In this document: in pieces, positions 1 to 64,000 of the stretch
Layout: every line of letters begins with the position of its first letter
Position numbering within the stretch: the stretch's first letter is position 1
IMG/VR virus record: IMGVR_UViG_3300048577_000133
Span: 1 to 64,000 of that record
Direction: 5' to 3' (one strand)
Length of the DNA stretch: 64,000 bases
Source of the DNA: a virus
Made by a program: the position numbers and the translations under genes
Notes under the pieces: generated by a model
Database searches by the model: none
Seen by the model: only the letters and a program-made list of their open reading frames with translations
Told to the model about the DNA's origin: nothing

Positions 1-810
1 CAACAACTTTTGATGCTGCGCTTGCAGCATTTACTGTTATTGCTTTCGTGCCTGTTACTCCCGAACCGTCGTTGGCTGTTGCCGATATTGTCACTGAACC
101 AGGCGCAATCAACGTTACAAGCCCGGAGCTGTTAACCGTTGCTTTTGCTGGATCAGAAGAACTCCACACCACTGACTGATTTGTCGCGTTGGAAGGCGTA
201 ATGGAGGCCGCTAACTGGATTGTACCACCAACCGTTCCAGCTGAATTACCTGAAACTGAAATAGCTGAAACTGCTATGTTTGATGCGCTTATCGTTATTG
301 CTTTCGTGCCTGTTACTCCCGAACCGTCGTTGGCTGTTGCCGATATTGTCACTGAACCAGGCGCAATCAACGTTACAAGCCCGGAACTGCTTACAGTCGC
401 TTTTGCTGGATCCGACGAGCTCCACACCACGTTTTTATTAGTTGCATTTGAAGGGGTTATTGAAGCAGCAAGCTGTATTGTTCCACCTACTGCACCGGTT
501 GCATTTCCTGAAACTGAAATAGCTGAAACAGCAATATTCACTTGATTTATAGTCAGTGCTTTAGTACCTGTTACTCCCGATCCATCGCTGGCAGTTGCCG
601 TAATAGTCACCGATCCGGCCGCAATGAGAGTGACAAGCCCGGAGCTGTTAACCGTTGCTTTTGCTGGATCAGAAGAACTCCACACCACTGACTGATTTGT
701 CGCATTTGAAGGGGTAACGGATGCCGCTAACTGGATTGTAGTTCCCATATTTCCAGACGAATTGCCGGTAACGGCAATCGCCGTTACCAGTACCGCATTG
801 GAAGCAGAAA
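1..810. repeat. Tandem 258-bp repeats (3 copies, starting about 37, 295 and 553), each encoding one Big_2 domain
   Basis: Long identical stretches, e.g. 37-125 vs 295-383 and 119-186 vs 637-704. A more diverged fourth domain lies at about 815-1020. Confidence 0.85.
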
Positions 811-2752
811 CAACATTTACAGATTGCTCAACAAACTTGGTATGATCTGCATTTGAAGTGACTCTGATTGTTGCACTGCCTATTGCTTTTGCTGTAATAA
901 GTCCATCTTTACTTATTTCAATCACTTCATTATCAGAAGATGAATAAGTTGCTGACTGATTTGAAGCATTTGAAGGCGTAGTTGCAATTGAAATCTGAGA
1001 TGTTTGATTCACAATAACTTGTGATGGAATCGTAGGCGTAAATACCGTCAAAGCAACCGGAATTGCAGTTGCCTTTGCAGCATTCAGTCTTGTCAAAAAT
1101 GGTGTTTGTAATGATGTATTTAATTTATTTACAAAAAACATCGCATCATTATAGTAATCAAGAAAAATAGTGCTTGCCGTTTTTGATTCAGCGATAGCGA
1201 CATATTTTTCTGCTAGTACAACCAAATTTGAATTGAATGAAGCATTGATTAACAATGCACTTCCCGAAGTCGCTTGTGACTGCTTAATACAATCAGCATA
1301 AATCCGCACATCGTAGGTATTGTCAATGCCTGAAATTAGTAGTGAGGCTTCCTTAAACTTAAAGAATTCAGGATTTGGAATTTCTACATCGAAAATCACT
1401 TTTGAACCTGAGAATGAATCAGCTGCATTGTCTTTTACTGAATTTACAGTGCGTAGAATTGTTGCATTTTTCCTTATATAAAGGTACTCAAACAACTCGT
1501 CTAAAGTTGCTGACCACATCGTATCAGAGCCATCGGCTCCGTATGTATCGTTAAGCCACATTAGACCGTCTTCACAAAAATCTTGTACCGCACCGGGGCT
1601 GATCTGGTGAGTTCTCATGTGCACTAGTTTCCCTGATCCTATCAGGCTAGTAACAACCGCTTTAAAGGTTTCAATTGTCCAGCTAAATTCGGCTGGAAAC
1701 ACTAATTTATCAATTGCGGTTATTGTCTTCAAATTAAGCGTCGATTGTGGAATAGCGTATGAATCATTCTCATCACAACCGGCCAGATAGTTTTTAAAAG
1801 CCCACATAGCTTCTACAAACTTATTATCACCATTCGGTCTACATTCCACCGTAGGAAGCTTACCGAGAAGTGTACTAATTGTAGATAAACTTTTAACCAG
1901 GGATTCATATTCTGTCGCTCCTTCCACCCCTGACTCATGCGTATAAACGCCTCCGAAAAAGTCAAAAAACGTTTGAATTTCTGCTTCAGAAATGTAAGGA
2001 TTCAAAAATCCTTGTGTTGATGCAATCCAGGACGCGATCGGAGCAATTCCAACCCGGACAGGCAACCTATTTCCGGTACCATCAGTGTGTCCTATTAACT
2101 TTCCGGCGTATTTACCTAACCGATAGTCTGCGTCGGATGAATCATGATAAGCATAACCTTTACTCCCAAAATAGTCAACGGTTCGTCTTGTCGAGGCATA
2201 CCTATTATTTACATATCGCTGAATCAATCCGTATATTCCGGTGTACCCGTCATCACTCGTTAGCGCGAAAACAAAGTCCTTGTTAAATTTTAAAGGGGCA
2301 ACAGTCATCTGTACTGTTGCAGGATCAACTGCTGTTGGAACACGAACAACAACCCGCATTTTATACGATTCTGGTTCCGTAACGGTAGCAGCTATCGTAT
2401 CAGGAACATTTTTCAAAACGCTGAAGTTTATTGCTGACGTTAGCGTATTAAGTAATGTAGCAATTCCAGCAGCATCAATATTTTGACCTGTTGGCAAATT
2501 CTTAAGCTTAGTATAATCAATTTTTAGTGCATCATTTGTAGCACCATTAATTGCTGTTATAATTGCCGAAAGCGATTGAAATGCAATATTGGTGACATTT
2601 GAAGCGTCAATCTTTCCAGCAGTTGATAAATTTTGAACTTTTGAATTGTATTCAGATATGATTGAATTGATCTTATTTACAATTAAATTTAGCTCATTTG
2701 CTGAGAGTTGTTCCCCCGTAACTTTTGTTGGTATTGATAATGATGTTACCAT
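1..2752 (-). CDS. Large virion-associated protein, 3' end cut by window edge (>917 aa); central NodB/CE4-like motifs; four C-terminal Big_2 Ig-like repeats
   Basis: Manual minus-strand translation from ATG 2752-2750 (2 nt after the upstream stop) stays open to position 1, which explains its absence from the ORF track. Repeats read TIQLAASITPSNATNQSVVWSSSDPAKATVNSSGLVTLIAPGSVTISATANDGSGVTGTKAIT (Big_2 signature). Central motifs are FALTSDDG, YTHESG and CRPNG. Confidence 0.7.
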   Translation of the reverse strand, partial: MVTSLSIPTKVTGEQLSANELNLIVNKINSIISEYNSKVQNLSTAGKIDASNVTNIAFQSLSAIITAINGATNDALKIDYTKLKNLPTGQNIDAAGIATLLNTLTSAINFSVLKNVPDTIAATVTEPESYKMRVVVRVPTAVDPATVQMTVAPLKFNKDFVFALTSDDGYTGIYGLIQRYVNNRYASTRRTVDYFGSKGYAYHDSSDADYRLGKYAGKLIGHTDGTGNRLPVRVGIAPIASWIASTQGFLNPYISEAEIQTFFDFFGGVYTHESGVEGATEYESLVKSLSTISTLLGKLPTVECRPNGDNKFVEAMWAFKNYLAGCDENDSYAIPQSTLNLKTITAIDKLVFPAEFSWTIETFKAVVTSLIGSGKLVHMRTHQISPGAVQDFCEDGLMWLNDTYGADGSDTMWSATLDELFEYLYIRKNATILRTVNSVKDNAADSFSGSKVIFDVEIPNPEFFKFKEASLLISGIDNTYDVRIYADCIKQSQATSGSALLINASFNSNLVVLAEKYVAIAESKTASTIFLDYYNDAMFFVNKLNTSLQTPFLTRLNAAKATAIPVALTVFTPTIPSQVIVNQTSQISIATTPSNASNQSATYSSSDNEVIEISKDGLITAKAIGSATIRVTSNADHTKFVEQSVNVVSASNAVLVTAIAVTGNSSGNMGTTIQLAASVTPSNATNQSVVWSSSDPAKATVNSSGLVTLIAAGSVTITATASDGSGVTGTKALTINQVNIAVSAISVSGNATGAVGGTIQLAASITPSNATNKNVVWSSSDPAKATVSSSGLVTLIAPGSVTISATANDGSGVTGTKAITISASNIAVSAISVSGNSAGTVGGTIQLAASITPSNATNQSVVWSSSDPAKATVNSSGLVTLIAPGSVTISATANDGSGVTGTKAITVNAASAASKVV

Positions 2753-2754
2753 AT

Positions 2755-3405
2755 TTATTCACTTTTAAAATTGACAGTTGAGTTAAGAAGCGTGTCTTTC
2801 GTTGTTTTTATTGTCAATCCAAATTGAGTAAACTTTGCAACTGATCCTACTTCCTTTTGTCCTACCAGGTCAACATTTTCAACTCGGAATCGATACCCTC
2901 TCTCATACCAATCTTTGAAAGAGACATTGAATGGTTCTTGTCTTTCGATTGTAAACTCTCCGGTTATTTCTCCACTTTCATTGAAAGCTTTTAGAGTTGC
3001 AGATTTTCCAAATGTTTCGGCAATCATTTGTTCACACTTGGTAATTATCCTTTCTTCACGGGTTATGTACACAATTTGAAAATATAGGTCAAAAAGCGTG
3101 TCAGGATTCTTGACCACTTTGAACCGGTCACCGTCTGGAACGTTTTTATAACCTCCTATCGCTCCAATGCTGGAAGGCATGACATAGACAAAACTTACAA
3201 CGATGGTGTTTTCATTCTTATGTTTCTTGCTCTTGTATTGTCCCCCGCCCATGACTTCAATCAGATCACCAATTTCGGTCTTTGCTTCTTCATATCCAGC
3301 TTCGTTATTCGGTAAATACTGTAGTATGTCAGGGATATACCCCTTACTGACTGCAATAGTTCTAATTGCATCAAGTATTCCCATTCCGATTTCTTCTATT
3401 GTCAT
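2755..3405 (-). CDS. Hypothetical neck/tail structural protein (216 aa)
   Basis: ORF overlaps the upstream stop (3402-3405) and lies in the head-to-tail joining block. No motif recognised. Confidence 0.5.
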   Translation of the reverse strand: MTIEEIGMGILDAIRTIAVSKGYIPDILQYLPNNEAGYEEAKTEIGDLIEVMGGGQYKSKKHKNENTIVVSFVYVMPSSIGAIGGYKNVPDGDRFKVVKNPDTLFDLYFQIVYITREERIITKCEQMIAETFGKSATLKAFNESGEITGEFTIERQEPFNVSFKDWYERGYRFRVENVDLVGQKEVGSVAKFTQFGLTIKTTKDTLLNSTVNFKSE

Positions 3406-3890
3406 AGTATTCCGTTTTTCTTCTTAATATAATTTAATACAAAATTTCCGAAATATCCAGTTTCCTTCAAATGTTTTATTACTTTATCTTTTGAAGGTAA
3501 TAAAAAAGGACGTGGTGGAATACCTCTTTTTTCACTTCCATATTCCATTGTAGCAGCTATATCAGCTAAATCATCACCATCTCTATTGATAACATGTTTT
3601 GCCAGCCCAACTAAAATAGTACTTCCGTAATTATAAGTAGTTATGCGATTAATCATGTCGCTTGACCTTATAAGCATCGATGTTGAAAAGCCTTTTTTTT
3701 CTTTCCACGCCTTGTAATCTTCATTTAACTCCGGCCAATTAGAGGGCTGTGATGTTATTAGTTTAACTATCTCCCGTTCTGCCATCAATCCAACTCGCCT
3801 TAGTGCAATTAAACTAGCATGTTCAATATCTTTATCTAGTCCATGAATCATCCTGTATGCCTTGTCAAAGCCTACTTTTCTTGCTGTCAT
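3402..3890 (-). CDS. HK97 gp10-like neck / tail-completion protein
   Basis: C-terminal MEYGSEKRGIPPRPFLLPS resembles the gp10-family E-x-G...PRPF motif. Position after head genes; overlapping start and stop. Confidence 0.6.
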   Translation of the reverse strand: MTARKVGFDKAYRMIHGLDKDIEHASLIALRRVGLMAEREIVKLITSQPSNWPELNEDYKAWKEKKGFSTSMLIRSSDMINRITTYNYGSTILVGLAKHVINRDGDDLADIAATMEYGSEKRGIPPRPFLLPSKDKVIKHLKETGYFGNFVLNYIKKKNGIL

Positions 3891-4318
3891 AGTTCCTTTT
3901 TAAAATACACTTTTAAAAGAACAAAATCTCCAGCAAAGTTTGCTTTAGGGTAAATTGCAGTCGTTTTCATCTCTTCACCATTCACAATTATTTTATCCTG
4001 CCCGGCAAGAACAGTGACTTTATTGTTTTCAATTAAGCCTGCTAAATCAACATCTTTATACGAAATTAATACGTAACCGTCACTTTCATCAACGACACCA
4101 GACACATCAGAATTAAGTGCGTCTTTGTCATTTCCAGACCCATATACTACCATACACCTGATAGTTATATCGTTAGGTTGTCCTGAAGAAAAGTTGCTAA
4201 AACGAGAGAAAACTGGTCCTTTTTTTGACACTTTAATTTCATCTTTAAAAAAAGTATCAAAAATATCAGTGAATGAACTGTTAATGTCAGAAAGGTCTTG
4301 TGCTGATAGTAAATTCAT
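3887..4318 (-). CDS. Hypothetical head-tail adaptor-like protein (143 aa)
   Basis: Coupled ORF in the neck block; called by position only. Confidence 0.45.
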   Translation of the reverse strand: MNLLSAQDLSDINSSFTDIFDTFFKDEIKVSKKGPVFSRFSNFSSGQPNDITIRCMVVYGSGNDKDALNSDVSGVVDESDGYVLISYKDVDLAGLIENNKVTVLAGQDKIIVNGEEMKTTAIYPKANFAGDFVLLKVYFKKEL

Positions 4319-4788
4319 TATTCATCTCCTCCATAAAAACAAATTGGAACGAACCCGCCTTTGTCTTCCCTGAATCCAGGTAGCGAATATTTCAATATTG
4401 CACAATAGCCGGAAATCGATTCCTTCAGATCATCAAGTATGCCTGAAGCCTGCTTTATAAATCCATTTCCATCGCTTGCCTTTGCGTAATCAAATTCTGT
4501 TTCGGCAACATCAGCCTTGACTTTTTTCAGACGTTTACCTCCATCCTGAACGCTTTCCTTAATCTTTCGTTCAAGTAACCTGTATGCAGTCAAATCAACT
4601 ACCAATAGTCGTTTCATGCCCGTGTATGAACCATCATTATAAGCATCTTCATCGCTTAACAATGTTTGCCCCTGTAAATGTGCAAATGTCACCGCCTTTT
4701 GTCGCTCAATCAATGCGGTATTTGTTGCATTGTTTTCCAAAAATGGAATTCGGTCATAGATTAGTTCGTTAATTGCTGCCAGTGCCAT
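4318..4788 (-). CDS. Hypothetical head-tail connector-like protein (156 aa)
   Basis: First ORF after the terminator that follows the capsid genes; called by position only. Confidence 0.45.
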   Translation of the reverse strand: MALAAINELIYDRIPFLENNATNTALIERQKAVTFAHLQGQTLLSDEDAYNDGSYTGMKRLLVVDLTAYRLLERKIKESVQDGGKRLKKVKADVAETEFDYAKASDGNGFIKQASGILDDLKESISGYCAILKYSLPGFREDKGGFVPICFYGGDE

Positions 4789-4833
4789 TTTTCCGATTTA
4801 TTTAATTTAAGGTAAAATGTTGATTTTAAGGTA

Positions 4834-4860
4834 ATAAAAAAGGCCATGAAATCATGACCT
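4834..4860 (-). terminator. Rho-independent terminator
   Basis: Minus strand reads AGGTCATGATTTCATGGCCT followed by TTTTTAT. Confidence 0.7.
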
Positions 4861-4909
4861 TTTAAACTTAAACTTAAACTAAACTATTAAAGATGAAAAT
4901 ACAAAACCC

Positions 4910-5185
4910 TTATTTTTTTGCTTTCTTAACCTCAGGTGCTTCAACCACCGGCGTTTCAACCTCAGGGACTTTAACCACAGGTGTTTCAACCTCAGGGACT
5001 TCAACCTCAGGTGCTTCAACTACAGGGGCTTCAACCTCAATAAACAATCTGCTTGCAATGCCGCGCTGAACATACGGAGTGTAATTAACTTCTTTAATAT
5101 CGCTTCGTGAAAGAGTTATTCCCTCTTGAGCGTTGTGGTGACTACCTGACGTGTCGCGTAACTGAATGAAAATTTTTTTACTCAT
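4910..5185 (-). CDS. Small protein with C-terminal P-E-V-E/T-P-V-V tandem repeats (91 aa)
   Basis: ORF lies between two hairpins directly after the capsid gene. Its tail reads EAPVVEAPEVEVPEVETPVVKVPEVETPVVEAPEVKKAKK. Confidence 0.6.
   Translation of the reverse strand: MSKKIFIQLRDTSGSHHNAQEGITLSRSDIKEVNYTPYVQRGIASRLFIEVEAPVVEAPEVEVPEVETPVVKVPEVETPVVEAPEVKKAKK
4913..5035. repeat. Short tandem DNA repeats (CTTCAACCTCAGG-type, about 15/30 nt) encoding the PEVE repeats
   Basis: Repeated cttcaacctcaggtg/ggact units are visible in 4921-5040. Confidence 0.7.
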
Positions 5186-5202
5186 TTTTTGGATTTTTTA
5201 TA

Positions 5203-5234
5203 TTTTGTGAGGACTAATTAAAATCCTCACAAAA
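5203..5234 (-). other. Stable hairpin between the capsid gene and the PEVE gene
   Basis: TTTTGTGAGGA-N10-TCCTCACAAAA. There is no clean U-tract on the minus strand, so it may be an attenuator or mRNA-stability element. Confidence 0.5.
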
Positions 5235-5237
5235 TAA

Positions 5238-6533
5238 TTACAATAAATTTTCAAATGATTTCGAAATACGGGCATCAATATCCATGTAGGATGGGAACCC
5301 GTCAGTTGCAATCGATTTGCTCTTATCAACAATCAAACGACCATCTCGCTGAACAATAAAGAACCCAACATGTTTTGACACAAAAATTTCGTCAGTCTGG
5401 TTTTGTGGGTTGCGTCGTTTTTCAGTCATCATAGAACCGTAGTTTAATGCGTCCATTGCTTTGTTCGGATCAATCAACATAATTTGACCGGCTGGCATTG
5501 TAAAGATGTCATTAACCAATGTTGGAGGAACACCCAGGATTGTTCGAAAATCTACTTTTTGTGTTTGACCGGCAAACCCAGCGAATTGCTGAAGTTCAGA
5601 CAATTCAATGCCATCATCTTCCGAAGTAATTAACCGGGTACAATCCCTTTTCAAGCGGCTCATGCGACCAAACGATTTCCGAAGGTCTTTATATGTGAAC
5701 GACCCTGCTGTCTTTACACCAATCACCGGGGCAGATTGTGATCCGTCTGACTGTTCTCCATTAATAAGGATGTTGAACGCTTCAACGTCAGTGGCAATAG
5801 CCATATCAACACCAACTTCAGCTAATGCTTTGAAAAGCAAAGAAATTTTTGTGTTGGCCACCATTTCGTCAGTCATGGCAAAACCACAACCAATCTTGAA
5901 AGTTTCAACATTCTTTTGCCCAAATGTTACGGTACCAAAAGGAATACTTTCAGCTTCACCGATTCGGCGCGGAATCATCTCACCTTTTTTAATCAATGGA
6001 ACTACAGCTTTTGTATTTCCTACCAGGTTGTGAGTTGTACCAATCCAGTTAATGTAATTGATGGCAGCTTCATAATCCTGATAAATTGGAGCTAAAATAA
6101 GTTCTGGAATCAAAAAACGATAAGCCTCGTTGAAATCTTTGGTATTTGCAACAAACGAAGTATGATTATTCAACATGTCGGTCAAATTGTTTTTGTCCAA
6201 AACACCGGCATAACCTAATCGTTTTGCAATACTTCCAAGCGAATCTGTTGTAACATAAATACCAATTTGCGTTAAGTATTTTTGCAACGAAACACCATAG
6301 CGGTATTTAATCGCTTCAGAAAGAGAAATGTCACGACCTGGTATTTCAGCACCATTACTGTCACGTGCTGCTCCTTTACGAACGTCAACAACTTCACCCA
6401 CTAAAGAACCAAAATCTGATTGATAGTTGTCACGTACTTTTGTTGCAGAAAGCTCCCCTTGCTCATTTGCCATAACACTTTTATTGTGTTTTCGCAAAGA
6501 CTGCAATTCTTCAAAACTCAATTTTTCTGGCAT
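5238..6533 (-). CDS. Putative major capsid protein (431 aa)
   Basis: Size and position (scaffold/protease, then decoration, then this ORF), followed by a strong hairpin. No motif verified by eye. Confidence 0.6.
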   Translation of the reverse strand: MPEKLSFEELQSLRKHNKSVMANEQGELSATKVRDNYQSDFGSLVGEVVDVRKGAARDSNGAEIPGRDISLSEAIKYRYGVSLQKYLTQIGIYVTTDSLGSIAKRLGYAGVLDKNNLTDMLNNHTSFVANTKDFNEAYRFLIPELILAPIYQDYEAAINYINWIGTTHNLVGNTKAVVPLIKKGEMIPRRIGEAESIPFGTVTFGQKNVETFKIGCGFAMTDEMVANTKISLLFKALAEVGVDMAIATDVEAFNILINGEQSDGSQSAPVIGVKTAGSFTYKDLRKSFGRMSRLKRDCTRLITSEDDGIELSELQQFAGFAGQTQKVDFRTILGVPPTLVNDIFTMPAGQIMLIDPNKAMDALNYGSMMTEKRRNPQNQTDEIFVSKHVGFFIVQRDGRLIVDKSKSIATDGFPSYMDIDARISKSFENLL

Positions 6534-6566
6534 ATTTTGAAATTTTTAAAATTTAATAATTAAGGA

Positions 6567-6977
6567 TTAAGGATTTTTTTGATAAACACCATCAATAATC
6601 CCAACAAGGCATTCATTTGTAGCTGTAGCTCCTTTAATAACTACTGCGTTAACAAAATTGCCTGCTACTGCAAGTGTAAATTCTTGTTTGCCGTCAGCAT
6701 TAACAACGCCTGTTGCAACAACTTCTTTACCTGGCACAAGATCAACTTTTGCAATGCCATAAACTTCAGCGGCAATAAACGTGCGGATTGCCACACGTGC
6801 GCCGTCTGCGCCTCCAACCTCCACAATTCCAAAAGGCAATTGTGTACCGGCTGTTACTTTTGAAACTCTGCCATCAGCGTCTAGTTTTACATTCTGACCT
6901 TTCACTAAAGCACCGTTGGCAATACGACCTAAGTTAAGGCTATCGTGCTTTGCATTTCTTACAACTGTTTGACTCAT
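6567..6977 (-). CDS. Putative head decoration protein (DUF2190-like, 136 aa)
   Basis: Gly/Val/Ala-rich beta-type sequence between the scaffold and capsid genes. Strong GGAGG lies 8 nt upstream of the ATG. Confidence 0.5.
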   Translation of the reverse strand: MSQTVVRNAKHDSLNLGRIANGALVKGQNVKLDADGRVSKVTAGTQLPFGIVEVGGADGARVAIRTFIAAEVYGIAKVDLVPGKEVVATGVVNADGKQEFTLAVAGNFVNAVVIKGATATNECLVGIIDGVYQKNP

Positions 6978-6989
6978 AAAAATAACCTC

Positions 6990-8471
6990 CTATTTATTTT
7001 CGTGTAAATACTGGGCCATTGACGGAATTACTTGTTCAGTAGCTCCGCTGTTGCCTTCCGGCTCTGATTTGCGCATACTAATGTTTTTAGAACCGCACTT
7101 TTGGCAAGTTGCGCCAAACACTTCAAGAGACTTTCCACCAAACTGGTTAATGTAACTATTTGCCAATTCCAGGTTTGCTGTTTTGATACTTGATAACATT
7201 GCATTACTGATTTTATCGCCGGCAGAAAGTTTATACAATCGTTCAGCTTCAACGCGAGCTGCCGAAAGAGTTTGGTTTTGCTCTTTTGCAAAAGGAATTA
7301 TATTTTCAAGTCCTACCTCTGTTTCCAAAGTGGCAACATCTTCATGTTTGCAAATCTTTGCGTAATCAGCAAGCTGCGTATTGGCAACATCAAGACTTTT
7401 GCTTGCAGTGGATAAATTGGTGTTTGCTTCCGACAAATCGGTTTCCAATTTGGCATATGCTGTTGCTTCAACTACTTTTTGGGTAGGCGCAACTACTTGC
7501 AGATTTGCAATAAAATCTGCGGTTAATTCAGTTTCGGTTTTACCGAATTTTTCTGTAAGTAATTTGATTAAATTCATTTCTTTGTTTTTTCCGTTATCGC
7601 CTGTTTTTGAAAAATTTTGCTTATTAAAAGATACTTGTTTTACAGACTGTTCGCTATCAAAAACAAATAATCTTCCTTCTTTTTCGTAAATTGAAAACAA
7701 TGGGTCTTCTGTGGCTTTTGACATACTTACCACATTTGATTTTTCGATATTAAGCGGATTGCCTTCGCTATCCAAAATTTTAGCAAAAGGATCGGCACCT
7801 AACCAAACTAAAGAGGTTTCGTGACATTCAATAACATTAGTTACAACGCGACAAACCATTTTCCCGTCAACCATTTGTCCCAGATTGTCCCTAAACTCAT
7901 ACCAGTCGTATTCACCATTTTGTTTAAAATCGTGTGATGGCTCCCACTCAAATACTACTGTAATTGAAACAGATTGGATATGTGGCACCGGGAACGCGGC
8001 AAGTTTCCGGCAAATATCAGCGTGTAACTTTCCGTCAATCCATATTGGGCCTTCAATACCAGCCGGAATAAATTGCCCCGAATCATCGGTTCTGGAAGGA
8101 ACAAATTTTAAGTCGCCATTGGCCCCGACAATATTGTCAGTTTCAAATTCGTGATTAACCATTACCGGTTTGTTTGAAAGCAAACCAGCTACTTTTTTTA
8201 ACACCTTTTCATTTGAAAAGTCTGTTGCCTTCCAGGTACCGCCGCCTACAATTGTGGCCGAAATGTGACGAAAGTTGAACGGCAAGAAATCTTCAGGCTT
8301 TGGTATAGCATCTTCTATGTTCGAATTTACCTGCTTTTGCCTGTAATCCCTGTTTGCCCAAGAGTAGTTTCCTTCGCCTATTTGTTTTTTAAACGATTCG
8401 GCTTGTTTCTCATCAGGTACGCCAATAAATGCGCGTCCATTTGCAAAATGCAAAATTCCGGTTTGTTTCAT
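6990..8471 (-). CDS. Putative prohead protease / scaffolding protein (493 aa)
   Basis: Sits between the portal block and the capsid gene. Has a C-terminal coiled-coil region and a CQKCGS zinc-ribbon-like tail. Ends in TAG. Confidence 0.45.
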   Translation of the reverse strand: MKQTGILHFANGRAFIGVPDEKQAESFKKQIGEGNYSWANRDYRQKQVNSNIEDAIPKPEDFLPFNFRHISATIVGGGTWKATDFSNEKVLKKVAGLLSNKPVMVNHEFETDNIVGANGDLKFVPSRTDDSGQFIPAGIEGPIWIDGKLHADICRKLAAFPVPHIQSVSITVVFEWEPSHDFKQNGEYDWYEFRDNLGQMVDGKMVCRVVTNVIECHETSLVWLGADPFAKILDSEGNPLNIEKSNVVSMSKATEDPLFSIYEKEGRLFVFDSEQSVKQVSFNKQNFSKTGDNGKNKEMNLIKLLTEKFGKTETELTADFIANLQVVAPTQKVVEATAYAKLETDLSEANTNLSTASKSLDVANTQLADYAKICKHEDVATLETEVGLENIIPFAKEQNQTLSAARVEAERLYKLSAGDKISNAMLSSIKTANLELANSYINQFGGKSLEVFGATCQKCGSKNISMRKSEPEGNSGATEQVIPSMAQYLHENK

Positions 8472-8526
8472 TTTACTGATAATTGTTACTACTTAATGTA
8501 ACTAATAATCAGGGTTCAATGAATAA

Positions 8527-8560
8527 TAAAAAAAGCCGAAAACAATTTAATGTTTCGGCT
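8527..8560 (-). terminator. Rho-independent terminator
   Basis: Minus strand reads AGCCGAAACATTAAATTGTTTTCGGCT followed by TTTTTTTATTATT. Confidence 0.8.
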
Positions 8561-8585
8561 TACTAAATAAAGTATGTTGTAATTA

Positions 8586-9125
8586 TTAATCTGCTATTTC
8601 TCCAATATATATTCTTACATCATTATCTGATCTTCCAGGTAAGTAGTGCATAACTCCCCTTATTTCAGCAGGTATTTTGTACACCAGATTTGTTGTTATG
8701 CTTGTCAACGGATTTATTTGTTTCAAAGATGCTCCCCATCCTTCAAGCATTATAGTTTCTGTCTTGTCAAACTTATATTCTTTCCCATTATAATTAATAA
8801 ATACAGAACCATCAGTTAACATTCTGCTTTCAGTATCTGTATTTTTAAATGTTGTATTTACAATCAAATACCCCATTCCTTTCTCATGCGGTAAGTTTAC
8901 AAATTCATTTCCTGTATTTACAGAGCTAACAACTTTTACATCATTAACAGTAACATCAAAATAATTTGTGTGCAAAACCTGATTTATTCCAATTTGTACT
9001 TTCTCAGTCTTTTGTTTTTCTGTTTTTGAAAATGACCCTATAACCGTAAACAGTATTATTACCGATACTATTGCAATTAATAACTTCTTCCCAGTGCTCA
9101 TTTTCTTTTTAGGTTCTAATTCCAT
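8586..9125 (-). CDS. Membrane-anchored DUF4352-like protein (179 aa)
   Basis: N-terminal TM segment LLIAIVSVIILFTVIG followed by a beta-rich domain (GYLIVNTTFKNTDTES...). Terminator immediately downstream. Confidence 0.6.
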   Translation of the reverse strand: MELEPKKKMSTGKKLLIAIVSVIILFTVIGSFSKTEKQKTEKVQIGINQVLHTNYFDVTVNDVKVVSSVNTGNEFVNLPHEKGMGYLIVNTTFKNTDTESRMLTDGSVFINYNGKEYKFDKTETIMLEGWGASLKQINPLTSITTNLVYKIPAEIRGVMHYLPGRSDNDVRIYIGEIAD

Positions 9126-9165
9126 GACTTCAAGTTTTTTTTGTTAATATGCAAACATAAAAATT

Positions 9166-9624
9166 CTATTTTATATACCCAATTTCTTGAGCAAAATAGA
9201 ATAATCCATCATCATCAAAAATGTAATCAATTAACTCTTTCCGGATCATTCCTAAAACAGTGGGCACATCGTACACCGGGTAAATATTAAAAGCCCGTAT
9301 TACTTTTTCTGGAGTCAATTCTTTTCTTGTGCAATACGACTCCCAGAGGTATATTTCAGAAATAAAATCCAAAAGCTGTTTGGCATAAACCGACTTGCCA
9401 GATTGTGACAAGTCACCTTTTGTCACATCCGAATAAGCATCTTTAATGATCAACTTTGAAGATTTTGCCATTTCATCCCGGCACTGGTTTAAAAACACCT
9501 GGTTGCGCGTAAACTCTTTGGATACCTCTCGAATATCAAGCCCCAACTTGACACAAGAAAAAGTAAGCCCTATGCCAGTGCATAGAGCTGCCTTTAGAAA
9601 ACTTTTGTCTGAATCGGATAACAC
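9166..9624 (-). CDS. Hypothetical protein (152 aa)
   Basis: GTG start overlaps the upstream TAG (TAGTG). No motif recognised. Confidence 0.5.
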   Translation of the reverse strand: MLSDSDKSFLKAALCTGIGLTFSCVKLGLDIREVSKEFTRNQVFLNQCRDEMAKSSKLIIKDAYSDVTKGDLSQSGKSVYAKQLLDFISEIYLWESYCTRKELTPEKVIRAFNIYPVYDVPTVLGMIRKELIDYIFDDDGLFYFAQEIGYIK

Positions 9625-10235
9625 TAGCTGTTCGTTTTAATAAACTCTGTTATTCGTTCTGAAACGTTCTTTTTCTCCGGGTATAAACTTTTGATATGTT
9701 TCAGAAATTTGTGAAATGCTTTTTTCTCAGCCAGTGTGTTAAATTCGATCTTAAAGCTCAGTTCTGTCTTTGAAGTCGAACCGCTTTTATCTCTCTTCTT
9801 TTTATCATGCTTTTCGTCAATTGTTAATTCACTTTCTTCAAACCCGATTTCAAGCAATAAATTTTTATCAAAATCGCTGGTAAGAACGTCATGGTTCCAT
9901 TCCCCGCCCCCCTTATTGGCTATGATGTTTGCTTTTTCGCATTGCTCTGGTGTCCATTTTACCAACCGGTAACCAAAACGTTCGCCCTTGTACTCGATGT
10001 ACCCAAGTGCTAGTGTGCCCTGAACTGTTGGAGGATCGAACTCCTTTACAATCTCAATATTACAATTATTTAAATCAACTACCTTACTTCGCTGGTTGCC
10101 GGAAATAATTTCATTTGAATTTTGATCATGTACTACACATCCAAGATCACCTAATTCCTGCATCCAAATAGCCAGATCACTCATTTGTTTTTCGCTAATT
10201 TTCCGGGGGTTTTTGAAATACTCTTTTGCTTCCAT
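9624..10235 (-). CDS. ParB/Srx-fold nuclease-domain protein (203 aa)
   Basis: NPRKISEKQMSDLAIWMQELGDLGCVVHDQNSNEIISGNQR matches the ParB N-terminal-domain pattern (NPR...L...G...iv...iisGnqR). Confidence 0.6.
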   Translation of the reverse strand: MEAKEYFKNPRKISEKQMSDLAIWMQELGDLGCVVHDQNSNEIISGNQRSKVVDLNNCNIEIVKEFDPPTVQGTLALGYIEYKGERFGYRLVKWTPEQCEKANIIANKGGGEWNHDVLTSDFDKNLLLEIGFEESELTIDEKHDKKKRDKSGSTSKTELSFKIEFNTLAEKKAFHKFLKHIKSLYPEKKNVSERITEFIKTNS

Positions 10236-10445
10236 TTATATTTGTTTTAGTGTATATGTGTCTTTTATTAACTCTATCAGTGTTCCGTTTATTCCACTTC
10301 TTTTCCGGGCTTTCCCTTCACTAATTAATTGTTTCAAATCATTTACACACTCTTCGCCAAACATATATCTAAGTTCAACGCTGGCAAAAAAAGGCCATTT
10401 ATTAGCCTTATACTCTGCCTCCATATAATCAACAACCTTACTCAA
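10236..10445 (-). CDS. Hypothetical protein (69 aa)
   Basis: Coupled small ORF overlapping the portal stop. Confidence 0.5.
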   Translation of the reverse strand: MSKVVDYMEAEYKANKWPFFASVELRYMFGEECVNDLKQLISEGKARKRSGINGTLIELIKDTYTLKQI

Positions 10446-12807
10446 TGCTTGCTACTACTCTACCCCTACATTTAGGGTGATATGGTGACGTTGTAAAACC
10501 CATAGCCTGAAGTTCGCTATTGGTTTTTGTTTTAATTTGATCTAATGGATATGAAGTCAAGAACGGGCTTGTTATATTTAAGTTGGCCGGATCTGAATCG
10601 ACTTTTGTTTTGATCTTCTCAATGGCTGTCTTTACTTCGAAAACTTTACCATCCATCGATAAACAATACTGGCAAGTTAAGTTGTCGCCCATCTCGACAA
10701 TTTCATACTTTTCAATTTCAGCCTGATTCATGTACATTACATTCCCATCGTTTCGGATAGTCTGAACCGTTGTATCAATTATCCTGCTGATTTTCCAAGA
10801 TTCCATGTTCAAAACCTTCTCAAACTCTTTTCTGAAAGAATCCAGGTCTTTGCGGTTCTTTCCAATTGGCGTTTGACCCTTAATGTATTTTTCAGTAATG
10901 TATTTGTAAACCCGGTTTTTTGTATCATCATCGGTAATAAACTTACCTAGGTAAAATTTATCAAGCGAATTGTAGTAATCTATTGCTCTGTAATCAAGCA
11001 AGTCAAATTTAGCCTCCGGTGCTTTAAAGAAACTTCCTTTCGAAAACCCTTTATCTTCAGGGAAAATAGTAGTATCCTTCCGGCTATAATCAAATATTTC
11101 GGTTACATTTCGTTTGATCAGCGGCACAATGTCAACATTGAACCCATTTGAATAAGTTTCCAAAATCTTTGCGTAAACCTTTGCTTTAACAGTCTCAATA
11201 TTTTCTGAAGCATCCGATTTAAACAAGACGTTTGCCGCATCTGTCGCTGCTTTCTTATTGCTTTGTACAAATGCTTTTTCAACGTCAGCATAGTATTTGT
11301 TTGCCATTCGATCAATCTTCGCGCTTCCAAAATCCATCCTGATCGATTCGTTATGATTATGCCCGTCATTATACCGAAATACTGGAGTCTTTTTATTCAG
11401 ATAACTTTCATACCCTTCGATCATCCGGATCGCTGAATTTTTGGCCTGATCTTTTGTTTTTGTAGATGCAGGTACAGCCGGTTGTTTTGATTCAGGTAAA
11501 GCCGGTTTTTCATAGCCCAACTTCTGAGCTTTTGTTTGCTGGTCGATTACCCCCATAGTGTAAAGAGATTCAGCGTTTGCAATACGCTTACCTTCAGCAT
11601 CAGCCGCGGCCACTTCATCACTAATCATTGGTACTTCTGATTCTACACCTTTGATAAATTCAGGATCAAACCCATTTAATTGAGCAAACAACTTATAAAG
11701 TTTCAAAAAGAAAGAATCAACCAGGGCCTGATAATCCCGGATTTGATTTGTCATTTTTGCCAGTACTACTTTCCCAAAAGTTTCGGTCGTACTGAAATTC
11801 CTTCCCAACATATTCGGATCCTGTTTCAGCCCTGAGAATACCATCAAATCAATAATCTTCATCAACGTCTCAGAACTCTTTGCGTCCATTTTGCCGGTTT
11901 CAAGCTTTACTTCCTGAGCATCTTTATAACCAGCAATCACTCCTGTTGACAATGCGTTTTTTATCTGAGGATAAATATATTTATCAAGATATTCCTTTGA
12001 TCGTTTAATGTAATCAGTGTTTGTTTCTCCTTGCTCCTGTTCTGGAGGACTTACCGAAACTGAAAGAATTCCTAACATTCCAATTCGTTTCATAACTTCA
12101 GCAAAATTGTCTTTCATGCTGCTTTTAATAAGCACGTCTCGACAAGCAGATAAAAATGGTGGTGTTGGATATGGGCTTTCATGCAACCGTCTCCATGCGG
12201 CGTAATGATACGTCACCGGATTTAATGCAATTAGTCCTGCGGTTCCTTTCCCTGAGTAACTTCTTTGATAGGTTAAATATTGAATGCTTTCAGGATCATA
12301 CACAAAAACAATGTTCCGGGGCGAAACCCTAAAAACCTGGTGTATGTTATCAAGTTTTAAAGTAGGTACAATCTCAGCGCTTATAGCTCCAAAAATTACA
12401 GCCTGAGCAAGTAAATCAGATTTAAGCGATCGTATACCTTCCGAATTATTATACCAGGAATTTTGATTGTCAGTAATTAATTCATTTAAATTTTTTCGGA
12501 TTGATTCACTTACTGAATCAGAATAAATTATTTCATGCTTTGTATTTGAAAGCTGTACTAGATTGTCTAACGCATAGCTAACATCTTCATTATACGCCGC
12601 AAGATTGACAAGTGTATCAAACCATTCTATTGCAAAATCAGGAGGAATTGCACCAAGTTTTGAATGAAATTGAGTAGTTGCATCTTCGCTGACTCTTACC
12701 CCTCCCTGAATAGGCATAAACCCGCTTTTAATTTCACTCTTCAGGGTTTCAACCTCCTGCCTTAATTTTTTTATTTCTGTATTTTTTCCGAAACGCCAAA
12801 TTTTCAT
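10438..12807 (-). CDS. Portal-sized N-terminal region fused to a Mu F / SPP1 gp7-like minor head domain
   Basis: C-terminal CQYCLSMDGKVFE ... SPYHPKCRGRVV is the Mu F-family signature. The N-terminal roughly 450 aa is called portal by size and position only. Start moved to ATG 12807 because the track start at 12834 reads through promoter-like sequence. Confidence 0.65.
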   Translation of the reverse strand: MKIWRFGKNTEIKKLRQEVETLKSEIKSGFMPIQGGVRVSEDATTQFHSKLGAIPPDFAIEWFDTLVNLAAYNEDVSYALDNLVQLSNTKHEIIYSDSVSESIRKNLNELITDNQNSWYNNSEGIRSLKSDLLAQAVIFGAISAEIVPTLKLDNIHQVFRVSPRNIVFVYDPESIQYLTYQRSYSGKGTAGLIALNPVTYHYAAWRRLHESPYPTPPFLSACRDVLIKSSMKDNFAEVMKRIGMLGILSVSVSPPEQEQGETNTDYIKRSKEYLDKYIYPQIKNALSTGVIAGYKDAQEVKLETGKMDAKSSETLMKIIDLMVFSGLKQDPNMLGRNFSTTETFGKVVLAKMTNQIRDYQALVDSFFLKLYKLFAQLNGFDPEFIKGVESEVPMISDEVAAADAEGKRIANAESLYTMGVIDQQTKAQKLGYEKPALPESKQPAVPASTKTKDQAKNSAIRMIEGYESYLNKKTPVFRYNDGHNHNESIRMDFGSAKIDRMANKYYADVEKAFVQSNKKAATDAANVLFKSDASENIETVKAKVYAKILETYSNGFNVDIVPLIKRNVTEIFDYSRKDTTIFPEDKGFSKGSFFKAPEAKFDLLDYRAIDYYNSLDKFYLGKFITDDDTKNRVYKYITEKYIKGQTPIGKNRKDLDSFRKEFEKVLNMESWKISRIIDTTVQTIRNDGNVMYMNQAEIEKYEIVEMGDNLTCQYCLSMDGKVFEVKTAIEKIKTKVDSDPANLNITSPFLTSYPLDQIKTKTNSELQAMGFTTSPYHPKCRGRVVASIE

Positions 12808-12832
12808 AATTGCATGTTTGCATATAATATGC

Positions 12833-12866
12833 AAAAAAAAGCCTCACATTTTTGTAAGGCTTTTTT
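12833..12866 (-). terminator. Rho-independent (bidirectional-looking) terminator
   Basis: GCCTCACATTTTTGTAAGGC flanked by A8 on one side and T6 on the other. Confidence 0.75.
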
Positions 12867-12942
12867 ATCCGGTTTGGTGCGATTAGTAAGCACATAATTG
12901 CACTAATTCATATTTCAATTCCAATTTGGACAATCAAATGTA

Positions 12943-13473
12943 TTAAATCAATTTAATTTTTCCGCGAATTTCAAGATAACTTTTTTCTGTTTCGCCCCAT
13001 GGCACGGGGAAGTAAATTAAATCTGCTGCGCTTTTTATGTTGCCTTTCCCGGTTTTGATAAAGAAGTTAGCAAATTTATTTAGGTTTTCCGATCCGGGGC
13101 CGATTTTCTTACTAATTACGTTTAGCACCGAATTTTTGGGCAATTGATATTTTGTTTCATTGTAAATATCAGATGCCGAAACGCGGTACGTTTCGCATAA
13201 ATACGGTATGTTGCAAGCTGCAACTTTTGACTTGTCGAACCCAAAAGTCATACCTTCAGGCATCAATTGTTTCGGGGTCCAAATATTTGCCCCGACATTT
13301 TTAAGGACCAGCGCAATGCTGTTTATCGCATCGAGTGACGGGTTTTTAAATCCGTTTGCCCAGTTGCGCCACGCCATCACCGTGAACCCGGTTTGAGAAA
13401 GAAGCCATTCCCGGTCCTTATTTACCGTAACCAGGTAGGCTTTTACAATTTGAATAAATGTTTTGTTATTCAT
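12943..13473 (-). CDS. Putative tandem HTH (XRE-like) regulator
   Basis: Two HTH-like segments (LLSQTGFTVMAWRNWANGFKNPSLDAINSIALVL and YLCETYRVSASDIYNETKYQLPKNSVLNVISKKIG). Start taken at ATG 13473. Confidence 0.5.
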   Translation of the reverse strand: MNNKTFIQIVKAYLVTVNKDREWLLSQTGFTVMAWRNWANGFKNPSLDAINSIALVLKNVGANIWTPKQLMPEGMTFGFDKSKVAACNIPYLCETYRVSASDIYNETKYQLPKNSVLNVISKKIGPGSENLNKFANFFIKTGKGNIKSAADLIYFPVPWGETEKSYLEIRGKIKLI

Positions 13474-13657
13474 TGTTTTGCTTTTTATTAACATTTTTAT
13501 TAGAGTAAATTTGATATAGAACGCATACGCAATATATTACTGCAAACAACAACATGCTAAAAAAGCTTATTATCTTAATAGTTGCATTGATATTTGAAAA
13601 TGGAATTGTTGATAAAATTACAATAATTATCAGCAAATAGTTAATGTTAAATTTCAT
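13466..13657 (-). CDS. Small two-TM membrane protein (63 aa)
   Basis: Hydrophobic segments LLIIIVILSTIPF and FFSMLLFAVIYCVCVLY. Confidence 0.45.
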   Translation of the reverse strand: MKFNINYLLIIIVILSTIPFSNINATIKIISFFSMLLFAVIYCVCVLYQIYSNKNVNKKQNNE

Positions 13658-13720
13658 AATCTTAAATTTTATTGCCTTTACTGTTTTTCCTACTCTTTTA
13701 AGGATTTTCGGAATACTCCT

Positions 13721-13737
13721 GAATTGTTAAACAATTC
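13721..13737. promoter_or_regulatory. Perfect palindrome GAATTGTT-A-AACAATTC (operator-like)
   Basis: 8-bp arms with a 1-nt spacer, in the intergenic region upstream of the 63-aa and HTH genes. Confidence 0.4.
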
Positions 13738-13846
13738 TAATTTGGTACTTTGTTTGCCAAAAATTGAGGCTTTCGCCTCTTACCCGTTTGGATGAAACAA
13801 AGATATAAATAAATTCCAATATGGTGCAAGTGTTTTGTAATAAAAA

Positions 13847-14356
13847 TTAATCAGATTTTTCGTTAGATTCTGAAAATTCTTTTCCTGCAAAAAGTTCGGC
13901 AAGTCCCGATAATTGTTTTAGCCTTAGCACTTCGTCGGCATCCATGCCAATGTTTTTCATTATCCAAGCATCGCCCATCCCTGCTTTTGACAGTTCTGAA
14001 ACAATATTTACCATTAAATCAATATCATGCGATCCACGGGCCCGATTATGACGAATGGTAGAAGCCATACGGTTGCTGATGTCTTTTTCAATAACAACAA
14101 CTGGCATCAATCCGTTTTCTCGTTCGTAAATATCGCGGTGTTTAAGCATCACTGTATATCTGTGAAAACCGTCAACAATTTCATACTTATCGTCATCGGG
14201 AAGATGATAACAAACAATAGGCATGGTATAGCCATCTTCTTTAATTGACTGGTATAGTAATTTCATCTCAGGGGGTGCTACTGCATTTGGATTGTAGCTA
14301 TTGGCTTGTATTTTTTCGACAGGTATAGCCTGTACGTTATAAACTGGTGATGTCAT
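13847..14356 (-). CDS. IbrB-like ParB-domain protein (169 aa)
   Basis: IPVEKIQANSYNPNAV...LLYQSIKEDGYTMPIVCYH...YEIVDGFHRY is a ParB N-terminal-domain pattern. Start overlaps the PAPS-reductase-like gene. Confidence 0.7.
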   Translation of the reverse strand: MTSPVYNVQAIPVEKIQANSYNPNAVAPPEMKLLYQSIKEDGYTMPIVCYHLPDDDKYEIVDGFHRYTVMLKHRDIYERENGLMPVVVIEKDISNRMASTIRHNRARGSHDIDLMVNIVSELSKAGMGDAWIMKNIGMDADEVLRLKQLSGLAELFAGKEFSESNEKSD

Positions 14357-15636
14357 AATATTGATCTGTATTTTTCTAACATGTTATTTCGTTTCTCTAA
14401 TTCATATTTGGTAAGTCCAAATCCTAACGTCTTGCAAGCTGTATCATTTTTCATTATTGCTATGCACATGCGTTTGTATGTTGGTAAAAGATTTGGGTTC
14501 TTTATTTCAATTTCATCTAAGTAATCTTTAAAGCGAATTACCCTATAGTCTGTTGTATAATTACGATTGTTTTCTGGAGTACCCAAATCTTCAAATTCGA
14601 TCTGCGTAGAATCAAGTTCGTTGGCAACTTCAGACGGCAATGCTCCACCTTTTTCAAGCCAATATTTAAATGATACCTCTAATTTTCGAATGTAATTTTC
14701 TCGTGTTTCTTTAGGTAATGTATCAAGTAAAAAATACATGTATTGTTTCCATGTAAAATGTGCAGGTTTTTTTATGTTATTCCAACCCATAGCTGTAGTT
14801 CCGCCGTAAAGACCGGAAAAATTAACTCCGTTTACGCGGCCAATCAGTTTTCCCCAATTATTAGGGTCTATTACCTTATACAATTTCAGGCTTTCGGTTG
14901 CGCAATCGTTAAACGGACTTGCAACACGCATGGAGTTTAGTTTAACGCCTGCGCGATACATCAAATCGTACAACCGGTTATAATCAAAACGGAACCGATA
15001 ATTTGCTATCCAAATATCATCAACTTGCCAATCATAAATTGGATAGGCGTTGATAAGATTTGATGTTAAAACAGAGGTGTAATTATTTGATTTATATTCA
15101 TTACGGTCGTCAAATTTATTTACCGCTTTCCAACGGTGCAGGCTTTCCTGGGTGCGAATTCCGATCAAAAAGCAGGTTTTCTTTTCTTTTGATATTACTT
15201 TGCCAAATTTGATATTAAAGTCGTAATCGCTGATTTCGTAATCAAAATTAAACGGAAAATTATCTTCATTGATGCAATTTACAGGAAGATCGCGGCACCA
15301 TATTTCTTTATCTTCCTTTCTCCACGGTTGCCAGTAGTTTTGAAACATGCTTGTAGCACATTGGGCTTTTATAGGAAGACAAACCCAATATTTTGAAACT
15401 TCACTGGAAAGTGATTCAAACGTCCGGGTAACGTAATTAGTTGTTTCCTGATATTGTGCCTCGTAATCCATGTGGTAAACTCCAACCTTATGCAGTTGGT
15501 TAGTTTTACGGGCATAGTTTAACGCAAGATTCATCATTACTCCACTGTCTTTTCCTCCCGAAAAAGATATGATTATCTGCTCAAATTCATTGAATAAAAA
15601 AGCAATTCGCTTAATAGTTGCTTCGTAAACATTCAT
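14353..15636 (-). CDS. IbrA-like PAPS-reductase / PP-loop family protein (427 aa)
   Basis: PP-loop SFSGGKDSGV near the N-terminus, long C-terminal extension, and pairing with a ParB-like gene as in IbrA/IbrB. Confidence 0.75.
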   Translation of the reverse strand: MNVYEATIKRIAFLFNEFEQIIISFSGGKDSGVMMNLALNYARKTNQLHKVGVYHMDYEAQYQETTNYVTRTFESLSSEVSKYWVCLPIKAQCATSMFQNYWQPWRKEDKEIWCRDLPVNCINEDNFPFNFDYEISDYDFNIKFGKVISKEKKTCFLIGIRTQESLHRWKAVNKFDDRNEYKSNNYTSVLTSNLINAYPIYDWQVDDIWIANYRFRFDYNRLYDLMYRAGVKLNSMRVASPFNDCATESLKLYKVIDPNNWGKLIGRVNGVNFSGLYGGTTAMGWNNIKKPAHFTWKQYMYFLLDTLPKETRENYIRKLEVSFKYWLEKGGALPSEVANELDSTQIEFEDLGTPENNRNYTTDYRVIRFKDYLDEIEIKNPNLLPTYKRMCIAIMKNDTACKTLGFGLTKYELEKRNNMLEKYRSIL

Positions 15637-15839
15637 TAGTTAATCATTAAATCTTTATCGCTTTCTTTATCTGGATAATATTTACCTTCTGAAGTAACGC
15701 AAATTACTTCTTTGTTGTCAATTATTGCAACAATTGGAAATTTCTTGCTATTTCTGTCAAATAAAAGAACCTTTACTGGTTTACCTTTTCTGGTAAAAAT
15801 TTCAGCACCTTGTTTTGCTTTTTCAATATCAAATTGCAT
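15636..15839 (-). CDS. Hypothetical protein (67 aa)
   Basis: Start moved to ATG 15839 (MQFDIEKAK). The track N-terminus MHYICKINT is a translated promoter motif. Confidence 0.5.
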   Translation of the reverse strand: MQFDIEKAKQGAEIFTRKGKPVKVLLFDRNSKKFPIVAIIDNKEVICVTSEGKYYPDKESDKDLMIN

Positions 15840-15862
15840 TGTATTAATTTTACAAATATAAT

Positions 15863-15887
15863 GCAAATATATATATTGTATTTGTAA
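15863..15887 (-). promoter_or_regulatory. Extended early/middle promoter motif copy
   Basis: Plus strand gcaaatatatatattgtatttgtaa, which on the minus strand ends in a TAnnTTTG -7 box. Confidence 0.65.
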
Positions 15888-15909
15888 AAACGATATTCAA
15901 ATTGAATTT

Positions 15910-17559
15910 TTATAACAATTCAATGTATTTTTTTAATTTGGTTTTGTTCTTCATCAATTCTTTTATTTCGTCAGTTAAATTACCTTTTCGCCGCAAATTT
16001 CCCATAATCCGAGTATCAATTCCTGAATGAGTAAGTAAATCAATGACCAACATTGGTTTTGTTTGTCCGGGTCGGTCAATACGTCCAACCGACTGCTTTC
16101 GATTTAAATAACTAAAAGAATTAGAATAGAAAACAACTTGGCTACTTACTTCCTGAAGACCATTCAATCCGGTACCACCGCTTTGCATTGTCGCAACAAA
16201 GTAAAGGCGTTTTCTTTCGCGGAATAATTGTAATTCGTTGTCGCGATCTTTAGGGTTACGGCCTGTAAACACGGCGCAATTTTCGCGTCCTAAATAATTA
16301 ATTATTGTTTCGATTTCAAAAATGTATTTACAAAAAAACACGGTTGGTTGTGTAAAATCAAGATTTTTAAGCATTAATGGTTTGTTTGATTCCAAGATTG
16401 TTATTTTCCCATCGCGGGTTTTGTGGTACCCTGATGTGATTTGCTGCATATGTGTAAACACTTCAAAAATATCGATTGCTCTCATTTCGTCACGCTCAAT
16501 AATTGTCAATAACCGCTCCTTTTCTGCCTGATAGTATTCTTCCTGTTCGTCAGTAAGATAACAATACTTTGCCGTTTCTGTTTTAGCCGGAAGGTCTAAA
16601 ACTTCTTCTTTCGATACTTGATAAGTATAAGGTTCGAGCAATCCCATTAGTTGATCAAGATTCTTGTAACCAATTATTTCGTCGCCATTACGACCACCCA
16701 TAATTAGGTATTTTTCTTCAAACTTCAGCCAGTTACGAACTCCTATAATCAATTCCGAAAGCATTGCATACTGCATGTACAAGTTATGCACATTTTCGGT
16801 TACTGGCGTTCCTGTCATCACTACCTTGTAACTGCTTTTATCGCACACCATTTTGATCCGCTTGCTACGTTTTGCTATCGGAGTTTTCACCATGTGGCTT
16901 TCGTCAACAATAATCTGAGTTTCATTATCTGCATATTCCAAAGCTTCAAAAACGGTTTTGTCGCTTGAACTCATGCTTTCAATGCCGATCAACTTCCAAT
17001 AGATTCCGGGAGTATTGCACCATAAGTGTATTTGATCGCGGAAATTCTTTTTTGTCGATACGGGAAGGAATACCAATACCTTTTTGATTTGCCCAGCTTC
17101 GTAACGGCTCTGCACAAGGTCAATAACTATCTTACTTTTCATTGTTCCGGTATCGGCATACAAGGCTGATACCTTCATCGAACACATAAACCGGAGCGCA
17201 TCAACCTGGTGCTTTTTGCTTCGAGAATCATACACAGGAATAACGTCATCCTTCAGTCGTTCGTGAAGCGGCACTTTTTTGCGCTCCAGTTCACAATTAT
17301 TGATCAACTCGTGAAATTGACGTTCTATTTCGGCCTTGTAGTTTGCCGCTTGTTGATTATCGTAATAATTTGAATTACGGTCGTTCTCTACCCGGCAAAA
17401 CACCTGAAGGCGATCGTTAACCACCTCGAACCACGCAGCTGTTTTAATTCCTTTTCCATTTTTACCGTATGGGATATACAGCCGCCTGATGCCGTTTTTT
17501 TCTCCGGTAAACAAGCGGCTATATTTAATGCGTGATTGTATGGTTTCAAGGGTATTCAT
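15910..17559 (-). CDS. SNF2-family helicase-like protein with atypical motif I (549 aa)
   Basis: IVDESH (motif II), MTGTPVTEN (III), SGGTGLNGLQ (V) and QSVGRIDRPGQ (VI) are present. Motif I reads YADTGTMKSK instead of GxGKT. Confidence 0.75.
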   Translation of the reverse strand: MNTLETIQSRIKYSRLFTGEKNGIRRLYIPYGKNGKGIKTAAWFEVVNDRLQVFCRVENDRNSNYYDNQQAANYKAEIERQFHELINNCELERKKVPLHERLKDDVIPVYDSRSKKHQVDALRFMCSMKVSALYADTGTMKSKIVIDLVQSRYEAGQIKKVLVFLPVSTKKNFRDQIHLWCNTPGIYWKLIGIESMSSSDKTVFEALEYADNETQIIVDESHMVKTPIAKRSKRIKMVCDKSSYKVVMTGTPVTENVHNLYMQYAMLSELIIGVRNWLKFEEKYLIMGGRNGDEIIGYKNLDQLMGLLEPYTYQVSKEEVLDLPAKTETAKYCYLTDEQEEYYQAEKERLLTIIERDEMRAIDIFEVFTHMQQITSGYHKTRDGKITILESNKPLMLKNLDFTQPTVFFCKYIFEIETIINYLGRENCAVFTGRNPKDRDNELQLFRERKRLYFVATMQSGGTGLNGLQEVSSQVVFYSNSFSYLNRKQSVGRIDRPGQTKPMLVIDLLTHSGIDTRIMGNLRRKGNLTDEIKELMKNKTKLKKYIELL

Positions 17560-18047
17560 AATATAAATGATTTAGCCTCAGAATTGTTATGCACTTTGTA
17601 TATAACATAGTCTGTTTTTTTAATATATTCAATAGCCTGAATATATGGAAGAAGTTCTATTGGATGGTACCAACCATTTGGTCTTTTCTCACTAACCCAG
17701 ACGTCTGGGTTAGTGACGAACAAAAATATTCCGTGAAAATACCCATGCCACCTGATTAATTTAGGTGGATTTGATTCTATTTCACATTCTTGTTCAACAG
17801 TAGGAATACAACCATCAATTGCGATCAATTCTAACTCAGGAAATTCTTCCCCTTTCCGCATTTTGTCCCAAAAGTCAGAATCAATTCTAACTTTTTTGTG
17901 GCAATACGAACAATACGCTTTTTTTATGTGTCCTTTTTGTGACACTTCAATTATTACGTGCCCCTTTGGGTCATCACCAGGAGCCATTGTGTGATAACAA
18001 GGTTTGTAATACCTTGTTTTAAATGTTAAAGTTTTCATTTTTATCAA
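17556..18047 (-). CDS. Hypothetical Cys/His-containing protein (163 aa)
   Basis: Coupled ORF carrying CYH...CSYCH. Confidence 0.5.
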   Translation of the reverse strand: MIKMKTLTFKTRYYKPCYHTMAPGDDPKGHVIIEVSQKGHIKKAYCSYCHKKVRIDSDFWDKMRKGEEFPELELIAIDGCIPTVEQECEIESNPPKLIRWHGYFHGIFLFVTNPDVWVSEKRPNGWYHPIELLPYIQAIEYIKKTDYVIYKVHNNSEAKSFIL

Positions 18048-18613
18048 TTTAATTCATTTTCTAATTCTACGATACGAGCTTTCAATGCTTCAATTTCGGC
18101 CTTAATTTCTTCAACTGGCCGTTTCTTTTTCGAGTATTTTACTTCGCACCAGCCTTCTTCGATTGCCTTTTTTACTTCAGGTAATTCGAGTGATGGTATC
18201 GGAAAATTCTTGATTTCAAAGGTGGCATTGCTTATTGTTGTGTTCCAGTTTTTTACAGAACCTCCAGAATTGTATTTGCCTGATATAAAAACAATATCAT
18301 CGCCAAGCCGTGCACCCGAATCGCGTCCAAAAGCACGGGCTATTGACCTGCCAAAAAGCACAACGGGTCCATGTGCTTCAAAATCAGAAAAATCGGTTAT
18401 TAGCAGAGTGCATGTTTCAAAAGGTGTTTCTCCTGTTGTTCCAAAAAACTGTATCATTGCTTCTCGAACGTAGTCGAGAATAGAATCATCAAACCACCAA
18501 GCCCCGCCCTTAAAAGTACCGCGAAAATTGCGACACTTATTAACAAACCTTTCGTTGTAAGGAGTTACAACTTTTACTTTGTCGTCTATAATAGTTAATT
18601 GTATTGCTTGCAT
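18044..18613 (-). CDS. Hypothetical protein with C-terminal coiled coil (189 aa)
   Basis: Coupled ORF; no family recognised. Confidence 0.5.
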   Translation of the reverse strand: MQAIQLTIIDDKVKVVTPYNERFVNKCRNFRGTFKGGAWWFDDSILDYVREAMIQFFGTTGETPFETCTLLITDFSDFEAHGPVVLFGRSIARAFGRDSGARLGDDIVFISGKYNSGGSVKNWNTTISNATFEIKNFPIPSLELPEVKKAIEEGWCEVKYSKKKRPVEEIKAEIEALKARIVELENELN

Positions 18614-18656
18614 AATTATTTTTTCCTTTTTATTGATGTATACTTCAGTTGCTTTG

Positions 18657-18893
18657 TTACTTTATTCGCATAAAATCAACGCAATCTTGATGCGATTCGA
18701 AGGGAATAATACCTTTTGCATCACCTGAAGGCGAATAAATAGCTTTTCCTGAATTATAGAAAGCAACAAATTCGGGACCTCCATAAGCATTTATACCAAA
18801 AACACCGTATTCAGTTGGTTCAAACTTGAACGCATTTGAAACGTAATCCAATGAAACAGGATCAAGTGAGTGAGCTAAATTTACTTTTTTCAT
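18657..18893 (-). CDS. Hypothetical protein (78 aa)
   Basis: First ORF downstream of the promoter motif at 18927. Confidence 0.5.
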   Translation of the reverse strand: MKKVNLAHSLDPVSLDYVSNAFKFEPTEYGVFGINAYGGPEFVAFYNSGKAIYSPSGDAKGIIPFESHQDCVDFMRIK

Positions 18894-18926
18894 CTTGTTT
18901 TTGTTTTAATATTTGTACTTTGTTCT

Positions 18927-18951
18927 GCAAATATAAATACTATATTTGTAA
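18927..18951 (-). promoter_or_regulatory. Extended early/middle promoter motif copy
   Basis: gcaaatataaatactatatttgtaa. Confidence 0.7.
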
Positions 18952-18983
18952 TTATAAGCATTTAAACACTTTTTTTTACAAAT

Positions 18984-19014
18984 AAAAACCCCAGACTCTT
19001 TTGAATCCAGGGTT
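18984..19014 (-). terminator. Probable terminator
   Basis: Minus strand AACCCTGGATTCAAAAGAGTCTGGGGTT (stem includes G-U pairs) followed by TTTATTTGT. Confidence 0.5.
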
Positions 19015-19101
19015 CTTAATCTGTGTGTGAGCGCTTTTTATGCTTATTTTTATAACTTTTTAGATATAAAAATCTCACTATTAATCTGTTGGCATAAGCG
19101 C

Positions 19102-19365
19102 CTATTTATCAACTTTTACTTTTGCCGGTGGCCTGACAAGTACTCTCTTAACAATCACAAATCGCTCGTCTTCGTAAGTATTACCACGAGAAATTTTATT
19201 GTATATTTTATTGCGAGATTTATCATTGTTGTATTCTTGATTGTGTTGTGAAAAACAATCTATACCAGAATATGGAATGTAATCAACTTTGTTTTTATCA
19301 AACACAATAACAATATTTGTGTTAAACTTTACTTTTTCTTTTTTTTCCGAATTTTCTTTTTCCAT
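19102..19365 (-). CDS. Hypothetical protein (87 aa)
   Basis: ORF directly downstream of a -7 box at 19380-19404. Confidence 0.45.
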   Translation of the reverse strand: MEKENSEKKEKVKFNTNIVIVFDKNKVDYIPYSGIDCFSQHNQEYNNDKSRNKIYNKISRGNTYEDERFVIVKRVLVRPPAKVKVDK

Positions 19366-19379
19366 GATTTTAAAATTTT

Positions 19380-19404
19380 CACAAATATAATGCTTATTGT
19401 TGTA
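19380..19404 (-). promoter_or_regulatory. Promoter (-7 TATATTTG, weaker extended motif)
   Basis: cacaaatataatgcttattgttgta. Confidence 0.5.
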
Positions 19405-19407
19405 TTG

Positions 19408-19977
19408 TTAATCTTTGTACTCCCATTTAAAGCCCCCGGCAGACTTTCTTTTTCCTAAGCATACCTTCTGAATAGAACTAAAGTCAACACCTGTTTCCCT
19501 AAATGCTTCAGTTGTAGAGCCGTAATTTGCAATCAATTCGCCGTTAATCGTGAGTTGATTTACAGATTTACTATTCCAATTATACGATCCTGTTTTGTCA
19601 CTATTTATTGTAGTCCGATCAAACTTTAGTTCGTTTGTTAAATGATCAATGTTTTCCTGATGCGTACACCATTCAAGATTATCTGAACAACAATTCAATT
19701 TATTACCGTCTTTGTGATTACCTTCTGGTAAGTTATTTTGATTTTTCTTAAAAGCAATCAAAACAAGTCGGTGTATCAACATGTTTTTTCTGCATCCATT
19801 GAGTAAGTTAACAAATAAATAACCAGAATTATTTACATTTGGTATTAGTACTTTACCTTTAAAAAATCTGCGTTTACCATCCTTTGAAATAATAACCCGG
19901 TCAAGTGATCTAACTCTTCCTAAATTACTGACTTGATAAAATTTTTCGTATCCTGCTATATCTTTCCAAATTTCCAT
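19408..19977 (-). CDS. HNH homing endonuclease with NUMOD4 N-terminus
   Basis: MEIWKDIAGYEKFYQVSNLGRVRSL (NUMOD4) and GNHKDGNKLNCCSDNLEWCTHQEN (HNH_3). Confidence 0.85.
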   Translation of the reverse strand: MEIWKDIAGYEKFYQVSNLGRVRSLDRVIISKDGKRRFFKGKVLIPNVNNSGYLFVNLLNGCRKNMLIHRLVLIAFKKNQNNLPEGNHKDGNKLNCCSDNLEWCTHQENIDHLTNELKFDRTTINSDKTGSYNWNSKSVNQLTINGELIANYGSTTEAFRETGVDFSSIQKVCLGKRKSAGGFKWEYKD

Positions 19978-20109
19978 TATATTACACTTGCTTTTTTGTA
20001 CAAAATGTTTTATTGTTTATTTTAAATATTTGTCTTAGAACTTATTTTAAGTAAAGTAGATCAATTTTAATTAAATACCTGTAAATCAATACTAAACATT
20101 ACTTTGTAT

Positions 20110-20298
20110 TTATTTCTGACTTTCAACGCTATCACTTTCAACGCTTTTATGTTCATTTATGCCATTATTGCAGCTTTTTTTGCTAAAAATAGCCTCAAAA
20201 ATCCACATAACGCATAGACAAAAAAAAATAAATAAGAACCCATATCCGAACAACCTCGACCCGGTTTGATGATCTAAAAAATTAAAAAGTGTTTCCAT
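20110..20298 (-). CDS. Small membrane protein (62 aa)
   Basis: TM segment FGYGFLFIFFCLCVMWIF. Confidence 0.4.
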   Translation of the reverse strand: METLFNFLDHQTGSRLFGYGFLFIFFCLCVMWIFEAIFSKKSCNNGINEHKSVESDSVESQK

Positions 20299-20597
20299 TA
20301 CAAGTATAAAAATTTGTGTATTTCTGCCATTCTCATTTTAAACTTGTGTTTCCGGATCAATGCCTCTTTACTGATTTGTTCATCATGAGCATCATCATGA
20401 CACACCCGGCAAAGGCCAATCAGGTTTTCAATGTAGTCTTTCTCATCTGAACCTCCCATACCTTTGTTATCGATGTGATGTACATCAATAATGATTCTTT
20501 TCTCGCAATACTCGCACTTCCTGGGTTCGTACTCCCCCGTTTCCGGGCTATATGCAATGTCAAAGAAATCAAGATATATTTTAGTGTGCCGCTCCAT
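20298..20597 (-). CDS. HNH endonuclease-like protein (99 aa)
   Basis: CEYC...DVHHIDNKG...CRVCHDDAH. Confidence 0.7.
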   Translation of the reverse strand: MERHTKIYLDFFDIAYSPETGEYEPRKCEYCEKRIIIDVHHIDNKGMGGSDEKDYIENLIGLCRVCHDDAHDEQISKEALIRKHKFKMRMAEIHKFLYL

Positions 20598-20969
20598 TTA
20601 CACCGTCTCAAAATAGAACTTTACTCCTTTTCCTGTTTCTACAACAAGTTCGTACTTGCTGCAAAATTTATACTGTGTAGAGTAATTTTTAAGAGAATTG
20701 AGCATAGTTTCAATATTCTGTCTAAATGCCTCAATTGACATTGAGTTTTTAATGATATTACAACTTGGACAACTTGGATTGTAATTTTCTAAAATTTCTC
20801 GTTCTGGATGTTCACACTTCGATTTATCTTTTAAATCACGAACTATTGGTTCAATATGGTCAACGTGCCAACCTTTTTTAAGTTCACACCCACAATAAGC
20901 ACACTTTCCACCATACTTTTCAAAAACAGTGATCCTGTCTCTTTTTGTAATTCTACTGTTTTGCTCCAT
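20598..20969 (-). CDS. HNH endonuclease (123 aa)
   Basis: CAYCGCEL...HVDHIEP...NPSCPSCNIIKN. Confidence 0.75.
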   Translation of the reverse strand: MEQNSRITKRDRITVFEKYGGKCAYCGCELKKGWHVDHIEPIVRDLKDKSKCEHPEREILENYNPSCPSCNIIKNSMSIEAFRQNIETMLNSLKNYSTQYKFCSKYELVVETGKGVKFYFETV

Positions 20970-21250
20970 TAAAAAATCATATGACGTTCAATACTGCACA
21001 ACTTTTCTTCTGCGAATATTTCTTTAATTGCTGTTTTTGCCTTTCTTCTTGATGAATAACAAGACAAAATTTGTCCTTCAATTGAAAGTACTATGTAAAT
21101 ATATCTTCTCATACCGAATGTTTGTAGTCCATGATAATTAAGTATTTTGTTATTAATAAGTTTCTAAAAGAACTAAGCCATAACTTTGGCTATCTGCAAG
21201 CCCGGCTTGGTTGGGTTTTCGATTTCATTCATTCCGTTTAAAATTTAAAT

Positions 21251-21523
21251 TTACTTGACCAATACGGTCTTTCTTCCATCCCATTGACCTAAATCTAAAA
21301 GGACTGTAATTGCTTCAGCTTTTTCAAATACTTTGTCTTTATTTGAAACGAAGCCAGATACACGAACTGCAATCTTTCCTTTCTTCATTGATTTGCCATC
21401 GCTTTTAAGTTCCCACTTAAAAATACCAATAGAAAATGTTTTATTCCAACCTTTTAATATTTCAATTTCGTTGTCATAATCGTGCTTTCCTACAAACTGA
21501 ACATCTTTTGAATTATACATCAC
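21251..21523 (-). CDS. Hypothetical protein (90 aa)
   Basis: ORF in the operon; no motif recognised. Confidence 0.5.
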   Translation of the reverse strand: MMYNSKDVQFVGKHDYDNEIEILKGWNKTFSIGIFKWELKSDGKSMKKGKIAVRVSGFVSNKDKVFEKAEAITVLLDLGQWDGRKTVLVK

Positions 21524-21529
21524 ACTAAA

Positions 21530-21721
21530 TTATTTGTTATTAAATAACTTTAAACATTTTTTACAGGTTACTTTGTCAAAATCATACGTCATACGCTTTG
21601 TTTCTTCTTCCTGTTTGTCAAACCAATATCCACATTTTGTTGAGAAAAGTTCTTTTTTATTAAATTCCGGATTTTGCTCCCTGAAGAAAAACATGTTTTC
21701 TCCTTTTAAATGAACTGTCAT
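21530..21721 (-). CDS. Hypothetical small Cys-containing protein (63 aa)
   Basis: TAATG overlap with the methyltransferase stop. Confidence 0.45.
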   Translation of the reverse strand: MTVHLKGENMFFFREQNPEFNKKELFSTKCGYWFDKQEEETKRMTYDFDKVTCKKCLKLFNNK

Positions 21722-23472
21722 TATACGGCCACCTTTCTAAAGTACATTTCAATACCCCTGGTATTACTCTCCGTAAGTGCTTTTGCCACATCAGGAACCA
21801 CCGCATTACCGATAAATTTCTTTTGCTCTGTTTGCGTTCCTTCAAGCTTATAACCTTTCGGAAATCCCTGGATACTCAACAGTTCTTTGATGTACAGCAT
21901 TCTCATTTTAATGTCGCTAATCCCGTACGCAAGCATGAAAATTCTGATCTTCTTCATGATCTCACTTTCCTTCTCAAAAATTGGCATAGCAAAAAAGTTT
22001 GAAGTAATGGCCGTAGCTTTATACATAGGTGATTTATCTTGCCTTGCAATAATTACTGGAGAAGGCTTATCAATACTTGAAATACATCCAGCCCATGAAG
22101 GATTAATTAAATAGTGCCATTTTCTATTTGCTGTAATAACACCTAACGGTTGATCTATCCTTTGACCTACATTACTGAAATTGGTGTCCATAATCCATTT
22201 ACTTGCAGTAACCAAATTCTGTTTAGGGTTTGCCGTTATCGTATTGGCCGGATTGTCGATACTTACCGGTTTTGAATTGCCAAATTGCTGGTCAAGAAAA
22301 TTGACTGTTGTAAGCCTCTGTTTTGGGACTCCTGTAAGCGTTGGATTTGGTTGCTCAATACTTCCTAGCTGGCCACCTCCAGTGTAGTAGCTTTGCATAA
22401 ACTGAGCTTCAACCTTCGTAAACCGGTCTTTTGTGCTGACTGTTGGGCATGGGTTTTCAATTGAATGAACATTCTTACCCGTTGAGTAATGAGCGGCCAA
22501 AAATACTGATTTAACAGCAGCAAATCTATTACTCGTTGTAATAACACCAACTGGCTCATTTACCGACCTTACCCTATTTTTGTCATTACCGCTATTGTAT
22601 TGCATAGTAAACAAGTCTTCCCCACCGGCAACAAACTTAACCAACCCGGCATATACGCGCTCATGTGTCTTTTCGGCCCTCTTCTTTATGAAGATGCTTT
22701 TGCCTTCATCTTCCAAATCCAGAACGTCACGAACAGCCTTCCACGGATTCAATCCATTACGGCCACTCTTGTCATGCGTTGGCTTTGGCCACTTTATAGG
22801 CAATCCGTCCTTTGCAAATACCCCGAAATATCTTTCACGGCTGGTATATGCCCCGAAATCAGCCGCGTTAAGTAACCTATAGTCGTGATCGTAACCGTAG
22901 CTCTTTACCGTATTAATCCAACTTACGTAATCGCATCCATTCATTTTTGAAATTGGCCTTCCATTTTCATCAAGCGGCCCCCAGCTCATAAATTCACGAA
23001 CGTTTTCAATGTAAATGTAATCAGGACAAAGTTCTTCAATGTACATGAATAGAGCATGTGCCAATGTCCGGCTATCAGCATCGCGTGGTAAACCTCCCTT
23101 AGCTTTTGAGTAATTGGTACACTCCAAAGAAGCCCAAAGGTTAATAATGCAGCCAGGAAATTGCCTCCTTAACTCATTGACTAACTTTTTCAGCTCAATA
23201 ACTACTTTGAAGTTCCGAACATCTTCAACAAAATGTAGGCAATTCGGATGATTACCGTAATGACTCAACAAGGCGTTGTAGTCGTGATTAACACATGCAA
23301 CTACTTTTGTATTCTTCAACTTAGCTAAATGAATACCGGTTGTCGTTCCACCGGCCCCAGAAAAAAGATCGATCCAGAAAACCATTCGGCCATTCGTTTC
23401 ATCATAGTTGCTTTTCAAATGCAACATCATTGGCTCAATCTGAATCTTTTCAAAAATGTGTTGTGGTTTCAT
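21721..23472 (-). CDS. DNA (cytosine-5)-methyltransferase with six tandem TRD-like repeats
   Basis: Motif I DLFSGAGG, motif IV SLECTNYS (Cys kept, Pro replaced), motif VI ENV, SRERYF, QGFP and GNAV. Between VIII and IX lie six roughly 33-aa repeats of S-I-D/E-x-P-x-x-T/V-I-T type. Confidence 0.85.
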   Translation of the reverse strand: MKPQHIFEKIQIEPMMLHLKSNYDETNGRMVFWIDLFSGAGGTTTGIHLAKLKNTKVVACVNHDYNALLSHYGNHPNCLHFVEDVRNFKVVIELKKLVNELRRQFPGCIINLWASLECTNYSKAKGGLPRDADSRTLAHALFMYIEELCPDYIYIENVREFMSWGPLDENGRPISKMNGCDYVSWINTVKSYGYDHDYRLLNAADFGAYTSRERYFGVFAKDGLPIKWPKPTHDKSGRNGLNPWKAVRDVLDLEDEGKSIFIKKRAEKTHERVYAGLVKFVAGGEDLFTMQYNSGNDKNRVRSVNEPVGVITTSNRFAAVKSVFLAAHYSTGKNVHSIENPCPTVSTKDRFTKVEAQFMQSYYTGGGQLGSIEQPNPTLTGVPKQRLTTVNFLDQQFGNSKPVSIDNPANTITANPKQNLVTASKWIMDTNFSNVGQRIDQPLGVITANRKWHYLINPSWAGCISSIDKPSPVIIARQDKSPMYKATAITSNFFAMPIFEKESEIMKKIRIFMLAYGISDIKMRMLYIKELLSIQGFPKGYKLEGTQTEQKKFIGNAVVPDVAKALTESNTRGIEMYFRKVAV

Positions 23473-23516
23473 GCCAATTTACCTCCAAACTTGTGTATGT
23501 TTAAGTATTATTTTAT

Positions 23517-23541
23517 GCAAATATAAATACTATTTTTGTAA
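23517..23541 (-). promoter_or_regulatory. Extended early/middle promoter motif copy
   Basis: gcaaatataaatactatttttgtaa, about 45 nt upstream of ATG 23472. Confidence 0.75.
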
Positions 23542-23556
23542 ATAAAAATGAATAGC

Positions 23557-23589
23557 AAAAAAAATACCCAGTTAATTACAACTGGGTAT
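23557..23589 (-). terminator. Rho-independent terminator
   Basis: Minus strand ATACCCAGTTGTAATTAACTGGGTAT followed by TTTTTTTT. Confidence 0.8.
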
Positions 23590-23616
23590 TGAGAAAACAA
23601 TTTACTTGACAAAATA

Positions 23617-24042
23617 TTAAACACACCTAAGACCATCTCGGGGAAATCTGTAAACAATACAAGCAACTTTTTTAAATTTTAGGTTTTCAACGTGCTTATA
23701 TTTATTACATTTTTGAATCCAATAATTATTAAATTTTGTTATTTCGGTAGTATTTAATAATGCAGTTATCTTCTTTAAGTAAGTAGGTTGAGTAACAAGA
23801 CTGAACATCTGCACTTCAACGCCACCTCCTTTCTGATAAATAAATGCGAAACCCGGCAACGTGTTTTTTACTTCTTTATTGATGCTGTAACTATCCTGAG
23901 CCATTATAGCAACAGGTGCCACATTCACCAAATCAATAACAAAACTTACCTAATTGGTATTTGCTGCTTTTACCTGTTGGCCAGGTGGCCAAAAAGCAAC
24001 CATCACGATAGAAAAAATACACAATACAATAAACTTTTTCAT
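23617..24042 (-). CDS. Small secreted-protein ORF interrupted by one in-frame TAG (23950-23952)
   Basis: ATG 24042 gives MKKFIVLCIFSIVMVAFWPPGQQVKAANTN, then TAG, then the same frame continues into track ORF 23617..23931 (which has a TTG start). Confidence 0.45.
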
Positions 24043-24101
24043 GTAATGAATTTTAAAAGTTAAACAATAATTATTCAATGAAGTTCCTATAATTGAATTT
24101 T

Positions 24102-24674
24102 TTACTTACTATAAATCCTTTTAATTAAAGATTTTATTCTGGTAACAAATGGTGATTTGTTGAAATAAATGATCACAAAAACAACTAATGCCAATATTCC
24201 AAAAATCCACGGCAATCGGTTTGGCGACGGCTTTGACTTCTCAACAGAATTAACCGACACATTTGATTTTTCTTTCCCTATCTGTTCTGATTTCTGATCT
24301 TTTTTTGCTTCAGATTTCCCTTTATCGGTTTTTTTTGCTTTTGTTTCACGCTTAGTCTTATCTGAATCATGCTTTTCTGTTGAAGTTTCTGTTTCAGACT
24401 TAATAGCACCCTTTTCTTTTCCTGAACCTGGTTCAGGTGGATAGTACTCTGTTGTTTTAGTGTTTATCGTATAATCAGAATTTTTATCATTCTGAATGTT
24501 GTCCGTCGATTCAGTTGTTTTGTCTTTTTGCTCACTGTCTGAAGATTTAACTTCGTCAATTTTTGTAAACTCTGTTTTAGTTGCCGTATCAATATCCGTC
24601 TTAATTGATTTTTTCTGAAGCGAGCACCCGGATATTAAAAATAGCAATGCAATTAAAATTTGTAGTGATTTCAT
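24102..24674 (-). CDS. Lipoprotein with C-terminal TM anchor (u-spanin-like topology, 190 aa)
   Basis: Lipobox LISGC at residues 14-18, a K/E/S/T-rich low-complexity middle, and C-terminal TM LPWIFGILALVVFVIIYF. Confidence 0.55.
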   Translation of the reverse strand: MKSLQILIALLFLISGCSLQKKSIKTDIDTATKTEFTKIDEVKSSDSEQKDKTTESTDNIQNDKNSDYTINTKTTEYYPPEPGSGKEKGAIKSETETSTEKHDSDKTKRETKAKKTDKGKSEAKKDQKSEQIGKEKSNVSVNSVEKSKPSPNRLPWIFGILALVVFVIIYFNKSPFVTRIKSLIKRIYSK

Positions 24675-24904
24675 TTTTCTAACTCCTTATTATTTTTAAT
24701 TTGACTAAACCATTCAGGTATTGTTAAACCAGCCAGACCAAAAGCCAGACCGGCAATGGTATAAAGAACTATTTCGTTTATTCCTGGTTGTGTTATTGCT
24801 TTGCTTAGCATTAATAAACACCAGTAAAAGCCAAGGCGTTTTGATGAAATACTTCCCGCTCTATCTTCAACAGCAGAAGCAAGCCACTTTATTAATTTTC
24901 TCAT
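24671..24904 (-). CDS. Small two-TM membrane protein (77 aa)
   Basis: TM segments LGFYWCLLMLS and IVLYTIAGLAFGLAGL. Coupled to the lipoprotein gene. Confidence 0.5.
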   Translation of the reverse strand: MRKLIKWLASAVEDRAGSISSKRLGFYWCLLMLSKAITQPGINEIVLYTIAGLAFGLAGLTIPEWFSQIKNNKELEK

Positions 24905-24953
24905 TTTCCTATTTTAATTATTATTTTGCAACTGATAGGATTGTCAATAAACT

Positions 24954-24981
24954 AAAAAACCCGAACTATATAGTCCGGGTT
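24954..24981 (-). terminator. Rho-independent terminator
   Basis: Minus strand AACCCGGACTATATAGTTCGGGTT followed by TTTTTAGTTT. Confidence 0.75.
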
Positions 24982-25003
24982 CTGATTAACTTATACGTTA
25001 ACT

Positions 25004-25942
25004 TTACTTTGTCACTCGTTGATAGTCAAATATAATAACACGTTCTGGATTCTTTACCTCAGTAGGAGAACCCTTTCTATTACGAATCGAAAACAACAAT
25101 TTAAAAAAATCATTTGAAGGGTATTTTGTACAAAGCATTTCAATTTCTTCATCAGTAAATTTAAATTCCTTTTTCAAAATAATTCTCATTCGTTCCTGAT
25201 CTTCAGAGCTGTTAACTGGAGGAATTTCTACAACTTCATTTTGTTCTGCTTCAACAATCGATACAATCATGAATTTAACCGAAACAATATTTCGGCCCAC
25301 CTTTATAGGCTGATAGTCTATTTTGATTCCAGTCTTTTCATTTATCGTTTGTTTTGATGGTTCCAAAACACGCTTTTTAAAGTCATTGAATTCTGAATAT
25401 TTCCCTGGGTGAATCATCATTCTTGAACGAAGATCCTCAATGCTTAAAACAATAGTTTTTACCCGTTTATTCTTGATCTGACAAATTAAATCCCAAATTT
25501 CATGTACATATACGCTTTGAAATATGGAACTGCTTAAAAGCTGTTTAGTGTATTGTTTGCCATGAAGTTTGACAAAATGATTTTTTGCCATGTTGGTAAG
25601 GTAAAACCGAACACCCATGTTGTTGTGTAGAAAAACAGTCTCTCCTATCAAGCTGTCAATACTCAAACCTTCGCTGGCAATGTCAACAACCTCAATAGAT
25701 TTCATTGTTCGAAATACCTGCCTGAATTGTTCAAAATTGGTCACTGTTATACCCATAAGCTCCGATATTTCCCGAAGCTGAAAATCTATAAAATCAATAT
25801 CACTATTCAGCTTAATCTTTGTCAGGATAACATTCAAAACGTTTCGTTGGGCCGCTGTCAAATGCTTTGGACTATTTATATAATCGTTACTTTTCGCAAT
25901 GTAACGTTTTGGTTTTGGTGTGTCTAGTGTTTGTGCTTCCAT
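25004..25942 (-). CDS. Rep_3-family plasmid replication initiator
   Basis: YIAKSNDYINSPKHLTAAQRNVLNVILTKI and YSEFNDFKKRVLEPSKQTINEKTGIKIDYQPIKVGRNIVSVKF match the Rep_3 (PF01051) pattern. Iterons lie upstream. Start taken at ATG 25942. Confidence 0.85.
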   Translation of the reverse strand: MEAQTLDTPKPKRYIAKSNDYINSPKHLTAAQRNVLNVILTKIKLNSDIDFIDFQLREISELMGITVTNFEQFRQVFRTMKSIEVVDIASEGLSIDSLIGETVFLHNNMGVRFYLTNMAKNHFVKLHGKQYTKQLLSSSIFQSVYVHEIWDLICQIKNKRVKTIVLSIEDLRSRMMIHPGKYSEFNDFKKRVLEPSKQTINEKTGIKIDYQPIKVGRNIVSVKFMIVSIVEAEQNEVVEIPPVNSSEDQERMRIILKKEFKFTDEEIEMLCTKYPSNDFFKLLFSIRNRKGSPTEVKNPERVIIFDYQRVTK

Positions 25943-25996
25943 GAGTGTAATTTTAACAAATACATTTCTAATAATCAATTGTATTTTATTAACATG

Positions 25997-26024
25997 CAAC
26001 AAATATGCAATTACAATTTTGTGA
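25997..26024 (-). promoter_or_regulatory. Degenerate copy of the promoter motif upstream of rep
   Basis: caacaaatatgcaattacaattttgtga. Confidence 0.4.
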
Positions 26025-26074
26025 TTATTCTCTTTTTTCTCTTACCAATCGGGCAATTCAAAGAATTTAAATCA

Positions 26075-26341
26075 ATGTAAAGTGTCCGGCCATTTATGTA
26101 TTCTGTCCGGCTATTATTTTGTTAATTATACTTATTTATTTTATTTTGTCTTAAAAATCAACGTTTTGAGAAATAAAAAAAGATATTAACAAGTTAAAAA
26201 TCATGTAAAAATGGTGTTTATGTAGATTGTCCGGTTTCGCATGTAAAATGTCCGCTCTTCGCATGTAAAGTGTCCGGTTGTCAAATGTAATCCGTCCGGC
26301 TATTAATGTAAATTGTCCGGTTATTAATGTAAATTGTCCGG
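26075..26341. repeat. Iteron array (8 copies of ATGTAAAnTGTCCGG) flanking an AT-rich segment: putative oriV
   Basis: Copies start at 26075, 26096, 26220, 26241, 26263, 26285, 26306 and 26327 (21-22 bp phasing). AT-rich stretch at 26111-26219. Confidence 0.85.
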
Positions 26342-26447
26342 TTATGCCCTTTCAGATATTTATAAATCAATCTGTTACGACGCTGAAAATATTATAAAAT
26401 AAAAGAAAATAAGAAAAAAAAGAAATACGGAAAAACCTAAAAACATT

Positions 26448-26771
26448 TTATTTCTGGGTCTTTTTAAACCCCAAAACAGCCTTTTGTAACTCATCCTGAT
26501 CAAGTTTGTTCAAGTAGTCACTAAACGCCTTTTCTGCAATATCTTTTTCTTTTGTCCGTGTGTACCATGCCCAAGCTTCAATTATATCACCTAATTCTGA
26601 GTCCATCAGGAACGTTTTGCGGTAATATCCTTTATCTCCCTTTAGCTTTTTGTTCTCGGATTGTCTTTTAACGCCAAAACTCAAAAAAGAGGCCGTTTCT
26701 GGTTTTGTTTCTTCTGGTTGAATATTGCCGGTAATGAGACTTGATAAGCCTGAAAAGTTTTTCTTTGCCAT
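26448..26771 (-). CDS. Putative RHH centromere-binding partner of ParA (ParG-like, 107 aa)
   Basis: Immediately downstream of parA. YYRKTFLMDSELGDIIEAWAWYTRTKEKDIAEKAFSDYL resembles a ribbon-helix-helix. Confidence 0.5.
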   Translation of the reverse strand: MAKKNFSGLSSLITGNIQPEETKPETASFLSFGVKRQSENKKLKGDKGYYRKTFLMDSELGDIIEAWAWYTRTKEKDIAEKAFSDYLNKLDQDELQKAVLGFKKTQK

Positions 26772-26783
26772 TTCGCCGAATGT

Positions 26784-27554
26784 TTACACGTTTACATGAT
26801 TAATTGATTTACTTAAAACAAGGTTTACGAATTCGCTGTAATCCTTTGCCCCATTGCTTTCTGGCGCATATTCAAAAATAGATTTTTTTTGTGTTATCGC
26901 TTCGCTTATCGCAATATTCCTGCGGATCATGCTCGAAAAAACCCTGTCACCATATTGCTCTTTCAGGATATTTATAATGTCCCGGTTTAAAACTGTACCC
27001 TGGGTCATGGTTAAAAGAATCCCTGAAATGTCAATCGTACTGTCCGACATTTCCCTGATGAGAGCCAATACATCAGAAAGCTTTGCCAATCCTTTGTATG
27101 GCAGCAATTCTGCTTGCATAGGTACATAAACCTCATTCGACGCAATAAGAGCATTTAGTGTGAGAACACCAAGCGACGGCGGGCAATCAATCAAAACAAA
27201 GTCAAAACCGTCTATCTTTTGCAGGATCTTCTTCAGAACTAAATCCCTCGAAGGAATTGAATTCATTTCCGTTTCGGCCCCTGCCAGATCAATCGAACTG
27301 GGCAGGATGAAAAGATTTTCAGTTACTTTTAACGGGGTCGGGTTCTTTGCCTTCATGGTCATGTAGTGATACATGTTTTTGCCTTCAATTGTGCTGCTTT
27401 CAGAAATTTCAAGGCTATCAGTTAAGTTGGCCTGAGCATCCATATCAACCAGTAAAACTTTCTTCCCGGCATTGGCCAAACCATAACCCAGGTTAAGGGT
27501 TGTAGTTGTCTTTCCGGTACCGCCCTTGTGCTGGGCAATGCTAATTACTTTCAT
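26784..27554 (-). CDS. parA: ParA-family partition ATPase
   Basis: Deviant Walker A KGGTGKTTTTLNLG, DMDAQANLT and VLIDCPPSLG. Confidence 0.9.
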   Translation of the reverse strand: MKVISIAQHKGGTGKTTTTLNLGYGLANAGKKVLLVDMDAQANLTDSLEISESSTIEGKNMYHYMTMKAKNPTPLKVTENLFILPSSIDLAGAETEMNSIPSRDLVLKKILQKIDGFDFVLIDCPPSLGVLTLNALIASNEVYVPMQAELLPYKGLAKLSDVLALIREMSDSTIDISGILLTMTQGTVLNRDIINILKEQYGDRVFSSMIRRNIAISEAITQKKSIFEYAPESNGAKDYSEFVNLVLSKSINHVNV

Positions 27555-27581
27555 GTTTTAGTGTGTAAAGTGTGTTTATAA

Positions 27582-27767
27582 TTAATTAGAAATAATCCTT
27601 TCTGATAAGCATGTATTAATCCAATTTATAATTGCTTCTTTTGTTTTATCGTATCCTGCTATTCCTTCACCTTTTTGCATTATTTCAATTACATTTTTTT
27701 CGCTTTCCGTTAAATAACTAACGGTAATTCCATATATAGTATATTGATTGTTTTTTTTATTTTCCAT
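27582..27767 (-). CDS. Hypothetical protein (61 aa from ATG 27767)
   Basis: Small ORF upstream of parA. Confidence 0.4.
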   Translation of the reverse strand: MENKKNNQYTIYGITVSYLTESEKNVIEIMQKGEGIAGYDKTKEAIINWINTCLSERIISN

Positions 27768-27879
27768 TTGCTTTATAAAATTCAAAGTCGCTTTCTGATA
27801 AGTGTTCTTTCATCCATTCCTCCATCCCTATATCACGCCTTTCGTTGACATTACTTTCATTTTAGTGTGTTTCTGTGTG

Positions 27880-28461
27880 TTATTCTACTTTTATAATTTC
27901 AAGACCCTCGTAATAAAACCGTTGCACTGAACCATGTTGATCGTAAGCAATCAGAGGCTTATCATCATTAATCCATTTTCTTCTAACTGTATAAACAGTG
28001 TCGTTAAATTTGAATTTATCATTTTTATGCAATGATTCTAATGTCGTTTTACTTTCTATTTGAATAATGTTTGTAATTTCCGGTGATTGTCCTTTTCTTT
28101 CAATTCTACCTTTGCATTGATCTTCCTGTACTTGTTGAATCTTTATCGATAATTCTATATTTTGCTTTGCTTCTTTTCCGTAAAGTTCAACCGCTTTTTC
28201 AATGATAAGAGCCTGAGTTGCATAAGACATTTTTGAGTAAAACGCATCGTAAAATTCAGTATGCTTAACGGTAGCCATCCAACCACTTTGTTTACTTCTT
28301 TCCAGAGCAACTTCTTCTAGTTCTTTCCATACATGAGCAAATTCGCTACTCTGCGAGATCAAATCATGAATGTCATTCGATCTGAAGTTGTACAGAAAAA
28401 GACCTAGCGATCTTGTAATAACCAAGCTTTCTAAGTTACGTTTAATTGATTCCGACTTCAT
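27880..28461 (-). CDS. Hypothetical protein (193 aa)
   Basis: ORF preceded by a promoter motif plus an AAACAC-repeat leader. Confidence 0.5.
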   Translation of the reverse strand: MKSESIKRNLESLVITRSLGLFLYNFRSNDIHDLISQSSEFAHVWKELEEVALERSKQSGWMATVKHTEFYDAFYSKMSYATQALIIEKAVELYGKEAKQNIELSIKIQQVQEDQCKGRIERKGQSPEITNIIQIESKTTLESLHKNDKFKFNDTVYTVRRKWINDDKPLIAYDQHGSVQRFYYEGLEIIKVE

Positions 28462-28506
28462 TGTGTTTTAGTGTTTATGTGTTTCAGTGTTTACATTAAT
28501 GAAGCA

Positions 28507-28530
28507 CGAATATAAACACTATTTTTGTAA
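28507..28530 (-). promoter_or_regulatory. Extended early/middle promoter motif copy
   Basis: cgaatataaacactatttttgtaa. Confidence 0.7.
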
Positions 28531-28540
28531 AAAAAGCATA

Positions 28541-28741
28541 TCAAGCAAAATTATTTAAAAATTTTTCGCATTGATTATAATCCGCTGTGCGGCTTTTTAT
28601 ACGGTCCAAAATTATATCTTTAGTCCGGTCACTAAAACAAGTATCAAGTTGTTGTTCTAATTTTTCAATTTCACTTTTCAAAAAAATTAAACGGGTTTTA
28701 TAAAATTTTCTGTCATCATTTGTTAATTGTTCTGTTTTCAT
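28541..28741 (-). CDS. Hypothetical coiled-coil protein (66 aa)
   Basis: Small ORF in the operon. Confidence 0.45.
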   Translation of the reverse strand: MKTEQLTNDDRKFYKTRLIFLKSEIEKLEQQLDTCFSDRTKDIILDRIKSRTADYNQCEKFLNNFA

Positions 28742-29321
28742 TGTTTTGTATTTTAATAGTAAGCTTGTTTAATAATCCAACCGTATATTTTTCAAAAAAG
28801 TATTCAAAAAACACTCGACCATCTTCAATTTTTGCAATACATGGAATAGGAGTAAGACAAAAAAAACGGTTTGTATTTATATTTATAATATCAGGAATTT
28901 CTTTGTTTAAATTAAACCCATCAAATTCTAATCCACCGATATTTATTAAATCTCCAATAATTACATTTTTTCTTTTTGAAAAATGAATTCGTTTTTTCCC
29001 GTGAACATAAATTGTTGTAACATGGCTATTTATTATTTTACTTATCATTAATACATCAGAAATATGAAACACATATTCTTTTGATAAAATGTAATTTATA
29101 TCTTTTGGACCTGGATATAACCACAAAAAAATCAATTTACGATCTGGAAAGTAAATATTTATATTTGTTCTTATGTTTTGTTCAAGGCCAATATTTGAGA
29201 ATAAACCGCCTTGATAATTTTTTTTGATAACTATGTAAATAGCTTCTCTAATTTTTTTTATATCAATTATCTCAATACCAATTAAAGTACGATACTTGAT
29301 TTTTAAGTCATCTAGTGTCAT
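28716..29321 (-). CDS. Hypothetical protein (201 aa from ATG 29321)
   Basis: The track N-terminal extension runs through terminator 29362-29397, so the start was moved to MTLDDLKIKY. Confidence 0.5.
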   Translation of the reverse strand: MTLDDLKIKYRTLIGIEIIDIKKIREAIYIVIKKNYQGGLFSNIGLEQNIRTNINIYFPDRKLIFLWLYPGPKDINYILSKEYVFHISDVLMISKIINSHVTTIYVHGKKRIHFSKRKNVIIGDLINIGGLEFDGFNLNKEIPDIININTNRFFCLTPIPCIAKIEDGRVFFEYFFEKYTVGLLNKLTIKIQNNENRTINK

Positions 29322-29361
29322 TTGTGCTTTACTTTTAACAAATGTACGTGCTATATTTGTT

Positions 29362-29397
29362 AAAAGCAAAAAAGCCGCCCCCACGGTTGGGAACGGC
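29362..29397 (-). terminator. Rho-independent terminator
   Basis: Minus strand GCCGTTCCCAACCGTGGGGGCGGC followed by TTTTTTGCTTTT. Confidence 0.8.
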
Positions 29398-29453
29398 AAG
29401 CACAAAATACCAAACAATTAATCAAAAAAGCATGTATAGAATCCAAATTAAAA

Positions 29454-29765
29454 TCAAAAACTAATAGCCGAAATTTTCCTATTTTTAGGATTAACAGAAC
29501 CATTTGTTGATTTAATGTAAAACAAATAGATTTGATCTACAATTTTTTGTTTGTTTTCAACATACGGAAAATCAGTATTTGACCACAAAATTTTATCAAG
29601 CTCTGAATCGTTTTTGCTTGGGAAATAAAATTCTACAACTTTTTTAAATGATAATTCTTTTTTTGCAATTTCCTTAAGAGTTAATTTTTTTTTAATTTTT
29701 TGAAGATCGTTCCGTTTCATATGTATAATTTGGTGATATTCATTTACAATGTATACATAAAACAA
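29454..29765 (-). CDS. Hypothetical protein (103 aa)
   Basis: ORF only. Confidence 0.45.
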   Translation of the reverse strand: MFYVYIVNEYHQIIHMKRNDLQKIKKKLTLKEIAKKELSFKKVVEFYFPSKNDSELDKILWSNTDFPYVENKQKIVDQIYLFYIKSTNGSVNPKNRKISAISF

Positions 29766-29775
29766 ATTGACTGCA

Positions 29776-30240
29776 CTAAGATGTTACAGTTAAGTACTTC
29801 AACAGATAGTAGAACATTGCCCGGTTTGCTTTGCTCAATTCCCTGTTTTCAGACAAAATAAGGCTCAATGAAGATTTATCAATGTCCAACAGCTTAACCA
29901 GGTCTTTCGGTTTTAATCCAAACTGCTCAATATCTCTCTTTATTACTTCAATTGTTAGGTTCCTGAGCTCGCTGGGTTCATACGGCACCGGACGACAATG
30001 TATTTTTACACCGGCTGGAATAATGCCTTCAAAAACGCCCTTTGTACGTTCAATCAATTCTTTTGCTGAAAGGTAATTCTGAGCTGGGTTTTCTTGCTGC
30101 CAAACCTTAATAATTGCCTCTTTTTCGTCAATTCTGATCACCTCAAAATAAACCCTTGCAAATCTCTTAAAGCTTACTTCAGATTTTTCTAAAATCCTTT
30201 TTTGCTCCTTTGTCAAGTTTAATTTTTCAATGCCTTTCAT
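29776..30240 (-). CDS. Protein with C-terminal XRE-like HTH (154 aa)
   Basis: LKPKDLVKLLDIDKSSLSLILSENRELSKANRAMFYYLLKYL. Confidence 0.5.
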   Translation of the reverse strand: MKGIEKLNLTKEQKRILEKSEVSFKRFARVYFEVIRIDEKEAIIKVWQQENPAQNYLSAKELIERTKGVFEGIIPAGVKIHCRPVPYEPSELRNLTIEVIKRDIEQFGLKPKDLVKLLDIDKSSLSLILSENRELSKANRAMFYYLLKYLTVTS

Positions 30241-30260
30241 CTCTATATTTTTTGTGAATT

Positions 30261-30290
30261 AAAAAAAGAAAGGGAGGGGTTACCCCCCTC
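30261..30290 (-). terminator. Rho-independent terminator
   Basis: Minus strand GAGGGG-GGTAA-CCCCTC followed by CCTTTCTTTTTTT. Confidence 0.7.
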
Positions 30291-30296
30291 GCCTCT

Positions 30297-30632
30297 CTAA
30301 AGTCGAATTTCCTTGAAGGTGTTTAGATCGAAAATTGCTATCTGTTCATTTTTACGACCAAATTGAACAGCTTCGTCAAGATTTTCGAAGATTTTTGAAG
30401 AGTCGAAGTAAAACAATTTGTTTTCTTCGTTCATCCATCCACCTACGATTTTGTCATGACTTAAAGCATGTTCAACTGCTTTTTTCAATCCATCTGCTCC
30501 GAAACAATTTTGAGTTTCTTTGTAAGCTACAATGTAACCTGAAATCACCCAGCTCATTTCTGGAAGCTTAACCGTAAATCCTTCTGGATTTTCTTTTGCA
30601 ATCTTTTCGATTGCGTTGATCATTTGTTTCAT
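30297..30632 (-). CDS. Hypothetical protein (111 aa)
   Basis: ORF only. Confidence 0.5.
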   Translation of the reverse strand: MKQMINAIEKIAKENPEGFTVKLPEMSWVISGYIVAYKETQNCFGADGLKKAVEHALSHDKIVGGWMNEENKLFYFDSSKIFENLDEAVQFGRKNEQIAIFDLNTFKEIRL

Positions 30633-30680
30633 AGAACTTAGCGTTTTTATCCTGCTGCCCCCGCAGTGTTAATTACTTCT

Positions 30681-30703
30681 ACAAATATAGAAATTAGTTT
30701 GCA
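30681..30703 (-). promoter_or_regulatory. Promoter (-7 TATATTTG with TTTG 19 nt upstream)
   Basis: acaaatatagaaattagtttgca; overlaps palindrome GTTTGCATACAGCAAAC. Confidence 0.6.
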
Positions 30704-30750
30704 TACAGCAAACAAAAAGAATAAAAATATTAGTCAAAGCAAACTTTTTT

Positions 30751-32337
30751 TTAATCTTCGTAAACTTCTACCCCTTTCCCCTTGCGTCGCTCTGTTCCTT
30801 TCTTCTTTGTATCTGTTTGTTTCGGGAGTGCCCAGCCTTTTATTTCGGCTACCTTTCTGTTGAATTTTTCCCAGACTTTTTCATCCTTGAATTCAAAGTG
30901 CATGGTCCCCTTTTTATATCCTCGAACCCGGAAGAACCCCCATTCATACCATTGGCCCCATTCGCGGCCAGTACTGCTAATAATTACTTTTATACCTTTT
31001 TTTTCTAACAAACTTTTAACAGCACTTTGCGCCTGTTCTACATTTTGATAGCTGTACTCATATCCACCCAATAAAGTTCCGTCTTCCCTCTTTAAGTGGA
31101 ACGGGTAACTAAAATAGTTTCTAAGCGGGATCTGATTTTCGTATTTTTCTCCAGTCAACAAACAAAGTGCTTTTATAATGTCGTCCATATGGTCACCACG
31201 TTCATAACGAATTTTCATTGTTTCGCTGGGCCACCTGGTGTCATATTCGCACATGTACGGGTGAATAAACCTCCTGTTAACCTTGTAATCGCTGTTTGTT
31301 TTCCATCCTTCACCTCCTGAATGGTTATCGTATGAATAACCGCAAATTCGTTCAAATGCTTCAACCAAAACCCCATTTAAACGGCTTACGTGTGTACCGG
31401 CAATCATTTCAATCATCAGGTAAACATTCTTTACAGTGAACGGTACATTCGATTGTTTTTCAATAAAAGCGTTCAGGTCTGCAATCACTTTCTGAGTGAC
31501 GTATTTATCCATGTTCATTTTATTGAAAACTGACCGCCAAGCCGATTTTTGAAGTTGCTTTTTAAATGTTTCCCGATCTATTTTATTATACAGGTTATTC
31601 CGGCTTGTTGCGTGTGCTCCAAACTCAATACCAAGACCAGCACTGATAGGATTTATCAGATCATTGATTGACTTTGATACCTCCATAACCGAATCAAACA
31701 TTTTTACGGCCCCAACATACCTATTTACAATATTTCTGATTTCTGAATACTGCATTATCCCGTTATTCTGGGCCTCTTCTTCTTCTGTCATGTCGAAATA
31801 CCCGTCAAACTCAGTTTCAGATGCTTTACGGGGCTTGAATAGGCGAATAAGGCCAACTTCTACACCTGTCTTTCTTTCTGCTTTTGAAAATACATCTCCC
31901 AGGTTTTGATAATTGCCGTTTTCGTCAGCAATTTTTTTCAATTGCTCCCGGGTCCTGAACCTGGCATTTGCCAGAGTTTCCCAATTGCACAATGCAACGA
32001 TCTGGCAACCTTCCGGGGCAATGTTCCACGCATGTATTATGTGTTTCTCATCGGCAGAAAATGGCGGGTTCATGATGATGTAATCAATGTGGCTGATCTC
32101 ATGTGCTTCAACTTGCAAAAAGTCTGTCCTCAAAAACCGGCATTTTTGCCCGACAATACTCGCTAATCGTTGATCTATCTCACAGGCCATAACATCGGCC
32201 CCGAATGTTTGAAGATAGTCAACTATATTACCAGAACCTGCTGACGGCTCCAAAACTTTTTTTTCGTGTAAATCGATCCCGGCGCACATCGTTTCAATAA
32301 CTGACAACGGGGTAGGATAGAAGTCTGAATTAAACAT
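30751..32337 (-). CDS. N6-adenine DNA methyltransferase (gamma-type order) with large C-terminal domain (528 aa)
   Basis: FYPTP, motif I VLEPSAGSGN and motif IV IIMNPPF. The roughly 350-aa C-terminal extension resembles the DUF4942-type domain seen with such MTases. Confidence 0.8.
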   Translation of the reverse strand: MFNSDFYPTPLSVIETMCAGIDLHEKKVLEPSAGSGNIVDYLQTFGADVMACEIDQRLASIVGQKCRFLRTDFLQVEAHEISHIDYIIMNPPFSADEKHIIHAWNIAPEGCQIVALCNWETLANARFRTREQLKKIADENGNYQNLGDVFSKAERKTGVEVGLIRLFKPRKASETEFDGYFDMTEEEEAQNNGIMQYSEIRNIVNRYVGAVKMFDSVMEVSKSINDLINPISAGLGIEFGAHATSRNNLYNKIDRETFKKQLQKSAWRSVFNKMNMDKYVTQKVIADLNAFIEKQSNVPFTVKNVYLMIEMIAGTHVSRLNGVLVEAFERICGYSYDNHSGGEGWKTNSDYKVNRRFIHPYMCEYDTRWPSETMKIRYERGDHMDDIIKALCLLTGEKYENQIPLRNYFSYPFHLKREDGTLLGGYEYSYQNVEQAQSAVKSLLEKKGIKVIISSTGREWGQWYEWGFFRVRGYKKGTMHFEFKDEKVWEKFNRKVAEIKGWALPKQTDTKKKGTERRKGKGVEVYED

Positions 32338-32363
32338 GTCTAAATGATTTAATGATTAAGTGT

Positions 32364-32615
32364 TTAAACAAGTGTGTATTGATTTGTGTAAATCCATTGT
32401 GTTGATTCTGGGGTTTTGCCACCGTAGAACCTTTGTATGTATGATTGTTCTAAGAATGATTCGCCCTTACTGTTTGCTATTGCAAGTCGAAGGCTATTTG
32501 GGTGAATATACTCAACCTCACCTGATTCAATGTTTTTTATCTGCTTTCCAATTAAATATTCAAGTCCTTTTTCTGCAATGATATGCTTCAGTGTTATGTT
32601 ATTGTTTGTTGTCAT
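32364..32615 (-). CDS. Hypothetical protein (83 aa)
   Basis: ORF only. Confidence 0.5.
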   Translation of the reverse strand: MTTNNNITLKHIIAEKGLEYLIGKQIKNIESGEVEYIHPNSLRLAIANSKGESFLEQSYIQRFYGGKTPESTQWIYTNQYTLV

Positions 32616-32626
32616 TATCTAAATGT

Positions 32627-32911
32627 TTAAATGATTACTTGATTTACTTCAGCATCGACACATTGGCCACCTTGTGACCAGTTACCTCTAGCCGTTGTAT
32701 ATTTTGCCCAAACTCTTGTATTGCCTGAGTTATAAATTTCAATTGCGTAAACTTTATAGTCAGAGCACTCAGGATCGAATTGTGACTTTTGGCACACATT
32801 GCACTTTTTTGAATCCATTTCGTACCGAGTGTAAGTGTCTTTATCAACTACTGACTTTATTGAACAATTGATTGTTTGTCCTGAATAGTTGTCTGTAATT
32901 ATTGCCATCAT
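32627..32911 (-). CDS. Hypothetical Cys-containing protein (94 aa)
   Basis: ORF with an ACAC-rich leader. Confidence 0.5.
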   Translation of the reverse strand: MMAIITDNYSGQTINCSIKSVVDKDTYTRYEMDSKKCNVCQKSQFDPECSDYKVYAIEIYNSGNTRVWAKYTTARGNWSQGGQCVDAEVNQVII

Positions 32912-32937
32912 GGTGTTTACTTGTTTGAGTGTTTACA

Positions 32938-33198
32938 TTAATAACATAAATCACACATTCCAAATCTGTTGATGTGATTAAATTTCACTTTCAAACCAAT
33001 CTCTTTAACCACATCTTTCAAAAACTTTACTGCATCAATCATTCTGTTACAGTCAAAATCTTCACAAACTTCCATTGTCTTTTTATCTACAATGATCATA
33101 GTGTCAACATTTGCGAAATAGTTTGAACTTTTAACCTTAATTGCAAACCTTAATTCGTTTACCGGGATAACTGATGTGTTAAATTTTTTAGCTGCCAT
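32938..33198 (-). CDS. Hypothetical protein (86 aa from ATG 33198)
   Basis: The track N-terminus MYYKNSIYICR is the translated promoter motif; the real start is MAAKKFNT. Confidence 0.5.
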   Translation of the reverse strand: MAAKKFNTSVIPVNELRFAIKVKSSNYFANVDTMIIVDKKTMEVCEDFDCNRMIDAVKFLKDVVKEIGLKVKFNHINRFGMCDLCY

Positions 33199-33233
33199 TG
33201 TGTTTATGTGTTTTAGTGTTTCAGTGTTTACAC

Positions 33234-33259
33234 GACAAATATAAATACTATTTTTGTAA
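33234..33259 (-). promoter_or_regulatory. Extended early/middle promoter motif copy
   Basis: gacaaatataaatactatttttgtaa, with TTTG about 18 nt upstream of the -7 box on the minus strand. Confidence 0.75.
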
Positions 33260-33287
33260 TACAAAACAATTAAATGATATTTTTCAA

Positions 33288-33319
33288 ATAAAAAAAACCG
33301 GACTAATTCTAATCCGGTT
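33288..33319 (-). terminator. Rho-independent terminator
   Basis: Minus strand AACCGGATTAGAATTAGTCCGGTT followed by TTTTTTTTATTTG. Confidence 0.8.
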
Positions 33320-33421
33320 TAATGGCTATTGTTGGGTGTACATCTGTTTAACTCATTTCAATTCCTAAAAGGTTCGATTGTAATTACACCCCAGTAAGTA
33401 TCTAAATAATTTTAAACATAA

Positions 33422-33841
33422 TTACTTTGCACAACAGTATTTATACTTCTTTCCCGATCCACACGGACACGGCCTATTCCTGAATATTTTGGGCTCTGTA
33501 CGAACCGGAATGATAATTGCTTCACGTTTTTTCTTTGTCAAGTGTGAGTACTTCATGTCGAACATTTCAATTTCTGGCAATTCTGGACGTGCTGTATAAG
33601 GTAATATCGTTGGTTCTGGCAATATACCTACCTCGATCAATTCCTCATTCGAATGCTGAATCTCATCAATTGAATGAATGTGTTCAACTCTATTTGCACA
33701 TATACCGTGTGCCGTTGCTATTGCTGAAGCCACTGCGGATACACCTGGTCCAGAACCAACTAAAACAACTTTTCTATTTACATGATCACCCCAAATCTTA
33801 CGGTGTTCTTCCAAATTTCCAATATGCAATTTTTCTTCCAT
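33422..33841 (-). CDS. SEC-C motif protein (139 aa)
   Basis: C-terminal CPCGSGKKYKYCC. The N-terminal domain is unrecognised. Confidence 0.6.
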   Translation of the reverse strand: MEEKLHIGNLEEHRKIWGDHVNRKVVLVGSGPGVSAVASAIATAHGICANRVEHIHSIDEIQHSNEELIEVGILPEPTILPYTARPELPEIEMFDMKYSHLTKKKREAIIIPVRTEPKIFRNRPCPCGSGKKYKYCCAK

Positions 33842-33959
33842 CGCTTAGTTTTTTACTTCATCAACGCCTATCCGGTTGTATTTCCCAGAAAACAGAATCG
33901 CCCATTTCGAACTGTACTTTTCTGCCTTATCGGCGTTGACTTTTTCTTAATAAAGGTTG

Positions 33960-34048
33960 TGGAACCGGAAGGATTCGAACCTTCGCCTTATGCACTGACT
34001 AAGTCAGATATTACGAGAACGCACCTTAAAAATTATTTTCACAGTTCC
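33960..34048 (-). tRNA. tRNA-like element 1 (89 nt), anticodon arm not foldable by eye
   Basis: Acceptor GGAACTG/CGGTTCC (one G-U pair) and canonical T arm GAAGG-TTCGAAT-CCTTC. An internal CTGAC-TTA-GTCAG hairpin and an A/T-only D region make it non-canonical. Confidence 0.4.
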
Positions 34049-34139
34049 ATCCAGCACTTTACCCAAGTACACAGGGAGACAGTTTTCCTTATATTTTTCA
34101 GATATTAAAGAAAATCTAAAAAACAAACTTTTATCTGTG

Positions 34140-34228
34140 TGCCTGATACTGGATTTAAACCAGTATCCTTTTCCCTCCGGGGAAACATTTCGGTGTAAAA
34201 GCCACTCTATCAATTGAGCTAATCAGGC
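34140..34228 (-). tRNA. tRNA-like element 2 (89 nt) with long variable arm, degenerate anticodon arm
   Basis: Perfect acceptor GCCTGAT/ATCAGGC, D arm GCTC-AATTGATA-GAGT, variable hairpin TTTCCC-CGGA-GGGAAA and T arm ACTGG-TTTAAAT-CCAGT. The anticodon region GCTTTTACACCGAAATG pairs at only 3 bp. Confidence 0.4.
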
Positions 34229-34331
34229 ATTTTTTGCCCCGGATGAATAACCAAAACCGGGGCATTGCATTTAGCGGGCAATATTATCTGAATCTCATTT
34301 CGTCGCTCCTTTCTAGTTAGTTAGTAAATTT

Positions 34332-35114
34332 TTAAAATAACTTCAATTGCGAAATATGCCAGTTATACCGGTTTTCCTGATCTTCGTAATACTTCGAATC
34401 AATCTCAGTACCAACAAAATTCAAATTCAAATCATAACAAACAATTCTTTGGCTTCCAGAACCTAAATGAGTATCGAGTATCTTGTAACCAGGTTTAGCA
34501 AACCGTGAAAGCAAATACTTATACACTTCAAACGGTTTTTCAGTCGGATGAATTCGCTTTTGGTTCTTTTCTTTAAACGGATTCATTACGGTACCTTCTC
34601 TAAATGATTTACCTTGCATCATTCCAGACCACATGAAATAAAATACCTCAGTCGGTACTGGAAACGAAACCCACACTAATTCACAGTCATTAAACCCTGT
34701 TGTTGAATTCACTTTGTCCCAAATAATCCAGTTTGTCGGATGATCTTTGATGAACTGTTCGTATTCGTGCCGTCTGGGTGTTTTAAACTCAGTGCTGCAA
34801 ATTGCCGGGAAATAATTGGCTCCGAATATGATTTGATGTTCTGTTACCCGCTTTAACTCTGTGAAATATTCGTCACCTGTCTTTTGCTGATCCCACAAAG
34901 CATTGTGATACTCTTTTGAGTTAGTCGCCCGGCTCCGGCTTTTGTTATTCCGGTGGCTGTTACCATCTATGCCATAAACAGGATCCACACTACCAATGTC
35001 AAAAAACTGATCTGGAAAGCTTTTGGTTATTATTTTGTAGTCCTCATTAAATGTGAGGGAAAAACACCCGTTTTTGTCGAGTTGCAGGATTTGACGCTGT
35101 AATTGATCAATCAT
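34332..35114 (-). CDS. N4/N6 DNA methyltransferase (PF01555-type, 260 aa)
   Basis: SVDPVYG (DPPY-like), HPTEKP and LDTHLGSGS. Confidence 0.8.
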   Translation of the reverse strand: MIDQLQRQILQLDKNGCFSLTFNEDYKIITKSFPDQFFDIGSVDPVYGIDGNSHRNNKSRSRATNSKEYHNALWDQQKTGDEYFTELKRVTEHQIIFGANYFPAICSTEFKTPRRHEYEQFIKDHPTNWIIWDKVNSTTGFNDCELVWVSFPVPTEVFYFMWSGMMQGKSFREGTVMNPFKEKNQKRIHPTEKPFEVYKYLLSRFAKPGYKILDTHLGSGSQRIVCYDLNLNFVGTEIDSKYYEDQENRYNWHISQLKLF

Positions 35115-35137
35115 TATTCTCCAGTATTCAGTTCTTT

Positions 35138-35707
35138 TTATTCGAATGTCGGATAAAAAAAACTCAATTTTCCTTTAACATTTAGAATCGGTTTTTCAAA
35201 TAGGATAGGGTGGGAGACAAGCCAGTTCCAGATAATAGGTTTTGTATTATCTATCACATGTCCACCGGCTGAAATACCTTCAGACTTTTCAGCCCAAATT
35301 GATGAGTGATTGATAAAACAGTCCTTAAACTTCACCGCGCCAATAATGGCACTGTATTCAAGTGAATTATTTGCAATAATTCTATTTTCCTGACCTATTG
35401 AGTCATATTGTTCATTTGTCAATAAATCAAACGGCGTTTTAAGTCTTTTTGCACTTGCATGAATCAAAACCCATTTTCCTTTATGCTTTTCAGGCATTTT
35501 CCACGTTCTGTTTTCAATATCTTTTATCCCGGAACAAAGCAACCAAGCCCACGGTTGCATAACCGAAATAGCTGGCATTGGCTCCGGTATTTCGTCACTC
35601 AATAACCAGTTATCACATTTTGGACAATTATGATGACCGGCTATGTATTGTTGATCATCGTAAATATGAATGTGCTCACATTTCGGACAAACAATAAAGT
35701 ATTTCAT
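35138..35707 (-). CDS. ASCH-domain protein with N-terminal zinc ribbon (189 aa)
   Basis: CPKCEH...CPKCDN, then SVMQPWAWLLCSGIKDIENRTWKMPEKHKGKWVLIHAS. Confidence 0.6.
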   Translation of the reverse strand: MKYFIVCPKCEHIHIYDDQQYIAGHHNCPKCDNWLLSDEIPEPMPAISVMQPWAWLLCSGIKDIENRTWKMPEKHKGKWVLIHASAKRLKTPFDLLTNEQYDSIGQENRIIANNSLEYSAIIGAVKFKDCFINHSSIWAEKSEGISAGGHVIDNTKPIIWNWLVSHPILFEKPILNVKGKLSFFYPTFE

Positions 35708-35949
35708 TGCTCCTTTGTTTTTTCGGTTATAACTTTTTCTACGACTTTGCCAATTGCTTTCTTTACATCCTTAATTGTGTCAATTTGGGCCTGCCTCTGA
35801 AAACAGAAAATTGCAATAAGAAGCAAGACAGTTCCAACAGCTAAATAAGGTTTTTGAAAAGTTATTTTAAAAGGTTTGAACTGGACAATTGAGTCTGCAA
35901 TGAAAAATATCACAATACAGACGGCGACAATATGTATAACTGTTTTCAT
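35704..35949 (-). CDS. Small two-TM membrane protein (81 aa)
   Basis: VIHIVAVCIVIFFIA and AVGTVLLLIAIFCF. Confidence 0.5.
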   Translation of the reverse strand: MKTVIHIVAVCIVIFFIADSIVQFKPFKITFQKPYLAVGTVLLLIAIFCFQRQAQIDTIKDVKKAIGKVVEKVITEKTKEQ

Positions 35950-36078
35950 GTTTACATTGTTTAATTGTACTCATCTTCATCTGAATTTGGAGTCGTCTTT
36001 ATGATTACTGTAAAAACAACAGTTTCAATAATTAAAAAAACAACAAATGATGAAATAATAGGGTAATTGTGAATTAAT

Positions 36079-36450
36079 TCAATTGTATTCATTTTCAGCA
36101 ATTTTTAGTTTTTTGCTAATAAAATGACCTTTTGAATCACGAGGAAAATTGAATTTTGCCAATTTTTCTTCTGCTATTTCTAGCTTCTGCTTTAATACAG
36201 AATTTTCAACAGTAAGGCAATCTTTTATATGATTTGCCGCAAAAAGTTCAGCCAATTTGTCTTCAACTTTTTCTTCAGCAAAAGACAGAGAATTCCTTGT
36301 TTCAACTAATTCTGAAACAATAATTTTAATAACATAAAACATAGCAATGCAACCGATTAATAAAATAATCGAAACAATGAGAGATGTGTCTTGAATAATA
36401 CATTTAAAATTAATGCTGTGATTTTCTAAAAAATAAATTAAGTTTTTCAT
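36079..36450 (-). CDS. Membrane-anchored coiled-coil protein (123 aa)
   Basis: TM segment VSIILLIGCIAMFYVIKIIV followed by heptad-like sequence. Confidence 0.5.
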   Translation of the reverse strand: MKNLIYFLENHSINFKCIIQDTSLIVSIILLIGCIAMFYVIKIIVSELVETRNSLSFAEEKVEDKLAELFAANHIKDCLTVENSVLKQKLEIAEEKLAKFNFPRDSKGHFISKKLKIAENEYN

Positions 36451-36472
36451 TTTTTAAATATTAAGTTAGTAA

Positions 36473-36640
36473 CTAAGTCAATCCGGCAAAAGCTTCTTCT
36501 TTTCTGTAAAGAACTATCATTCTAATTTTAAGTATGTTTTTTGCTTCTTCTGAAGAAGCTTTTAATTTCAAATCAGATACTATACTCCAATCATCAGCGT
36601 TTTCAGCTTGTTTGATAAGCTCTTTATCATCTTCGCTCAT
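36473..36640 (-). CDS. Unlisted small ORF (55 aa)
   Basis: Manual translation gives MSEDDKELIKQAENADDWSIVSDLKLKASSEEAKNILKIRMIVLYRKEEAFAGLT, then TAG. Starts 39 nt downstream of the promoter motif at 36679. Confidence 0.4.
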   Translation of the reverse strand: MSEDDKELIKQAENADDWSIVSDLKLKASSEEAKNILKIRMIVLYRKEEAFAGLT

Positions 36641-36678
36641 TTAAGTATGTGTTATAGTGGATGTATATTTTTATTTGA

Positions 36679-36704
36679 TACAAATATATGTATTGTATTT
36701 GTAA
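36679..36704 (-). promoter_or_regulatory. Extended early/middle promoter motif copy
   Basis: tacaaatatatgtattgtatttgtaa. Confidence 0.65.
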
Positions 36705-36730
36705 TTACAAGCAAATAATACAAAATATTT

Positions 36731-38383
36731 TTACATTGGCATAAATCCCCTTGGATTATACCATCCATGTCTCATCCAATTCCAGTAAACAAAGGCATCT
36801 GCCAAGTTTGGCGATTTTCCTCCAAGCAATTTTTTTATTTCTTCTTTGCTCAAAATGATGATTTTTCCTGCACTTACTTTGTAGGTCACCATAAGCAATT
36901 CACGCTTTAAGGCCTTAAATGTCTTGTCTGGAATGTTGATTATTATTTCTCCATCGTTTAGGTCAAGCATTGCCTGAAAATACATCTGAGCTCTTAATCC
37001 ATTAAATTCATAAAGTGGCTTTCCTTCTTTGTCAAGTTTATATGCTTCTTTATAGGCTCCACCTTGCAAGCCTATTGCTTTAATTTTTAACTCATGTAAT
37101 GTGTTAAGTGTACCAACACCAACGCCAACGACATCAACGCCTATGTTCTGAGGCATAATGTCAAATTCTTTAATCTTTGGAATATTGTAAACAGGGTTGT
37201 AGTTAAATTTTAATCCTTCTGATCGCTTCATTACATCCACATCAGGCTCAACCAAGTTGTAAGCAAGAAAATTTGCATTAGGGCATGAAAATTCACGAAG
37301 GTAAAGCAATTCCTTTCCCCTTCCGTGGGCAACGCAACCTTTGTCACCATCTACTGAGTTTGCAACGTCAACCCCTGAAGCATTGTAACTACGTTGTTTA
37401 CCACTAATCTCTACATAATGCTCTTTATCGTTCCGATTGCACTTATCGAGCATTACCGATTTTATCAATGCGTTCACGTCTTCAGTTGGCGCGATTCCCC
37501 GGACACGGGATTTGAAAAATGGGCTGTCTTCCCCGTACTCTTCGCGGCGAATATCTATTGAATGTTGCGTAACGGCCCCCAGAATCTTAGTTTCCCCGGT
37601 TACAATGTTTGGGTGATCATAGGCACTTATGACAATGTGCTCCGTATTGGGCCGCTGGCAAAATGTGTGTAATGTGTCGAGCTGGCTATCAGGATTGCCA
37701 ATGGCCAGTATCAAATTCAAAACTCCTTTTTTAACATCGGTCTGGTTTGTATTGATAATTGCCTTTAGTACGGCCATATCAACTCCAGCGGCTTCCTCCA
37801 ATATGAAAAGCTGATACCGTTGATGGTGTCCCTGAAATTTTACCGAAGATTCAGCGCCGGCGCGTTTTCCTCCAACCATGCCCGTAATTTTCCATTTTAC
37901 ACTATTCTGATCATCTTCATCACCAGTTGAAAGATTTGGATCAACTTTCATCTGGAGTGCAAACAGTTCAGCCGTTGGCCGTAGTTTCCTGAATTTTGGA
38001 AACGCGATCGTTATTTCTTTGAAAAGAACTTCTTTCAACTGGTCCGCTGTAGGGGCCGTACATATTACGTGTGAATTTGGAAAGCAATCAAGAAACCAAA
38101 ATGCAACACGTGGTGCAATAAAAGTTTTTCCGGTACCGGTGGCCGACTCGATACCCACATCTTTCCCTTGTGCCAATGCCTGCATAGCTCTGAAAAATGG
38201 GTTAGGTGTTCCGTCCCACATATGACCATCATATCCCGGATGTCGATCCCAAAACAAATTTACTTCAGGCTCTTTAAATTTCTCAATATACCATTTTGCT
38301 GGATTTTTTTGGTAATCTTCATATATAAGCCTTTTGTTATACTCTTCAATTAGTCTGTCTGATCGGTCCTTTATTTCTATCAT
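36731..38383 (-). CDS. terL: Terminase large subunit
   Basis: Walker A ESATGTGKTF, Walker B LFILEEAAG, nuclease-type ASGVDVANSVDGDKG. Overlaps the upstream terS-like ORF. Confidence 0.8.
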   Translation of the reverse strand: MIEIKDRSDRLIEEYNKRLIYEDYQKNPAKWYIEKFKEPEVNLFWDRHPGYDGHMWDGTPNPFFRAMQALAQGKDVGIESATGTGKTFIAPRVAFWFLDCFPNSHVICTAPTADQLKEVLFKEITIAFPKFRKLRPTAELFALQMKVDPNLSTGDEDDQNSVKWKITGMVGGKRAGAESSVKFQGHHQRYQLFILEEAAGVDMAVLKAIINTNQTDVKKGVLNLILAIGNPDSQLDTLHTFCQRPNTEHIVISAYDHPNIVTGETKILGAVTQHSIDIRREEYGEDSPFFKSRVRGIAPTEDVNALIKSVMLDKCNRNDKEHYVEISGKQRSYNASGVDVANSVDGDKGCVAHGRGKELLYLREFSCPNANFLAYNLVEPDVDVMKRSEGLKFNYNPVYNIPKIKEFDIMPQNIGVDVVGVGVGTLNTLHELKIKAIGLQGGAYKEAYKLDKEGKPLYEFNGLRAQMYFQAMLDLNDGEIIINIPDKTFKALKRELLMVTYKVSAGKIIILSKEEIKKLLGGKSPNLADAFVYWNWMRHGWYNPRGFMPM

Positions 38384-39312
38384 ATTTTACCTTTTTCTTT
38401 TAGGGCCTTCATTACTTGCTCTTCAATCCTATCCATGTCCATGTTGGAATAATTAATTCCAAGTTTTTGACTTGATTTATCAGACTCAGCTCTCAGACTC
38501 AAATACAAAGCAAACAATTTATCCGGATCCAGTTCTTCAATAGTTTCAACCTTAGAATCTTCAACAAAGCCAAAACTGCCAGACCTGAGTAATTTTCTCT
38601 TGTACCTGGTACTTGTAGTTGTACGCTTACCTGTTGTTATGTGTTTTGCCAATTTTTGTAACACAGCAGCCCGGCCAACGTTGGCAACAATCCACGCCAT
38701 AATTGAAACGCTCTCTCCATACATCTGCCGAACGTCCTCATATTTATAAAGCCACTCGTTAAACATTTCAGGAGTAACCCCATATGAAATGCAACTTTCT
38801 TCCAACGTCTCAACACCGGAAGCCGCCCGGCTACAAATTTGCTTTGCAAGCTGCAATATTTCAAATTCGTCAGTCGTTGTTTCTTCATCGCGCTTATTCT
38901 TTTCCTCAATAACCTTTCTTCGAACCTGGGATATTTCTTTCACATCAAGTATTTCAACCTGAATAGGAGTGACCCCAGCATCTTCTAAATCCATATATAC
39001 CACATGAAGACGGTCACCGCTATCTTTCCCCAATCTAAATAATCGAAGTACAATAGGATTTAATATCATCCGTTTCAATTCATTTTCCTGATCGAATGAA
39101 AGAGCAAATTTTGATTTCGTGTATTTAAAAAGCTGAGTGCGTCCAAGGTTAGAAAAAAGCTTCAACGCTTTTGCCGGACTTCCAGCGCATTGATTTAAAT
39201 AATATTCAGCAATTTTTATCTTAAACGGAATAGCTTTATCAGGTAGTTCTATTTGCAAATTAGACTTAATCAGGAATCCTGGACTAAGCTCTTTAAGTGT
39301 AAAGGTTCGCAT
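38380..39312 (-). CDS. Putative terminase small subunit
   Basis: Coupled immediately upstream of terL. HTH-like ISYGVTPEMFNEWLYKYEDVRQMY. Start at ATG 39312 (the track uses TTG 39345). Confidence 0.45.
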   Translation of the reverse strand: MRTFTLKELSPGFLIKSNLQIELPDKAIPFKIKIAEYYLNQCAGSPAKALKLFSNLGRTQLFKYTKSKFALSFDQENELKRMILNPIVLRLFRLGKDSGDRLHVVYMDLEDAGVTPIQVEILDVKEISQVRRKVIEEKNKRDEETTTDEFEILQLAKQICSRAASGVETLEESCISYGVTPEMFNEWLYKYEDVRQMYGESVSIMAWIVANVGRAAVLQKLAKHITTGKRTTTSTRYKRKLLRSGSFGFVEDSKVETIEELDPDKLFALYLSLRAESDKSSQKLGINYSNMDMDRIEEQVMKALKEKGKI

Positions 39313-39331
39313 TCTATAAAATTGTTCGGTG

Positions 39332-39485
39332 TGTTCAGTGAACAATTTAAACCAAAAAGCCGAAAGGCGAGTTTTTTACTTTTCCCACTCTTTCGGCTTT
39401 TATCTACTGTGATGTGTGTCAATGATTTACATTGTTCACTTTTGTTCACTCAAAATTGTTCACTCTGTTCTTCTCTGTGTTCACT
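39332..39485. promoter_or_regulatory. Cluster of TGTTCACT motifs (4 direct copies plus palindrome TGTTCAGTGAACA) upstream of terS
   Basis: Direct copies at 39433, 39443, 39457 and 39478. Palindrome at 39332-39344, 20 nt upstream of ATG 39312. Confidence 0.5.
39354..39398 (-). terminator. Possible terminator (long-loop hairpin)
   Basis: AGCCGAAAG-N23-CTTTCGGCT followed on the minus strand by TTTTTGGTTT. Confidence 0.45.
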
Positions 39486-39797
39486 CTCTGTCACATCTAA
39501 GACTACCCAATCTTCAGCCAGAATATCAGTAATAGTCGGTGTCCAACCACAAATCAAATTGCTTTCATTAACAATTGCTAATTGATCGTCGTAATAAATT
39601 GCATTGATTTGTTCATCCTTGAACCTTCTTTGAAATTCATCTTTTACCGACTGAGGTAAAGACTACATTTTTGGAACAATTTCCTTCGAGATAGTAGAAG
39701 GAATTTGCATAAATACAAATAATCCACTCCACATGCAATTTAAACGTGTAACTCTTTTGCCTTGTCTTAATGCTTCTATAGCTTCTCCAAATTTCAT
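39450..39797 (-). pseudogene. DUF2829 / Tad2-like gene with a single in-frame TAG (39663-39665)
   Basis: Codon-by-codon translation gives MKFGEAIEALRQGKRVTRLNCMWSGLFVFMQIPSTISKEIVPKM, then TAG, then SLPQSVKDEF...LICGWTPTITDILAEDWVVL. Family hallmarks lie on both sides of the stop. Confidence 0.7.
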
Positions 39798-39828
39798 ACA
39801 ATTAAATTTTAATGGTTAATTATTTTGT

Positions 39829-40023
39829 TTATTCTCTCTTCATTCGAACTGAACATTCAAATCCAAAAAAGCATAATTTAAATGAGTATTCTTTTGGATT
39901 AAACCATCGTTTGTGTATTCCAATTATTGTCCAATTACAATTTCTTGAATATACTGGTTGTTTCCATCTGTTGTTAAAGCTGATATTGTCAAATGAATGC
40001 TTATACTTAAACTTTCTTTTCAT
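39829..40023 (-). CDS. Hypothetical basic protein (64 aa)
   Basis: The only minus-strand ORF filling the gap; weak support. Confidence 0.35.
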   Translation of the reverse strand: MKRKFKYKHSFDNISFNNRWKQPVYSRNCNWTIIGIHKRWFNPKEYSFKLCFFGFECSVRMKRE

Positions 40024-40039
40024 TGCTCAATTTCCCCAC

Positions 40040-40675
40040 TTATTTTTGTAGCCATACAAGTCTTTCGTGCAAACACTGGCTGTATGTTTTCATTACCTGT
40101 AATTGAATATTTAGCAATGTGATTTGCTCCGGATCAATTTCCTTTGATTTATCTTTCATGAAAAAGACTTCAAGCCTACCAATACGTCCGTCAACTTCAT
40201 TCTTTTCGTCAATAAGACGTTCTAAAAATCCCGGACTTGGTTTTGTAATGCCATCAACAATATCAGAAACAATTTCTTTGGCTTCCTGTAGCTCTTTAAC
40301 AATTTCAACAAACGCTACCTCAATAGCCCAACCAATTGTAGTATTTTCGTAATCTCCAAAATCGGCTTCAACGATAAACCCACCGTCTCTGAAAACTACT
40401 TCAGATTCTTCTGTATCATCCCCACTAAACTCAATTGACACAGTATCCCCTCCTTTTGACATTTCCCCATTCACAGGAATAGAACCGAATATTCTTTCCC
40501 CATTTTTATCAAACTCCCCGGTAAACATGCCGATTGATTTTGCTTCAACCTCATAATCTACCCCATTACTTCTGATGTAGTGCCATGTTCCATCAGACCA
40601 ATAAAATCCCTCAATAGGTTCATAGATGTCTGCTCTTTTCCCCCTGAACAATACTTCAAATTTTGATTTTCTCAT
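40040..40675 (-). CDS. YopX-like protein with C-terminal coiled coil
   Basis: KFEVLFRGKRADIYEPIEGFYWSDGTWHYI...SIGMFTGEFDKNGERIFGS fits the YopX pattern. Start taken at ATG 40675. Confidence 0.6.
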   Translation of the reverse strand: MRKSKFEVLFRGKRADIYEPIEGFYWSDGTWHYIRSNGVDYEVEAKSIGMFTGEFDKNGERIFGSIPVNGEMSKGGDTVSIEFSGDDTEESEVVFRDGGFIVEADFGDYENTTIGWAIEVAFVEIVKELQEAKEIVSDIVDGITKPSPGFLERLIDEKNEVDGRIGRLEVFFMKDKSKEIDPEQITLLNIQLQVMKTYSQCLHERLVWLQK

Positions 40676-40694
40676 TTTTTTTGTGTTTTTGTGT

Positions 40695-41228
40695 TTATTC
40701 TTTAAATACTTCAATTGCTCTTTTGGCCAATTCAACTATTTTAATTTTTAGCTCTTTGTAATTGGTGTTATCGTAGCATTCAAAAATCATATTCAACTCA
40801 TACCCGGTACTATCTGTCTTTCCAATTTCAACGTTTTCCCAATGATCTAACTCCTGCTCATCCAAGAGTAGACTTATTTCAAGACGTTGGCCGCATTCGT
40901 CGCAAAAAAGAAAGCCGTCATTTTCGTATCCACCTCCGTAATTATAGCAATAATCAAATTTATCAAATGGATCATCCCGGTAATAATCATACATATATTC
41001 CGGTATTTCCGTATTTTTTGGACGTATAGGTTTCTTTCTTTGCTCAATAAGGTATTCTTTCCTGTGATTTTTTACTGCTTTCTCAATACATTTATCACAA
41101 TAATCACCTTCCTGATCATTTGAATTTTTAGTTACCCAGTTAACATTGCTTGTTTCATTATGAACTTTCAAATAATAACTATCTGTCAGATTTATTGCTT
41201 TTTCAATGATTTCTTCATCTGTTTGCAT
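40695..41228 (-). CDS. Hypothetical Cys-rich protein (177 aa)
   Basis: CDKC ... CDECG motifs. Confidence 0.5.
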   Translation of the reverse strand: MQTDEEIIEKAINLTDSYYLKVHNETSNVNWVTKNSNDQEGDYCDKCIEKAVKNHRKEYLIEQRKKPIRPKNTEIPEYMYDYYRDDPFDKFDYCYNYGGGYENDGFLFCDECGQRLEISLLLDEQELDHWENVEIGKTDSTGYELNMIFECYDNTNYKELKIKIVELAKRAIEVFKE

Positions 41229-41404
41229 GATTCCTGTTTTACTTCAATTTCTTTGTATGTTTTCTTATCAACAGAAACAAGAATAAAATTTTTGCCTTTT
41301 CTTTCCTTTTTTACCTTTTCCAAAACTTTTAAAGCTTCTTCTCTACGTTCTCCATCTGTAACTATTGTTGCATTCCCGGATACGTATGTTACACAATTTG
41401 CCAT
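41192..41404 (-). CDS. Hypothetical protein (70 aa)
   Basis: ORF only. Confidence 0.4.
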   Translation of the reverse strand: MANCVTYVSGNATIVTDGERREEALKVLEKVKKERKGKNFILVSVDKKTYKEIEVKQESCKQMKKSLKKQ

Positions 41405-41463
41405 TTCCTTTTTTAAAATTAAACTTATTGATTATCGCATGTATTTTAACAATTCCGTATAAT

Positions 41464-41772
41464 CTAGTTATCATTATTTGTTTTTTCAATAGCAATCAAT
41501 CGCTTTCTAAGTCTTTCAAGCTTCTTTTTCTTTGCCATAAGTAGCATTTCTTCAGGAACTTGCTTTTTAACGTATTCTAAAACAATGTAAACGTCAGCAA
41601 CTTCTTCTGCAAGATTGTCTGAACACACATCAGATTTATCATCTTCTAATGTTCTGCTAATTGCACGAGCTAACTCACAAAGTTCTTCAATTGATTTAAG
41701 CAATTGTTTTCTTTTACCTATAATAGAATAGGCTTTATCAATTATTTTGTTTTCAGTAGTTGTTATAATCAT
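41464..41772 (-). CDS. MazG-like nucleotide pyrophosphohydrolase (102 aa)
   Basis: IEELCELARAISR ... LAEEVADVYIVLEYV matches the MazG EExxE/D pattern. Confidence 0.55.
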   Translation of the reverse strand: MIITTTENKIIDKAYSIIGKRKQLLKSIEELCELARAISRTLEDDKSDVCSDNLAEEVADVYIVLEYVKKQVPEEMLLMAKKKKLERLRKRLIAIEKTNNDN

Positions 41773-42029
41773 GATATTTTTCGAATAAATAAAACATTGT
41801 TTTTATATCGCAGTAATTCCTGTTCGGAAAGAGTGCCCAAATATTCAATTTTAGGCATGTAAAACTCATGAGTAGGTATAATGTCACCTTTGTAAGAATA
41901 CACTTCTGATTTTGCCAATTTTCCACATTCAGGGCATTGAATCAGATATGGTGTTTTACCTTCATCTGATTCAATTACCGCTGTGCGATGCAAAGTAGGA
42001 CACAAGTATGTATTAAAATGGTAAATCAT
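41769..42029 (-). CDS. Zinc-ribbon-like small protein
   Basis: CPTLH...CPECG. Start moved to ATG 42029 to limit overlap with ssb. Confidence 0.45.
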   Translation of the reverse strand: MIYHFNTYLCPTLHRTAVIESDEGKTPYLIQCPECGKLAKSEVYSYKGDIIPTHEFYMPKIEYLGTLSEQELLRYKNNVLFIRKIS

Positions 42030-42435
42030 CTTCTTCCGGCTTACTCCAATTTTCTTCCGTCTGTTGTCCTGTTTGTTGTACTGGTTCTTTACGTTCTCCG
42101 TTTCCACCTCCAAGCATCTGCATATTATCGCCGTATATTTCTGTCGTGTATCTTTTGGTTCCGTCTTTGTCTTCCCAAGCTCTAGTTCTTATTTTTCCCT
42201 CAATATAAAGTTTGGAGCCTTTTTTCACGTATTTTTCAGCTACTTCAGCCAACCCACGCCATAAAACGATGTTATGCCATTCTGTTGTGGTTACTTTTTC
42301 GCCGTTTTTAGCGGTATAGTTTTCTGTCGTAGCCAGGGAAAAGTTTGCTACCGTTATCCCACTTTCAAGACGCTTTACTTCAGGATCTTTACCGACATTT
42401 CCGATTAGTATTGCTTTATTAATGCTCATTATCAA
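42013..42435 (-). CDS. ssb: Single-stranded DNA-binding protein
   Basis: NKAILIGNVGKDPEVK...TEWHNIVLWRGLAEVAEKYVKKGSKLYIEGKIRTRAWEDKDG...DDLPF. Confidence 0.9.
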   Translation of the reverse strand: MIMSINKAILIGNVGKDPEVKRLESGITVANFSLATTENYTAKNGEKVTTTEWHNIVLWRGLAEVAEKYVKKGSKLYIEGKIRTRAWEDKDGTKRYTTEIYGDNMQMLGGGNGERKEPVQQTGQQTEENWSKPEEDDLPF

Positions 42436-42643
42436 TAGGTTTTAAAATTAATTTATCATCATCATCCAGCGTGTAGCAATCAGGGCAATAATGCTTGTCA
42501 CCATCCAAGTACCAATTGTCATTTGCTGCATGTTCATGTGCCGAATTCTCATCAACGAATATTGAAAATCCATTGTGGTATTCTTCAAAATCTTTTTTAC
42601 AGTTATCGCATGATAGCATCACGCATTCTACTTTGTGTATCAT
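42419..42643 (-). CDS. Small zinc-finger-like protein (74 aa)
   Basis: CDNC...CPDC. Confidence 0.5.
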   Translation of the reverse strand: MIHKVECVMLSCDNCKKDFEEYHNGFSIFVDENSAHEHAANDNWYLDGDKHYCPDCYTLDDDDKLILKPIDNEH

Positions 42644-42649
42644 GATTTA

Positions 42650-42841
42650 TTATAATTTTAGTTCTTCAATATCGTTCGGATGATAAGGCTTTGCAGTCTT
42701 TTCACCTTCTAACTTCACATAAATGTAGTACACGTAATCAACCCCATTTAAGTTGTTTTCTTGCATTTTTGAGATATTTCCCTTTTTCCCTCCGGCCAAT
42801 ACAATAGCCCCTTTGAACATCCAACTTTCTTTCTTTCTCAT
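42650..42841 (-). CDS. Hypothetical protein (63 aa)
   Basis: ORF only. Confidence 0.45.
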   Translation of the reverse strand: MRKKESWMFKGAIVLAGGKKGNISKMQENNLNGVDYVYYIYVKLEGEKTAKPYHPNDIEELKL

Positions 42842-42845
42842 AGCT

Positions 42846-44204
42846 CTATGATTCAGCGTTTACAATTCGTTCCCCGGTAAGAATAATCGCATTTGGCCGG
42901 GCTTCCGGTCTCTTTTCAACCACCTCAATAACGATTTGGAAGCCCTTTTCGCTTAGGTATGCAATAATTTCAGCTTGTTTATCTTCATCCATCAGGCTAA
43001 AATCCTGCAAAAACACGTATTTAAGCGGCGTTTCCCTGGTCTCTGAAAGAATGATAGGAACGTACTTCAAAAGTTCTCCAGTTGAAAAATATGGAGGTCT
43101 GATCGGCTTGTCGTTCAACAACAATTCTCCCTTATCATTTACACTCATGTTTTCAAACGGCAACCGGTTAGATTCTTTCAGGTATTTTACACGGGCTGTT
43201 TCGGCATCTTTTACAGCATTTCTTGCTTTTTCAATCTTCAATTGTTGCTCTTGCTGTTCCTGAAGTTTACTTTTATATGTTTCAACATCCTTAACCTTAT
43301 CATTATGCTTGTCAAGTTCTGAAAGTTCTTTCGAAATAAATTCCACATCAAAACTTTCCGGATCTTGATCCTGCATAATTTGGTACTCGGCATCTTCTTC
43401 CAGCAAAGAATTTGATTCAGCTTGAAATTCTTTGATTTTTTCACGTTGTATTTTCAACGCGGCCACGAATGCAGCCTTAATACGCTCAATCTCTGCTTCT
43501 GATCGCTCAATACTTTCTGATACTGCAATCATTCTGGATTGTCTGAAAGCTACACGGTCTTTGGCTGCCTGAGCCTTTTGAAGTTTCTGACTAAGTGTTA
43601 CGCTGTCTTTTTTCTCCGTGTATTTGGCAATTTCTTCAAGTGTAAGCTGAATATTGCTTATCGCTTCATCAGTGCGTTTACCGATTGCAACTTCAGTGCT
43701 TAAATCCTGCTTTTTTAGTTCAATTGCCTTGTCATGCGCTTCAGTATCAATACCAAGGGCCAAAGCCTGTTCTTTTGAAGAAAGATTGTAAAACTGAGCC
43801 GGGGCAATCATGTACGGATCAAAAATGTCATTCAACCACTCCTGGGTAAGATAAACACCTTCGGGTGCTTTTATTTCAAGCGTTTGGCCTGATTTTGTCA
43901 TCTTTCGGGTAATCTCAATTTCATTGCCTGATTTTTCATCAAACAACACAACAGAACCCGTCGTATTAGCGGCATTTCCTCCAATAAACCGAAAGCGTTC
44001 AGCAATTAGTGGAGTCTTTACCTCTTTAGTAGCCTTGCTTGCAATACCCTGCATAACAAACCATAATCCGGTTAAACCAATTGTACTTTTTCCGGATCCG
44101 TTTCCACCTATCAAATAGGTAACATTATCGTTCAAGCTTACGGAAATCTGTTCAAACTCACCAAAGTTTGACAACATCAATGATTTTAATTTTAATGAAT
44201 CCAT
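42846..44204 (-). CDS. SMC/SbcC-like AAA ATPase (452 aa)
   Basis: Walker A GGNGSGKSTIG, long central coiled coil, C-terminal VFLQDFSLMDE (Walker B-like). Confidence 0.65.
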   Translation of the reverse strand: MDSLKLKSLMLSNFGEFEQISVSLNDNVTYLIGGNGSGKSTIGLTGLWFVMQGIASKATKEVKTPLIAERFRFIGGNAANTTGSVVLFDEKSGNEIEITRKMTKSGQTLEIKAPEGVYLTQEWLNDIFDPYMIAPAQFYNLSSKEQALALGIDTEAHDKAIELKKQDLSTEVAIGKRTDEAISNIQLTLEEIAKYTEKKDSVTLSQKLQKAQAAKDRVAFRQSRMIAVSESIERSEAEIERIKAAFVAALKIQREKIKEFQAESNSLLEEDAEYQIMQDQDPESFDVEFISKELSELDKHNDKVKDVETYKSKLQEQQEQQLKIEKARNAVKDAETARVKYLKESNRLPFENMSVNDKGELLLNDKPIRPPYFSTGELLKYVPIILSETRETPLKYVFLQDFSLMDEDKQAEIIAYLSEKGFQIVIEVVEKRPEARPNAIILTGERIVNAES

Positions 44205-44235
44205 TTTTTAGTGTATAATGTGTTTAAATAAAAAA

Positions 44236-44270
44236 GCTATTACAAAAATAGTGTTTATTTTTGTAATAGC
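44236..44270. promoter_or_regulatory. Perfect 15-bp inverted repeat (5-bp spacer) combining a terminator hairpin and a promoter motif
   Basis: GCTATTACAAAAATA-gtgtt-TATTTTTGTAATAGC. The minus strand is followed by TTTTTTATTT. The right arm is the TATTTTTGTAA half of the promoter motif. Confidence 0.7.
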
Positions 44271-44294
44271 AAACAAATAAAAATAAATTTTAAA

Positions 44295-44831
44295 CTAAAT
44301 ATTTTGTTGCTTTAAAATTTCAACTTTTTCATATTTTTCTTTAAGTTTTGTTATTCTGCTGTCAAGTTTAGATTCGTTTGAAATTTCAAGTGTTGTTTTT
44401 ATTTTACCATTTAGCAAAAGAAACAATCGAACTCCAGAAGTTGGATTATTTCTTACAATTGGTTGTTCGGAATGAGTAAACTCTTCTGACCATTTTTTTT
44501 CTCTTGCTGCTTTCTTTTTGCGTTCTTCAAGCAATTGTTTTAGTTGTTTTTTTCGCGCAAGAACTTTTTTACCTTCCTCAATAAACCCAAAAATTGAACA
44601 CGCCTGAACCTTACGGCCCCTTTTACCAGCTTGTTTAATTCTTGTGTCCTTATTTTTTTTCTTCAGATTCAAAGATTTTAAATACTTTCTTATCGAATCT
44701 GATGTTCGTCCCATTTCAATAGATAATTCATTGAATGTTTTATCTTTATAATTAGCTCTCAAATATTCTTCTTCCAAAGAACTCCAAGGTTTATATTTAT
44801 TGATACATTCCATATTGCTAGAATAAATCAA
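44295..44831 (-). CDS. Hypothetical basic protein, possible Myb/SANT-like HTH (178 aa)
   Basis: WSSLEEEYLRANYKDKTFNELSIEMGRTSDSIRKYL. Confidence 0.5.
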   Translation of the reverse strand: MIYSSNMECINKYKPWSSLEEEYLRANYKDKTFNELSIEMGRTSDSIRKYLKSLNLKKKNKDTRIKQAGKRGRKVQACSIFGFIEEGKKVLARKKQLKQLLEERKKKAAREKKWSEEFTHSEQPIVRNNPTSGVRLFLLLNGKIKTTLEISNESKLDSRITKLKEKYEKVEILKQQNI

Positions 44832-46332
44832 TTTCTAAATTTACGCCAAATTGCTCATTAATCTCATTAAGCAATTTAGCTGTATCAATAGCAAAATCAC
44901 CAGCAATTGAAGTTACAATTTCAAATGATTCACTATTTACTTGTAATCCTTTTAGCATGAAAGCCTGTAGCGTAAATTCGAGCTCTTTAATCGTTTTATC
45001 TCCTGCATTTTTAATGTTGTGATAAACAGTATTAATACAAGCAATCCGATCATTTAATTGATCTTCATCAATTGTTGTATAATTTGGAGCTGTCATCCAA
45101 TTCCTTGCTTCTGCAATTTCAATCCTGTCAGAAAGTGGTAATGCAAGAAACAAACTGATAACGTTTGCAATTCGAAAACCTCTCGGAATACCATTAAATT
45201 CGTTAATAGTAACCTCGCGAACTACGTTTCCAAGCAAATCATTTACAAATTTTATTTTCGCTTCTTTAAGGGGTTTTGCATCAGGATTTTGTTTTTCAAT
45301 TTGTTTTTCTCCCTGTAGCAATTTAACTTCTTTGTTGTATTCATTGCGCTGATCATCAGAAAGAATATCAACATACCGGCCAACTTTGCCAAAACTGTCA
45401 ACGATCAATGCAATTGACTGCCTGGTATGATTCTTTACTGCCTCTTTGGGAATTTGAATAAATTCTGAAAGTAACCGGACGCCTTTTTCTTGCCGGTCTT
45501 TTTCAGACAACCACCTGTCAGATACTTTTATTACTTCAACACCAAGACCTTCCCAACTTTTTTTAAGGCTTTCAATGTGATTGACAACTTTAGACTGATA
45601 ACAATTTTTGTCAAAACAAATATCTGAAGCCTCATATCCTTCAAAAAGCCTGTTTGTGCTACCTGATCTTTTTGTACAATCAGTACAAGCCCCGGCACCT
45701 AAAAGCAATGATTCATCATTTACCATAAAAGGAGCATTTGCAAGTTTTAAATTAAAATGCTTTTTAATTAACTCCCTTAGTTCATTTAATGAAAATCCAT
45801 CTCCCCACATTTCAAAAAGTTCTTTTTGATCAGTTGGTGTTAATCTGATTAATTCCTTTGCGTGCGAAACCTGAAGAATTCCATCCTGTAGCTTATTTAC
45901 AAATTCAGGAATTAGCAAACTTAAATTAATACGATCGTAGACATATTTTAATGACCGCCCAATACGGTCCGATAATTCTTCAATTGTAAATCCACGATCT
46001 TTTAATTCCAGCAAAGCTTGCATTTCTTCATAGGCAGTAAGATCACGCCTCTGAATGTTTTCTGTAAGATGAATAATTGTTTCTTCATGCTCAGTAAGAT
46101 TTTCAAAAACCTTTGCATCGATCGTCTTCATTTTATTGACTACGCAGGCTCTTAATCTACGCTCTCCATACAGTAAGCGGTACTTTTTACCATCTGGAAT
46201 GATTCCAATCGGTTGGATAAGACCTACTGATTTGATACTGGCTGCAAGCTCCTGAATCGCTTCAGGGATAAATAACTTTCGAGAATTGTTAGGTACAACA
46301 ATTTCATTAATACTGATTTTCTTCAGTTCCAT
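44818..46332 (-). CDS. Large ParB-domain protein (504 aa from ATG 46332)
   Basis: ISINEIVVPNNSRK...ELAASIKSVGLIQPIGII...YRLLYGERRLRA. Confidence 0.7.
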   Translation of the reverse strand: MELKKISINEIVVPNNSRKLFIPEAIQELAASIKSVGLIQPIGIIPDGKKYRLLYGERRLRACVVNKMKTIDAKVFENLTEHEETIIHLTENIQRRDLTAYEEMQALLELKDRGFTIEELSDRIGRSLKYVYDRINLSLLIPEFVNKLQDGILQVSHAKELIRLTPTDQKELFEMWGDGFSLNELRELIKKHFNLKLANAPFMVNDESLLLGAGACTDCTKRSGSTNRLFEGYEASDICFDKNCYQSKVVNHIESLKKSWEGLGVEVIKVSDRWLSEKDRQEKGVRLLSEFIQIPKEAVKNHTRQSIALIVDSFGKVGRYVDILSDDQRNEYNKEVKLLQGEKQIEKQNPDAKPLKEAKIKFVNDLLGNVVREVTINEFNGIPRGFRIANVISLFLALPLSDRIEIAEARNWMTAPNYTTIDEDQLNDRIACINTVYHNIKNAGDKTIKELEFTLQAFMLKGLQVNSESFEIVTSIAGDFAIDTAKLLNEINEQFGVNLEIDLF

Positions 46333-46367
46333 ATTTTCCGGTTTTAGTGTAAATTTTATATTTGAAT

Positions 46368-46444
46368 ATATGTATAACATATACTGCAAAAGTGGAATAC
46401 ACGGCTAAAAGTGGAAAATATTTCCGCATTTAAGCCGCATTTAA
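46368..46444. repeat. Palindrome plus two pairs of direct repeats upstream of the ParB-like gene
   Basis: ATATGT-ATA-ACATAT (46368-46382); AAAAGTGGAA at 46388 and 46407; CCGCATTTAA at 46424 and 46435. Confidence 0.6.
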
Positions 46445-46468
46445 AATTGTATAGATTAGTAGTTTATT

Positions 46469-46496
46469 AAAAAAAAGGATGAATAATTATCCATCC
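46469..46496 (-). terminator. Rho-independent terminator
   Basis: Minus strand GGATGGATAATTATTCATCC followed by TTTTTTTT. Confidence 0.8.
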
Positions 46497-46524
46497 CCCC
46501 TAATTCGTATAAACAAACTAAGCA

Positions 46525-47217
46525 TTAAATTGGAAGATCGTTTTCTTCGTCTTCGTCGCTCTGTTCTGATTCAAAATCATCAACAGGCTCCTGGTGCTCA
46601 GTTTTAACAATACCATCAATACGAATAGTATCAAGGCGCAACTGGTAATCTGAAAGACTAAGCTCTTCCATAGAAAGAACTTCTTTTGTTTCCGGATCAA
46701 TAAATACTTTTTGCTTTGAACCGTAATCGATCTGAACAATGCAATCTGAAGTTCTGTCTTCCCACCCTTGTCTGTAACTGCTTGCCAAGTCTGAAATTGC
46801 TGATTCCTTTTCCTCAATTTTGTCTGAATAACCTTTAACAACCAGTTTCTTTTCATCAACCAGCGATTCTTTTTCTGCCTGAACCTTACAAAGGTTATCA
46901 GCAATATTGCTTTTTTCAGCGTCGCTGAAGTAATGCTTGTAGGCTTTTTTTTGAAGATAAGGTATTTCAAATACAGTGTCGCCAATGGCTTTGAATTCGA
47001 GTAACTCACCTGACGGAATCATTGACTTAAGTAATTCGTAACTGTACGGATTTGGCAATTTGATGGCAAGAAACCCGCCTTCATCCTCTTCAACTACAAA
47101 TTCAGTGAATTCATGGTTGTTTCTTTTTGCAAAATCGCTCATCGATTCCGCAACTCTGGTAATCAAATCAACATCGTTGTTTGCAACAACTAAAACCTTT
47201 GTGTTCGTGTAAATCAT
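46525..47217 (-). CDS. Hypothetical protein with acidic C-terminus (230 aa)
   Basis: ORF in the replication block. The nested alternative-frame ORF 46518..47009 is disregarded. Confidence 0.55.
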   Translation of the reverse strand: MIYTNTKVLVVANNDVDLITRVAESMSDFAKRNNHEFTEFVVEEDEGGFLAIKLPNPYSYELLKSMIPSGELLEFKAIGDTVFEIPYLQKKAYKHYFSDAEKSNIADNLCKVQAEKESLVDEKKLVVKGYSDKIEEKESAISDLASSYRQGWEDRTSDCIVQIDYGSKQKVFIDPETKEVLSMEELSLSDYQLRLDTIRIDGIVKTEHQEPVDDFESEQSDEDEENDLPI

Positions 47218-47235
47218 TGTATTAAGATTAAATTG

Positions 47236-47709
47236 TTATATGCCATAAACCAAAAGCGCAGCATCGCGAACATGCTGACTGGTTCGTGTTTTTACTTTTG
47301 TAATACGCTCAAATGCTGTTTTATCAAGCTTAGTCATTGAACCTGATGTTGGCTTCCGCTTCACTACTTTTATCCCTGCTCTTTCACAAAAATCTATCAT
47401 CAAGTTTGATTTGTCCATCACTTTGCCAACATTGATCCCTTGTTTGGCTACTGCTCTTACTTTACCGGAATGATCTGCCTTTGTTGAATTGTAGGTGTTT
47501 TCTGGTCCAAATACGGCTTTATTTGATTCAACGTCCTCAATGTGAACTTCAAGATTAATTGTTTGGCCGCATGAAAATTGATATTTTTTTATCTGTTCAA
47601 TTGCATCCCAAAATGTCACCGTCGACAATTCGATAAAAGCTTTTTTACCTGAATGCCAAACAGCAAAACCCGTGTGTTCACCTCCATCTATCCCGATACA
47701 TATTTTCAT
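47236..47709 (-). CDS. RuvC-like Holliday junction resolvase (157 aa)
   Basis: N-terminal MKICIGIDGGEHTGFAVW is an RNase H-fold start. Sits in a recombination-gene context. Confidence 0.5.
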   Translation of the reverse strand: MKICIGIDGGEHTGFAVWHSGKKAFIELSTVTFWDAIEQIKKYQFSCGQTINLEVHIEDVESNKAVFGPENTYNSTKADHSGKVRAVAKQGINVGKVMDKSNLMIDFCERAGIKVVKRKPTSGSMTKLDKTAFERITKVKTRTSQHVRDAALLVYGI

Positions 47710-47713
47710 ATTT

Positions 47714-47737
47714 GCAAATATAATAACTATTTTTGTG
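47714..47737 (-). promoter_or_regulatory. Extended early/middle promoter motif copy
   Basis: gcaaatataataactatttttgtg. Confidence 0.7.
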
Positions 47738-47756
47738 TTTTAATAGTAATAAGAAA

Positions 47757-48461
47757 TTAAATTCGTGGATTACCTTTAAATATTATTTCGGTAAACATAC
47801 CCTTCATGCGTAGTTCTACCCGATCACCATATAGCTTGACAAAAATTCGTTTTCCAGAGGCTGGATCCGGAATGTCGTATTTATAATTTGTTGTAGCTGC
47901 TGTAATAAATCCATGTGTTTTCTTTAACATATCGCGACATGTTATAATTTCCCTAACTACATTACAATCTCCAGAATAAAATTTAACCAGGTTATTTTCA
48001 AAACCAAGATCATCCAAGCAATACAATCGCTTTGTATTACCATTTTTTAAAGCTGAATTACCTTTATCTTCATATTTACGAGCAATATCACCAGTATCCT
48101 CAATAAAAAATTGAAAACCATATTTTTTACCGTCAAATTCATAATGAAGATCGTATAATTGTGAAACCCTATTCATGATCATTAAAGCTAAAGTTTTTCC
48201 TGTTCTAGGAGCACCTCTGAGAAGTAATCCACCGTAAAGGTCTCCTGTAAATGTTTGATCTGCAAAAAAATATTTAATCAAGTCTATAAATGCTAAATGA
48301 TTATCATGATCAATTTTAAAGCCACTAACAAACATATTACCAATTTGCTCAATGCACTCTAATACTTCTTTCATGTCGTAAGGTGCTCTGAAACGTTTAA
48401 CTCTATTTCTGTTAAATACTTGTCTTAATTCATCAAGACGAGCTTTCAGACTTGTATCCAT
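47757..48461 (-). CDS. DnaC/IstB-like AAA+ helicase loader (234 aa)
   Basis: Walker A LLLRGAPRTGKTLA and Walker B YCLDDLG. Confidence 0.65.
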   Translation of the reverse strand: MDTSLKARLDELRQVFNRNRVKRFRAPYDMKEVLECIEQIGNMFVSGFKIDHDNHLAFIDLIKYFFADQTFTGDLYGGLLLRGAPRTGKTLALMIMNRVSQLYDLHYEFDGKKYGFQFFIEDTGDIARKYEDKGNSALKNGNTKRLYCLDDLGFENNLVKFYSGDCNVVREIITCRDMLKKTHGFITAATTNYKYDIPDPASGKRIFVKLYGDRVELRMKGMFTEIIFKGNPRI

Positions 48462-49498
48462 CAGTGAACAATTTCTGTAACATTAATTCCCATCTTATCT
48501 CCAGTAACCCGTTCCGGTGATTTTTTAGCGTCCTTTGAAAGTTGTGCTATTTCTGAAATTATTGCGTTGTACGAACTATTCAATATCTTGATTGATAATT
48601 TTTCAAGATACCAAGCGGGTACCGCTTCAAAAAATGTTGATAGCGCCGTCAAAATCATTTCATTGCCAGAATCAAGTTTCTTTTGCACTAAACGTGCTTT
48701 TTGTTTATTCAAAAGTTGTTCAAGCGCACCGGCATCAGCAGCAGTCCAATAATACTCTTCTCCAGTTTTAAATTTATAAAACTCGCAAAAAGCAACCTTT
48801 GCCCGGTTGTGTAAATCTGTTTTTTCTGGTTCCCTGACCGGTCTACTTTTCTTTTCTTTGGTAGTTTTCTTTTCTTTTGTTTTTTCTTCTTTTATAGAAG
48901 AGTTATTATTAATACTACTTGTTATATTATATACATTTAACATTCCTGTTAAATCTTGAATATCAGATTGTTGTGATTTAACACTTTTGTCATCATTTAA
49001 CAGTTTTGTTAAATCTTGGGTTTCAGATAGTTGTGTATTTTCTTTTGCTTTAACTGATTGATTACTACCATTTAACACACTTGTTAAATCCATTTTACAA
49101 TTCTGTTGAATGGGAGGATTCATATTTAGGCCGTATTTTGCAAAGTTTTCAAACTGGCCACCCGATAGGTTATACATCTGCAATGCTTCATCACTTACCG
49201 AATACCACAATGTCCTGTCTGTTTTTTCTGGATTAAAATTTTCAATATGTAGGACTCCCTTAGACTTCAGCTTTTCAGTTAAATTCTGTACTTGTCTTTC
49301 AGTCCAAAAAATGAAAACTTTGGTTATTCCGGCTCGGGAACTTTTTACCCAATACCGGCCAGAACGACAATTCAATCCTGATGCTGCATTGTAAAGCTGT
49401 AATTCAATTATTTTTTGAATAAATACGGCTTCATTAACCCCGTATTTTTTTGCAACAAACGGATTAAACCGTTGTTCAATGTAGAAAAGTGATTCCAT
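48461..49498 (-). CDS. Putative replication organiser / initiator-like protein
   Basis: Called only from its position upstream of the loader and an N-terminal wHTH-like region. Start at ATG 49498. Confidence 0.35.
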   Translation of the reverse strand: MESLFYIEQRFNPFVAKKYGVNEAVFIQKIIELQLYNAASGLNCRSGRYWVKSSRAGITKVFIFWTERQVQNLTEKLKSKGVLHIENFNPEKTDRTLWYSVSDEALQMYNLSGGQFENFAKYGLNMNPPIQQNCKMDLTSVLNGSNQSVKAKENTQLSETQDLTKLLNDDKSVKSQQSDIQDLTGMLNVYNITSSINNNSSIKEEKTKEKKTTKEKKSRPVREPEKTDLHNRAKVAFCEFYKFKTGEEYYWTAADAGALEQLLNKQKARLVQKKLDSGNEMILTALSTFFEAVPAWYLEKLSIKILNSSYNAIISEIAQLSKDAKKSPERVTGDKMGINVTEIVH

Positions 49499-49571
49499 AG
49501 TCTGTTTAGTGTGTGTGTTTAAGGTCAAAATTCATCGTTTTTCTGGCAATACAGACTTTATTTAGTTTTTT

Positions 49572-50042
49572 TTAAGTCATAGTATTACTTCTTACCCTTT
49601 CGCTCTTAAAAAGCCCTACACGGCTTTGAGCTACTGAAATTACCCTGCTATGTTCTTCCATGTATGATTTAAAAAAATCAGCAATGAACCTATCAATAAC
49701 CTCTGAAATCCTTTCTTCGTAGGTGTTTTGTTCCGCTGCATTTTCTCTGTCTTTACCTGTTCCGGCCAATGAATGATATTCTCCCAAATACCTATATTTC
49801 CTATAAATATATGATTCATTGGCTTTTGAAATTAAGTCGGCAGTCAATCCACCAACCCTCACAAGTAAAATTGACATCTCTGTTATAATTTGACTCAATT
49901 CGTCTGGAGAATCAATACAATCCATTATTGACTCTTTGAGCATATTTATTTTTCCTAACTCCGGTATTTTAGAAAATAAGGCTTCCAGCTTTGGCTTGGC
50001 AAGATTCGTAATACTTTGCCGAGTAATGTTCCCTTTCGACAT
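49572..50042 (-). CDS. Hypothetical protein (156 aa)
   Basis: ORF overlaps the end of the upstream nuclease by 74 nt. Confidence 0.45.
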   Translation of the reverse strand: MSKGNITRQSITNLAKPKLEALFSKIPELGKINMLKESIMDCIDSPDELSQIITEMSILLVRVGGLTADLISKANESYIYRKYRYLGEYHSLAGTGKDRENAAEQNTYEERISEVIDRFIADFFKSYMEEHSRVISVAQSRVGLFKSERVRSNTMT

Positions 50043-50685
50043 AATTTAGCAGGTGTTTGTGTTCGCAAAAACTAATCAATAACCGGCAATAGCTTCGAAT
50101 ATCACTTTCCATTGTCGGGTAACGGTAAAAGTTGTAAGGGGTATATTCCACAATCTTCCCACCCTGTTTCAAGTCTGTACATTGAAAAACATTATACTGT
50201 ACTTCGTGGACATCTGCCGTAAAAAGGTATATTCTCCATTGCAGCGAGTTTTCGTATTTAGCACGTTTATGTGGACTTCCAGTAGTTTTATGCTCGTGCA
50301 CCTTCATCCCTTCCAGCCCGTCAACACGCATATTCAGTAAAACAATGTAATCCTGAAATTCAATTGCTTTCATTGCTTCTATTTCAGAAATCATTAAAGG
50401 ATGCTCACTCCTAAATTTTAATGCTGGTTCTGCTTCTTTTAGAGTTATATAAATTGGATCCTTCATGTCATCAGACATGACAGCATATACTCCATTTTTT
50501 AAGTATATTTCACCACCATTTTCAATTAAAGAATGATAAGCTTTCCCGTACTCAAAACTTGTTTTAAATACGTCTTCACCTTTAATCTGCTTAATTAATT
50601 GCTCTTCAGATGCAAACATTTCATCATGATAGAAAGCCCTGAAGCTTTCCAGCTTCGAGGGCGATAAAGTGTAAACCGGTTTCAT
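49969..50685 (-). CDS. PD-(D/E)XK-type exonuclease-like protein (238 aa)
   Basis: RVDGLEG...VHEHKT (D...E-x-K). Pairs with a Sak4-like ATPase, as in phage recombination modules. Confidence 0.5.
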   Translation of the reverse strand: MKPVYTLSPSKLESFRAFYHDEMFASEEQLIKQIKGEDVFKTSFEYGKAYHSLIENGGEIYLKNGVYAVMSDDMKDPIYITLKEAEPALKFRSEHPLMISEIEAMKAIEFQDYIVLLNMRVDGLEGMKVHEHKTTGSPHKRAKYENSLQWRIYLFTADVHEVQYNVFQCTDLKQGGKIVEYTPYNFYRYPTMESDIRSYCRLLISFCEHKHLLNYVEREHYSAKYYESCQAKAGSLIF

Positions 50686-51941
50686 TATAGTAACCTCCTG
50701 CCGTTTTTAGGCGGCTCTGAAACTGCACCATCCATCTTTAACTCATTTTGAACCGGATTACTGCGAGTGCGGTTTGGCATTTCGTAAACGGTTACAGGGG
50801 CCTTACCGTTGTGATCAATACTTACTTTTACATTTGGATTTGGATGACTAGAATTTGATAAATCAGATTTTTTATTTTCTGACTTTAACTCAATCTCCTT
50901 ATACCCAAATTTCTTCAATTCCCGATTGTAAACAATGTTTACAGTTAAACAATGTTTTAACAAAGAACGTTTGATGTCTTCACTAAAAATCTTATTCAAT
51001 TGGTTTGCATCTTCAACAATTGCAGCCGCCTGTTCTGGAGTGGTTATTTCCTTGATAAAATCAGTATAAATGTTAATCATCTGTTTCTTTAACAATGATG
51101 TAACTTGTAACTGTATTGCAGTTGGTTCGCTCATAATATCCTGCCGAATTAATTCAAGTTCTTCAGGCTTTACGGTTCCCTCAATCGTATTTTTATAAAA
51201 AGAAATCTTTTCAAGCGTTTCAATCTGTTCAGCGCTCAAAGACATTATTTTATCCTTTGTTTTATCAATTAGCCTCTGAAAAAAATTATTGAATTCGGGA
51301 GAAGTGTATTCAGGAATAGTAATCAAACCAAATTCAGCAGTGTTTTTGCCAACGTGCTTGTCAGTGTGCGAAAACTCCAACGTCCTGCGATTGTTCTGGC
51401 TGTTCATGTAACCCATCAGGTCAGCTTGCTGAACCAGAATGTCATACGATCCACCGGTCATTTTAGGGCGATATTTTATGTCGTCGCCTTCTTTAAACTG
51501 TTCAGCATGGCAAACGAATATCAGGTTAACATTCTGGCTCCTGCACCAACCCACAAAACTGTTGAAAATATTTTTCAATGCTCCAAATCCTTGAAGCGAC
51601 AAAGAGCCGTCTGCCTTTTTATTCTTAATGTCGGTTTTCATCGCGTGTTGGGCCATAAAGTTATCCAACATCGTACCGGCTGTGTCAATGATCAACGTTC
51701 TGAACCCGTTCTTTTCGATCACACCGTCATTCTGAATACCGATCATATCAGACCAATTGTCCAACCGTGCAGCTTTACACTTGTTTTTTGCCCGGTGTAA
51801 GCCACCGTCAAAGTCAACCAGAAAACCATGTTCAACCTGCATTGCCAAACTTGTTTTACCGATACCTGGATCTCCGAAAAGTACGGTAACCAACCCGTCA
51901 ACTGTTACGGGTTCATTTTCTTCAATAATGTGAATAGCCAT
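50685..51941 (-). CDS. Sak4-like / AAA_24 RecA-fold ATPase with C-terminal extension (418 aa)
   Basis: VLFGDPGIGKTSLAMQVEHGFLVDFDGG and LIIDTAG. Confidence 0.7.
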   Translation of the reverse strand: MAIHIIEENEPVTVDGLVTVLFGDPGIGKTSLAMQVEHGFLVDFDGGLHRAKNKCKAARLDNWSDMIGIQNDGVIEKNGFRTLIIDTAGTMLDNFMAQHAMKTDIKNKKADGSLSLQGFGALKNIFNSFVGWCRSQNVNLIFVCHAEQFKEGDDIKYRPKMTGGSYDILVQQADLMGYMNSQNNRRTLEFSHTDKHVGKNTAEFGLITIPEYTSPEFNNFFQRLIDKTKDKIMSLSAEQIETLEKISFYKNTIEGTVKPEELELIRQDIMSEPTAIQLQVTSLLKKQMINIYTDFIKEITTPEQAAAIVEDANQLNKIFSEDIKRSLLKHCLTVNIVYNRELKKFGYKEIELKSENKKSDLSNSSHPNPNVKVSIDHNGKAPVTVYEMPNRTRSNPVQNELKMDGAVSEPPKNGRRLL

Positions 51942-51963
51942 TTGTGTAAAATTTTAATGTGTG

Positions 51964-52233
51964 TTATACTAATTCTGAAATTGCGTAGTCTGAAACATAA
52001 CCTGTTGCATCTGATTCATGTTTCTTAATTCTCAAAGCAACTTTTGAAAATCCAAGTTGCTTTAATAATTCAAGTTGTTCGCGTACTGCCTGAGCTTTTT
52101 GTAATAATTCGTTTTTCGAAAACATTACTGTAAAACTTAACCATCCTTCGGAAGTGTGTACTTCTGCTATTTCAAATTTTCTATTCGGGTAAAGTTTATT
52201 TACCCGCGGAAAGTTTTCAGTTTGTGTAAACAT
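51964..52233 (-). CDS. Hypothetical protein (89 aa from ATG 52233)
   Basis: The track N-terminus MKYKYSSYICR is the translated promoter motif. Confidence 0.45.
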   Translation of the reverse strand: MFTQTENFPRVNKLYPNRKFEIAEVHTSEGWLSFTVMFSKNELLQKAQAVREQLELLKQLGFSKVALRIKKHESDATGYVSDYAISELV

Positions 52234-52260
52234 GATGTAGTGTTTTAATGTTATATCTCG

Positions 52261-52284
52261 ACAAATATAACTACTATATTTGTA
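52261..52284 (-). promoter_or_regulatory. Extended early/middle promoter motif copy
   Basis: acaaatataactactatatttgta. Confidence 0.7.
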
Positions 52285-52299
52285 TTTCAAACAAAATAA

Positions 52300-54408
52300 C
52301 TAAAATAATTGCAAAGTTTTTGTTTCACTGTTTACATGATTAAATGATTTAGATTTTAATACCTCGTATTCAGGAATTTCAGCGTTGTCCGATTTTAAAT
52401 TGCTTCCAACGATAAGCTTTGTCAAATCATCAACCATGTTGGTTTCAATTTCTCCACTACTACCGGTGGCTGCTTTACCTGCCTGTCGTTTTGCATCGAT
52501 AATACTGTACATGTGATCATCAACCGTATCGCGGCCTAATAAGTAATAAATATTTACCATGTCTTTTTGTCCAATACGGTGAATCCTGTCCTCTGCCTGA
52601 TCTTCCATCGCTGCCGTCCAGCTCAATTCAAGCTTTACCATTTTTGAGGCCGCTGTCAAAGTGTGGCCGGCATATCCCTTTTTATAGCTACAAACGATAA
52701 TACGGTACTTTTCATCGTTCTGGAACAACTTTTTATTCTTGTCAATTTCTTCCGGGGTATTGTCGCCGTATATGGTCAAAACATTCGGGAATAATTCTTT
52801 TATCTTATTGATAGTGTTCTTGTACCAACAGAAAACCACCAGTTTTTCATGTTCAATAATTCTACCTGCAAAGTCCTTGAATGCTTCAAATTTTCCCTCA
52901 GAACTTATCTGAGCCAATACCCTGAACCTGGAAAGAAGTTCAGCTCTCATACTTGATGCGATATTTTCCGGATCAACTTTTTGACTTGCTAAATAATCCT
53001 GAAGCGATATAAACGCGTGATCGTACTCGGCCCTGTTGGATATGTCGATGTGAATAATCTGTCTTAATTTATCAGGTAAATCTTTTAATACCTGGAATTT
53101 TTCACGTCTTATAAAACATAGCGAACGCAATTTAATGTTCAGCGCGGCCAGATCGGAATTTCCTGAGTTGTTATTTCCACTGTCGAAATAGCCTTTCTTC
53201 ATATCTTTAGCGGCTTTCACAAATCTATACATACCTCCGAACTCATCAATTCTATTTGATAGTTCGAGCAATGAAGCAATGTCCTGAGCGGTGTTAACAA
53301 ACGGCGTTCCAGTTAGCGGAAATACATGCTTTTTACCCTTTGTTACCGCTCTGACGGTTTTGTATCTTACTGTTTTGTGGTTCCTCAATTCATGAGCTTC
53401 GTCAATAATCACACACTTGAATATCTCGTGCATTTTGTTCATGATTACCGACTTCCTTACCTTTCCTTTATTTGCTCCTTCCTTTATCTCAACCTCTTTA
53501 ACTTCATCACAAAAAAGCGTTTTAACTCCATCATAGTTAATAATAGCAAAATCGCACATGCCTAAATTCACAAAGTTTTCAAGGCTCTTTATGTTTTTCT
53601 GATTAAGCAACAACGGTTTTTTGTTTGTGAATTTCTTCACTTCGTCGTACCAGTTACCCATAAGCGATTTTGGACATATAACCAATACCGGAAAAGCATT
53701 TAACCCATAAGCTGCGCCTATGCCTTGAATGGTCTTGCCTAGTCCCATATCATCAGCATTGATACACGATTCGTTTTTCATCATGTAGTCAATACCTGAA
53801 CTCTGAAATGGAAAAGGTTTTAGTTTAAAAGGTATGTTCAATTCTATTTCTTCAGCACTATATGAAGCTTCGTAGTTATTTTCAATCCCGTTGAACATGC
53901 GTTGTGCCGACGAACCAATATTGAAATTGTTCTTTTCGGCAAATGCCTTTAGTTCTTTTGTTGAAGTCAACGGAAAAAACCACTGTTTTGAATCAGGCGA
54001 ATATTTTCCATCCGGTACCGCTTTCACCTGTGCAACCAACAAGCTGCTGTATGAAAACTCGACAATGTATTTTTCGCCATTGTAAGCAACCGATTTTGAA
54101 ACTTGATTATGGAATTGCTGATAACTCTGAGTCTGTGCAGCAAGTTTAACCGGTGGAACGGTGCTAAATTCAAATCCAACTCTTTTAAGTATCGTTGAAT
54201 ATCCTTTTAGGTAGTTGTATAGCCTGAAAGCCTCCTGCTCGGTCATAACCGGGTTATGCCTTACCTTCTTTAAAAATTTTGCTGTGTTTTCTGAAAGTGA
54301 ACTAACAGAAAGAATGTTGCGTTCAAAAAGGTTTCTGTACGCCTCCAGTGCTTTTCTTAACTCCCGGTGTGTAACGGTTGTGTAAGTCGTTTGTGTGTTT
54401 TGTTCCAT
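52300..54408 (-). CDS. SNF2-family helicase (702 aa)
   Basis: DDMGLGKTIQ, IIDEAHELRN, LTGTPFVN and QAEDRIHRIGQ. Confidence 0.9.
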   Translation of the reverse strand: MEQNTQTTYTTVTHRELRKALEAYRNLFERNILSVSSLSENTAKFLKKVRHNPVMTEQEAFRLYNYLKGYSTILKRVGFEFSTVPPVKLAAQTQSYQQFHNQVSKSVAYNGEKYIVEFSYSSLLVAQVKAVPDGKYSPDSKQWFFPLTSTKELKAFAEKNNFNIGSSAQRMFNGIENNYEASYSAEEIELNIPFKLKPFPFQSSGIDYMMKNESCINADDMGLGKTIQGIGAAYGLNAFPVLVICPKSLMGNWYDEVKKFTNKKPLLLNQKNIKSLENFVNLGMCDFAIINYDGVKTLFCDEVKEVEIKEGANKGKVRKSVIMNKMHEIFKCVIIDEAHELRNHKTVRYKTVRAVTKGKKHVFPLTGTPFVNTAQDIASLLELSNRIDEFGGMYRFVKAAKDMKKGYFDSGNNNSGNSDLAALNIKLRSLCFIRREKFQVLKDLPDKLRQIIHIDISNRAEYDHAFISLQDYLASQKVDPENIASSMRAELLSRFRVLAQISSEGKFEAFKDFAGRIIEHEKLVVFCWYKNTINKIKELFPNVLTIYGDNTPEEIDKNKKLFQNDEKYRIIVCSYKKGYAGHTLTAASKMVKLELSWTAAMEDQAEDRIHRIGQKDMVNIYYLLGRDTVDDHMYSIIDAKRQAGKAATGSSGEIETNMVDDLTKLIVGSNLKSDNAEIPEYEVLKSKSFNHVNSETKTLQLF

Positions 54409-54691
54409 CTTCTTTATTTTCCGAAAAAAATACTTTTATCCTCTCTGGTGTGTTTGAAATGTAAACTTTCAAATCTGCATCTTTACGATTAGTAATTATC
54501 CAAACGTTTGTTGCTGTTTCATACTTATTTTTTGAAATAAATATGATGTAATTTGCAATAGCTCTGTTACTTGTATTATTTACACAAATATCAGCATCAG
54601 CGCGATTTTTGACAAAACAAACTTTTGTTGCCTGAACTTTTAAGGATAAAAGTATAAAAATGATTATTGTGAATAATTTATATGCACTCAT
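54323..54691 (-). CDS. Small secreted protein with internal NR-x-DAD repeats (122 aa from ATG 54691)
   Basis: Signal peptide MSAYKLFTIIIFILLSLKVQA. Repeats KNRADADICV and TNRKDADLKVY. The 3' end overlaps the SNF2 start by 86 nt. Confidence 0.5.
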   Translation of the reverse strand: MSAYKLFTIIIFILLSLKVQATKVCFVKNRADADICVNNTSNRAIANYIIFISKNKYETATNVWIITNRKDADLKVYISNTPERIKVFFSENKEDGTKHTNDLHNRYTPGVKKSTGGVQKPF

Positions 54692-54695
54692 AATT

Positions 54696-54719
54696 GCAAA
54701 TATAGTATTTATTTTTGTG
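54696..54719 (-). promoter_or_regulatory. Extended early/middle promoter motif copy
   Basis: gcaaatatagtatttatttttgtg. Confidence 0.7.
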
Positions 54720-54744
54720 TTTAAATTTAAAAACGTTTTTTTAA

Positions 54745-54779
54745 AATAAAAAAAGCCGGGGGTTACACACTCCCCCAGC
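54745..54779 (-). terminator. Rho-independent terminator (end of late/lysis unit)
   Basis: Minus strand GCTGGGGGAGTGTGTAACCCCCGGC followed by TTTTTTTATTTT. Confidence 0.8.
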
Positions 54780-54864
54780 AAACACACATTATTCACACTA
54801 AAATACACCATTATTATTGAATGATGAGTAAAATAGTATCACAAATATAACCTAATAAGTAATA

Positions 54865-55467
54865 TTAATCGATTCTATTTAAAACCCAACCATAAAAAAA
54901 CACTTCCTGAGTTTCATTTTTGACGCAAATATCTTTGTATTTGCAAAATTGAATTCCATTTAAAACTTTTAGCAAAACTTTTAATTTATCTGATTCAAGT
55001 CTTCCAGGTATGTTGAAATATGCTTTTAAAGCCGTTAATGTTCCTTGACCGATTACGCCATCTTCATCAATATTTTTGTAATATTTTTGATTTGAATTAA
55101 GAAAATTAAGAGATTGTTGAAAATATTTGCCAGAAGTGGCAGGCCCCTGATTAACTCCGGTATCAAATAATTCATCTGCAATTTCTTGATATAAAACATA
55201 ATCAAGATTTAATGAGTCCCAATGATTTTGTTTGTAAAAAGCATTTACCAAAAATGTTAATTCTTCGTTTTTGTTTAATGCTAAAATCAGTTCATTTTTT
55301 GCGACTGACGTTTTAATTTTATCAATTATTGACCATCCGGCCCATGTTGGATTTTTAATTCGAGAAATACCTTTCCAAGTTTCGCCTCCAGCATCGTTAG
55401 GATCATTACTGTATTCTCCTTCAGATGTTTTTGTTTTATTGTATGCAATATTAAAATCTGGGTTCAT
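54865..55467 (-). CDS. Endolysin, GH108 lysozyme with PG_binding_3-like C-terminus
   Basis: KTSEGEYSNDPNDAGGETWKGISR is the GH108 (PF05838) signature. The C-terminal end reads FFYGWVLNRI. Confidence 0.85.
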   Translation of the reverse strand: MNPDFNIAYNKTKTSEGEYSNDPNDAGGETWKGISRIKNPTWAGWSIIDKIKTSVAKNELILALNKNEELTFLVNAFYKQNHWDSLNLDYVLYQEIADELFDTGVNQGPATSGKYFQQSLNFLNSNQKYYKNIDEDGVIGQGTLTALKAYFNIPGRLESDKLKVLLKVLNGIQFCKYKDICVKNETQEVFFYGWVLNRID

Positions 55468-55468
55468 G

Positions 55469-56017
55469 TTAATTTTGTTTTTTAATTATTGATTGAATTT
55501 GAGAAATATTTCTTGTAAATAATTTTAAAATTTTGAAGTTATACCCAAGTCTTTCACAATTTTCATCTACTGAATGTGTTTCCCACTTAAGAATAAAAAT
55601 TAACAAAGTGAAATGTATCAATTTCATTGGAATGTCAAGAAAATCAAGACCTTCATTTATTATATGTTTTCTTAGACTTAACGATACTGCAAGAAAAACT
55701 AAGTAACTTCCAAGTTTAAAAACCCAACCTAAAGCCTTTTTTGAGCTAAATACATCTTTAATCGGTCTTTGTTCTTTTTCCGCTTTTATTTTTTCTTCAT
55801 GTTTTGATGCAGCAAGTCCAGTTTTATAATCAGTTATCATTATCAAGAATAAAAGAAAAAATAAGACTACTGATATTCCAAGAAAATCATTACTGAATTT
55901 TGTCAACGCAGAAATAATAGTTGTTGCAACTGAAAAGATGAAAGAAACTAAAAGCGATATTTTTGTCTCTTGTTTTGAAAAATCAAACAGTTTTGCTACA
56001 AAAAAATAATGTTCCAT
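55469..56017 (-). CDS. Putative holin (multi-TM, 182 aa)
   Basis: Four hydrophobic segments. MITDYKTGLAAS resembles the D-x-x-TG motif of phage_holin_4 families. Adjacent to the endolysin. Confidence 0.55.
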   Translation of the reverse strand: MEHYFFVAKLFDFSKQETKISLLVSFIFSVATTIISALTKFSNDFLGISVVLFFLLFLIMITDYKTGLAASKHEEKIKAEKEQRPIKDVFSSKKALGWVFKLGSYLVFLAVSLSLRKHIINEGLDFLDIPMKLIHFTLLIFILKWETHSVDENCERLGYNFKILKLFTRNISQIQSIIKKQN

Positions 56018-56044
56018 TCCAGAAAGTGTTAAATTAAAATTTGA

Positions 56045-56986
56045 TTAACGCTTTAATTTACTTATTGCAACAACAGTTGCTTCAATTGTATTTGCCCATG
56101 TTTTTCCAAAATCAGAACTTAATCGTGAACCAAAAGAATCTGGTGCAAACAAATATTTTCCGTCATATGAAAAACCTTGTTTATTAAACGATAAATTATA
56201 GTTGTTAAAAAAAGTTTGTCCATAATCAGAACTTAATTTTTGATGTTCTACAGAACCTATACTTGCAGGACAAATCGCTTGATATTTTGCATTTCCGGAC
56301 ATTGCAACATGTAGTGCATCAGTGTAATAAATGTTTAAATAATTAAGTCCGCCGTTAACACTTATTAATGAATAATCTGATTGATCTTGTGCAATAAGTC
56401 TGTTTATTCCATCAGAGCTTATTGCGCAATCATTATAATAAGCTATTGTATTAATTTCAATTGACCAATTTTGTCCGTAATCAATTGATTTATAAAATTT
56501 TCCATTATAAACACCAGCGATCAAATTTTGTCCATTTGCATCGCAAGCTATGCAAGACCACGTTGTTGAAATAAAAACTGCTTGCCAAGTTGTTCCAAAA
56601 TCTTCGGACCTATGTATTTGTCCTGAATTGGAACAAACAAATTGATATTTACCGTCATAACTCATACAACAAGAACTCCAAAAATTTTGAATTATATGTT
56701 TTGTAAAAGTATTTCCACCATTTTGAGAAGTATAAATAAAACCAGGTGAAGTTCCGCCTCCACTTGTAGGAACAAGTGAGGCTGCAAGTATTATTTGTCC
56801 GTTTGAACTTATTTCAAGACAATTAAATCGTTCAAGAGGAAGATCAAGATAATTCCATGTTTTTCCATAATCTTTTGATAAAAAAACTTTTGCACCGTCT
56901 GCATATATAGCTTTTGATGCAAGCATAAATTTGCCGTCAATGCTTTTTTTATTTTTTATAATTCTGTTTCCAACTCCAGGTATCAT
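56045..56986 (-). CDS. BNR/Asp-box repeat beta-propeller protein (distal tail fibre / receptor-binding candidate)
   Basis: Seven Asp-boxes: SKDYGKTW, SQNGGNTF, SEDFGTTW, SIDYGQNW, SVNGGLNY, SSDYGQTF, SSDFGKTW. Confidence 0.75.
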   Translation of the reverse strand: MIPGVGNRIIKNKKSIDGKFMLASKAIYADGAKVFLSKDYGKTWNYLDLPLERFNCLEISSNGQIILAASLVPTSGGGTSPGFIYTSQNGGNTFTKHIIQNFWSSCCMSYDGKYQFVCSNSGQIHRSEDFGTTWQAVFISTTWSCIACDANGQNLIAGVYNGKFYKSIDYGQNWSIEINTIAYYNDCAISSDGINRLIAQDQSDYSLISVNGGLNYLNIYYTDALHVAMSGNAKYQAICPASIGSVEHQKLSSDYGQTFFNNYNLSFNKQGFSYDGKYLFAPDSFGSRLSSDFGKTWANTIEATVVAISKLKR

Positions 56987-58266
56987 AAGCTTTTCATAAT
57001 TGTTGTCAATAATTTTTCATTGTTTGGTGTTGAATCAATACAAAGCATATTTACATAGTATTTTCCAGTGTTTTCAAATATTTCATTACCATCAACAAAC
57101 TCGTGTTTTGAACTATTTGCAAATGATGGTATAAATCCATTTGTAGAAATAATTAACAAATAGGATTTATTTAATTCAAAACCATTGAAAATAAAAGCTG
57201 TGTTTGCTGTTAATGTAATTGTACCAATTGCATTAGCAGAAAGGTCTATTGTATTTGTTACAATAGATTTATTTTTAAGTGAATTTGAAACTTTATTGTA
57301 AGAAACAGATAAATCTGTTGGAATTCTTTGATCTGTAAGTCTTGTGTCTGTATTTAAAACTCTTGCTGCAAGAGCATTAAATACAGTATCTTTAAAATTT
57401 GGATCATTATTTATTGCTGTTGCAATTTCATTAATTGTATCTAAAGCTGCTGGAGCATTAGCAATTAGCGCTGCAACAACAGCTTTTACAAAAGCAGTAT
57501 TTGCTATTTGTGTATTATTGCTATTTATTAAAGGTGTTGGAACTGTTGGTGTTCCACTAAAAGATGGACTTTCTATATTTGCTTTTGAAGAAACATCAGC
57601 AACTGGAATTGTTATATTTTGGACACTCCATCCTGCCGTTGAACTGTATTTTATGATTGCCAATTCGGAGGTCACAACAACATTACCAGCATTGGTATAT
57701 GTGCCTTTTTCCACCGCCTGAAAGTAGATAACTCCTTTACTTGGGATAGATGGAATCATTGATTTAGTCAGGCCTCCCCTATAACTACCACCTCCCAAAA
57801 GTGCATCTTCGAAATAAGAAGAAACAGAAATAGCTCCTGAATTTACATCGACAATAAATAATCTTTCCTTTTGTCCCGACATTAAGTTAGCAACCCAGAT
57901 AAATGTTTGCTGAGTTTCCGCATCAACAAAAAAATCTGGCCGGACCGGTGCAGCCCCTGATTGAATTAGCCATAGCCCATTTTCAGACGGTGCAACTTGC
58001 CCGGACAAAAGAATAATGTCATCTTCATATAAAACGGTTTCGTTAACCGTTGCCCCCGCAATCATTGTTCCTAATGCGGTATTTGTCGTGAAATTCCACC
58101 TTGCTGTTTTTGTAGCTCTTTTGTTCAATTCCCGAGAAACAGAAATACTATCATTAAGTATATTCTTCATCCTTGGCGCCGTGATGTATCCAACGATATT
58201 TTCAAATATGTTCTCGTTAATATTTGCCACAAGAGTAGCAAGCTTTTTACTGAACAAACTTTTCAT
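56983..58266 (-). CDS. Tail fibre protein (427 aa)
   Basis: NTQIANTAFVKAVVAALIANAPAALDTINEIATAINNDPNF is the common tail-fibre collar motif. Confidence 0.65.
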   Translation of the reverse strand: MKSLFSKKLATLVANINENIFENIVGYITAPRMKNILNDSISVSRELNKRATKTARWNFTTNTALGTMIAGATVNETVLYEDDIILLSGQVAPSENGLWLIQSGAAPVRPDFFVDAETQQTFIWVANLMSGQKERLFIVDVNSGAISVSSYFEDALLGGGSYRGGLTKSMIPSIPSKGVIYFQAVEKGTYTNAGNVVVTSELAIIKYSSTAGWSVQNITIPVADVSSKANIESPSFSGTPTVPTPLINSNNTQIANTAFVKAVVAALIANAPAALDTINEIATAINNDPNFKDTVFNALAARVLNTDTRLTDQRIPTDLSVSYNKVSNSLKNKSIVTNTIDLSANAIGTITLTANTAFIFNGFELNKSYLLIISTNGFIPSFANSSKHEFVDGNEIFENTGKYYVNMLCIDSTPNNEKLLTTIMKSL

Positions 58267-59075
58267 TAAATGATTATTGAGTTGTTAAAATGAACTTTTT
58301 TACCCGTAGTGCCTGAGGCAACGCTCATAACATTTCCTGATATTATTATCATTTCAGGGCTATATGCTCCTGATATTTCTGTTAATGAAACAAATTTACA
58401 ATCAGAAATGTGCTTTTTAAAAGTTAGTAAGACCGTAGCGTTTGTTATTGCTGTGATTATCCCTGTAATCTTTAATTGTCCATCTTTCAATATTATTGAA
58501 AGTCCATTTGCAATAACGGATCCTAATACATAATCAACTCCTTCTGTTAGTTCGTATGAATACGCTTTGTTTCGCAAGACATTCCTGTCAAAATATGAAT
58601 ATCCTGCAACAAGAGCCGAAGCTCCTGCCTGAACATATAGGCTTCCTATTACAATTTGAGTGTTTTCGTTAAGCAACGCAGGTGTTTCAGGAATCTCTGC
58701 CGGTGTTCCTTTAATTACCATATACACAGCTGTCGAACCTCCCTCAATATTGATGTAATTATGATCTAATACGATCAGATCGATTCGAGGATTAGATGAA
58801 TATTCGTTTGTATCAATTGATACAGAAATATGTTCATTTTCTTTAATTGTTAATCCTTGTTTTGAAAGAATTACTCCAATTCCATTTGATAAAACAGCTG
58901 CGGAATCAATTTCTTTATGAACTTGTTTTTGATCATGCCTTAACAATAGATTTAACCCCGAAAATTCAGGATAAAAGCCATGTATCACTCCCGGCTCAAA
59001 GAATGAAAGCATCCAGCTATTTAAGTCAGCAGTGCTATCATTTGATTTATATTCAAAACTCCTTTTTTGAGTCAT
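58266..59075 (-). CDS. Hypothetical tail fibre / baseplate-attached protein (269 aa)
   Basis: Called by position only. Confidence 0.4.
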   Translation of the reverse strand: MTQKRSFEYKSNDSTADLNSWMLSFFEPGVIHGFYPEFSGLNLLLRHDQKQVHKEIDSAAVLSNGIGVILSKQGLTIKENEHISVSIDTNEYSSNPRIDLIVLDHNYINIEGGSTAVYMVIKGTPAEIPETPALLNENTQIVIGSLYVQAGASALVAGYSYFDRNVLRNKAYSYELTEGVDYVLGSVIANGLSIILKDGQLKITGIITAITNATVLLTFKKHISDCKFVSLTEISGAYSPEMIIISGNVMSVASGTTGKKVHFNNSIII

Positions 59076-59104
59076 TTTGTTTTATGTTTGTATTCTTATT
59101 ATAA

Positions 59105-59137
59105 TAAAAAAAGCACTCATGATAAAGTGCTTTTTTT
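59105..59137 (-). terminator. Bidirectional-looking terminator
   Basis: A8-AGCACTCATGATAAAGTGCT-T7. Confidence 0.7.
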
Positions 59138-59153
59138 ATTATAAATTAATTTA

Positions 59154-59852
59154 TTACGATAGTTTAAATGGAAATGTGTAAGGGAAAGAGTTATTGTCAT
59201 TATCTACAACCGTAGCGTTTCCATTGCCAAATGACTTGGCAAATGAATCACTATACGAACGGCCTGCATTAACTTCTGATGCTCCCATTTCTGCACCGTT
59301 GTAGGTCAAGGAAAGTACATAACAATCAAGTGGAAGGTTATAATATATGACATTGTATATCATGTTCATAATCTCAACAGTTAACTTTTTTGTACATTTA
59401 AGGCCAATATTCAATCCCGAATAATTGCCTTTATAACTGTCAAAAGTCCTAATACCATCATGTTTATAATTTGAACTGTCAAATCCTCCTTCGTATCGGT
59501 CCCATGTAATTGAAATTTCGCTATCAATACCGATAATTCTAAATAGTATGTGAAATCCTGCTTTTGTGCCTTTAATGCGCTGGAATTTATCAAAAAAACG
59601 GTAACTCGTTCGAATCATTGAATCATCCGTTGACAAGTAAGGTGCCTTTAATTCTGATATTCTTATATCTACGTATTTTTTGTTTGCTGTTTTCCAGGAC
59701 AAAACATTATTGAATGCTTCATGTAAAAGCGTATATTCATTTTCGTCAAAATCTTCAGCAAGGATTTCATTAAATTCTTTAAGAAATCCGTTGTCTTTGT
59801 AATTGTCCCTTAGTCCAAACAAATCGGCAATTATTGTTTTTATTCCGATCAC
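59154..59852 (-). CDS. Hypothetical baseplate protein (gpI-position, 232 aa)
   Basis: GTG start overlaps the TAG of the J-like gene. Called by position only. Confidence 0.35.
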   Translation of the reverse strand: MIGIKTIIADLFGLRDNYKDNGFLKEFNEILAEDFDENEYTLLHEAFNNVLSWKTANKKYVDIRISELKAPYLSTDDSMIRTSYRFFDKFQRIKGTKAGFHILFRIIGIDSEISITWDRYEGGFDSSNYKHDGIRTFDSYKGNYSGLNIGLKCTKKLTVEIMNMIYNVIYYNLPLDCYVLSLTYNGAEMGASEVNAGRSYSDSFAKSFGNGNATVVDNDNNSFPYTFPFKLS

Positions 59853-61840
59853 TATACACCTCCAATTATTGTAATATCAATATCTTCTGCATATGAAACA
59901 ACTGCTGAATTTTCCATCAACGAGATGACTCCTCCATTTTTTGTAAAATCTGGATAAGTAAAAAATTGCCATCTGTTATTTTGTATGTAATTTTCTTTAA
60001 TTGTAAATGTTATCTCATCGATTGTATTTTCCTCATTTACATTAAAAGTTCCTTTATAAACATTGTTTTTATACAGCGCAAAAGACGACTGTGTTGAAAA
60101 AACAATTAACCATTTATTTGTAACAACAGGAGTTGAAATTAAAGATATAGTCCAATTTAATTGTGTTTCATTTTGATCAATAGGTTCTGGGTATGGGATA
60201 CAAGTTATTTTATCAATGTTTGTTCCTGAAATGCCAGTTATTGCCTCAATTTGTTCATATAAATCGCTGACATATCTATTTTGGTTAATTAATGCTTCTC
60301 TCCATCCAAAAATATTTGTTATTGCATTTTGGATACTTGTTTTTAATGAATCACGGTTATATCCAGATTTTGCATATGCCGTAATTTTTATTAAAGTTTT
60401 TATTTCTCCTGAAGGTAAAATATCCAGATCATAGCCAACGGTTATTTTATTGCTTTCAAGATAAGAATAAACATAGTTAAGAAAATAATCTCCAGCAATT
60501 CCGCCACCATAAGGATAAACATAAATGCGTAAATTCTTATCTTTATTGTAATCAACTTTATTGGAAAGAACTCCTGGAATTAAAGATACAACGTCTGTAA
60601 AATCTGGTTCTGTAACTGCTCTTCCTCTACTGCTTATTTTTGCAGGGATAGATTTTTTTATTGAAGATATTGATTCTAGGTCTTTTCCTCCTTGAAATCT
60701 ATACTCATTTTTTACATATAAAATTACTCCATCTGGCAAAGTAATATCATCATCAATTATATTAATTTTATTTGAGGGAACATTTCCCAAATCTCCATTT
60801 GAAGATTTATAATTTATTGTAATTGTCGATCCTGAAGAAGGAATAGAACCGTTTTTGCCGTCTCCAAAAGTTAATTTCATTGTTCCATTTTCGGAAGCTG
60901 AAAAAAGAAAAACGTTTGAACCATAACCTTCTGATCCACCTGAAAAATTAGATATGTTTAAAATATTAATTGTTCCGGTAACAGTTGCAGAAATTATTTT
61001 TTCATTTAACAAAGTTCCAAAATCGGAACCTTGCAATATTACCATTTTGCTATTTGATGTGGCAATTATTCCAAAATCATTTGTTTGCGTGTTGATTCCT
61101 GCTGCAATAGCTGCTGCTGTAGAAACTTGATCTACGTAGTTAACCGGATTAGGTAAAATGTTTACGCCATCAATTTTAATTTCAGTTATTACAGAACCAG
61201 CAAGACCTAACCCAATTTCAAAATATCCTACTGATTTTGCTTGTTGTTCTGTTTTGTTATATAAACTATCAACTTCAATATACTGAGTTTCATTTACAAA
61301 TACTTGCAAACTTTTTTCTGCCGTATTTGCAGGCATATTTATTGTAAAATTTTTAATCCCGGTTGAAATAGTAATTATTGGGTCAGCGTCAACCCATTGT
61401 TTTGCAGAAACAATGCAATTTAATTGACCCGGGCTAATTACTCCAGCGGATAATGTGACAAACTTAATATCATCGGCTGTTGAAAGTATAGTTCCTTTAG
61501 GGATTGTTATTATTTCTGAAGAAATGGAATTGATATAAAATTTAACTTTTCCTAGCGATGGCACTGTTCCATGAATTCTGTAGTCAAACATTTCTGCAAA
61601 ACTTACCATTGACTTAAATTTCTTTGCATAAGAATAGAAAAATTCACGAACGTAATTATCAATATAATAGCCAATTTGTTCACCTAAATTTCCCCAAATT
61701 TCAATAAATTTTACAAATGGATTTGATTCTGAAAAATCTGTCATATCAGATAAAACACCTTCTTCTTGTTGCTGAATCTTGTTTTTTATCGACTCAACCA
61801 TTTGCTCTGACGTCCTATCTGTATAACCAAACCATTTCAT
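59852..61840 (-). CDS. Baseplate J-like wedge protein (662 aa)
   Basis: Size and position immediately after the gp25/W-like gene. Confidence 0.55.
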   Translation of the reverse strand: MKWFGYTDRTSEQMVESIKNKIQQQEEGVLSDMTDFSESNPFVKFIEIWGNLGEQIGYYIDNYVREFFYSYAKKFKSMVSFAEMFDYRIHGTVPSLGKVKFYINSISSEIITIPKGTILSTADDIKFVTLSAGVISPGQLNCIVSAKQWVDADPIITISTGIKNFTINMPANTAEKSLQVFVNETQYIEVDSLYNKTEQQAKSVGYFEIGLGLAGSVITEIKIDGVNILPNPVNYVDQVSTAAAIAAGINTQTNDFGIIATSNSKMVILQGSDFGTLLNEKIISATVTGTINILNISNFSGGSEGYGSNVFLFSASENGTMKLTFGDGKNGSIPSSGSTITINYKSSNGDLGNVPSNKINIIDDDITLPDGVILYVKNEYRFQGGKDLESISSIKKSIPAKISSRGRAVTEPDFTDVVSLIPGVLSNKVDYNKDKNLRIYVYPYGGGIAGDYFLNYVYSYLESNKITVGYDLDILPSGEIKTLIKITAYAKSGYNRDSLKTSIQNAITNIFGWREALINQNRYVSDLYEQIEAITGISGTNIDKITCIPYPEPIDQNETQLNWTISLISTPVVTNKWLIVFSTQSSFALYKNNVYKGTFNVNEENTIDEITFTIKENYIQNNRWQFFTYPDFTKNGGVISLMENSAVVSYAEDIDITIIGGV

Positions 61841-62226
61841 CTGTTTTCTCTATTTAGTGTAAATTCGTAATACGATTGTTGTTGTGTAATTAAATTTGTA
61901 TAATAAACATTTGCTACTATAGCATATTCTGAAATTGTAAAATTTATGCTAGATATTTTTATCCGTTTTTCCCATTTTTCAAGTGCTGATTCTATATAAT
62001 AATACAGCAGCGATTTTAAAACGCTGTCATTTTGTTCAAAAATAAGAAGATAGATATAACTACCATAATCTTCTCTTCCAAATCTAGTTGATATTGGAGT
62101 TTCAAGAATGTCTTGAATAGATTGTTTAATAAGCTCATCTTCTGAAACAGTATCAATGCTTCCATAAGCATTTGGTACAATTGGATATTTTGCAGCTACA
62201 TCCATACTATGAAATTGGTTTGACAA
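61837..62226 (-). CDS. gp25 / GPW-like baseplate wedge protein
   Basis: IQDILETPISTRFGREDYGSYIYLLIFEQND. Confidence 0.75.
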   Translation of the reverse strand: MSNQFHSMDVAAKYPIVPNAYGSIDTVSEDELIKQSIQDILETPISTRFGREDYGSYIYLLIFEQNDSVLKSLLYYYIESALEKWEKRIKISSINFTISEYAIVANVYYTNLITQQQSYYEFTLNRENR

Positions 62227-62470
62227 TTAAATTTGATGATGATGTTACTGAACCGGCAGGAGAAACAAATCCTGCTGCCGAAACATTGGCCGGGGTTGCC
62301 GCAAATGTGATCGTCTGAATGTAATCACTGATGGCATTTGCTAGTATGTTGGCTTCATTGTTAATCGCATCTGTATCTGTGTTCCCTTCGCTTCCGTCCA
62401 TTACTTTGTTTTCATTCCGGATCTGCTTTATTGCATTTATCAGAATATTAATATTTCCTTTTGTTGCCAT
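62207..62470 (-). CDS. Hypothetical baseplate-module protein (87 aa)
   Basis: Coupled ORF. Confidence 0.45.
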   Translation of the reverse strand: MATKGNINILINAIKQIRNENKVMDGSEGNTDTDAINNEANILANAISDYIQTITFAATPANVSAAGFVSPAGSVTSSSNLIVKPIS

Positions 62471-63126
62471 TATTTGAGAAGTTTTGAAAATTTTGTTTTT
62501 AGCTGGGTTAGTTGCGTCTTTGTTGGTGGAGCAATTGCACCAGGTCCTGATGGAGTGGTTATCACTGCATTTGAAACAATATCAATGAATGTGTTGACCA
62601 AATTAAACATACTTTCACCTCCGGCTTTCATCGAAATGTGATCGTCAAAAGTCAATTCACTGTTTTTTTCGTGTTTTAAGCTTATTTGACCGTTTTTATC
62701 ATCAAGAATAAAGGTTTTCCCCTTTGGGCTTGTGATCGTATAAATTTCGCCGTCTTTTTCATTCAATTCGATCTGAAATCCTTTTACCGTACGTAGTTTC
62801 CAAATTTTTTCGCTTACTCCATTGATTCCGAAACCTTTTGGAATAAACCCATATTGCCACATTGGAAAGCGAACCTTTCCAGAACGAAATGAAATCCAAA
62901 CCGGGTCTCCTTCTTGTGGAATACCATAGAATCCGATTTGCTTACCTGAAAACATACCTTTTGGTAATGCCCATATTTCGGGTTCGTGATCACCAAATAC
63001 TGCCGGACATTTGAATTGTACCCGGCCACGCCCTTCAGGATCATTGTTTTTTGTTATCGTACCTTCGTAATCAGAATAGTAAATTCCAAAATATTCAAGC
63101 CCAAACTTTTTTATTCTTTCGATCAT
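62470..63126 (-). CDS. Baseplate hub/spike protein (gpV / Mu gp45-like)
   Basis: EGTITKNNDPEGRGRVQFKCPAVFG...WALPKGMFSGKQIGFYGIPQEGDPVWISFRSGKVRFPMW. Confidence 0.75.
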   Translation of the reverse strand: MIERIKKFGLEYFGIYYSDYEGTITKNNDPEGRGRVQFKCPAVFGDHEPEIWALPKGMFSGKQIGFYGIPQEGDPVWISFRSGKVRFPMWQYGFIPKGFGINGVSEKIWKLRTVKGFQIELNEKDGEIYTITSPKGKTFILDDKNGQISLKHEKNSELTFDDHISMKAGGESMFNLVNTFIDIVSNAVITTPSGPGAIAPPTKTQLTQLKTKFSKLLK

Positions 63127-64000
63127 TGCTTAACTCCGTTAGCATTGTATTTAACTGTTGTAACCTCTGTTTTTTCCTGTCCCTTATCTTCTCCGATCTT
63201 TGAATTTTTATCTTTTGCTGCTGAGTTCACCGACGCTCCTTTCACATCTGAAGCATTTTTCTTCATTGTAAGTGTTACCTTAAAACTAGGAGAAAAGCCA
63301 TAGCTCACTTTGTCAACTTTCCAATTTCCTGAATGTTTCCGGGCAAATCCCACCAACGTAACAATGTCACCTTTCTTTACTGAAAATGTTCCTTCCATTG
63401 TAAGTGTACCTGTTATACCTTCCAATTGACTATCTTTAACATGTGCATCAAGTTGTTTTTTAGCATCTTCTTTGCTGTCATAAGGCAATACTACATTTCT
63501 TCCCGAATCACTTTTTTTGTCAAGTACATCTCCATTTGAATTGTATAGATAATTTCCTAATGCCGTTTCCTGATCTGTTGCGGCATTAGAATCAACTTTT
63601 ATAACTTTATTCGTTTCCGGATCAATAAAACTTGTACTCATTGATTCCATCGTTTTCGATGAATTTTGGTCAACAGTAAACGAAATTTTGTCATTCCGGT
63701 TAATTTTTAATACCGGTTTTTTTGCAAGGTTTCTTTTTTTAAAGAAAATCGTTTCTCCAGATACAGAACAAAAATAGCTTCCTTCTTTTTCTTCACTACC
63801 TGCTAATCCAGCCAGTTCCTGCAAGAACTGCATGTATGTTTTATTGCCCTGTGCCAGTAATGAAAATTTCTTTGTTGTTGGGTCTCCAATGAATTTTAAC
63901 CCGGCCGCTTTGGCAATTTCTTGAACTGTCTGTGTGATTGTTTTCTGCTTATAAACTTTGTTTGATGTCTGATAAAGATTTCCCATGTCTAACGCTTCAA
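63123..64000 (-). CDS. gpD / late-control-D-like tail protein, 5' end probably beyond the window
   Basis: GDIVTLVGFARKHSGNWKVDKVSY resembles the gpD C-terminus. The frame stays open upstream of ATG 63986 to the window edge. Confidence 0.6.
   Translation of the reverse strand, partial: EALDMGNLYQTSNKVYKQKTITQTVQEIAKAAGLKFIGDPTTKKFSLLAQGNKTYMQFLQELAGLAGSEEKEGSYFCSVSGETIFFKKRNLAKKPVLKINRNDKISFTVDQNSSKTMESMSTSFIDPETNKVIKVDSNAATDQETALGNYLYNSNGDVLDKKSDSGRNVVLPYDSKEDAKKQLDAHVKDSQLEGITGTLTMEGTFSVKKGDIVTLVGFARKHSGNWKVDKVSYGFSPSFKVTLTMKKNASDVKGASVNSAAKDKNSKIGEDKGQEKTEVTTVKYNANGVKQ

Follow-up and report, generated by a model that had tools for sequence, protein, structure and literature searches.

A cassette that runs (189-aa protein)-SNF2 ATPase-variable small gene-IbrA-IbrB is conserved in phages and lies in the window, the whole 64,000-nt stretch of virus DNA that we analysed. 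Phages of at least five bacterial phyla carry the SNF2-IbrA-IbrB trio as a unit. The initial annotation had described these genes in this one genome as a candidate 'DNA-modification / anti-restriction island'. Co-occurrence beyond this genome turned out to be strong; for the label itself, we infer the DNA substrate, the joint action and the anti-restriction benefit alike. Most plausibly, the trio acts chemically on DNA, and our best guess, held tentatively and at somewhat less than an even chance, is DNA modification that would leave a covalent protective mark on phage DNA.

All seven open reading frames expected between positions 13847 and 18893 are present at their predicted coordinates, and all lie on the minus strand (Table 1). 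They do form two operons, but the operons described as back to back are not divergent: they follow each other in tandem on one strand. ATGA overlaps join the IbrA and IbrB genes and the 163-aa and SNF2 genes. The overlaps of this type proposed for the second operon thus hold for IbrA/IbrB but not for the junction of the small ORF with the IbrA gene, which is TAATG with a 1-nt overlap. The promoter motif said to drive both operons was found before each as a 26-nt sequence, of which the window has five minus-strand copies versus 0.00 expected. A looser form, TTACAAA-N9-TATATTTG, has 22 matches versus 1.07 expected, and its 3' end fits TAnnTTTG, the Bacteroidetes -7 box. The same motif precedes the Dcm methylase and replication operons and not the structural genes. 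From this sequence pattern, the cassette appears to be expressed from a promoter class that it shares with the replication and DNA-methylase genes of this phage. Terminator-like sites in the region are no commoner than in shuffles.

Table 1. Features of the cassette region, in order along the minus strand
Feature	Position	Strand	Remark
Promoter/operator motif, operon 1	18926..18951	-	exact match to TTACAAATAYARTATWTATATTTGCA; upstream of 78-aa gene
78-aa gene	18657..18893	-	ORF
189-aa gene	18044..18613	-	ORF
163-aa gene	17556..18047	-	ORF
SNF2 gene, 549 aa	15910..17559	-	ORF
Promoter/operator motif, operon 2	15862..15887	-	exact match to TTACAAATAYARTATWTATATTTGCA; between SNF2 stop (15910) and 67-aa ATG (15839)
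Small ORF between SNF2 and IbrA	15636..15866 (76 aa, TTG) or 15636..15839 (67 aa, ATG)	-	ORF
IbrA-like gene, 427 aa	14353..15636	-	ORF
ParB-like (IbrB-like) gene, 169 aa	13847..14356	-	ORF
Terminator-like hairpin closing IbrA-IbrB operon	13766..13779	-	GAGGCGAAAGCCTC then AATTTTTGGC; pattern match only

In about 30 genomic and viral loci with an SNF2 protein at least 45% identical to that of the cassette, IbrA and IbrB follow on the same strand wherever downstream sequence suffices, with a single exception (L032). They also follow the distant SNF2 genes of Thiocystis (33%) and Victivallaceae (29%). Conversely, when 80 IMG/VR loci were chosen by IbrA similarity (≥49% identity), an SNF2 ORF was adjacent in 67, usually overlapping the IbrA start. 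The trio occurs in isolated phages as well (Streptococcus phage CHPC877, Lactobacillus phage phiAQ113 and Fusobacterium phage phiFN37), whose annotations call the SNF2 a 'hypothetical protein' or 'DNA helicase'. In a rough neighbour-joining tree, the IbrAB-linked SNF2 proteins form a long-form clade (29 linked, three unlinked, these being two contig-truncated loci and L032) and a short-form clade (62 linked, none unlinked). IbrA and IbrB identities correlate with each other (r = 0.65) and SNF2 identity is uncorrelated with either (r = -0.04 and -0.24, respectively). Hence, the linkage of SNF2 to IbrAB survives shuffling. Many IbrAB pairs have no adjacent SNF2, among them those of mycobacteriophage Gaia, Pseudoalteromonas phage XCL1123 and the E. 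coli chromosomal pair inspected, of a kind present in 1930 of 5426 complete genomes. The pair can therefore do without SNF2 for its core activity. The cassette is found both in integrated prophages and in phages, including lytic groups (Moineauvirus), which fits a function that serves the phage.

The IbrA/IbrB assignment proved right by domain architecture and homology. The IbrA-like protein matches PAPS_reduct (5.7e-14), DUF3440 (4.2e-83) and phrog_2302 (7.8e-97); a Flavobacterium columnare protein named IbrA shares 76% identity with it, and IbrA of Escherichia phage PhiR5_2 shares 30.7% over 96%. Its SGGKDS PP-loop, also noticed initially, is invariant in 38 divergent homologues. Conserved residues are S26, G28, K29, D30 and S31, D57 and E59, R161, E164, S165 and R168, and D202, W203, D207 and W209, so that the PAPS-reductase-type R..ES..R and D.W motifs are retained. 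No cysteine is invariant among the 38 homologues (best columns, 71%). In the AlphaFold model, the N-terminal half aligns with FMN adenylyltransferase, PAPS reductase and CysD (E ∼1e-4, ∼230 aligned columns); none of the matches listed extends to DUF3440 at usable rmsd. The family is large, with 293 clusters of 50% identity at E ≤ 1e-30 and at least 6452 clusters of 90% identity at E ≤ 1e-10. The ParB domain reported in the last gene of the second operon was recovered (ParB_N, 2.7e-8; phrog_2159, 3.6e-79). Conserved segments in 37 IbrB homologues are N-YNPN, DGxHR, NRxxGxH and a C-terminal GM..E..RLKQ.

Profile matches bear out the SNF2-like assignment (SNF2-rel_dom, 1.1e-17; Helicase_C, 2.2e-5; phrog_62, 7.3e-80; Sulfolobus SNF2/Rad54 structure 1z63, 2.5e-34). 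An N-terminal region of ∼115 aa is lineage-specific. Motifs II-VI are intact, with DESH, TGTP, GGTGLN and QSVGRIDRPGQ all found, and motif I reads ADTGTMKS. The initial annotation called this P-loop degenerate. The G-to-M change is real, but the lysine and serine are kept and the word overstates the case. Among 120 close homologues the position is G in 91, M in 25, Q in three and D in one, and all 28 proteins with M or Q keep motifs II, III, V and VI. The G-to-M P-loop thus looks like a conserved lineage variant and, since Lys, Ser/Thr and motifs II-VI are kept, the protein is probably not a dead ATPase. A second SNF2 of the window, canonical and encoded beside Sak4 in the replication module, shares only 22% identity with the cassette protein. 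With this ordinary SNF2 in place, the IbrAB-linked one would be a dedicated partner.

Of the three small proteins taken as partners, the 189-aa protein is a conserved companion and the others are not. Its gene lies directly upstream of SNF2 in 21 loci, and its 198 database homologues carry no Pfam domain; it matches phrog_18108 (1.3e-23). Its C-terminal part is a coiled coil. The AlphaFold model (pLDDT 90.6) has no match in the PDB (best E 0.017, TM 0.17) and, among viral models, significant matches to two uncharacterised proteins only. There is no profile similarity to the SNF2 N-terminus. The protein is conserved and SNF2-associated, and its predicted fold has no known relatives. The 78-aa protein, which has no Pfam, PHROG, NCBIfam or PADLOC match, is a sporadic companion: homologues (44% identity) lie upstream of the cassette in only three other loci (L007, L018 and L031). 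The 163-aa protein contains Cys and is probably 160 aa long in truth, from an alternative ATG at 18038; on two other contigs carrying identical SNF2 the gene is called as 143 aa. It has no family match (Pfam, PHROG, PADLOC, NCBIfam) and BLASTP homologues in none of the other loci compared, and is by these searches apparently lineage-specific. The small ORF of the second operon can start at a TTG inside the promoter motif (76 aa) or at the ATG (67 aa), the gene call on an identical contig being 67 aa. This protein, with a weak match to PF26890 (Phage_HP1_YO09), is one among several alternative fillers between SNF2 and IbrA. The same 68-aa family fills the slot in four loci (L004, L005, L023 and L088). 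A GNAT-like gene of 128-141 aa (236 aa in L034) does so in 13 other loci, with the L029 member passing the Pfam GNAT thresholds, and methylase-like genes do so in four to five, including an N6_N4-methylase-like gene in L007 with BLAST-linked relatives in L009, L010 and L018.

We favour DNA modification because of the DndB/DndC and DpdB/DpdA precedents and the GNAT or methylase-like genes in the cassette. ParB-fold proteins partner DNA-modifying enzymes in both systems, DpdB with DpdA and DndB in Dnd, where the PAPS-reductase-like enzyme is DndC (PMC12839542). Catalytic signatures are intact in all three proteins (the PP-loop and motifs of IbrA, DGxHR of IbrB, motifs II-VI of SNF2). In the proposed mechanism, the SNF2 motor would translocate on double-stranded phage DNA and IbrB, a ParB/sulfiredoxin-fold nucleotide-binding protein, would load or position the complex. 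IbrA, a PP-loop ATP pyrophosphatase that shares its fold with PAPS reductase, CysD and FMN adenylyltransferase, would spend ATP on adenylylating a base carbonyl or a phosphate of the DNA, so that a second group could be installed at that site. In relatives, the GNAT acyltransferase or methylase-like gene may supply or vary this group. The covalent mark would protect phage DNA from host nucleases. The conserved linkage, the separate SNF2 of the replication module and the promoter class also count in favour of this reading. Points against it are the IbrAB pairs without SNF2, the SNF2 relatives in replication modules, a single known phenotype that is gene activation (see below) and a searchable literature that reports no modified base or backbone for IbrAB-carrying phages.

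A different role, in transcription control, would have IbrA/IbrB, with help from the SNF2 motor, activate phage genes or lift their silencing. IbrB would bind DNA and spread on it, and SNF2 would remodel nucleoid proteins or RNA polymerase, the latter being the target of RapA, a bacterial SNF2 protein. IbrA and IbrB are said, in work of Sandt et al. 2002, to activate prophage eib genes in E. coli ECOR-9; we know of no other experimental IbrAB phenotype, and the sole label is 'co-activator of prophage genes'. The cassette of the window and that of L099 end just upstream of packaging and head genes, an HTH regulator gene comes after IbrB, and the promoter class is early/middle, as a late-gene activator would require. 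Yet we consider this role rather unlikely: a pure regulator would need no strictly conserved ATP-pyrophosphatase active site, and IbrB, unlike the 523-aa ParB of the window, lacks the HTH_ParB domain that sequence-specific ParB regulators use. The position of the cassette also varies; in Streptococcus and Lactobacillus phages and a Bergeyella prophage it follows the lysis genes and precedes the early genes, and in Gaia it lies inside the early region. The trio could instead support genome replication, recombination, packaging or maturation with no chemical modification, SNF2 remodelling forks or concatemers and IbrB nicking or marking DNA. More distant relatives of the cassette SNF2 do sit in plain replication modules. 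The closest ones that lack IbrAB come from primase, helicase and polymerase modules of Acinetobacter and Pseudomonas phages, and in the rough tree they branch next to the IbrAB-linked clades. The promoter motif is shared with replication operons, and several cassettes adjoin portal or terminase genes. This is distinctly unlikely, however, given that the replication genes of the window are already a full set and include a separate SNF2, Sak4, a DnaD-like protein and SSB, that the PP-loop enzyme would be left without a role and that IbrAB pairs stand alone in bacterial chromosomes.

Counter-defence might also be aimed at a non-DNA target, with IbrA modifying tRNA (as TilS, TtuA and NcsA do) or a nucleotide messenger and IbrB acting as a kinase-like ParB/Srx enzyme. 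IbrA has TilS, TtuA, NcsA and LarE among its structural neighbours, some proteins of ParB/Srx fold are small-molecule kinases (IbrB weakly matches the serine kinase SerK), and SNF2-less pairs show core activity without a DNA motor. We hold this very unlikely because, in this subfamily, the linkage to a dsDNA translocase is tight and withstands shuffling; moreover, where known enzymes of phage defence have ParB-fold partners, these act on DNA. The reading to which we give the least probability is prophage-encoded defence or exclusion, in which the trio would serve the lysogen by attacking or marking foreign DNA that enters the cell. In its favour, prophages hold many of the instances, and SNF2 proteins and PAPS-reductase-like ones are found in the defence systems DISARM, Dpd, Zorya, BREX type 4 and Dnd (PADLOC matches). 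Among the candidate defence clusters of a 2026 preprint, one is nucleoid-protein-linked and includes a PAPS reductase, and another adds Arc and ParBc domain proteins. Against this, the promoter class is that of lytic early genes, PADLOC has no model for the cassette and none of its genes was recognised as a nuclease or other effector. The cassette also occurs in Moineauvirus, a strictly lytic group. Overall, we suggest that modification of phage DNA best accounts for the trio.

As in Dnd (DndB and DndC within DndA-E), a ParB/Srx-fold protein lies beside a PAPS-reductase-like PP-loop enzyme, which acts on DNA in Dnd, with an ATPase partner (DndD there, SNF2 here), and IbrA weakly matches DndC (PADLOC, 9.6e-9; TIGR03183, 2.8e-7). 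However, the cassette has no DndA, DndD or DndE, its ATPase is not SMC-like, and IbrA carries DUF3440 and scores 29.8 bits versus a DndC cut-off of 290.4. A PADLOC scan of the seven proteins returned no partner from Dnd, BREX or Dpd; scans with PHROGs and Pfam covered part of the remaining window. Since IbrA has no invariant cysteine and other Dnd/BREX parts are missing, the chemistry is not phosphorothioation as currently known, and Dnd-type sulfur chemistry is unlikely. In Dpd, which makes 7-deazaguanine DNA, the ParB-like ATPase DpdB likewise assists a DNA-modifying enzyme and SNF2-type helicases take part; the cassette SNF2 matches PADLOC DpdE models at 1.6e-15. This similarity does not extend beyond the generic helicase core (19.4 bits versus an NCBIfam DpdE cut-off of 500), and neither the transglycosylase (DpdA/TGT) nor a preQ0 pathway was seen in the cassette. 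BREX type 4 pairs a PAPS-reductase-like enzyme (BrxP) and an SF2 helicase with PglZ in a system thought to mark DNA, whereas our cassette is phage-borne, serving the phage, and lacks PglZ, BrxC, BrxA and BrxL; its SNF2 matches BrxHI weakly, in the helicase C-terminal lobe only (2.9e-6). Phage replication-module SNF2 helicases (phrog_62) belong to the same protein family, with the second copy in the window and the Acinetobacter and Pseudomonas phage helicases as relatives, but their genes lie alongside those for primase, Sak4 or polymerase, and their P-loops are of the canonical GxGKT type. In E. coli, the pairs inspected stand alone, without SNF2, 189-aa protein or filler gene, gene activation is the only phenotype known, and the K-12 YbdN/YbdM pair is a silent operon repressed by YbdO (PMC9068703). 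Nevertheless, homology to E. coli IbrA/IbrB (ECOR-9 island; K-12 homologues YbdN/YbdM) is direct, at the identities given above, and the arrangement is the same: a PAPS_reduct and DUF3440 PP-loop protein, then an overlapping ParB_N protein.

Seven genes fill ~5 kb of the minus strand of the window, all co-directional (see table). The ORFs, domains, overlaps and promoter motif that the initial annotation had described here were confirmed with small corrections. Thus, the ATGA-type overlaps between stop and start codons are present at IbrA/IbrB (4 nt) and between the 163-aa and SNF2 genes, but the small gene joins IbrA through TAATG. The 67-aa length of the small gene equals that in the source's gene call for an identical contig. 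PHROGs assigns SNF2 to phrog_62 (DNA helicase), IbrA to phrog_2302 (PAPS reductase) and IbrB to phrog_2159 (ParB-like). We refer to SNF2, the variable small gene, IbrA and IbrB, with the 189-aa gene upstream, as the cassette.

Features of the window, ordered by position
Feature	Position	Strand	Basis or remark
Further ParB-fold gene, 203 aa	9624-10235	-	phrog_498 and phrog_620, no Pfam match; directly after portal-MuF gene
Portal-MuF fusion	10438-12834	-	family match
IbrB-like, 169 aa	13847-14356	-	ORF, Pfam, PHROGs
IbrA-like, 427 aa	14353-15636	-	ORF, Pfam, PHROGs
Small gene	15636-15866	-	ORF; 67 aa if started at ATG 15839
TTACAAA-N9-TATATTTG sites	15864, 18928, 19382, 23518, 28507, 33236, 36681, 44243, 47715, 52262, 54697	-	pattern match
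SNF2 protein, 549 aa	15910-17559	-	ORF, Pfam, PHROGs
163-aa protein	17556-18047	-	ORF
189-aa protein	18044-18613	-	ORF
78-aa protein	18657-18893	-	ORF
Three consecutive HNH endonuclease genes	19408-19977, 20298-20597, 20598-20969	-	beside Dcm methylase
Dcm-type cytosine methylase, 583 aa	21721-23472	-	adjoins HNH genes
Rep3-type replication initiator	25004-26002	-	family match
ParA	26784-27554	-	family match
DUF4942 protein, 528 aa	30751-32337	-	methyltransferase-family PHROG matches
Large terminase	36731-38383	-	~24 kb from portal gene
Full-length ParB, 523 aa	44818-46389	-	family match (ParB_N, HTH_ParB)
DnaD-like initiator, replication module of second SNF2	48461-49528	-	family match
Sak4-like annealing protein, replication module of second SNF2	50685-51941	-	family match
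Second SNF2, 702 aa	52300-54408	-	phrog_62 2.7e-90, canonical GKT

IbrA consists of a PAPS_reduct domain (PF01507, 5.7e-14, residues 20-228) followed by DUF3440 (PF11922, 4.2e-83, residues 230-414). Its PP-loop, SGGKDS, spans residues 26-31, and 90% or more of the 38 divergent homologues compared keep S26, G28, K29, D30 and S31. D57/E59, R161-E164-S165-R168 and D202-W203-D207-W209 are also conserved, and no cysteine is invariant among the 38 homologues down to 28% identity. The protein is 76% identical to the F. columnare 'Co-activator of prophage gene expression IbrA' (P0279) and 30.7% identical, over 96%, to IbrA of Escherichia phage PhiR5_2. The N-terminal half of the IbrA model matches FMN adenylyltransferase, PAPS/APS reductases and the ATP sulfurylase CysD (E ~1e-4), with TilS, TtuA, NcsA and LarE ranked lower. 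These fold relatives share chemistry at the ATP alpha-phosphate or on adenylylated intermediates. The DUF3440 half, modelled with low confidence in parts (241-286), is not covered at usable rmsd by any of the structural matches listed, and no solved structure was found for IbrA (best E 0.06).

IbrB (ParB_N 2.7e-8, phrog_2159 3.6e-79) keeps the ParB/sulfiredoxin signatures N-YNPN, DGxHR and NRxxGxH and has no HTH_ParB domain; among solved structures it matches generic ParB/Noc N-domains only. IbrA with an overlapping, co-directional IbrB is also found in E. coli, Gaia, and Streptococcus and Lactobacillus phage loci. The assignment of the two genes to IbrA/IbrB therefore stands on domain order, SGGKDS, the adjacent ParB_N gene and homology to a named IbrA, and the IbrAB-family enzymology is clearly intact, as judged from these sequences.

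Both lobes of the motor are present in the SNF2 protein (SNF2-rel_dom, PF00176, 1.1e-17; Helicase_C, PF00271, 2.2e-5), and a profile built from 42 SNF2 homologues matches the SNF2/Rad54 structure 1z63 (2.5e-34) and yeast Snf2 (1.8e-23). Motif I reads ADTGTMKS and so departs from canonical GxGK[ST], with Met in place of the second Gly; among the 120 closest homologues, 91 have G before the Lys, 25 have M, 3 have Q and 1 has D. The other motifs are found as DESH (II), TGTP (III), GGTGLN (V) and QSVGRIDRPGQ (VI). Across the 28 M/Q variants, which diverge to 56% identity, DESH and TGTP are invariant, and 27 have GGTGLN as motif V, the remaining one GGTGIN; the variants listed for motif VI keep the QSxGRxDRxGQ pattern. 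The initial annotation called this P-loop degenerate, which is correct for the Gly to Met change but not in the sense of decay, since Lys and Ser are kept and M or Q takes this place in 28 of 120 homologues. The GTMKS loop appears to be a lineage variant that is tolerated and subject to purifying selection rather than the mark of a decayed ATPase. A dead ATPase was considered and judged unlikely, motifs II-VI being kept across the 28 variants.

The juxtaposition of SNF2 and IbrAB noted at the outset recurs elsewhere, whether neighbourhoods are surveyed from the SNF2 or from the IbrA side. On the SNF2 side (79 genomic and 10 viral loci), an SNF2 at least 45% identical to that of the window, with downstream sequence available, is followed by IbrA and IbrB on the same strand within 0-2 kb; the one exception, locus L032, has nuclease and lysis genes downstream instead. 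Two more distant SNF2s keep this gene order, one at 33% identity in a Thiocystis prophage that has primase, terminase and anti-repressor genes close by and one at 29% on a Victivallaceae contig, and loci with SNF2 at 26% identity or below had no IbrAB. On the IbrA side (80 IMG/VR loci, IbrA at least 49% identical), IbrB is present in all 80 and an SNF2 ORF lies beside IbrA in 67, mostly a ~400-aa short form that overlaps the start of IbrA; in four of the 13 SNF2-less loci the upstream sequence is missing. Isolated phages follow suit: the gene directly upstream of IbrA is SNF2 in Streptococcus phage CHPC877 (411 aa, 7e-55; L093 4776-6011, CHPC877_0027) and in Lactobacillus phage phiAQ113 (389 aa, 2.5e-46; L184 2318-3487, BN107_000038), and Fusobacterium phage phiFN37 has the trio with a helicase downstream of IbrB. 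Public records label the CHPC877 and phiAQ113 genes 'hypothetical protein'.

A rough neighbour-joining tree places every one of the 91 SNF2s with IbrAB beside them within one clade of 98 leaves, 29 in a long-form group and 62 in a short-form group that has no unlinked member; a few replication-type helicases lie between the two groups. SNF2 identity to the window protein shows r = -0.04 with IbrA identity and r = -0.24 with IbrB identity, and IbrA and IbrB identities give r = 0.65. By these identities, IbrAB is exchanged as a unit while SNF2 adjacency is retained, which argues for selection on the combination. IbrAB-type pairs are far from rare: clustering at 90% identity gives at least 6452 protein clusters, and a pair is present in 223 deposited phage genomes and in about one third of complete E. 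coli genomes (1930 of 5426). Pairs without SNF2 occur on one inspected E. coli chromosome and in two phages, Gaia and one of Pseudoalteromonas. Hence, the motor is an add-on of one large subfamily, outside the core activity. Viral contigs L169 and L173 (~6950-11020 in each) and L177 (~5290-9360) contain a tandem duplication IbrA, IbrB, IbrB', IbrA'.

Homologues of the IbrAB-linked SNF2 of the window come from Bacteroidota. The phage has no close isolate (portal identity at most 30%), and a nucleotide search of the 5-kb region gave no match among deposited phages. Compared with phiFN37, its IbrA shows 73% identity and its IbrB 81%, with otherwise weak matches only (SNF2, DUF4942 protein, SSB). 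This points to recent horizontal transfer of IbrAB across phyla, between a Bacteroidota-type and a Fusobacterium phage. With so little shared beyond IbrAB, phiFN37 was unsuitable as an annotation guide for the window. Two more ParB-like genes lie near IbrAB in phiFN37 (L001 11168-12453 and 14571-15059). One of them immediately precedes a queuine tRNA-ribosyltransferase (DpdA-like) gene, another pairing of ParB with a DNA modifier, and a queuosine-precursor transporter gene follows two genes beyond.

Other parts of the cassette vary. The 189-aa protein is found upstream of SNF2 in 21 loci and has 198 database homologues and no Pfam domain. Its AlphaFold model (pLDDT 90.6) retrieved no known fold from the PDB and, among viral models, significant matches to two uncharacterised proteins only; its profile showed no similarity to the SNF2 N-terminus. 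Between SNF2 and IbrA, five loci including the window have a 68-aa-type protein, 13 have a GNAT-like protein (128-141 aa; 236 aa in L034), and four to five have a set of proteins of ~216, 194 and 263 aa, one of them with a sub-threshold N6_N4 methylase match; in seven loci the slot is empty. In locus L029 the GNAT-like protein scores above the Pfam cut-offs of Acetyltransf_1, and its counterparts in the other loci are connected to it by matches of 1e-6 to 1e-63. No homologue of the 163-aa gene turned up among the loci compared, and the 78-aa gene recurs in three only.

The 26-nt motif TTACAAATAYARTATWTATATTTGCA stands upstream of both the 78-aa gene and the small gene and has five copies in the window versus none expected; the looser TTACAAA-N9-TATATTTG has 22 matches versus 1.07 expected. 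On the minus strand the looser motif precedes the Dcm methylase, replication genes and other early operons, and in the window it is absent ahead of structural operons. From this placement, the two cassette operons are tandem members of an early/middle promoter class. They had been described as motif-driven and back to back; a motif does precede each, but they run in tandem on the same strand. The looser motif is partly palindromic, which suggests that it may serve as a regulator-binding site as well. A scan for sigma-70 promoters gave 21 sites versus 22.7 expected and was thus uninformative, and a repeat search found no parS-like array and no repeats other than the promoter motif.

The long genes of the window run in one direction throughout. 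Genes for the portal-MuF fusion, protease and major head protein are immediately downstream of IbrB, those for large terminase, baseplate and tail fibres are elsewhere, and the cassette neighbours HNH, Dcm, HTH regulator and portal genes. Between the terminase and portal genes lie early, partition and modification genes, the cassette among them. ParA, Rep3 and the full-length ParB suggest that the phage can possibly be maintained as a plasmid, i.e. is a phage-plasmid. The window has four ParB-fold genes altogether. IbrB as the partition ParB of such a phage-plasmid was rejected, a full ParB and ParA being encoded elsewhere.

How might the cassette act? The reading we favour, plausible though somewhat short of even odds, is ATP-dependent covalent modification of phage DNA: IbrA would make the change with IbrB as a nucleotide-binding partner of ParB fold, and SNF2 would act as the motor that drives the complex along DNA. 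To our knowledge, the only experimental phenotype of IbrA/IbrB-type pairs is 'gene activation', now two decades old. That phenotype speaks for transcriptional activation or anti-silencing, which we regard as unlikely. DNA modification is suggested instead by a linkage to a dsDNA translocase that is conserved across loci, by modification-type accessory genes inside the cassette, by a promoter class common to Dcm and replication genes, and by two precedents (PMC12839542): DpdB, which accompanies DpdA, and DndB of Dnd are ParB-fold members of systems that modify DNA.

A role as replication or maturation accessory is still less probable. The replication module has its own SNF2, only 22% identical to the linked one, so that replication is already provided for and the linked SNF2 is a dedicated motor. 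Action on tRNA or nucleotides is more doubtful again. A large IbrAB subfamily is tied to an SNF2 motor of its own, and many of these cassettes also contain a GNAT or methylase-like gene, which directs the search for a substrate to DNA. A prophage defence system seems the most improbable of these readings. If DNA modification is correct, we can tentatively, as a possibility on the unlikely side, picture a hitherto unrecognised phage DNA hypermodification machine in which the motor carries an adenylylating PP-loop enzyme along the genome and a swappable accessory (GNAT, methylase-like or small protein) sets the group. The mark would then differ chemically from phosphorothioation, methylation, deazaguanine insertion and hydroxymethyl-pyrimidine derivatives, and IbrAB 'gene activation' would be a side effect of DNA marking. 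If such a mark is found, phage anti-restriction chemistry would gain a new entry and DNA labelling a further tool. The trio is found in culturable dairy and gut phages.

Set against known systems, the cassette falls outside Dnd, BREX type 4, Dpd and ParABS. Against the DndC model TIGR03183, IbrA scores 29.8 bits versus a cut-off of 290.4, matching at residues 147-210 only. Unlike DndC-type enzymes it has no conserved cysteines, and DndA/IscS, DndD and DndE are absent among the seven proteins and the neighbouring HNH, Dcm, HTH regulator and portal genes; hence, the chemistry is probably not Dnd-like. PADLOC on the seven proteins gave weak DndC and SNF2-type matches only. PglZ, BrxC, BrxA and BrxL of BREX type 4 are absent among the seven proteins and the flanking genes scanned, and TGT-like DpdA was not found in the cassette or these flanking genes. 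IbrB has ParB_N only, unlike a partition ParB, which has HTH_ParB in addition and works with a ParA. The literature searched contained no mechanistic study of IbrAB, DUF3440 or ybdNM and no joint account of ParB, PAPS reductase and SNF2 in this sense. The conserved SNF2-IbrA-IbrB arrangement appears undescribed so far. The IbrA/IbrB (YbdN/YbdM) pair itself was named two decades ago and is annotated in many phages, and the pair in the window is a member of this family.

Follow-up and report, generated by a model that had tools for sequence, protein, structure and literature searches.

In an uncultured, tailed, Bacteroidota-infecting phage with a genome of about 72 kb, ten or eleven replication and maintenance operons begin with one and the same element, apparently an on/off switch that they share. 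Is this element a promoter only, or does it also serve as the site of a regulatory protein? Phage control elements of its kind are familiar. All scans of the phage cover a window of 64,000 nt of the ~71.8-kb genome, the remaining 7.8 kb of which lie beyond it.

A repeated intergenic element

On the minus (coding) strand, the element has the 23-bp consensus TACAAAWATA-N5-TATWTTTG. PWM, dyad and repeat searches confirmed ten strong sites and one degenerate site, spanning 15.8-54.7 kb of the window (Table 1), and a repeat search recovered the family de novo. The literal 25-mer with at most three mismatches matches five times in the window versus never in 100 shuffles, and the strict dyad CAAAWATA-N5-TATWTTTG occurs seven times. 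The ten strong sites, which formed the PWM training set, score 24-33 bits. The independently scored site 19382 reaches 19.6 bits, against best scores in the shuffle null (n=100) with a mean of 12.4 and an extreme of 20.6 bits, and is a probable family member. The initial annotation had counted at least 13 copies. Two of its candidates, 25997 and 30681, were rejected, as they score below 8 bits in gene orientation and have only the TATATTTG / CATATTTG box in common with the family; the count is eleven.

Genomic context analysis of the window revealed that all eleven sites are intergenic, with intergenic DNA making up 8% of the window (P about 9e-13), and that each stands just upstream of the first gene of an operon. 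Counted from the G that ends TTTG, the ATG follows after 5, 5, 16, 24, 28, 34, 37, 38, 40, 45 and 45 nt, a wider range than the 30-50 nt first proposed. The reported absence from structural modules held: a PWM scan of 1-15.8 kb and 54.8-64 kb found no copy, the best hits of 8-12 bits lying within the null. These motif-free flanks hold the head genes on one side and the genes for tail, baseplate and endolysin on the other. An early/middle temporal class of promoters is nevertheless unproven, the assignment coming from gene content. Within the motif-bearing region itself, other sequences precede the ParB-like/HTH operon, the Rep gene and the operon that joins a 310-aa gene to the large terminase; thus the motif marks a regulon rather than a whole region. 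Coding regions are free of the element. Both strands match at each site because the element is a dyad, and 44243 even scores higher on the plus strand. These data demonstrate a real family of intergenic elements 5' of first genes, which combine a -7 box with a dyad at fixed spacing.

Table 1. Element copies and associated features in the window (promoter assignments are predicted)
Feature	Position	Strand	Site details	Operon
Dyad promoter copy CACAAAAATAAATACTATATTTG	54697..54719	-	ATG of DUF6150 membrane protein (54323-54691) 5 nt past G	DUF6150 membrane protein, then 702-aa helicase; first operon past late-gene terminator 54748-54776
Dyad promoter copy TACAAATATAGTAGTTATATTTG	52262..52284	-	dyad 8/8 perfect; -33 TTTG at 18 nt	89-aa gene, AAA_24 ATPase, DnaD-like replication protein
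Dyad promoter copy CACAAAAATAGTTATTATATTTG	47715..47737	-	ATG of RuvC-like resolvase (47236-47709) 5 nt past G	
Candidate regulator operon	44295..46380	-	by inference only	
ParB/Spo0J/Noc-family protein	44818-46380	-	ParB_N + HTH_ParB domains	
172-aa protein	44295-44813	-	predicted N-terminal three-helix HTH-like domain + long helix	
Dyad promoter copy TACAAAAATAAACACTATTTTTG	44243..44265	-	-33 TTTG at 19 nt	SMC-like ATPase, SSB, further genes
Extended perfect palindrome (15+5+15) GCTATTACAAAAATA-AACAC-TATTTTTGTAATAGC, then TTTTTTATTT	44236..44270	-	-16.4 kcal/mol	
Dyad promoter copy TACAAATACAATACATATATTTG	36681..36703	-	directly past terminase large-subunit stop codon	small ORFs + N6/N4 methyltransferase
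Dyad promoter copy TACAAAAATAGTATTTATATTTG	33236..33258	-	behind terminator 33290-33320; A/C-rich leader 33199-33231 follows	last gene = 528-aa methyltransferase
Dyad promoter copy TACAAAAATAGTGTTTATATTCG	28507..28529	-	deviant -7 box, TTCG end; leader same as 33236	includes ParA (26784-27554)
Dyad promoter copy TACAAAAATAGTATTTATATTTG, exact consensus	23518..23540	-	behind terminator 23557-23590	583-aa DNA methyltransferase + HNH endonuclease genes
Degenerate copy TACAACAATAAGCATTATATTTG	19382..19404	-	19.6 bits, dyad 6/8	87-aa gene 16 nt downstream
Dyad promoter copy TACAAATATAGTATTTATATTTG	18928..18950	-	dyad 8/8 perfect; behind terminator 18984-19012	last gene = 549-aa helicase
Dyad promoter copy TACAAATACAATATATATATTTG	15864..15886	-	extra half-site TATATTTGTA 11 nt downstream (15851-15860)	67-aa ORF + IbrA/IbrB-like pair; final operon before head genes

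Predicted promoter function

The 3' arm of the element is the Bacteroidota -7 box TAnnTTTG (TATATTTG) on the coding strand. Intergenic DNA, 8% of the window, holds 17 of the 45 minus-strand TAnnTTTG boxes, and the element sites supply 11 of the 17. As in Bacteroidota sigma-A promoters (-33 TTTG / -7 TAnnTTTG), this box would lie a few nucleotides before the inferred start, leaders are A-rich and lack a Shine-Dalgarno sequence (an SD-like 4-mer precedes only 13 of 85 genes, and leaders throughout the genome are G-poor), and a 22-mer of the element is found mainly at Bacteroidota gene starts. In contrast to those promoters, only three of the eleven sites (33236, 44243 and 52262), or four counting CTTG at 36681, have a canonical -33 TTTG, spaced by 17-21 nt, and what the phage conserves instead is a 10-nt mirror image of the -7 box within the spacer. 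Accordingly, of the Bacteroides-type promoter originally proposed, the -7 half stands by sequence logic, and the -33 TTTG does not belong to the conserved unit. Sigma-70-type promoters show no excess in the genome. Intrinsic terminators lie directly upstream of four sites (18928, 23518, 33236 and 54697).

Given these features, the elements are very probably promoters. We infer that the host (Bacteroidota) RNA polymerase would read all eleven, each heading one non-structural operon for functions such as helicases, resolvase, SSB, methyltransferases, HNH nucleases or the ParA operon. Transcription would be expected to start about 5-7 nt past the G of the -7 box, yielding A/C-rich leaders of 16-45 nt at nine sites; the mRNAs from the remaining two would be leaderless. 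At these two, genes with family matches from or near residue 1 start 5 nt past the box. The match of the RuvC-like resolvase begins at residue 1, so its start codon is taken as real and the mRNA from 47715 as leaderless-type; the ATG at 54697 has the same position. Together they imply that both mRNAs would be leaderless or nearly so.

Dyad symmetry and a possible operator

The palindrome suspected earlier is stronger than claimed: C3..A10 mirrors T16..G23, with 6-8 of the 8 positions complementary at every site. The arms are spaced by exactly 5 bp in all eleven phage copies and in all three copies of the only close relative (L124, 84% identical), where the 36681 site is kept at the same place (7692). 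The 5-bp centre and the flanks vary between copies, and both arms are conserved. The information profile is symmetric, with a dip at W7/W19 (non-complementary in five of the ten strong sites), and the upstream arm is conserved as strongly as the -7 box, which bears out the conservation noted beyond that box. A 5-bp gap is not generally favoured: in a viral contig sample, 6 of 116 dyads with arms 0-12 bp apart have it, and 0.86 Mb of mostly Bacteroidota DNA contain a single case, against seven of the overlapping type (spacing -2), the commonest there.

The best reading of the palindrome is an operator, a role that the initial annotation had already suggested and that we regard as a tentative but realistic possibility. 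The -7 box would double as one half of the 21-bp dyad, centred near -16, and the dyad would be bound by a putative dimeric DNA-binding protein. Such a protein on -26 to -6 would exclude polymerase and switch all operons together; it may serve to turn them off once the replication phase is over, or to keep them silent in a carrier state resembling a plasmid. The combined model, a co-regulated family of host-polymerase promoters with the -7 box inside a dyad operator, has in our judgement close to an even chance. Weighing against the operator, a single ancestral unit may have given rise to all copies, which would then not be independent observations.

The leading rival to the operator reading is somewhat unlikely in our view. 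It takes the element for two back-to-back -7 boxes, one TAnnTTTG per strand and 5 bp apart, from which polymerase would start both ways. In this one-strand genome, a reverse start would produce short RNAs antisense to the 3' end of the operon that comes before; their role could be to insulate operons or just to help the promoter open. A full plus-strand TAnnTTTG is present at eight of the ten strong sites, which make up eight of the ten intergenic plus-strand boxes. Symmetric two-way promoters are frequent among bacteria, with an enrichment in horizontally acquired DNA (bioRxiv 10.1101/2020.01.31.928960), and the phage element likewise carries its core on both strands around a symmetry centre (bioRxiv 10.1101/2020.01.31.928960; PMC12825309). 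The initial annotation had not considered that, read on the opposite strand, the upstream arm is a -7 box too, and Bacteroidota genomes use such an arm in this way. The same 22-mer stands between divergent genes in bacterial genomes (Bacteroidota in 57 of 80 titles among the matches listed, 71%). A downstream gene start is found at 65% of these sites vs 34% of random positions, clustering at 4-5 nt, which counts for promoter function as such. A reverse ORF is found at 53% vs 34% in controls, and both directions at 38%; for 22 reverse ATGs the distance to the arm is only 4-8 nt. There, the 22-mer serves divergent, often leaderless genes. Since the upstream arm works as a -7 box in host genomes, the dyad could be explained without a regulator.

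However, plus-strand genes are absent throughout the non-structural block of the phage. At two sites the mirrored box reads TG instead of TA, which would break a reverse -7 box and yet is a tolerable operator mismatch. The predicted divergent starts are about 32 bp apart with separate, non-overlapping boxes, whereas in described bidirectional promoters the -10 elements overlap and the starts are separated by 7-25 bp, mostly 18 (bioRxiv 10.1101/2020.01.31.928960). The prevalence of overlapping arrangements in the mostly Bacteroidota DNA also speaks against it, as does the gap of 5 bp, invariant in 14 of 14 copies and unneeded by independent boxes. Finally, the reverse box is absent from the relatives' promoters.

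Promoter reuse in relatives and hairpin folding

Those relatives bear on another explanation, a strong promoter read by polymerase alone, whose 23-bp unit, sometimes with a leader of ~45 nt, was copied before exchangeable gene cassettes; its symmetry would be a by-product of common descent and of an A-tract spacer facing a T-rich -7 box. Distant relatives have other lineage-specific extended promoters, some with palindromes of their own, a point counted for the operator. In L130, L131/L126/L128 and L132, a 40-45-bp promoter particular to each, AAAAAGTT..AAATTTTGGTA..AAAATTT..TATCTTTG, recurs in 4-7 copies per 21 kb, nearly identical within a genome and also placed before portal and head genes. 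An A-tract 7-12 nt before the -7 box is common to all lineages. A-tract/CAAAA stands at about this spacer position even in the relatives' promoters, which look unrelated, so the upstream arm may be partly polymerase-intrinsic, a point against the operator. Promoter and leader are conserved among 33236, 28507 and L124:9367, followed by unrelated ORFs. Furthermore, the terminase-portal interval is 24 kb in this phage and short in relatives, which fits cassette gain at promoter joints. T4-type phages gain promoter-early-stem-loop (PeSL) cassettes at such joints, and in T4 early promoters, PeSL cassettes and T7 promoter families an extended promoter is reused before many small exchangeable genes. 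The phage resembles these in its conserved promoter and leader with differing cargo, and differs in its unit of 23 bp (about 75 bp with leader), which is dyad-symmetric and host-type, and in having a stem-loop partner only at 44243. Against this explanation, the arms stayed fixed while spacer centre and flanks diverged, so each arm is under selection by itself. That the invariant C3 and ATA of the upstream arm mirror G23 and TAT is left unexplained by an A-tract. Other -7 promoters of the same phage (30682, 13798 and 9152) lack the arm, which is thus unneeded by polymerase. We consider a polymerase-only element unlikely.

The symmetry could also act as a hairpin or cruciform in RNA or single-stranded DNA, such as a terminator, a processing site or an N4-type hairpin promoter. 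At 44243 there is indeed a hairpin with a 15-bp stem and a T-run, and two compensatory changes keep the outer stem of its L124 ortholog; 44236-44270 is a predicted intrinsic terminator of the ParB-like/HTH operon, overlapping the 44243 promoter. The other ten sites fold at -0.3 to -5.7 kcal/mol, most inside the shuffle range; the two or three sites with a perfect dyad (18928, 52262, and 36681) lie 1.5-1.7 SD below shuffles, still only at -3.8 to -5.7 kcal/mol. None of these ten has a T-run, and the mismatch at 7/19 further interrupts the stem in half of the strong sites. A giant virion RNA polymerase gene is absent from the window, where the largest ORF has 798 aa. With weak folding and no T-run, hairpin function was rejected at 10 of 11 sites, and as a general account of the family it is extremely improbable.

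Candidate regulators

Returning to the operator reading, both the regulator and the direction in which it would act are hypothetical. The sole insulated motif-free operon of the block encodes two DNA-binding-type proteins, which was counted for an operator; it has its own upstream repeats and terminators on both sides (46469-46496 and 44236-44270). The ParB-like protein has a GERR motif and matches Spo0J with E 6e-26, above the TIGR00180 cut-off. AlphaFold modelled the 172-aa protein with modest confidence, and a Foldseek search with the model returned nothing significant. Pfam/PHROG scans of nearly all genes revealed no classical repressor (CI/Cro-type HTH), sigma factor or integrase. These candidates are guesses.

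As a special case of the operator reading, the dyads might be dispersed centromere- or KorB-like sites of the phage's ParB-family CTPase, which with ParA would partition a plasmid-like prophage and also silence adjacent promoters. The phage encodes a bona fide ParB together with ParA, a Rep_3 initiator and iterons, contains no canonical parS, and has its best palindrome just 3' of the parB-like operon. To our knowledge, ParB-family sites are contiguous palindromes of 13-16 bp, in contrast to the 8+5+8 architecture here. A precedent is the ParB-family CTPase KorB of RK2, which silences promoters and whose binding sites are the palindromic OB operators (core TTTAGCGGCTAAA, contiguous) (PMC11790492). 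Yet every phage site holds one fixed position over the -7 box, a temperate lifestyle is unsupported, and other repeats, at 46.40-46.44 kb, precede the parB-like gene and may be the true site of ParB. Dispersed ParB sites are therefore very unlikely in our assessment.

Comparison with replicon-wide control systems

Like RK2 and P1, the phage carries Rep, ParA and ParB-type genes. In phage P1, C1 operators are repeated over the replicon and one regulator switches operons together; C1 sites are asymmetric, unlike the symmetric phage dyad. Mycobacteriophage stoperators are oriented with transcription and located within operons. As far as the cited accounts describe them, stoperators are many copies of one repressor site with lineage-specific sequence, asymmetric, monomer-bound, distributed genome-wide and able to stop elongation (PMC9283540, PMC6550527); the phage sites are likewise numerous across the genome, but symmetric and at promoters only. 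The KorB/KorA operators of RK2 are short sites in about ten or more copies per replicon, at replication and maintenance promoters that one regulator switches jointly (PMC11790492), a part that would fall to a putative protein in the phage. KorB sites are contiguous palindromes at variable promoter distance, whereas the phage has a spaced dyad that always overlaps the -7 box.

A symmetric, probable promoter element recurs at operon starts

Sequence analysis revealed that a 23-bp minus-strand element, TACAAAWATA-N5-TATWTTTG, whose 3' arm is the -7 box and whose 5' arm is its mirror image, recurs in the non-structural block. A repeat search without any prior motif recovered the family de novo, the literal 25-mer has five matches at three or fewer mismatches compared with none in shuffles, and the strict dyad CAAAWATA-N5-TATWTTTG occurs seven times. 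Aligned on TTTG, ten strong sites yield TACAAAWATA-N5-TATATTTG, and a PWM built from them retrieved one more independent site, 19382, at 19.6 bits. The existence of the motif, proposed in the initial annotation, is thus borne out, and the intergenic placement of all 11 sites (P about 9e-13), together with the shuffles, excludes chance or a low-complexity artefact. Two copies listed in that annotation, at 25997 and 30681, have nothing but the -7 box in common with the family, and the distance to the start codon, given there as 30–50 nt, was measured as 5–45 nt to the first ATG. The claimed absence from the structural modules holds, as no PWM score in the head or tail/lysis modules rose above the shuffle range. 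The element marks the replication, recombination, modification and ParA operons, and none is found at structural or lysis genes; it is also missing from the ParB-like operon, the Rep gene, and the operon of a 310-aa gene and the terminase. It therefore defines a concrete regulon, in which eleven putative promoters of nearly the same sequence each contain a symmetric site; the phage also has plasmid replication and partition genes.

Positions of the gene modules, the plasmid-type module and the element sites
Feature	Position	Strand	Remark
Major capsid protein, protease, portal (head genes)	2.7-12.8 kb	-	
Baseplate, tail-fibre, endolysin genes	54.9-64 kb	-	
Non-structural block	54.7-15.9 kb	-	
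Rep_3/RepM-RepE-like initiator	25004-25942		Module within 25004-28461
6-7 iterons CCGGACAnTTTACAT	about 26050-26341		Precede Rep_3 initiator
ParA	26784-27554		With 107-aa partner
Element sites (left coordinates)	15864, 18928, 19382 (degenerate), 23518, 28507, 33236, 36681, 44243, 47715, 52262, 54697	-	

Genome content and host

All sizeable ORFs in the window lie on the minus strand. Products of the non-structural block include three DNA methyltransferases, HNH nucleases, two SF2-type helicases, a RuvC-like resolvase, an SSB, a DnaD-like protein, and ATPases of the AAA_24 and SMC-like types. The block also contains a plasmid-type module of a Rep_3 initiator with iterons and ParA, which in a tailed phage suggests a phage-plasmid lifestyle. 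The capsid protein is identical to one on a 71,820-bp JGI contig, and its relatives at 37%–50% identity are found on contigs of about 64–76 kb, one of them in a Crocinitomicaceae MAG. Megablast against public phage records returned no close relatives, tblastn gave only portal matches at 22%–30%, and no close cultured phage was found. A Bacteroidota host is supported by the A-rich, G-poor leaders, by an SD-like 4-mer in only 13 of 85 genes, and by sigma-70-type promoters showing no excess over shuffles. On the coding strand, 17 of 45 TAnnTTTG boxes fall within the intergenic 8% of the sequence.

The element as a probable Bacteroidota promoter

The -7 element TAnnTTTG is present on the gene strand at 10 of the 11 sites, the exception being 28507 with TATATTCG. 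A -33 TTTG is located 17–21 nt before the -7 box at three sites only (18, 19, and 18 nt), and a fourth has CTTG. Given that the -33 element is the weaker of the two Bacteroidota promoter elements, its absence does not exclude promoter function. As a result, the conserved unit consists of the spacer arm and the -7 box, and not of the -33 and -7 elements; the extended conservation noted initially is retained for the spacer arm and abandoned for the -33 TTTG. For two genes the start codon lies 5 nt after the box, namely that of the RuvC-like resolvase, which is matched by its family from residue 1 onward, and that of a DUF6150 membrane protein; this points to leaderless mRNAs with a start site where the -7 box predicts it. 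These two ATGs and a 4–8-nt cluster in host genomes lend indirect support to a putative transcription start a few nucleotides past the box, which would be used by the host holoenzyme. Terminators directly 5' of 54697, 33236, 23518 and 18928 further indicate that the elements open transcription units. Gene starts could be refined, as several N-termini proved false and two genes leaderless, and the operon map for this uncultured phage group is improved.

Possible roles of the upstream arm

Residues C3–A10 mirror T16–G23 around position 13, and 6–8 of the 8 mirrored positions are complementary at every site, so that the motif first described as partly palindromic proves to be a true dyad. Its information profile is symmetric, the weak W7/W19 position included. 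The downstream arm, almost always TATATTTG, is the -7 box itself, and the dyad thus overlaps the core promoter element; the upstream arm reads on the opposite strand as TATTTTTG in six sites, TATATTTG in two and TGTATTTG in two. We tentatively favour the possibility that the upstream arm would make the dyad an operator, the ParB/KorB-like special case considered below included. This reading is supported by the dyad symmetry and by the half-site spacing, which is fixed at 5 bp in 14 of 14 copies, including those of the close relative L124, despite divergence of the centre and flanks. No general preference for such spacing was seen: among 116 dyads from a viral sample only 6 have it, and 0.86 Mb of mostly Bacteroidota DNA yielded a single case, the overlapping arrangement being commonest there. 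A reverse -7 box would be destroyed by the TG variants, which were also counted for an operator.

Alternatively, the upstream arm may be a second -7 box, such that both directions fire. TAnnTTTG is indeed present on the plus strand as well at 8 of the 10 strong sites, and bacterial genomes contain at least 120 stretches that match the 22-mer ACAAAWATARTNNTTATATTTG, 57 of 80 being from Bacteroidota among the matches listed. At these matches a gene start lies past the downstream arm in 65% and past the upstream arm, on the other strand, in 53%, compared with 34% at random positions, and many ATGs are 4–8 nt from either arm; gene starts beyond either arm suggest that both can act as -7 boxes. However, the block has no plus-strand genes, and the promoters of related phages are devoid of a reverse box. 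Moreover, some 32 bp would separate the predicted divergent starts, and the boxes do not overlap but are separated by 5 bp, whereas in the described cases the elements overlap and the starts are 7–25 bp apart. We thus regard bidirectional firing as rather unlikely. Symmetric promoters firing both ways are described for other bacteria (bioRxiv 10.1101/2020.01.31.928960), and our search found no paper on bidirectional promoters in Bacteroidota. If the reverse box fires, this idea would be extended to the Bacteroidota -7-type promoters.

Among the Bacteroidota genome matches (L177–L296), back-to-back -7 boxes are often located between divergent genes, with ATGs 4–8 nt from the boxes; the commonest divergent arrangement in the 0.86 Mb is the overlapping CAAAnnTAnnTTTG. 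This hints that symmetric, leaderless bidirectional promoters are widespread in Bacteroidota.

It is quite improbable that the arm is a polymerase-intrinsic spacer element kept by common descent. An A-tract does occupy the same spacer position in all lineages, but it leaves the invariant C3 and ATA, mirroring G23 and TAT, unexplained, and other -7 promoters in the same phage have no upstream arm.

Folded as single strands, ten sites gave energies between -0.3 and -5.7 kcal/mol, mostly inside the shuffle range and no more than 1.7 SD beneath it, and none has a T-run; half the sites also have a non-complementary W7/W19. A hairpin, terminator or N4-type promoter is thus ruled out at 10 of the 11 sites. 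At the remaining site, 44243, the palindrome extends to 15+5+15 bp (44236–44270) with a T-run and a folding energy of -16.4 kcal/mol, and is also flagged by the terminator scan. In the L124 ortholog the outer stem is maintained via two compensatory changes (GCTAT/ATAGC to GCCAC/GTGGC). Site 44243 therefore most likely combines the terminator of the upstream operon with the promoter of the next one.

Candidate regulators

Scans against Pfam and PHROGs, covering nearly all window genes, and against NCBIfam revealed no CI/Cro-type repressor, sigma factor or integrase. The putative regulators of the favoured operator, which are leads and not findings, comprise a ParB-HTH protein, a 172-aa HTH-like protein and the small ParA partner (107 aa). 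Encoded at 44818–46380, apart from the Rep_3/ParA module, the ParB/Spo0J-family protein has ParB_N and HTH_ParB domains and a GERR motif, and its TIGR00180 score of 88.8 bits exceeds the 58.45 cut-off. In the model of the 172-aa protein (mean pLDDT 69), an N-terminal domain of three helices is predicted with confidence and followed by a helix of 58 residues, the rest being modest; the protein has no Foldseek match at E<=0.001, and its homologues are found only in the L124-type phage. The element is missing from the operon of these two proteins, which carries repeats of its own and is set off by terminators, a layout that a regulator operon would be expected to have. Ahead of the ParB-family gene, the segment 46381–46470 contains two copies each of TAAATGCGG and TTCCACTTTTRSC and an imperfect palindrome, CGGCTTAAATGCGGAAATATTTTCCACTTTTAGCCG, with no TAnnTTTG box; these repeats may be the ParB protein's own site.

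In the special case, one 21-bp sequence would double as the -7 box and as the loading or binding site of a ParB-family CTPase, perhaps with the HTH protein, for genome-wide silencing in a carrier state. We consider this very unlikely. Canonical parS is absent from the window (one match at three mismatches versus 3.9 expected), and the 8+5+8 architecture differs from parS and from any contiguous 13–16-bp palindrome such as parS, NBS or OB. Were it true, a ParB-type protein would free the replication/recombination operons for lytic growth, and a tailed phage would have acquired a global switch of the KorB type.

The reuse of one extended promoter is a classical feature of phages, and in P1 and phiC31 single operators are repeated across the replicon; to our knowledge, almost nothing is known about gene timing in Bacteroidota phages. 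Single operators repeated across a replicon are also described for RK2, with KorB/KorA (PMC11790492), and for mycobacteriophages, with stoperators (PMC9283540, PMC6550527). The stoperator is asymmetric, of 13–14 bp, in one orientation and inside transcription units, whereas the present element is symmetric and confined to operon starts. The twist beside the known systems is the -7 box embedded in the dyad; no paper on repeated promoter-operator units in Bacteroidota phages was found. If a regulator binds the dyad, it would offer a simple handle to switch a whole Bacteroidota phage programme, and a compact, portable promoter-operator part for Bacteroidota genetics.

Conservation among related phages

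The element is present at three places in L124, the only close relative, whose terminase is 84% identical. Two of these copies, one following the terminase gene and one preceding the SMC-like ATPase gene, are orthologous, and the promoter and leader of the third (9367) match those of 33236. This last pair shares the promoter and roughly 45 nt of A/C-rich leader, but the ORFs that follow are unrelated. Compared with the window copies, the arms in L124 are unchanged, and the centre and flanks differ. Motif searches of IMG/VR and bacterial genomes gave single-copy matches per contig and no second genome with the family besides L124. The more distant relatives (terminase about 40%–47% identical) have no element, and each reuses its own extended promoter, indicating that the reuse of one promoter many times is a trait of the whole phage group. 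In L130, L131/L126/L128 and L132 it is a 40–45-bp unit of canonical -33 TTTG, A-tract and TATCTTTG, found in 4–7 copies per 21 kb and also just before portal and head genes. L125 has a GTTTGCATAT..GCAAAC palindrome across the -33 region. Terminase and portal genes are close in the relatives, separated by a few promoter-led cassettes at most, and 24 kb apart in the window; judged from these sequences, the intervening block has evidently grown by promoter-led cassettes.

Other control regions and minor observations

Between promoter and ATG, an A/C-rich leader, TAAACAYTGAAACACTAAAACA, is repeated at 28462–28494, 33199–33231 and 32913–32951 in the window and at 9390–9437 in L124. Reused before unrelated ORFs, it is probably a Bacteroidota-style translation initiation region.

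A second palindrome type is found as TTTGCATAT-T-ATATGCAAA at 12817–12835, 10 nt before the portal ATG, as GTTTGC-TGTAT-GCAAAC at 30698–30712, 8 nt before the TATATTTG box at 30682, and over the -33 region of two L125 promoters (3460–3480, 5375–5400). No conserved palindrome was found before the portal gene in the relatives, and the head and tail intergenic regions share no late-promoter motif beyond terminator tails.

The 310-aa gene/terminase operon has its own terminator and GTGAACAA repeats. Five GTGAACAA/TTGTTCAC repeats at 39327–39463, conserved in L124 (4910–5075), flank this strong terminator (39354–39400) ahead of the genes for the 310-aa protein and the large terminase; a packaging (pac/TerS) site is one possible function of these repeats, separate control of the operon another.

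The final operon ahead of the head genes encodes an IbrA/IbrB-like pair (13847–15636), namely a PAPS-reductase + DUF3440 protein and a ParB_N-only protein, with homologues in L131 and L132. Elsewhere, pairs of this kind carry annotations as prophage-gene co-activators, and a role in late-gene control is conceivable.

Three 258-nt tandem repeats, 79%–83% identical, at 14–787 belong to a tail-fibre-like reading frame running off the window start, and six 15-nt repeats at 4926–5045 lie in a 91-aa gene after the capsid gene. In L123, a 6.9-kb contig from JGI sample 3300048578, about 31 bp are missing at the 5' end of the DUF4352 gene (8586–9125; window 9108–9138); as the rest of the contig is 99.9%–100% identical to the window, this gap is a population indel.

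The Rfam DUF805b RNA motif at 13687–13721 on the minus strand (47.7 bits, E 1.8e-10) sits in a long leader, 3' of a TATCTTTG -7 box at 13798 and 5' of a 63-aa membrane-like ORF. Rfam also identified a minus-strand tRNA at 34140–34228 (41.4 bits), missed by ARAGORN, in which the 17-nt anticodon region is replaced by a 33-nt insert. Directly 3' of it, a second tRNA/tmRNA-like fragment with a GGTTCGAATCC T-loop is found at 33957–34048. Right after the endolysin stop, a TATATTTG box at 54842–54849 is followed about 65 nt on by a strong terminator (54748–54776); the two could delimit a small RNA of about 90 nt, or coincide by chance.

Follow-up and report, generated by a model that had tools for sequence, protein, structure and literature searches.

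The window analyzed here, a stretch of 64,000 nucleotides forming positions 1 to 64,000 of the IMG/VR virus record IMGVR_UViG_3300048577_000133, contains a complete open reading frame for a C5-cytosine DNA methyltransferase (MTase) of 583 amino acids plus the stop codon (open reading frame list) at positions 21721..23472 of the minus strand. The frame opens with an ATG codon and has a GGAGG ribosome-binding site upstream, and the plus-strand translation of the same span is full of stops. The first-pass annotation had delimited the gene exactly, but the strand is minus, not plus. Its assignment of the product to the C5-cytosine MTases is well founded, as the protein matches PF00145 (E = 3e-28; 99.5 bits, cutoff 22), phrog_116 “DNA methyltransferase” (E = 3e-70), and C5-MTase sequences in the PDB. 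Against the NCBIfam model TIGR00675 (“dcm”) the protein scores 77.5, below the cutoff of 100.65, and is therefore a divergent member of the C5-MTase superfamily. The N terminus, MKPQHIFE, is common to the window protein and its full-length homologs. The window also encodes a portal protein, a major capsid protein, a terminase, and a baseplate protein, as well as two further MTases.

Alignment to PDB entry 3g7u, DNMT1, M.HhaI, and M.HaeIII places an N-terminal catalytic and SAM-binding domain with motifs I to VIII at residues 31-280 (22633..23382, on the minus strand like all features of the protein given below), and alignment to DNMT1 and 3g7u places motifs IX and X (DIKMRML..ELLSIQGFP ... IGNAVVP) in the C-terminal segment, residues 504-583 (21724..21963). 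The SAM-binding motif I, FSGAGG (23347..23364), aligns with FSGVGG of 3g7u, and motif VI is ENV at residues 156-158 (22999..23007), with Glu156, invariant in alignments A1 and A4. Motif VIII is SRERYF, with R212 and R214, and QGFP and GNAV occupy residues 535-538 and 555-558, the latter retaining Asn556 at the position of HhaI N304. Motifs I, VI, VIII, IX, and X, previously described as standard, were thus all located by alignment to known C5-MTases. The window enzyme has the fold and catalytic residues of M.HaeIII (GGCC) and M.HhaI, but differs from them in two motifs, where the Glu of motif II is replaced by Asn (CVNHD, compared with AVEID of 3g7u) and the Pro of motif IV by Glu. Motif IV, SLECTNYS at residues 115-122 (23107..23130), aligns with GGPPCQGFS of 3g7u and PPCQSWS of M.HaeIII, in agreement with the earlier reading that the catalytic cysteine (Cys118) is kept and the proline lost, Glu117 standing in its place. 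No characterized precedent for either replacement was found in the literature.

The departure in motif IV is a family trait. Of the 120 closest homologs, 119 have an invariant SLECTN[YF]S, and a set of 150 diverse representatives has ECT in 120 sequences, DCT in 5, ECI in 4, NCT in 2, and ECV, NCV, and PCP in 1 each, with the pattern unmatched in the remaining 16; across the 270 family members read, Glu, Asp, or Asn precedes the Cys in place of Pro almost always. Residues E117, C118, E156-N157-V158, R212, and R214 are invariant among the 120 closest homologs, and in the mixed 150-sequence alignment A4 they are still invariant except for E117 (≥90%). Motif IV had been flagged as non-canonical and consistent with a lack of activity. 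That suggestion is not supported, as Glu-Cys is the rule across a very large family; because the change is conserved family-wide, it gives no sign of inactivation and argues against inactivity.

The variable region, residues 281-483, consists of six repeats of 28-34 residues, each assigned to a type with unit HMMs. Unit 1 (type H, residues 281-314, 22531..22632; also hhalign) has the TL core PVGVIT and resembles M.HaeIII's target-recognition domain (TRD), and unit 2 (type B, residues 315-348, 22429..22530) has the core PCPTVS, which fits the published consensus exactly. They are followed by unit 3 (type E, residues 349-381, 22330..22428; loop YYTGGGQ, core PNPTLT), unit 4 (type A, residues 382-415, 22228..22329; loop DQQFGNSKP, core PANTIT), unit 5 (type C, residues 416-449, 22126..22227; loop TNFSNVG, core PLGVIT), and unit 6 (type D, residues 450-483, 22024..22125; core PSPVII; also pLDDT). 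All six repeat peptides quoted in the first-pass annotation are present, at residues 303, 337, 371, 404, 438, and 466 (window positions 22045-22566), with a spacing of 34/34/33/34/28 residues. The repeats are real and beyond chance: when an HMM was built from five units, the sixth outscored all 500 shuffles, and this held for every unit, and the relaxed TL pattern P..[TV][ILV][TASVI] has 6 matches in the protein, whereas 5000 shuffles averaged 0.22 matches and never gave more than 3. The nucleotide sequence itself shows no repeat; the unit duplications are therefore old, with no recent tandem duplication.

The TL motif has the consensus (YFW)X(RK)X5P(STCA)PT(ILV)(TASV), and the residues around it contact DNA and set specificity; it is stated to lie 10-50 amino acids from motif IX (PMC2413257). 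The TL core of unit 6 occupies this canonical position, ≈45 amino acids before motif IX and inside the published range. The description of the repeats as TRD-like is upheld by the published TL core in each unit and by unit 1, in which KNRVRSVNEPVGVITT aligns by hhalign with the M.HaeIII TRD segment that contacts DNA; the TRD core of M.HaeIII aligns with window unit 1, DLFTMQYNSGNDKNRVRSVNEPVGVITT, and NRVR..NEP is common to unit 1 and M.HaeIII. A 32-residue unit profile gave no MTase match among PDB sequences, the unit being too short for such a search, and a unit HMM gave no significant match to the Bacillus-phage enzymes (E ≥ 0.03) or to MTases of the PDB. The TL cores and the M.HaeIII alignment nevertheless establish the repeats as homologs of a TRD core. 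Monospecific type II C5-MTases have one TL unit, whereas the window enzyme has six.

The window protein's own family is PHROG 116, the phage “DNA cytosine methyltransferase,” which has only this generic annotation. Its named relatives, which share the (E/D)-C form of motif IV, come from Bacteroides phage BS-TP2, Porphyromonas prophages, Cellulophaga phage phi4:1, E. coli phage Eeyore, Burkholderia phage BgManors32, and Gordonia and Mycobacterium phages; they are 28-49% identical to the window protein over >90% of its length, except that the phi4:1 protein is 45% identical over 88%. To judge from the organisms in which its closest named homologs occur, the window phage appears to have Bacteroidota, not Bacillus, as hosts. 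The family comprises >8000 clusters, or 1843 clusters at 50% identity with E < 1e-30, and its members occur in at least 596 contigs of IMG/VR and 337 phage records of GenBank. Close homologs have 3-10 units and diverse ones 1-10 (7 each in BS-TP2 and Eeyore, and ≈8 in BgManors32, where 10 raw pattern matches include some that overlap), the protein growing by ≈30 amino acids with each added unit (r = 0.85). The smallest members, such as that of Cellulophaga phage phi4:1, have two units only.

The units fall into ≈12 types, every one of which has a distinct loop signature with ≥90% conservation, and the order in the window protein is H-B-E-A-C-D. Catalytic domains 63-78% identical to that of the window protein (mostly 70-78%) carry different unit sets, namely BCD, FBEAD, BGACD, HBEACD, HFBGEACD, and FHBGEACD, including swaps in the order of F and H; individual homologs have the architectures BCD (P0032), FBEAD (P0020), BGEACD (P0005), and HFBGEACD (P0007). 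Units B, A, C, and D occur in 110-114 of 120 homologs, in the fixed order B-A-C-D, and the accessory ones (F, H, I, J, G, and E) come and go, and even change places, on cores of equal similarity. The exchange of units on a constant core, expected from the likeness to the SPR, phi3T, and rho11s enzymes, is thus borne out, and the comparison of homologs points firmly to modular gain, loss, and permutation. We found no literature on the repeats of the family, on its motif IV change, or on the specificity of any member. It is apparently an undescribed, large family of phage enzymes that mix and match TL units, and neither the repeats nor the motif IV change is peculiar to the window gene, which is one member with the set H-B-E-A-C-D.

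The multispecific MTases of Bacillus phages have TRDs of ≈40 amino acids and 3-5 specificities. Like the window enzyme, the members of this set (M.SPRI, M.Phi3TI, M.Rho11sI, M.SPBetaI, and M.H2I) are phage orphan C5-MTases, and in them tandem TRDs confer multiple specificities (PMC8936443). In both groups, relatives with a common core differ in the units present (PMC8936443). The first-pass annotation had proposed six tandem TRD-like repeats, comparing them with SPR, phi3T, and rho11s, and six TL-bearing units are indeed found at residues 281-483; between motifs VIII and IX, the TL unit PxxT(L/V/I)T occurs twice in the SPbeta enzyme, four times in that of rho11s, and six times in that of the window. 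The units of the window family, in contrast, are shorter (28-34 amino acids) and more numerous (up to 10, of ≈12 types), and motif IV has E-C in the window enzyme in place of the canonical P-C of the Bacillus-phage enzymes. Kinship beyond this likeness in architecture did not hold up, as detectable similarity is confined to ≈110 amino acids of the core (BLASTP E = 1.7e-4 for SPbeta and 0.04 for rho11s).

AlphaFold run with 120 close homologs gave a pLDDT of 35-55 across the repeats, and the more diverse 150-sequence alignment gave a mean of 84, with values mostly >90 in the catalytic domain and 66-82 (10-residue block means) in the catalytic loop at residues ≈111-140. In the latter run, the better-modeled units are A, D, and, less so, C (pLDDT 60-93): unit 4 has 55 at residues 381-390 and 80-85 at residues 391-420, and unit 6 has 85-93, but units 1-3 stay at 47-68, low values that leave the fold of the N-terminal units and their contact with DNA putative. 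Foldseek searches of the PDB returned C5-MTases only, headed by the large-TRD enzymes DNMT1, MET1, and ZMET2, with a target-normalized TM-score of 0.67-0.69 for HhaI; these matches run through the catalytic fold only and are uninformative on the repeats, and none is the structure of a tandem-TRD multispecific enzyme. A weak sequence match and a structure match were also recorded to CmoX (PDB 8yf3), a natural phage DNA cytosine C5-carboxymethyltransferase with the C5-MTase fold (PMC12783734).

The homologs are located in phage replication modules, and the neighbors of the gene in the window and in homolog loci are phage replication genes or small open reading frames of unknown function. No cognate restriction endonuclease or restriction-enzyme Pfam domain was found beside the gene in the window or the homolog loci examined, and the downstream HNH genes match phage homing-type HNH families; by the measure of an adjacent endonuclease, the enzyme does not belong to a type II restriction-modification system. 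The gene context thus supports a phage-borne orphan C5-MTase, and this setting, the family membership, the intact catalytic residues, the repeats with their homology to a TRD core, and the modular exchange of units are what the sequences show.

We propose that the window protein is an active orphan C5-MTase that would use Cys118, Glu156, Arg212/Arg214, and SAM in standard covalent catalysis. Its variable region would be an array of six modular mini target-recognition units, each made up of a β-strand, a type-specific polar or Gly-rich loop, and a (D/N/E)xPxxT(I/V)T TL motif, which presumably arose by ancient duplication of the one TRD core that ordinary C5-MTases possess. With such an array, a single catalytic core would most likely methylate at least two short sequence contexts in phage DNA as it replicates, so that the enzyme, together with the two other MTases, could shield the genome against several restriction systems of the host, and related phages could retune the protected sites by gaining, losing, or permuting unit types. 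Because of the TL units, the unit shuffling, the M.HaeIII TRD alignment, and the Bacillus-phage analogy, we consider multispecific self-protection of phage DNA plausible and adopt it, tentatively, as our best guess; activity, the possession of more than one specificity, and an anti-restriction role are each predictions from the sequence. Six units need not equal six specificities. Because nearly all homologs have B, A, C, and D, and the model is better for A and D and, to a lesser degree, for C, these units may be scaffold, and their pattern is more in keeping with a small structural domain of fixed composition than with TRDs that can be exchanged; the specificity modules would then probably be the variable H and E. 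The minimum of two units in phi4:1-type proteins suggests that a single TRD may require two units. The most far-reaching form of the proposal, in which ≈12 kinds of 30-residue mini-TRDs, 2-10 per Glu-Cys core and each with a short target of its own, would be shuffled as cassettes to reprogram protection and direct methylation of up to ≈10 unrelated motifs, we consider unlikely, and a TALE-like version, with a long site read one position per unit, is less likely still.

The main rival, which we hold to be somewhat unlikely but the strongest of the alternatives, is a single specificity, with the six TL units packed as one composite TRD or enlarged small domain, much like the large TRDs of DNMT1 and MET1. 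Only one unit, probably D, would then sit at the flipped base while the others make backbone or flanking-base contacts, and gain or loss of units would alter or lengthen one site rather than add independent ones. The fixed, near-universal B-A-C-D order, the pLDDT of 80-93 for A and D, the two-unit minimal members, the shortness of the units, and the large-TRD enzymes at the head of the Foldseek matches are all in keeping with such a domain. Permutation of accessory units on similar cores, however, is hard to square with a tightly packed single fold, the N-terminal units lack confident packing in the model, and each type has its own conserved polar loop, as independent DNA-reading modules would have. 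These loop signatures bear equally on a low-specificity, possibly processive cytosine methylase, in which the TL units would be generic backbone grips and most cytosines, or those in a dinucleotide context, would be modified. The TL-motif Thr of HhaI contacts the DNA backbone, and the array holds many copies of that motif; GC-rich 4-mer palindromes, moreover, are not avoided in the window, where several 6-mer sites are absent, and as support for self-protection such counts are weak. Relaxed phage orphan MTases also exist, such as M.EcoGII for adenine (PMC5778455) and the GpC enzymes (PMC8256090), but conservation of the loops at ≥90% among orthologs points to base-specific reading, and we judge low specificity quite improbable.

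Two further readings bear on the chemistry of the core rather than on the array. An acidic residue before the Cys could signal non-methyl transfer (CmoX-like, using Cx-SAM) or a feed into a hypermodification pathway, for example with a PAPS-reductase/DUF3440 PP-loop enzyme, a reading encouraged by the unusual motif II and motif IV residues, by the precedent of CmoX, by a PAPS-reductase/DUF3440 gene at window positions 14353-15636, and by phage Eeyore, in which the start of the homolog overlaps a PAPS-reductase-like gene. CmoX, however, is defined by SPPC and an Arg at the HhaI Asn304 position and travels with a co-encoded CmoA (PMC12783734), whereas SLEC and Asn556 (GNAV) are found in the window protein, and no CmoA-like Pfam match was found in the 21 window open reading frames scanned; on these diagnostic residues we reject a CmoX-like carboxymethyltransferase. 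A functional link to the PAPS reductase as a family feature is likewise rejected, since a homolog of that gene lies within 10 kb in 0 of 80 related viral loci and none adjoins the MTase gene in phages Haddon, BgManors32, phi4:1, and BS-TP2. Different chemistry thus seems very improbable. Scarcely credible is a catalytically dead, MTase-like DNA-binding protein arising through loss of the Pro of Pro-Cys. That pair is regarded as near-universal among characterized C5-MTases, but Glu/Asp-Cys is (near-)invariant across thousands of family members and co-occurs with intact ENV, RxR, FxGxGG, and GN, all of which an inactive enzyme would not keep.

Should the units prove to be independent modules, the family would represent the most extensive natural modular DNA-target recognition in a MTase; up to ≈10 motifs per phage enzyme would lie far beyond the 3-5 specificities of the Bacillus enzymes. 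The old question raised by those enzymes, of how several TRDs in tandem share a single active site by turns, would be reopened, and MTase engineering would gain swappable recognition cassettes of ≈30 amino acids. If the array is instead one composite TRD, the family is an ordinary, though large, one of phage methylases. The family-wide Glu/Asp in place of the motif IV Pro is a second point that enzymologists can test directly. Independent modules would also imply that this means of countering restriction is widespread among phages of Bacteroidota, Proteobacteria, and Actinobacteria. Of 5426 complete E. coli genomes, 13 carry an Eeyore-type homolog within a prophage.

The interval 21721-23472, which the first-pass annotation assigned to a C5-cytosine methyltransferase (C5-MTase), is filled exactly by an ORF of 583 aa with an ATG start, but the strand had to be corrected to minus; the plus-strand translation contains stops throughout. 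A GGAGG ribosome-binding site lies 8 nt 5′ of the ATG, and the region 5′ of the start (23473-23530) also holds a TATATTTG element, which we take to be akin to the Bacteroidota -7 promoter motif TAnnTTTG. At its other end, the gene shares bases of its stop codon with the ATG of a downstream ORF (63 aa, Cys-rich) within TAATG (21719-21723), suggesting that the two are translationally coupled. The protein matches PF00145 (Pfam, E=3e-28) and PHROG 116, “DNA methyltransferase” (E=3e-70), and it matches NCBIfam TIGR00675 under the cutoff of that model. Its PDB sequence matches are exclusively C5-MTases (3g7u, DNMT1, HhaI, and HaeIII), as are the Foldseek matches of its second AlphaFold model (mean pLDDT 84, pTM 0.76), which covers HhaI in full with a target-normalised TM-score of 0.67-0.69. 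From its sequence and predicted fold, we assign the protein as a C5-cytosine methyltransferase.

Alignments with the PDB sequences bear out the earlier reading of motifs I (FSGAGG), VI (ENV), VIII (SRERYF), IX (QGFP), and X (GNAV) as standard; motif II is CVNHD, versus AVEID in 3g7u. Motif IV, SLECTNYS (aa 115-122; 23107-23130, minus strand), is altered as annotated. The segment ASLECTNYS aligns with GGPPCQGFS, such that the nucleophilic Cys is retained and the Pro before it is replaced by Glu. The annotation had allowed that this change might signal an inactive enzyme, a reading that conservation across the family contradicts. Of the 120 closest homologs, 119 have SLECTN[YF]S, and E117, C118, E156-N157-V158, R212, and R214 are invariant throughout the 120. 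Among 150 diverse representatives, the motif is ECT in 120, DCT in 5, ECI in 4, NCT in 2, and ECV, NCV, and PCP in 1 each, with 16 unmatched by the pattern, and the homologs from E. coli phage Eeyore and a Burkholderia phage carry SPDC. In a mixed alignment of 150 sequences (A4), C118, E156-N157-V158, R212, and R214 remain invariant and E117 is conserved in at least 90%. Because both the catalytic residues and the altered motif IV are conserved family-wide, the change is a family trait under selection rather than decay, which argues against an inactivated enzyme. We also considered a CmoX-type carboxymethyltransferase, a class defined by SPPC, an Arg in place of HhaI N304, and a neighboring CmoA (PMC12783734; PDB 8yf3). 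The window protein retains an Asn there (Asn556), the 21 window ORFs scanned against Pfam gave no CmoA-like match, and this assignment was rejected.

A second feature of the protein is an array of six repeats, whose cores begin at aa 303, 337, 371, 404, 438, and 466 (22045-22566, minus strand); these peptides, like that of motif IV, were all located in the ORF. A relaxed pattern for the TL motif, the published conserved core of the C5-MTase target recognition domain (TRD), occurs 6 times in the protein, compared with a chance expectation of 0.22 and no more than 3 in any of 5000 shuffles. Likewise, an HMM built from five units ranks the sixth above 500 of 500 shuffles, whichever unit is left out. 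The TRD consensus, (YFW)X(RK)X5P(STCA)PT(ILV)(TASV), lies 10-50 aa ahead of motif IX, and its flanking residues contact DNA and determine specificity (PMC2413257). PCPTVS of unit 2 fits this core exactly and the remaining five units fit it loosely, the last lying ~45 aa ahead of motif IX. When the family profile is aligned with that of M.HaeIII, unit 1 (KNRVRSVNEPVGVITT) falls on the HaeIII TRD core. Units like these also occur in known multispecific enzymes, with two in that of SPbeta (RVYSPEGLSPTLTTMGGG and ENGEPAFTVNTIDRHG) and four in that of rho11s. Taken with their occurrence above chance, these likenesses make “TRD-like repeats,” as first proposed, a fair description. We looked for a tandem repeat at the DNA level in the gene and found none, and accordingly regard the duplications as ancient.

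The gene shares its repeats and its altered motif IV with a large family. Homologs number >8000 among 90%-identity clusters, and 1843 clusters at 50% identity match with E<1e-30. Relatives are present on at least 596 IMG/VR contigs and in 337 GenBank phage records, including phages of Bacteroides, Porphyromonas, Cellulophaga, Tenacibaculum, Escherichia, Pseudomonas, Burkholderia, Gordonia, and Mycobacterium. Close homologs have 3-10 units by an iterated unit HMM, with protein length increasing by ~30 aa per unit (r=0.85), and diverse representatives have 1-10, Cellulophaga phage phi4:1 having only two. Clustering of ~800 units yielded roughly 12 types, each with a specific loop signature at least 90% conserved across orthologs, for example DQQ(Y/F)GxSKP in type A, YSGGGQ in E, DYQYKS in G, and TNFxNxG in C. 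In the window protein, the array runs H-B-E-A-C-D. Core units keep a constant order, B-(G)-(E)-A-C-D, and types F, H, I, and J, toward the N-terminus, are gained, lost, or even permuted (FH versus HF). Catalytic domains 63-78% (mostly 70-78%) identical to that of the window protein carry the arrays BCD, FBEAD, BGACD, BGEACD, HFBGEACD, and FHBGEACD. Five representatives are unusually long (P0223, 1213 aa; P0218, 966 aa; P0214, 939 aa; P0149, 880 aa; P0221, 866 aa); their arrays begin at aa 420-740, which points to large additional N-terminal regions or fusions.

Units B, A, C, and D are present in 110-114 of the 120 homologs. Modeling of the repeats, which had been suggested as a check, succeeded in part: within the array, A and D are modeled with the most confidence (pLDDT 80-93), C is intermediate (60-72), and H and B (57-68) and E (47-55) score lowest. 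Given the near-universality of B, A, C, and D and these pLDDT differences, a reasonable reading is that B-A-C-D forms a constant small-domain scaffold, including the canonical TL unit D, and that the variable units, in this protein H and E, would be add-on specificity modules. A serious rival is that the units build one composite TRD with a single specificity, in place of multispecificity. In the SPR/phi3T/rho11s set, multiple specificities do come from tandem TRDs (PMC8936443), and the gain, loss, and permutation of units on similar cores follow the same pattern in our family; the units of the window protein, however, are only 28-34 aa, which limits the analogy. The likeness to Bacillus-phage enzymes drawn in the first-pass annotation holds for architecture and modular evolution but not for sequence kinship. 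Only the core resembles those enzymes in sequence, and only marginally; the family is a parallel invention in a separate lineage. Overall, the first-pass interpretation is partly supported: the architecture is that of a multi-TRD phage methylase and the modular evolution agrees with it, making multispecificity plausible. Our literature search found no description of the tandem TL units or the Glu/Asp-Cys motif of this family.

The surrounding element encodes portal, protease, major capsid, terminase, and baseplate proteins, with all genes on one strand. Because genes for a Rep3-type replication initiator (25004-26002), ParA (26784-27554), and ParB (44818-46389), all on the minus strand, lie beside head, tail, and terminase genes, it looks like a phage-plasmid. 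Among named homologs, the closest belong to Bacteroidota genomes and phages, suggesting a Bacteroidota host. The phage has three MTases in all, the others being a 528-aa DUF4942-domain protein with PHROG “DNA methyltransferase” matches (30751-32337, minus strand) and a 260-aa PF01555 N6/N4 MTase (34332-35114, minus strand). Three separate HNH endonuclease genes cluster close downstream of the C5-MTase gene (19408-19977, 20298-20597, and 20598-20969, minus strand). No restriction-endonuclease match was found among genes adjoining the MTase in the window or the homolog loci examined, so the enzyme is an orphan. ATGCAT, GATATC, CTGCAG, AGATCT, and GCATGC are absent from the whole window (1-64000), with 5-14 of each expected; counts of GGCC, GCGC, CGCG, and GATC match expectation, and CCGG is overrepresented (214 versus 155 expected). 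This composition fits avoidance of some sites owing to restriction, with short GC-rich sites protected by methylation. In Bacteroides, CTGCAG is reported to be commonly methylated (PMC10333322). The genome also has two SNF2-family helicase genes (15910-17559 and 52300-54408, minus strand).

In E. coli phage Eeyore, the C5-MTase homolog overlaps at its start with a PAPS-reductase (PP-loop)/DUF3440 homolog, and the window encodes such a protein (14353-15636, minus strand). The link with the C5-MTase that this overlap prompted us to consider as a family feature was refuted, with such a gene within 10 kb at 0 of 80 related IMG/VR loci. Prophages carrying the Eeyore-type member, which has 645 aa, an SPDC motif, and 7 TL units, are also present in 13 of the 5426 complete E. 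coli genomes (for example at NZ_CP081762.1 1752912-1754849). A phage N6-adenine MTase gene adjoins it there, and these prophages offer a handy native test system.
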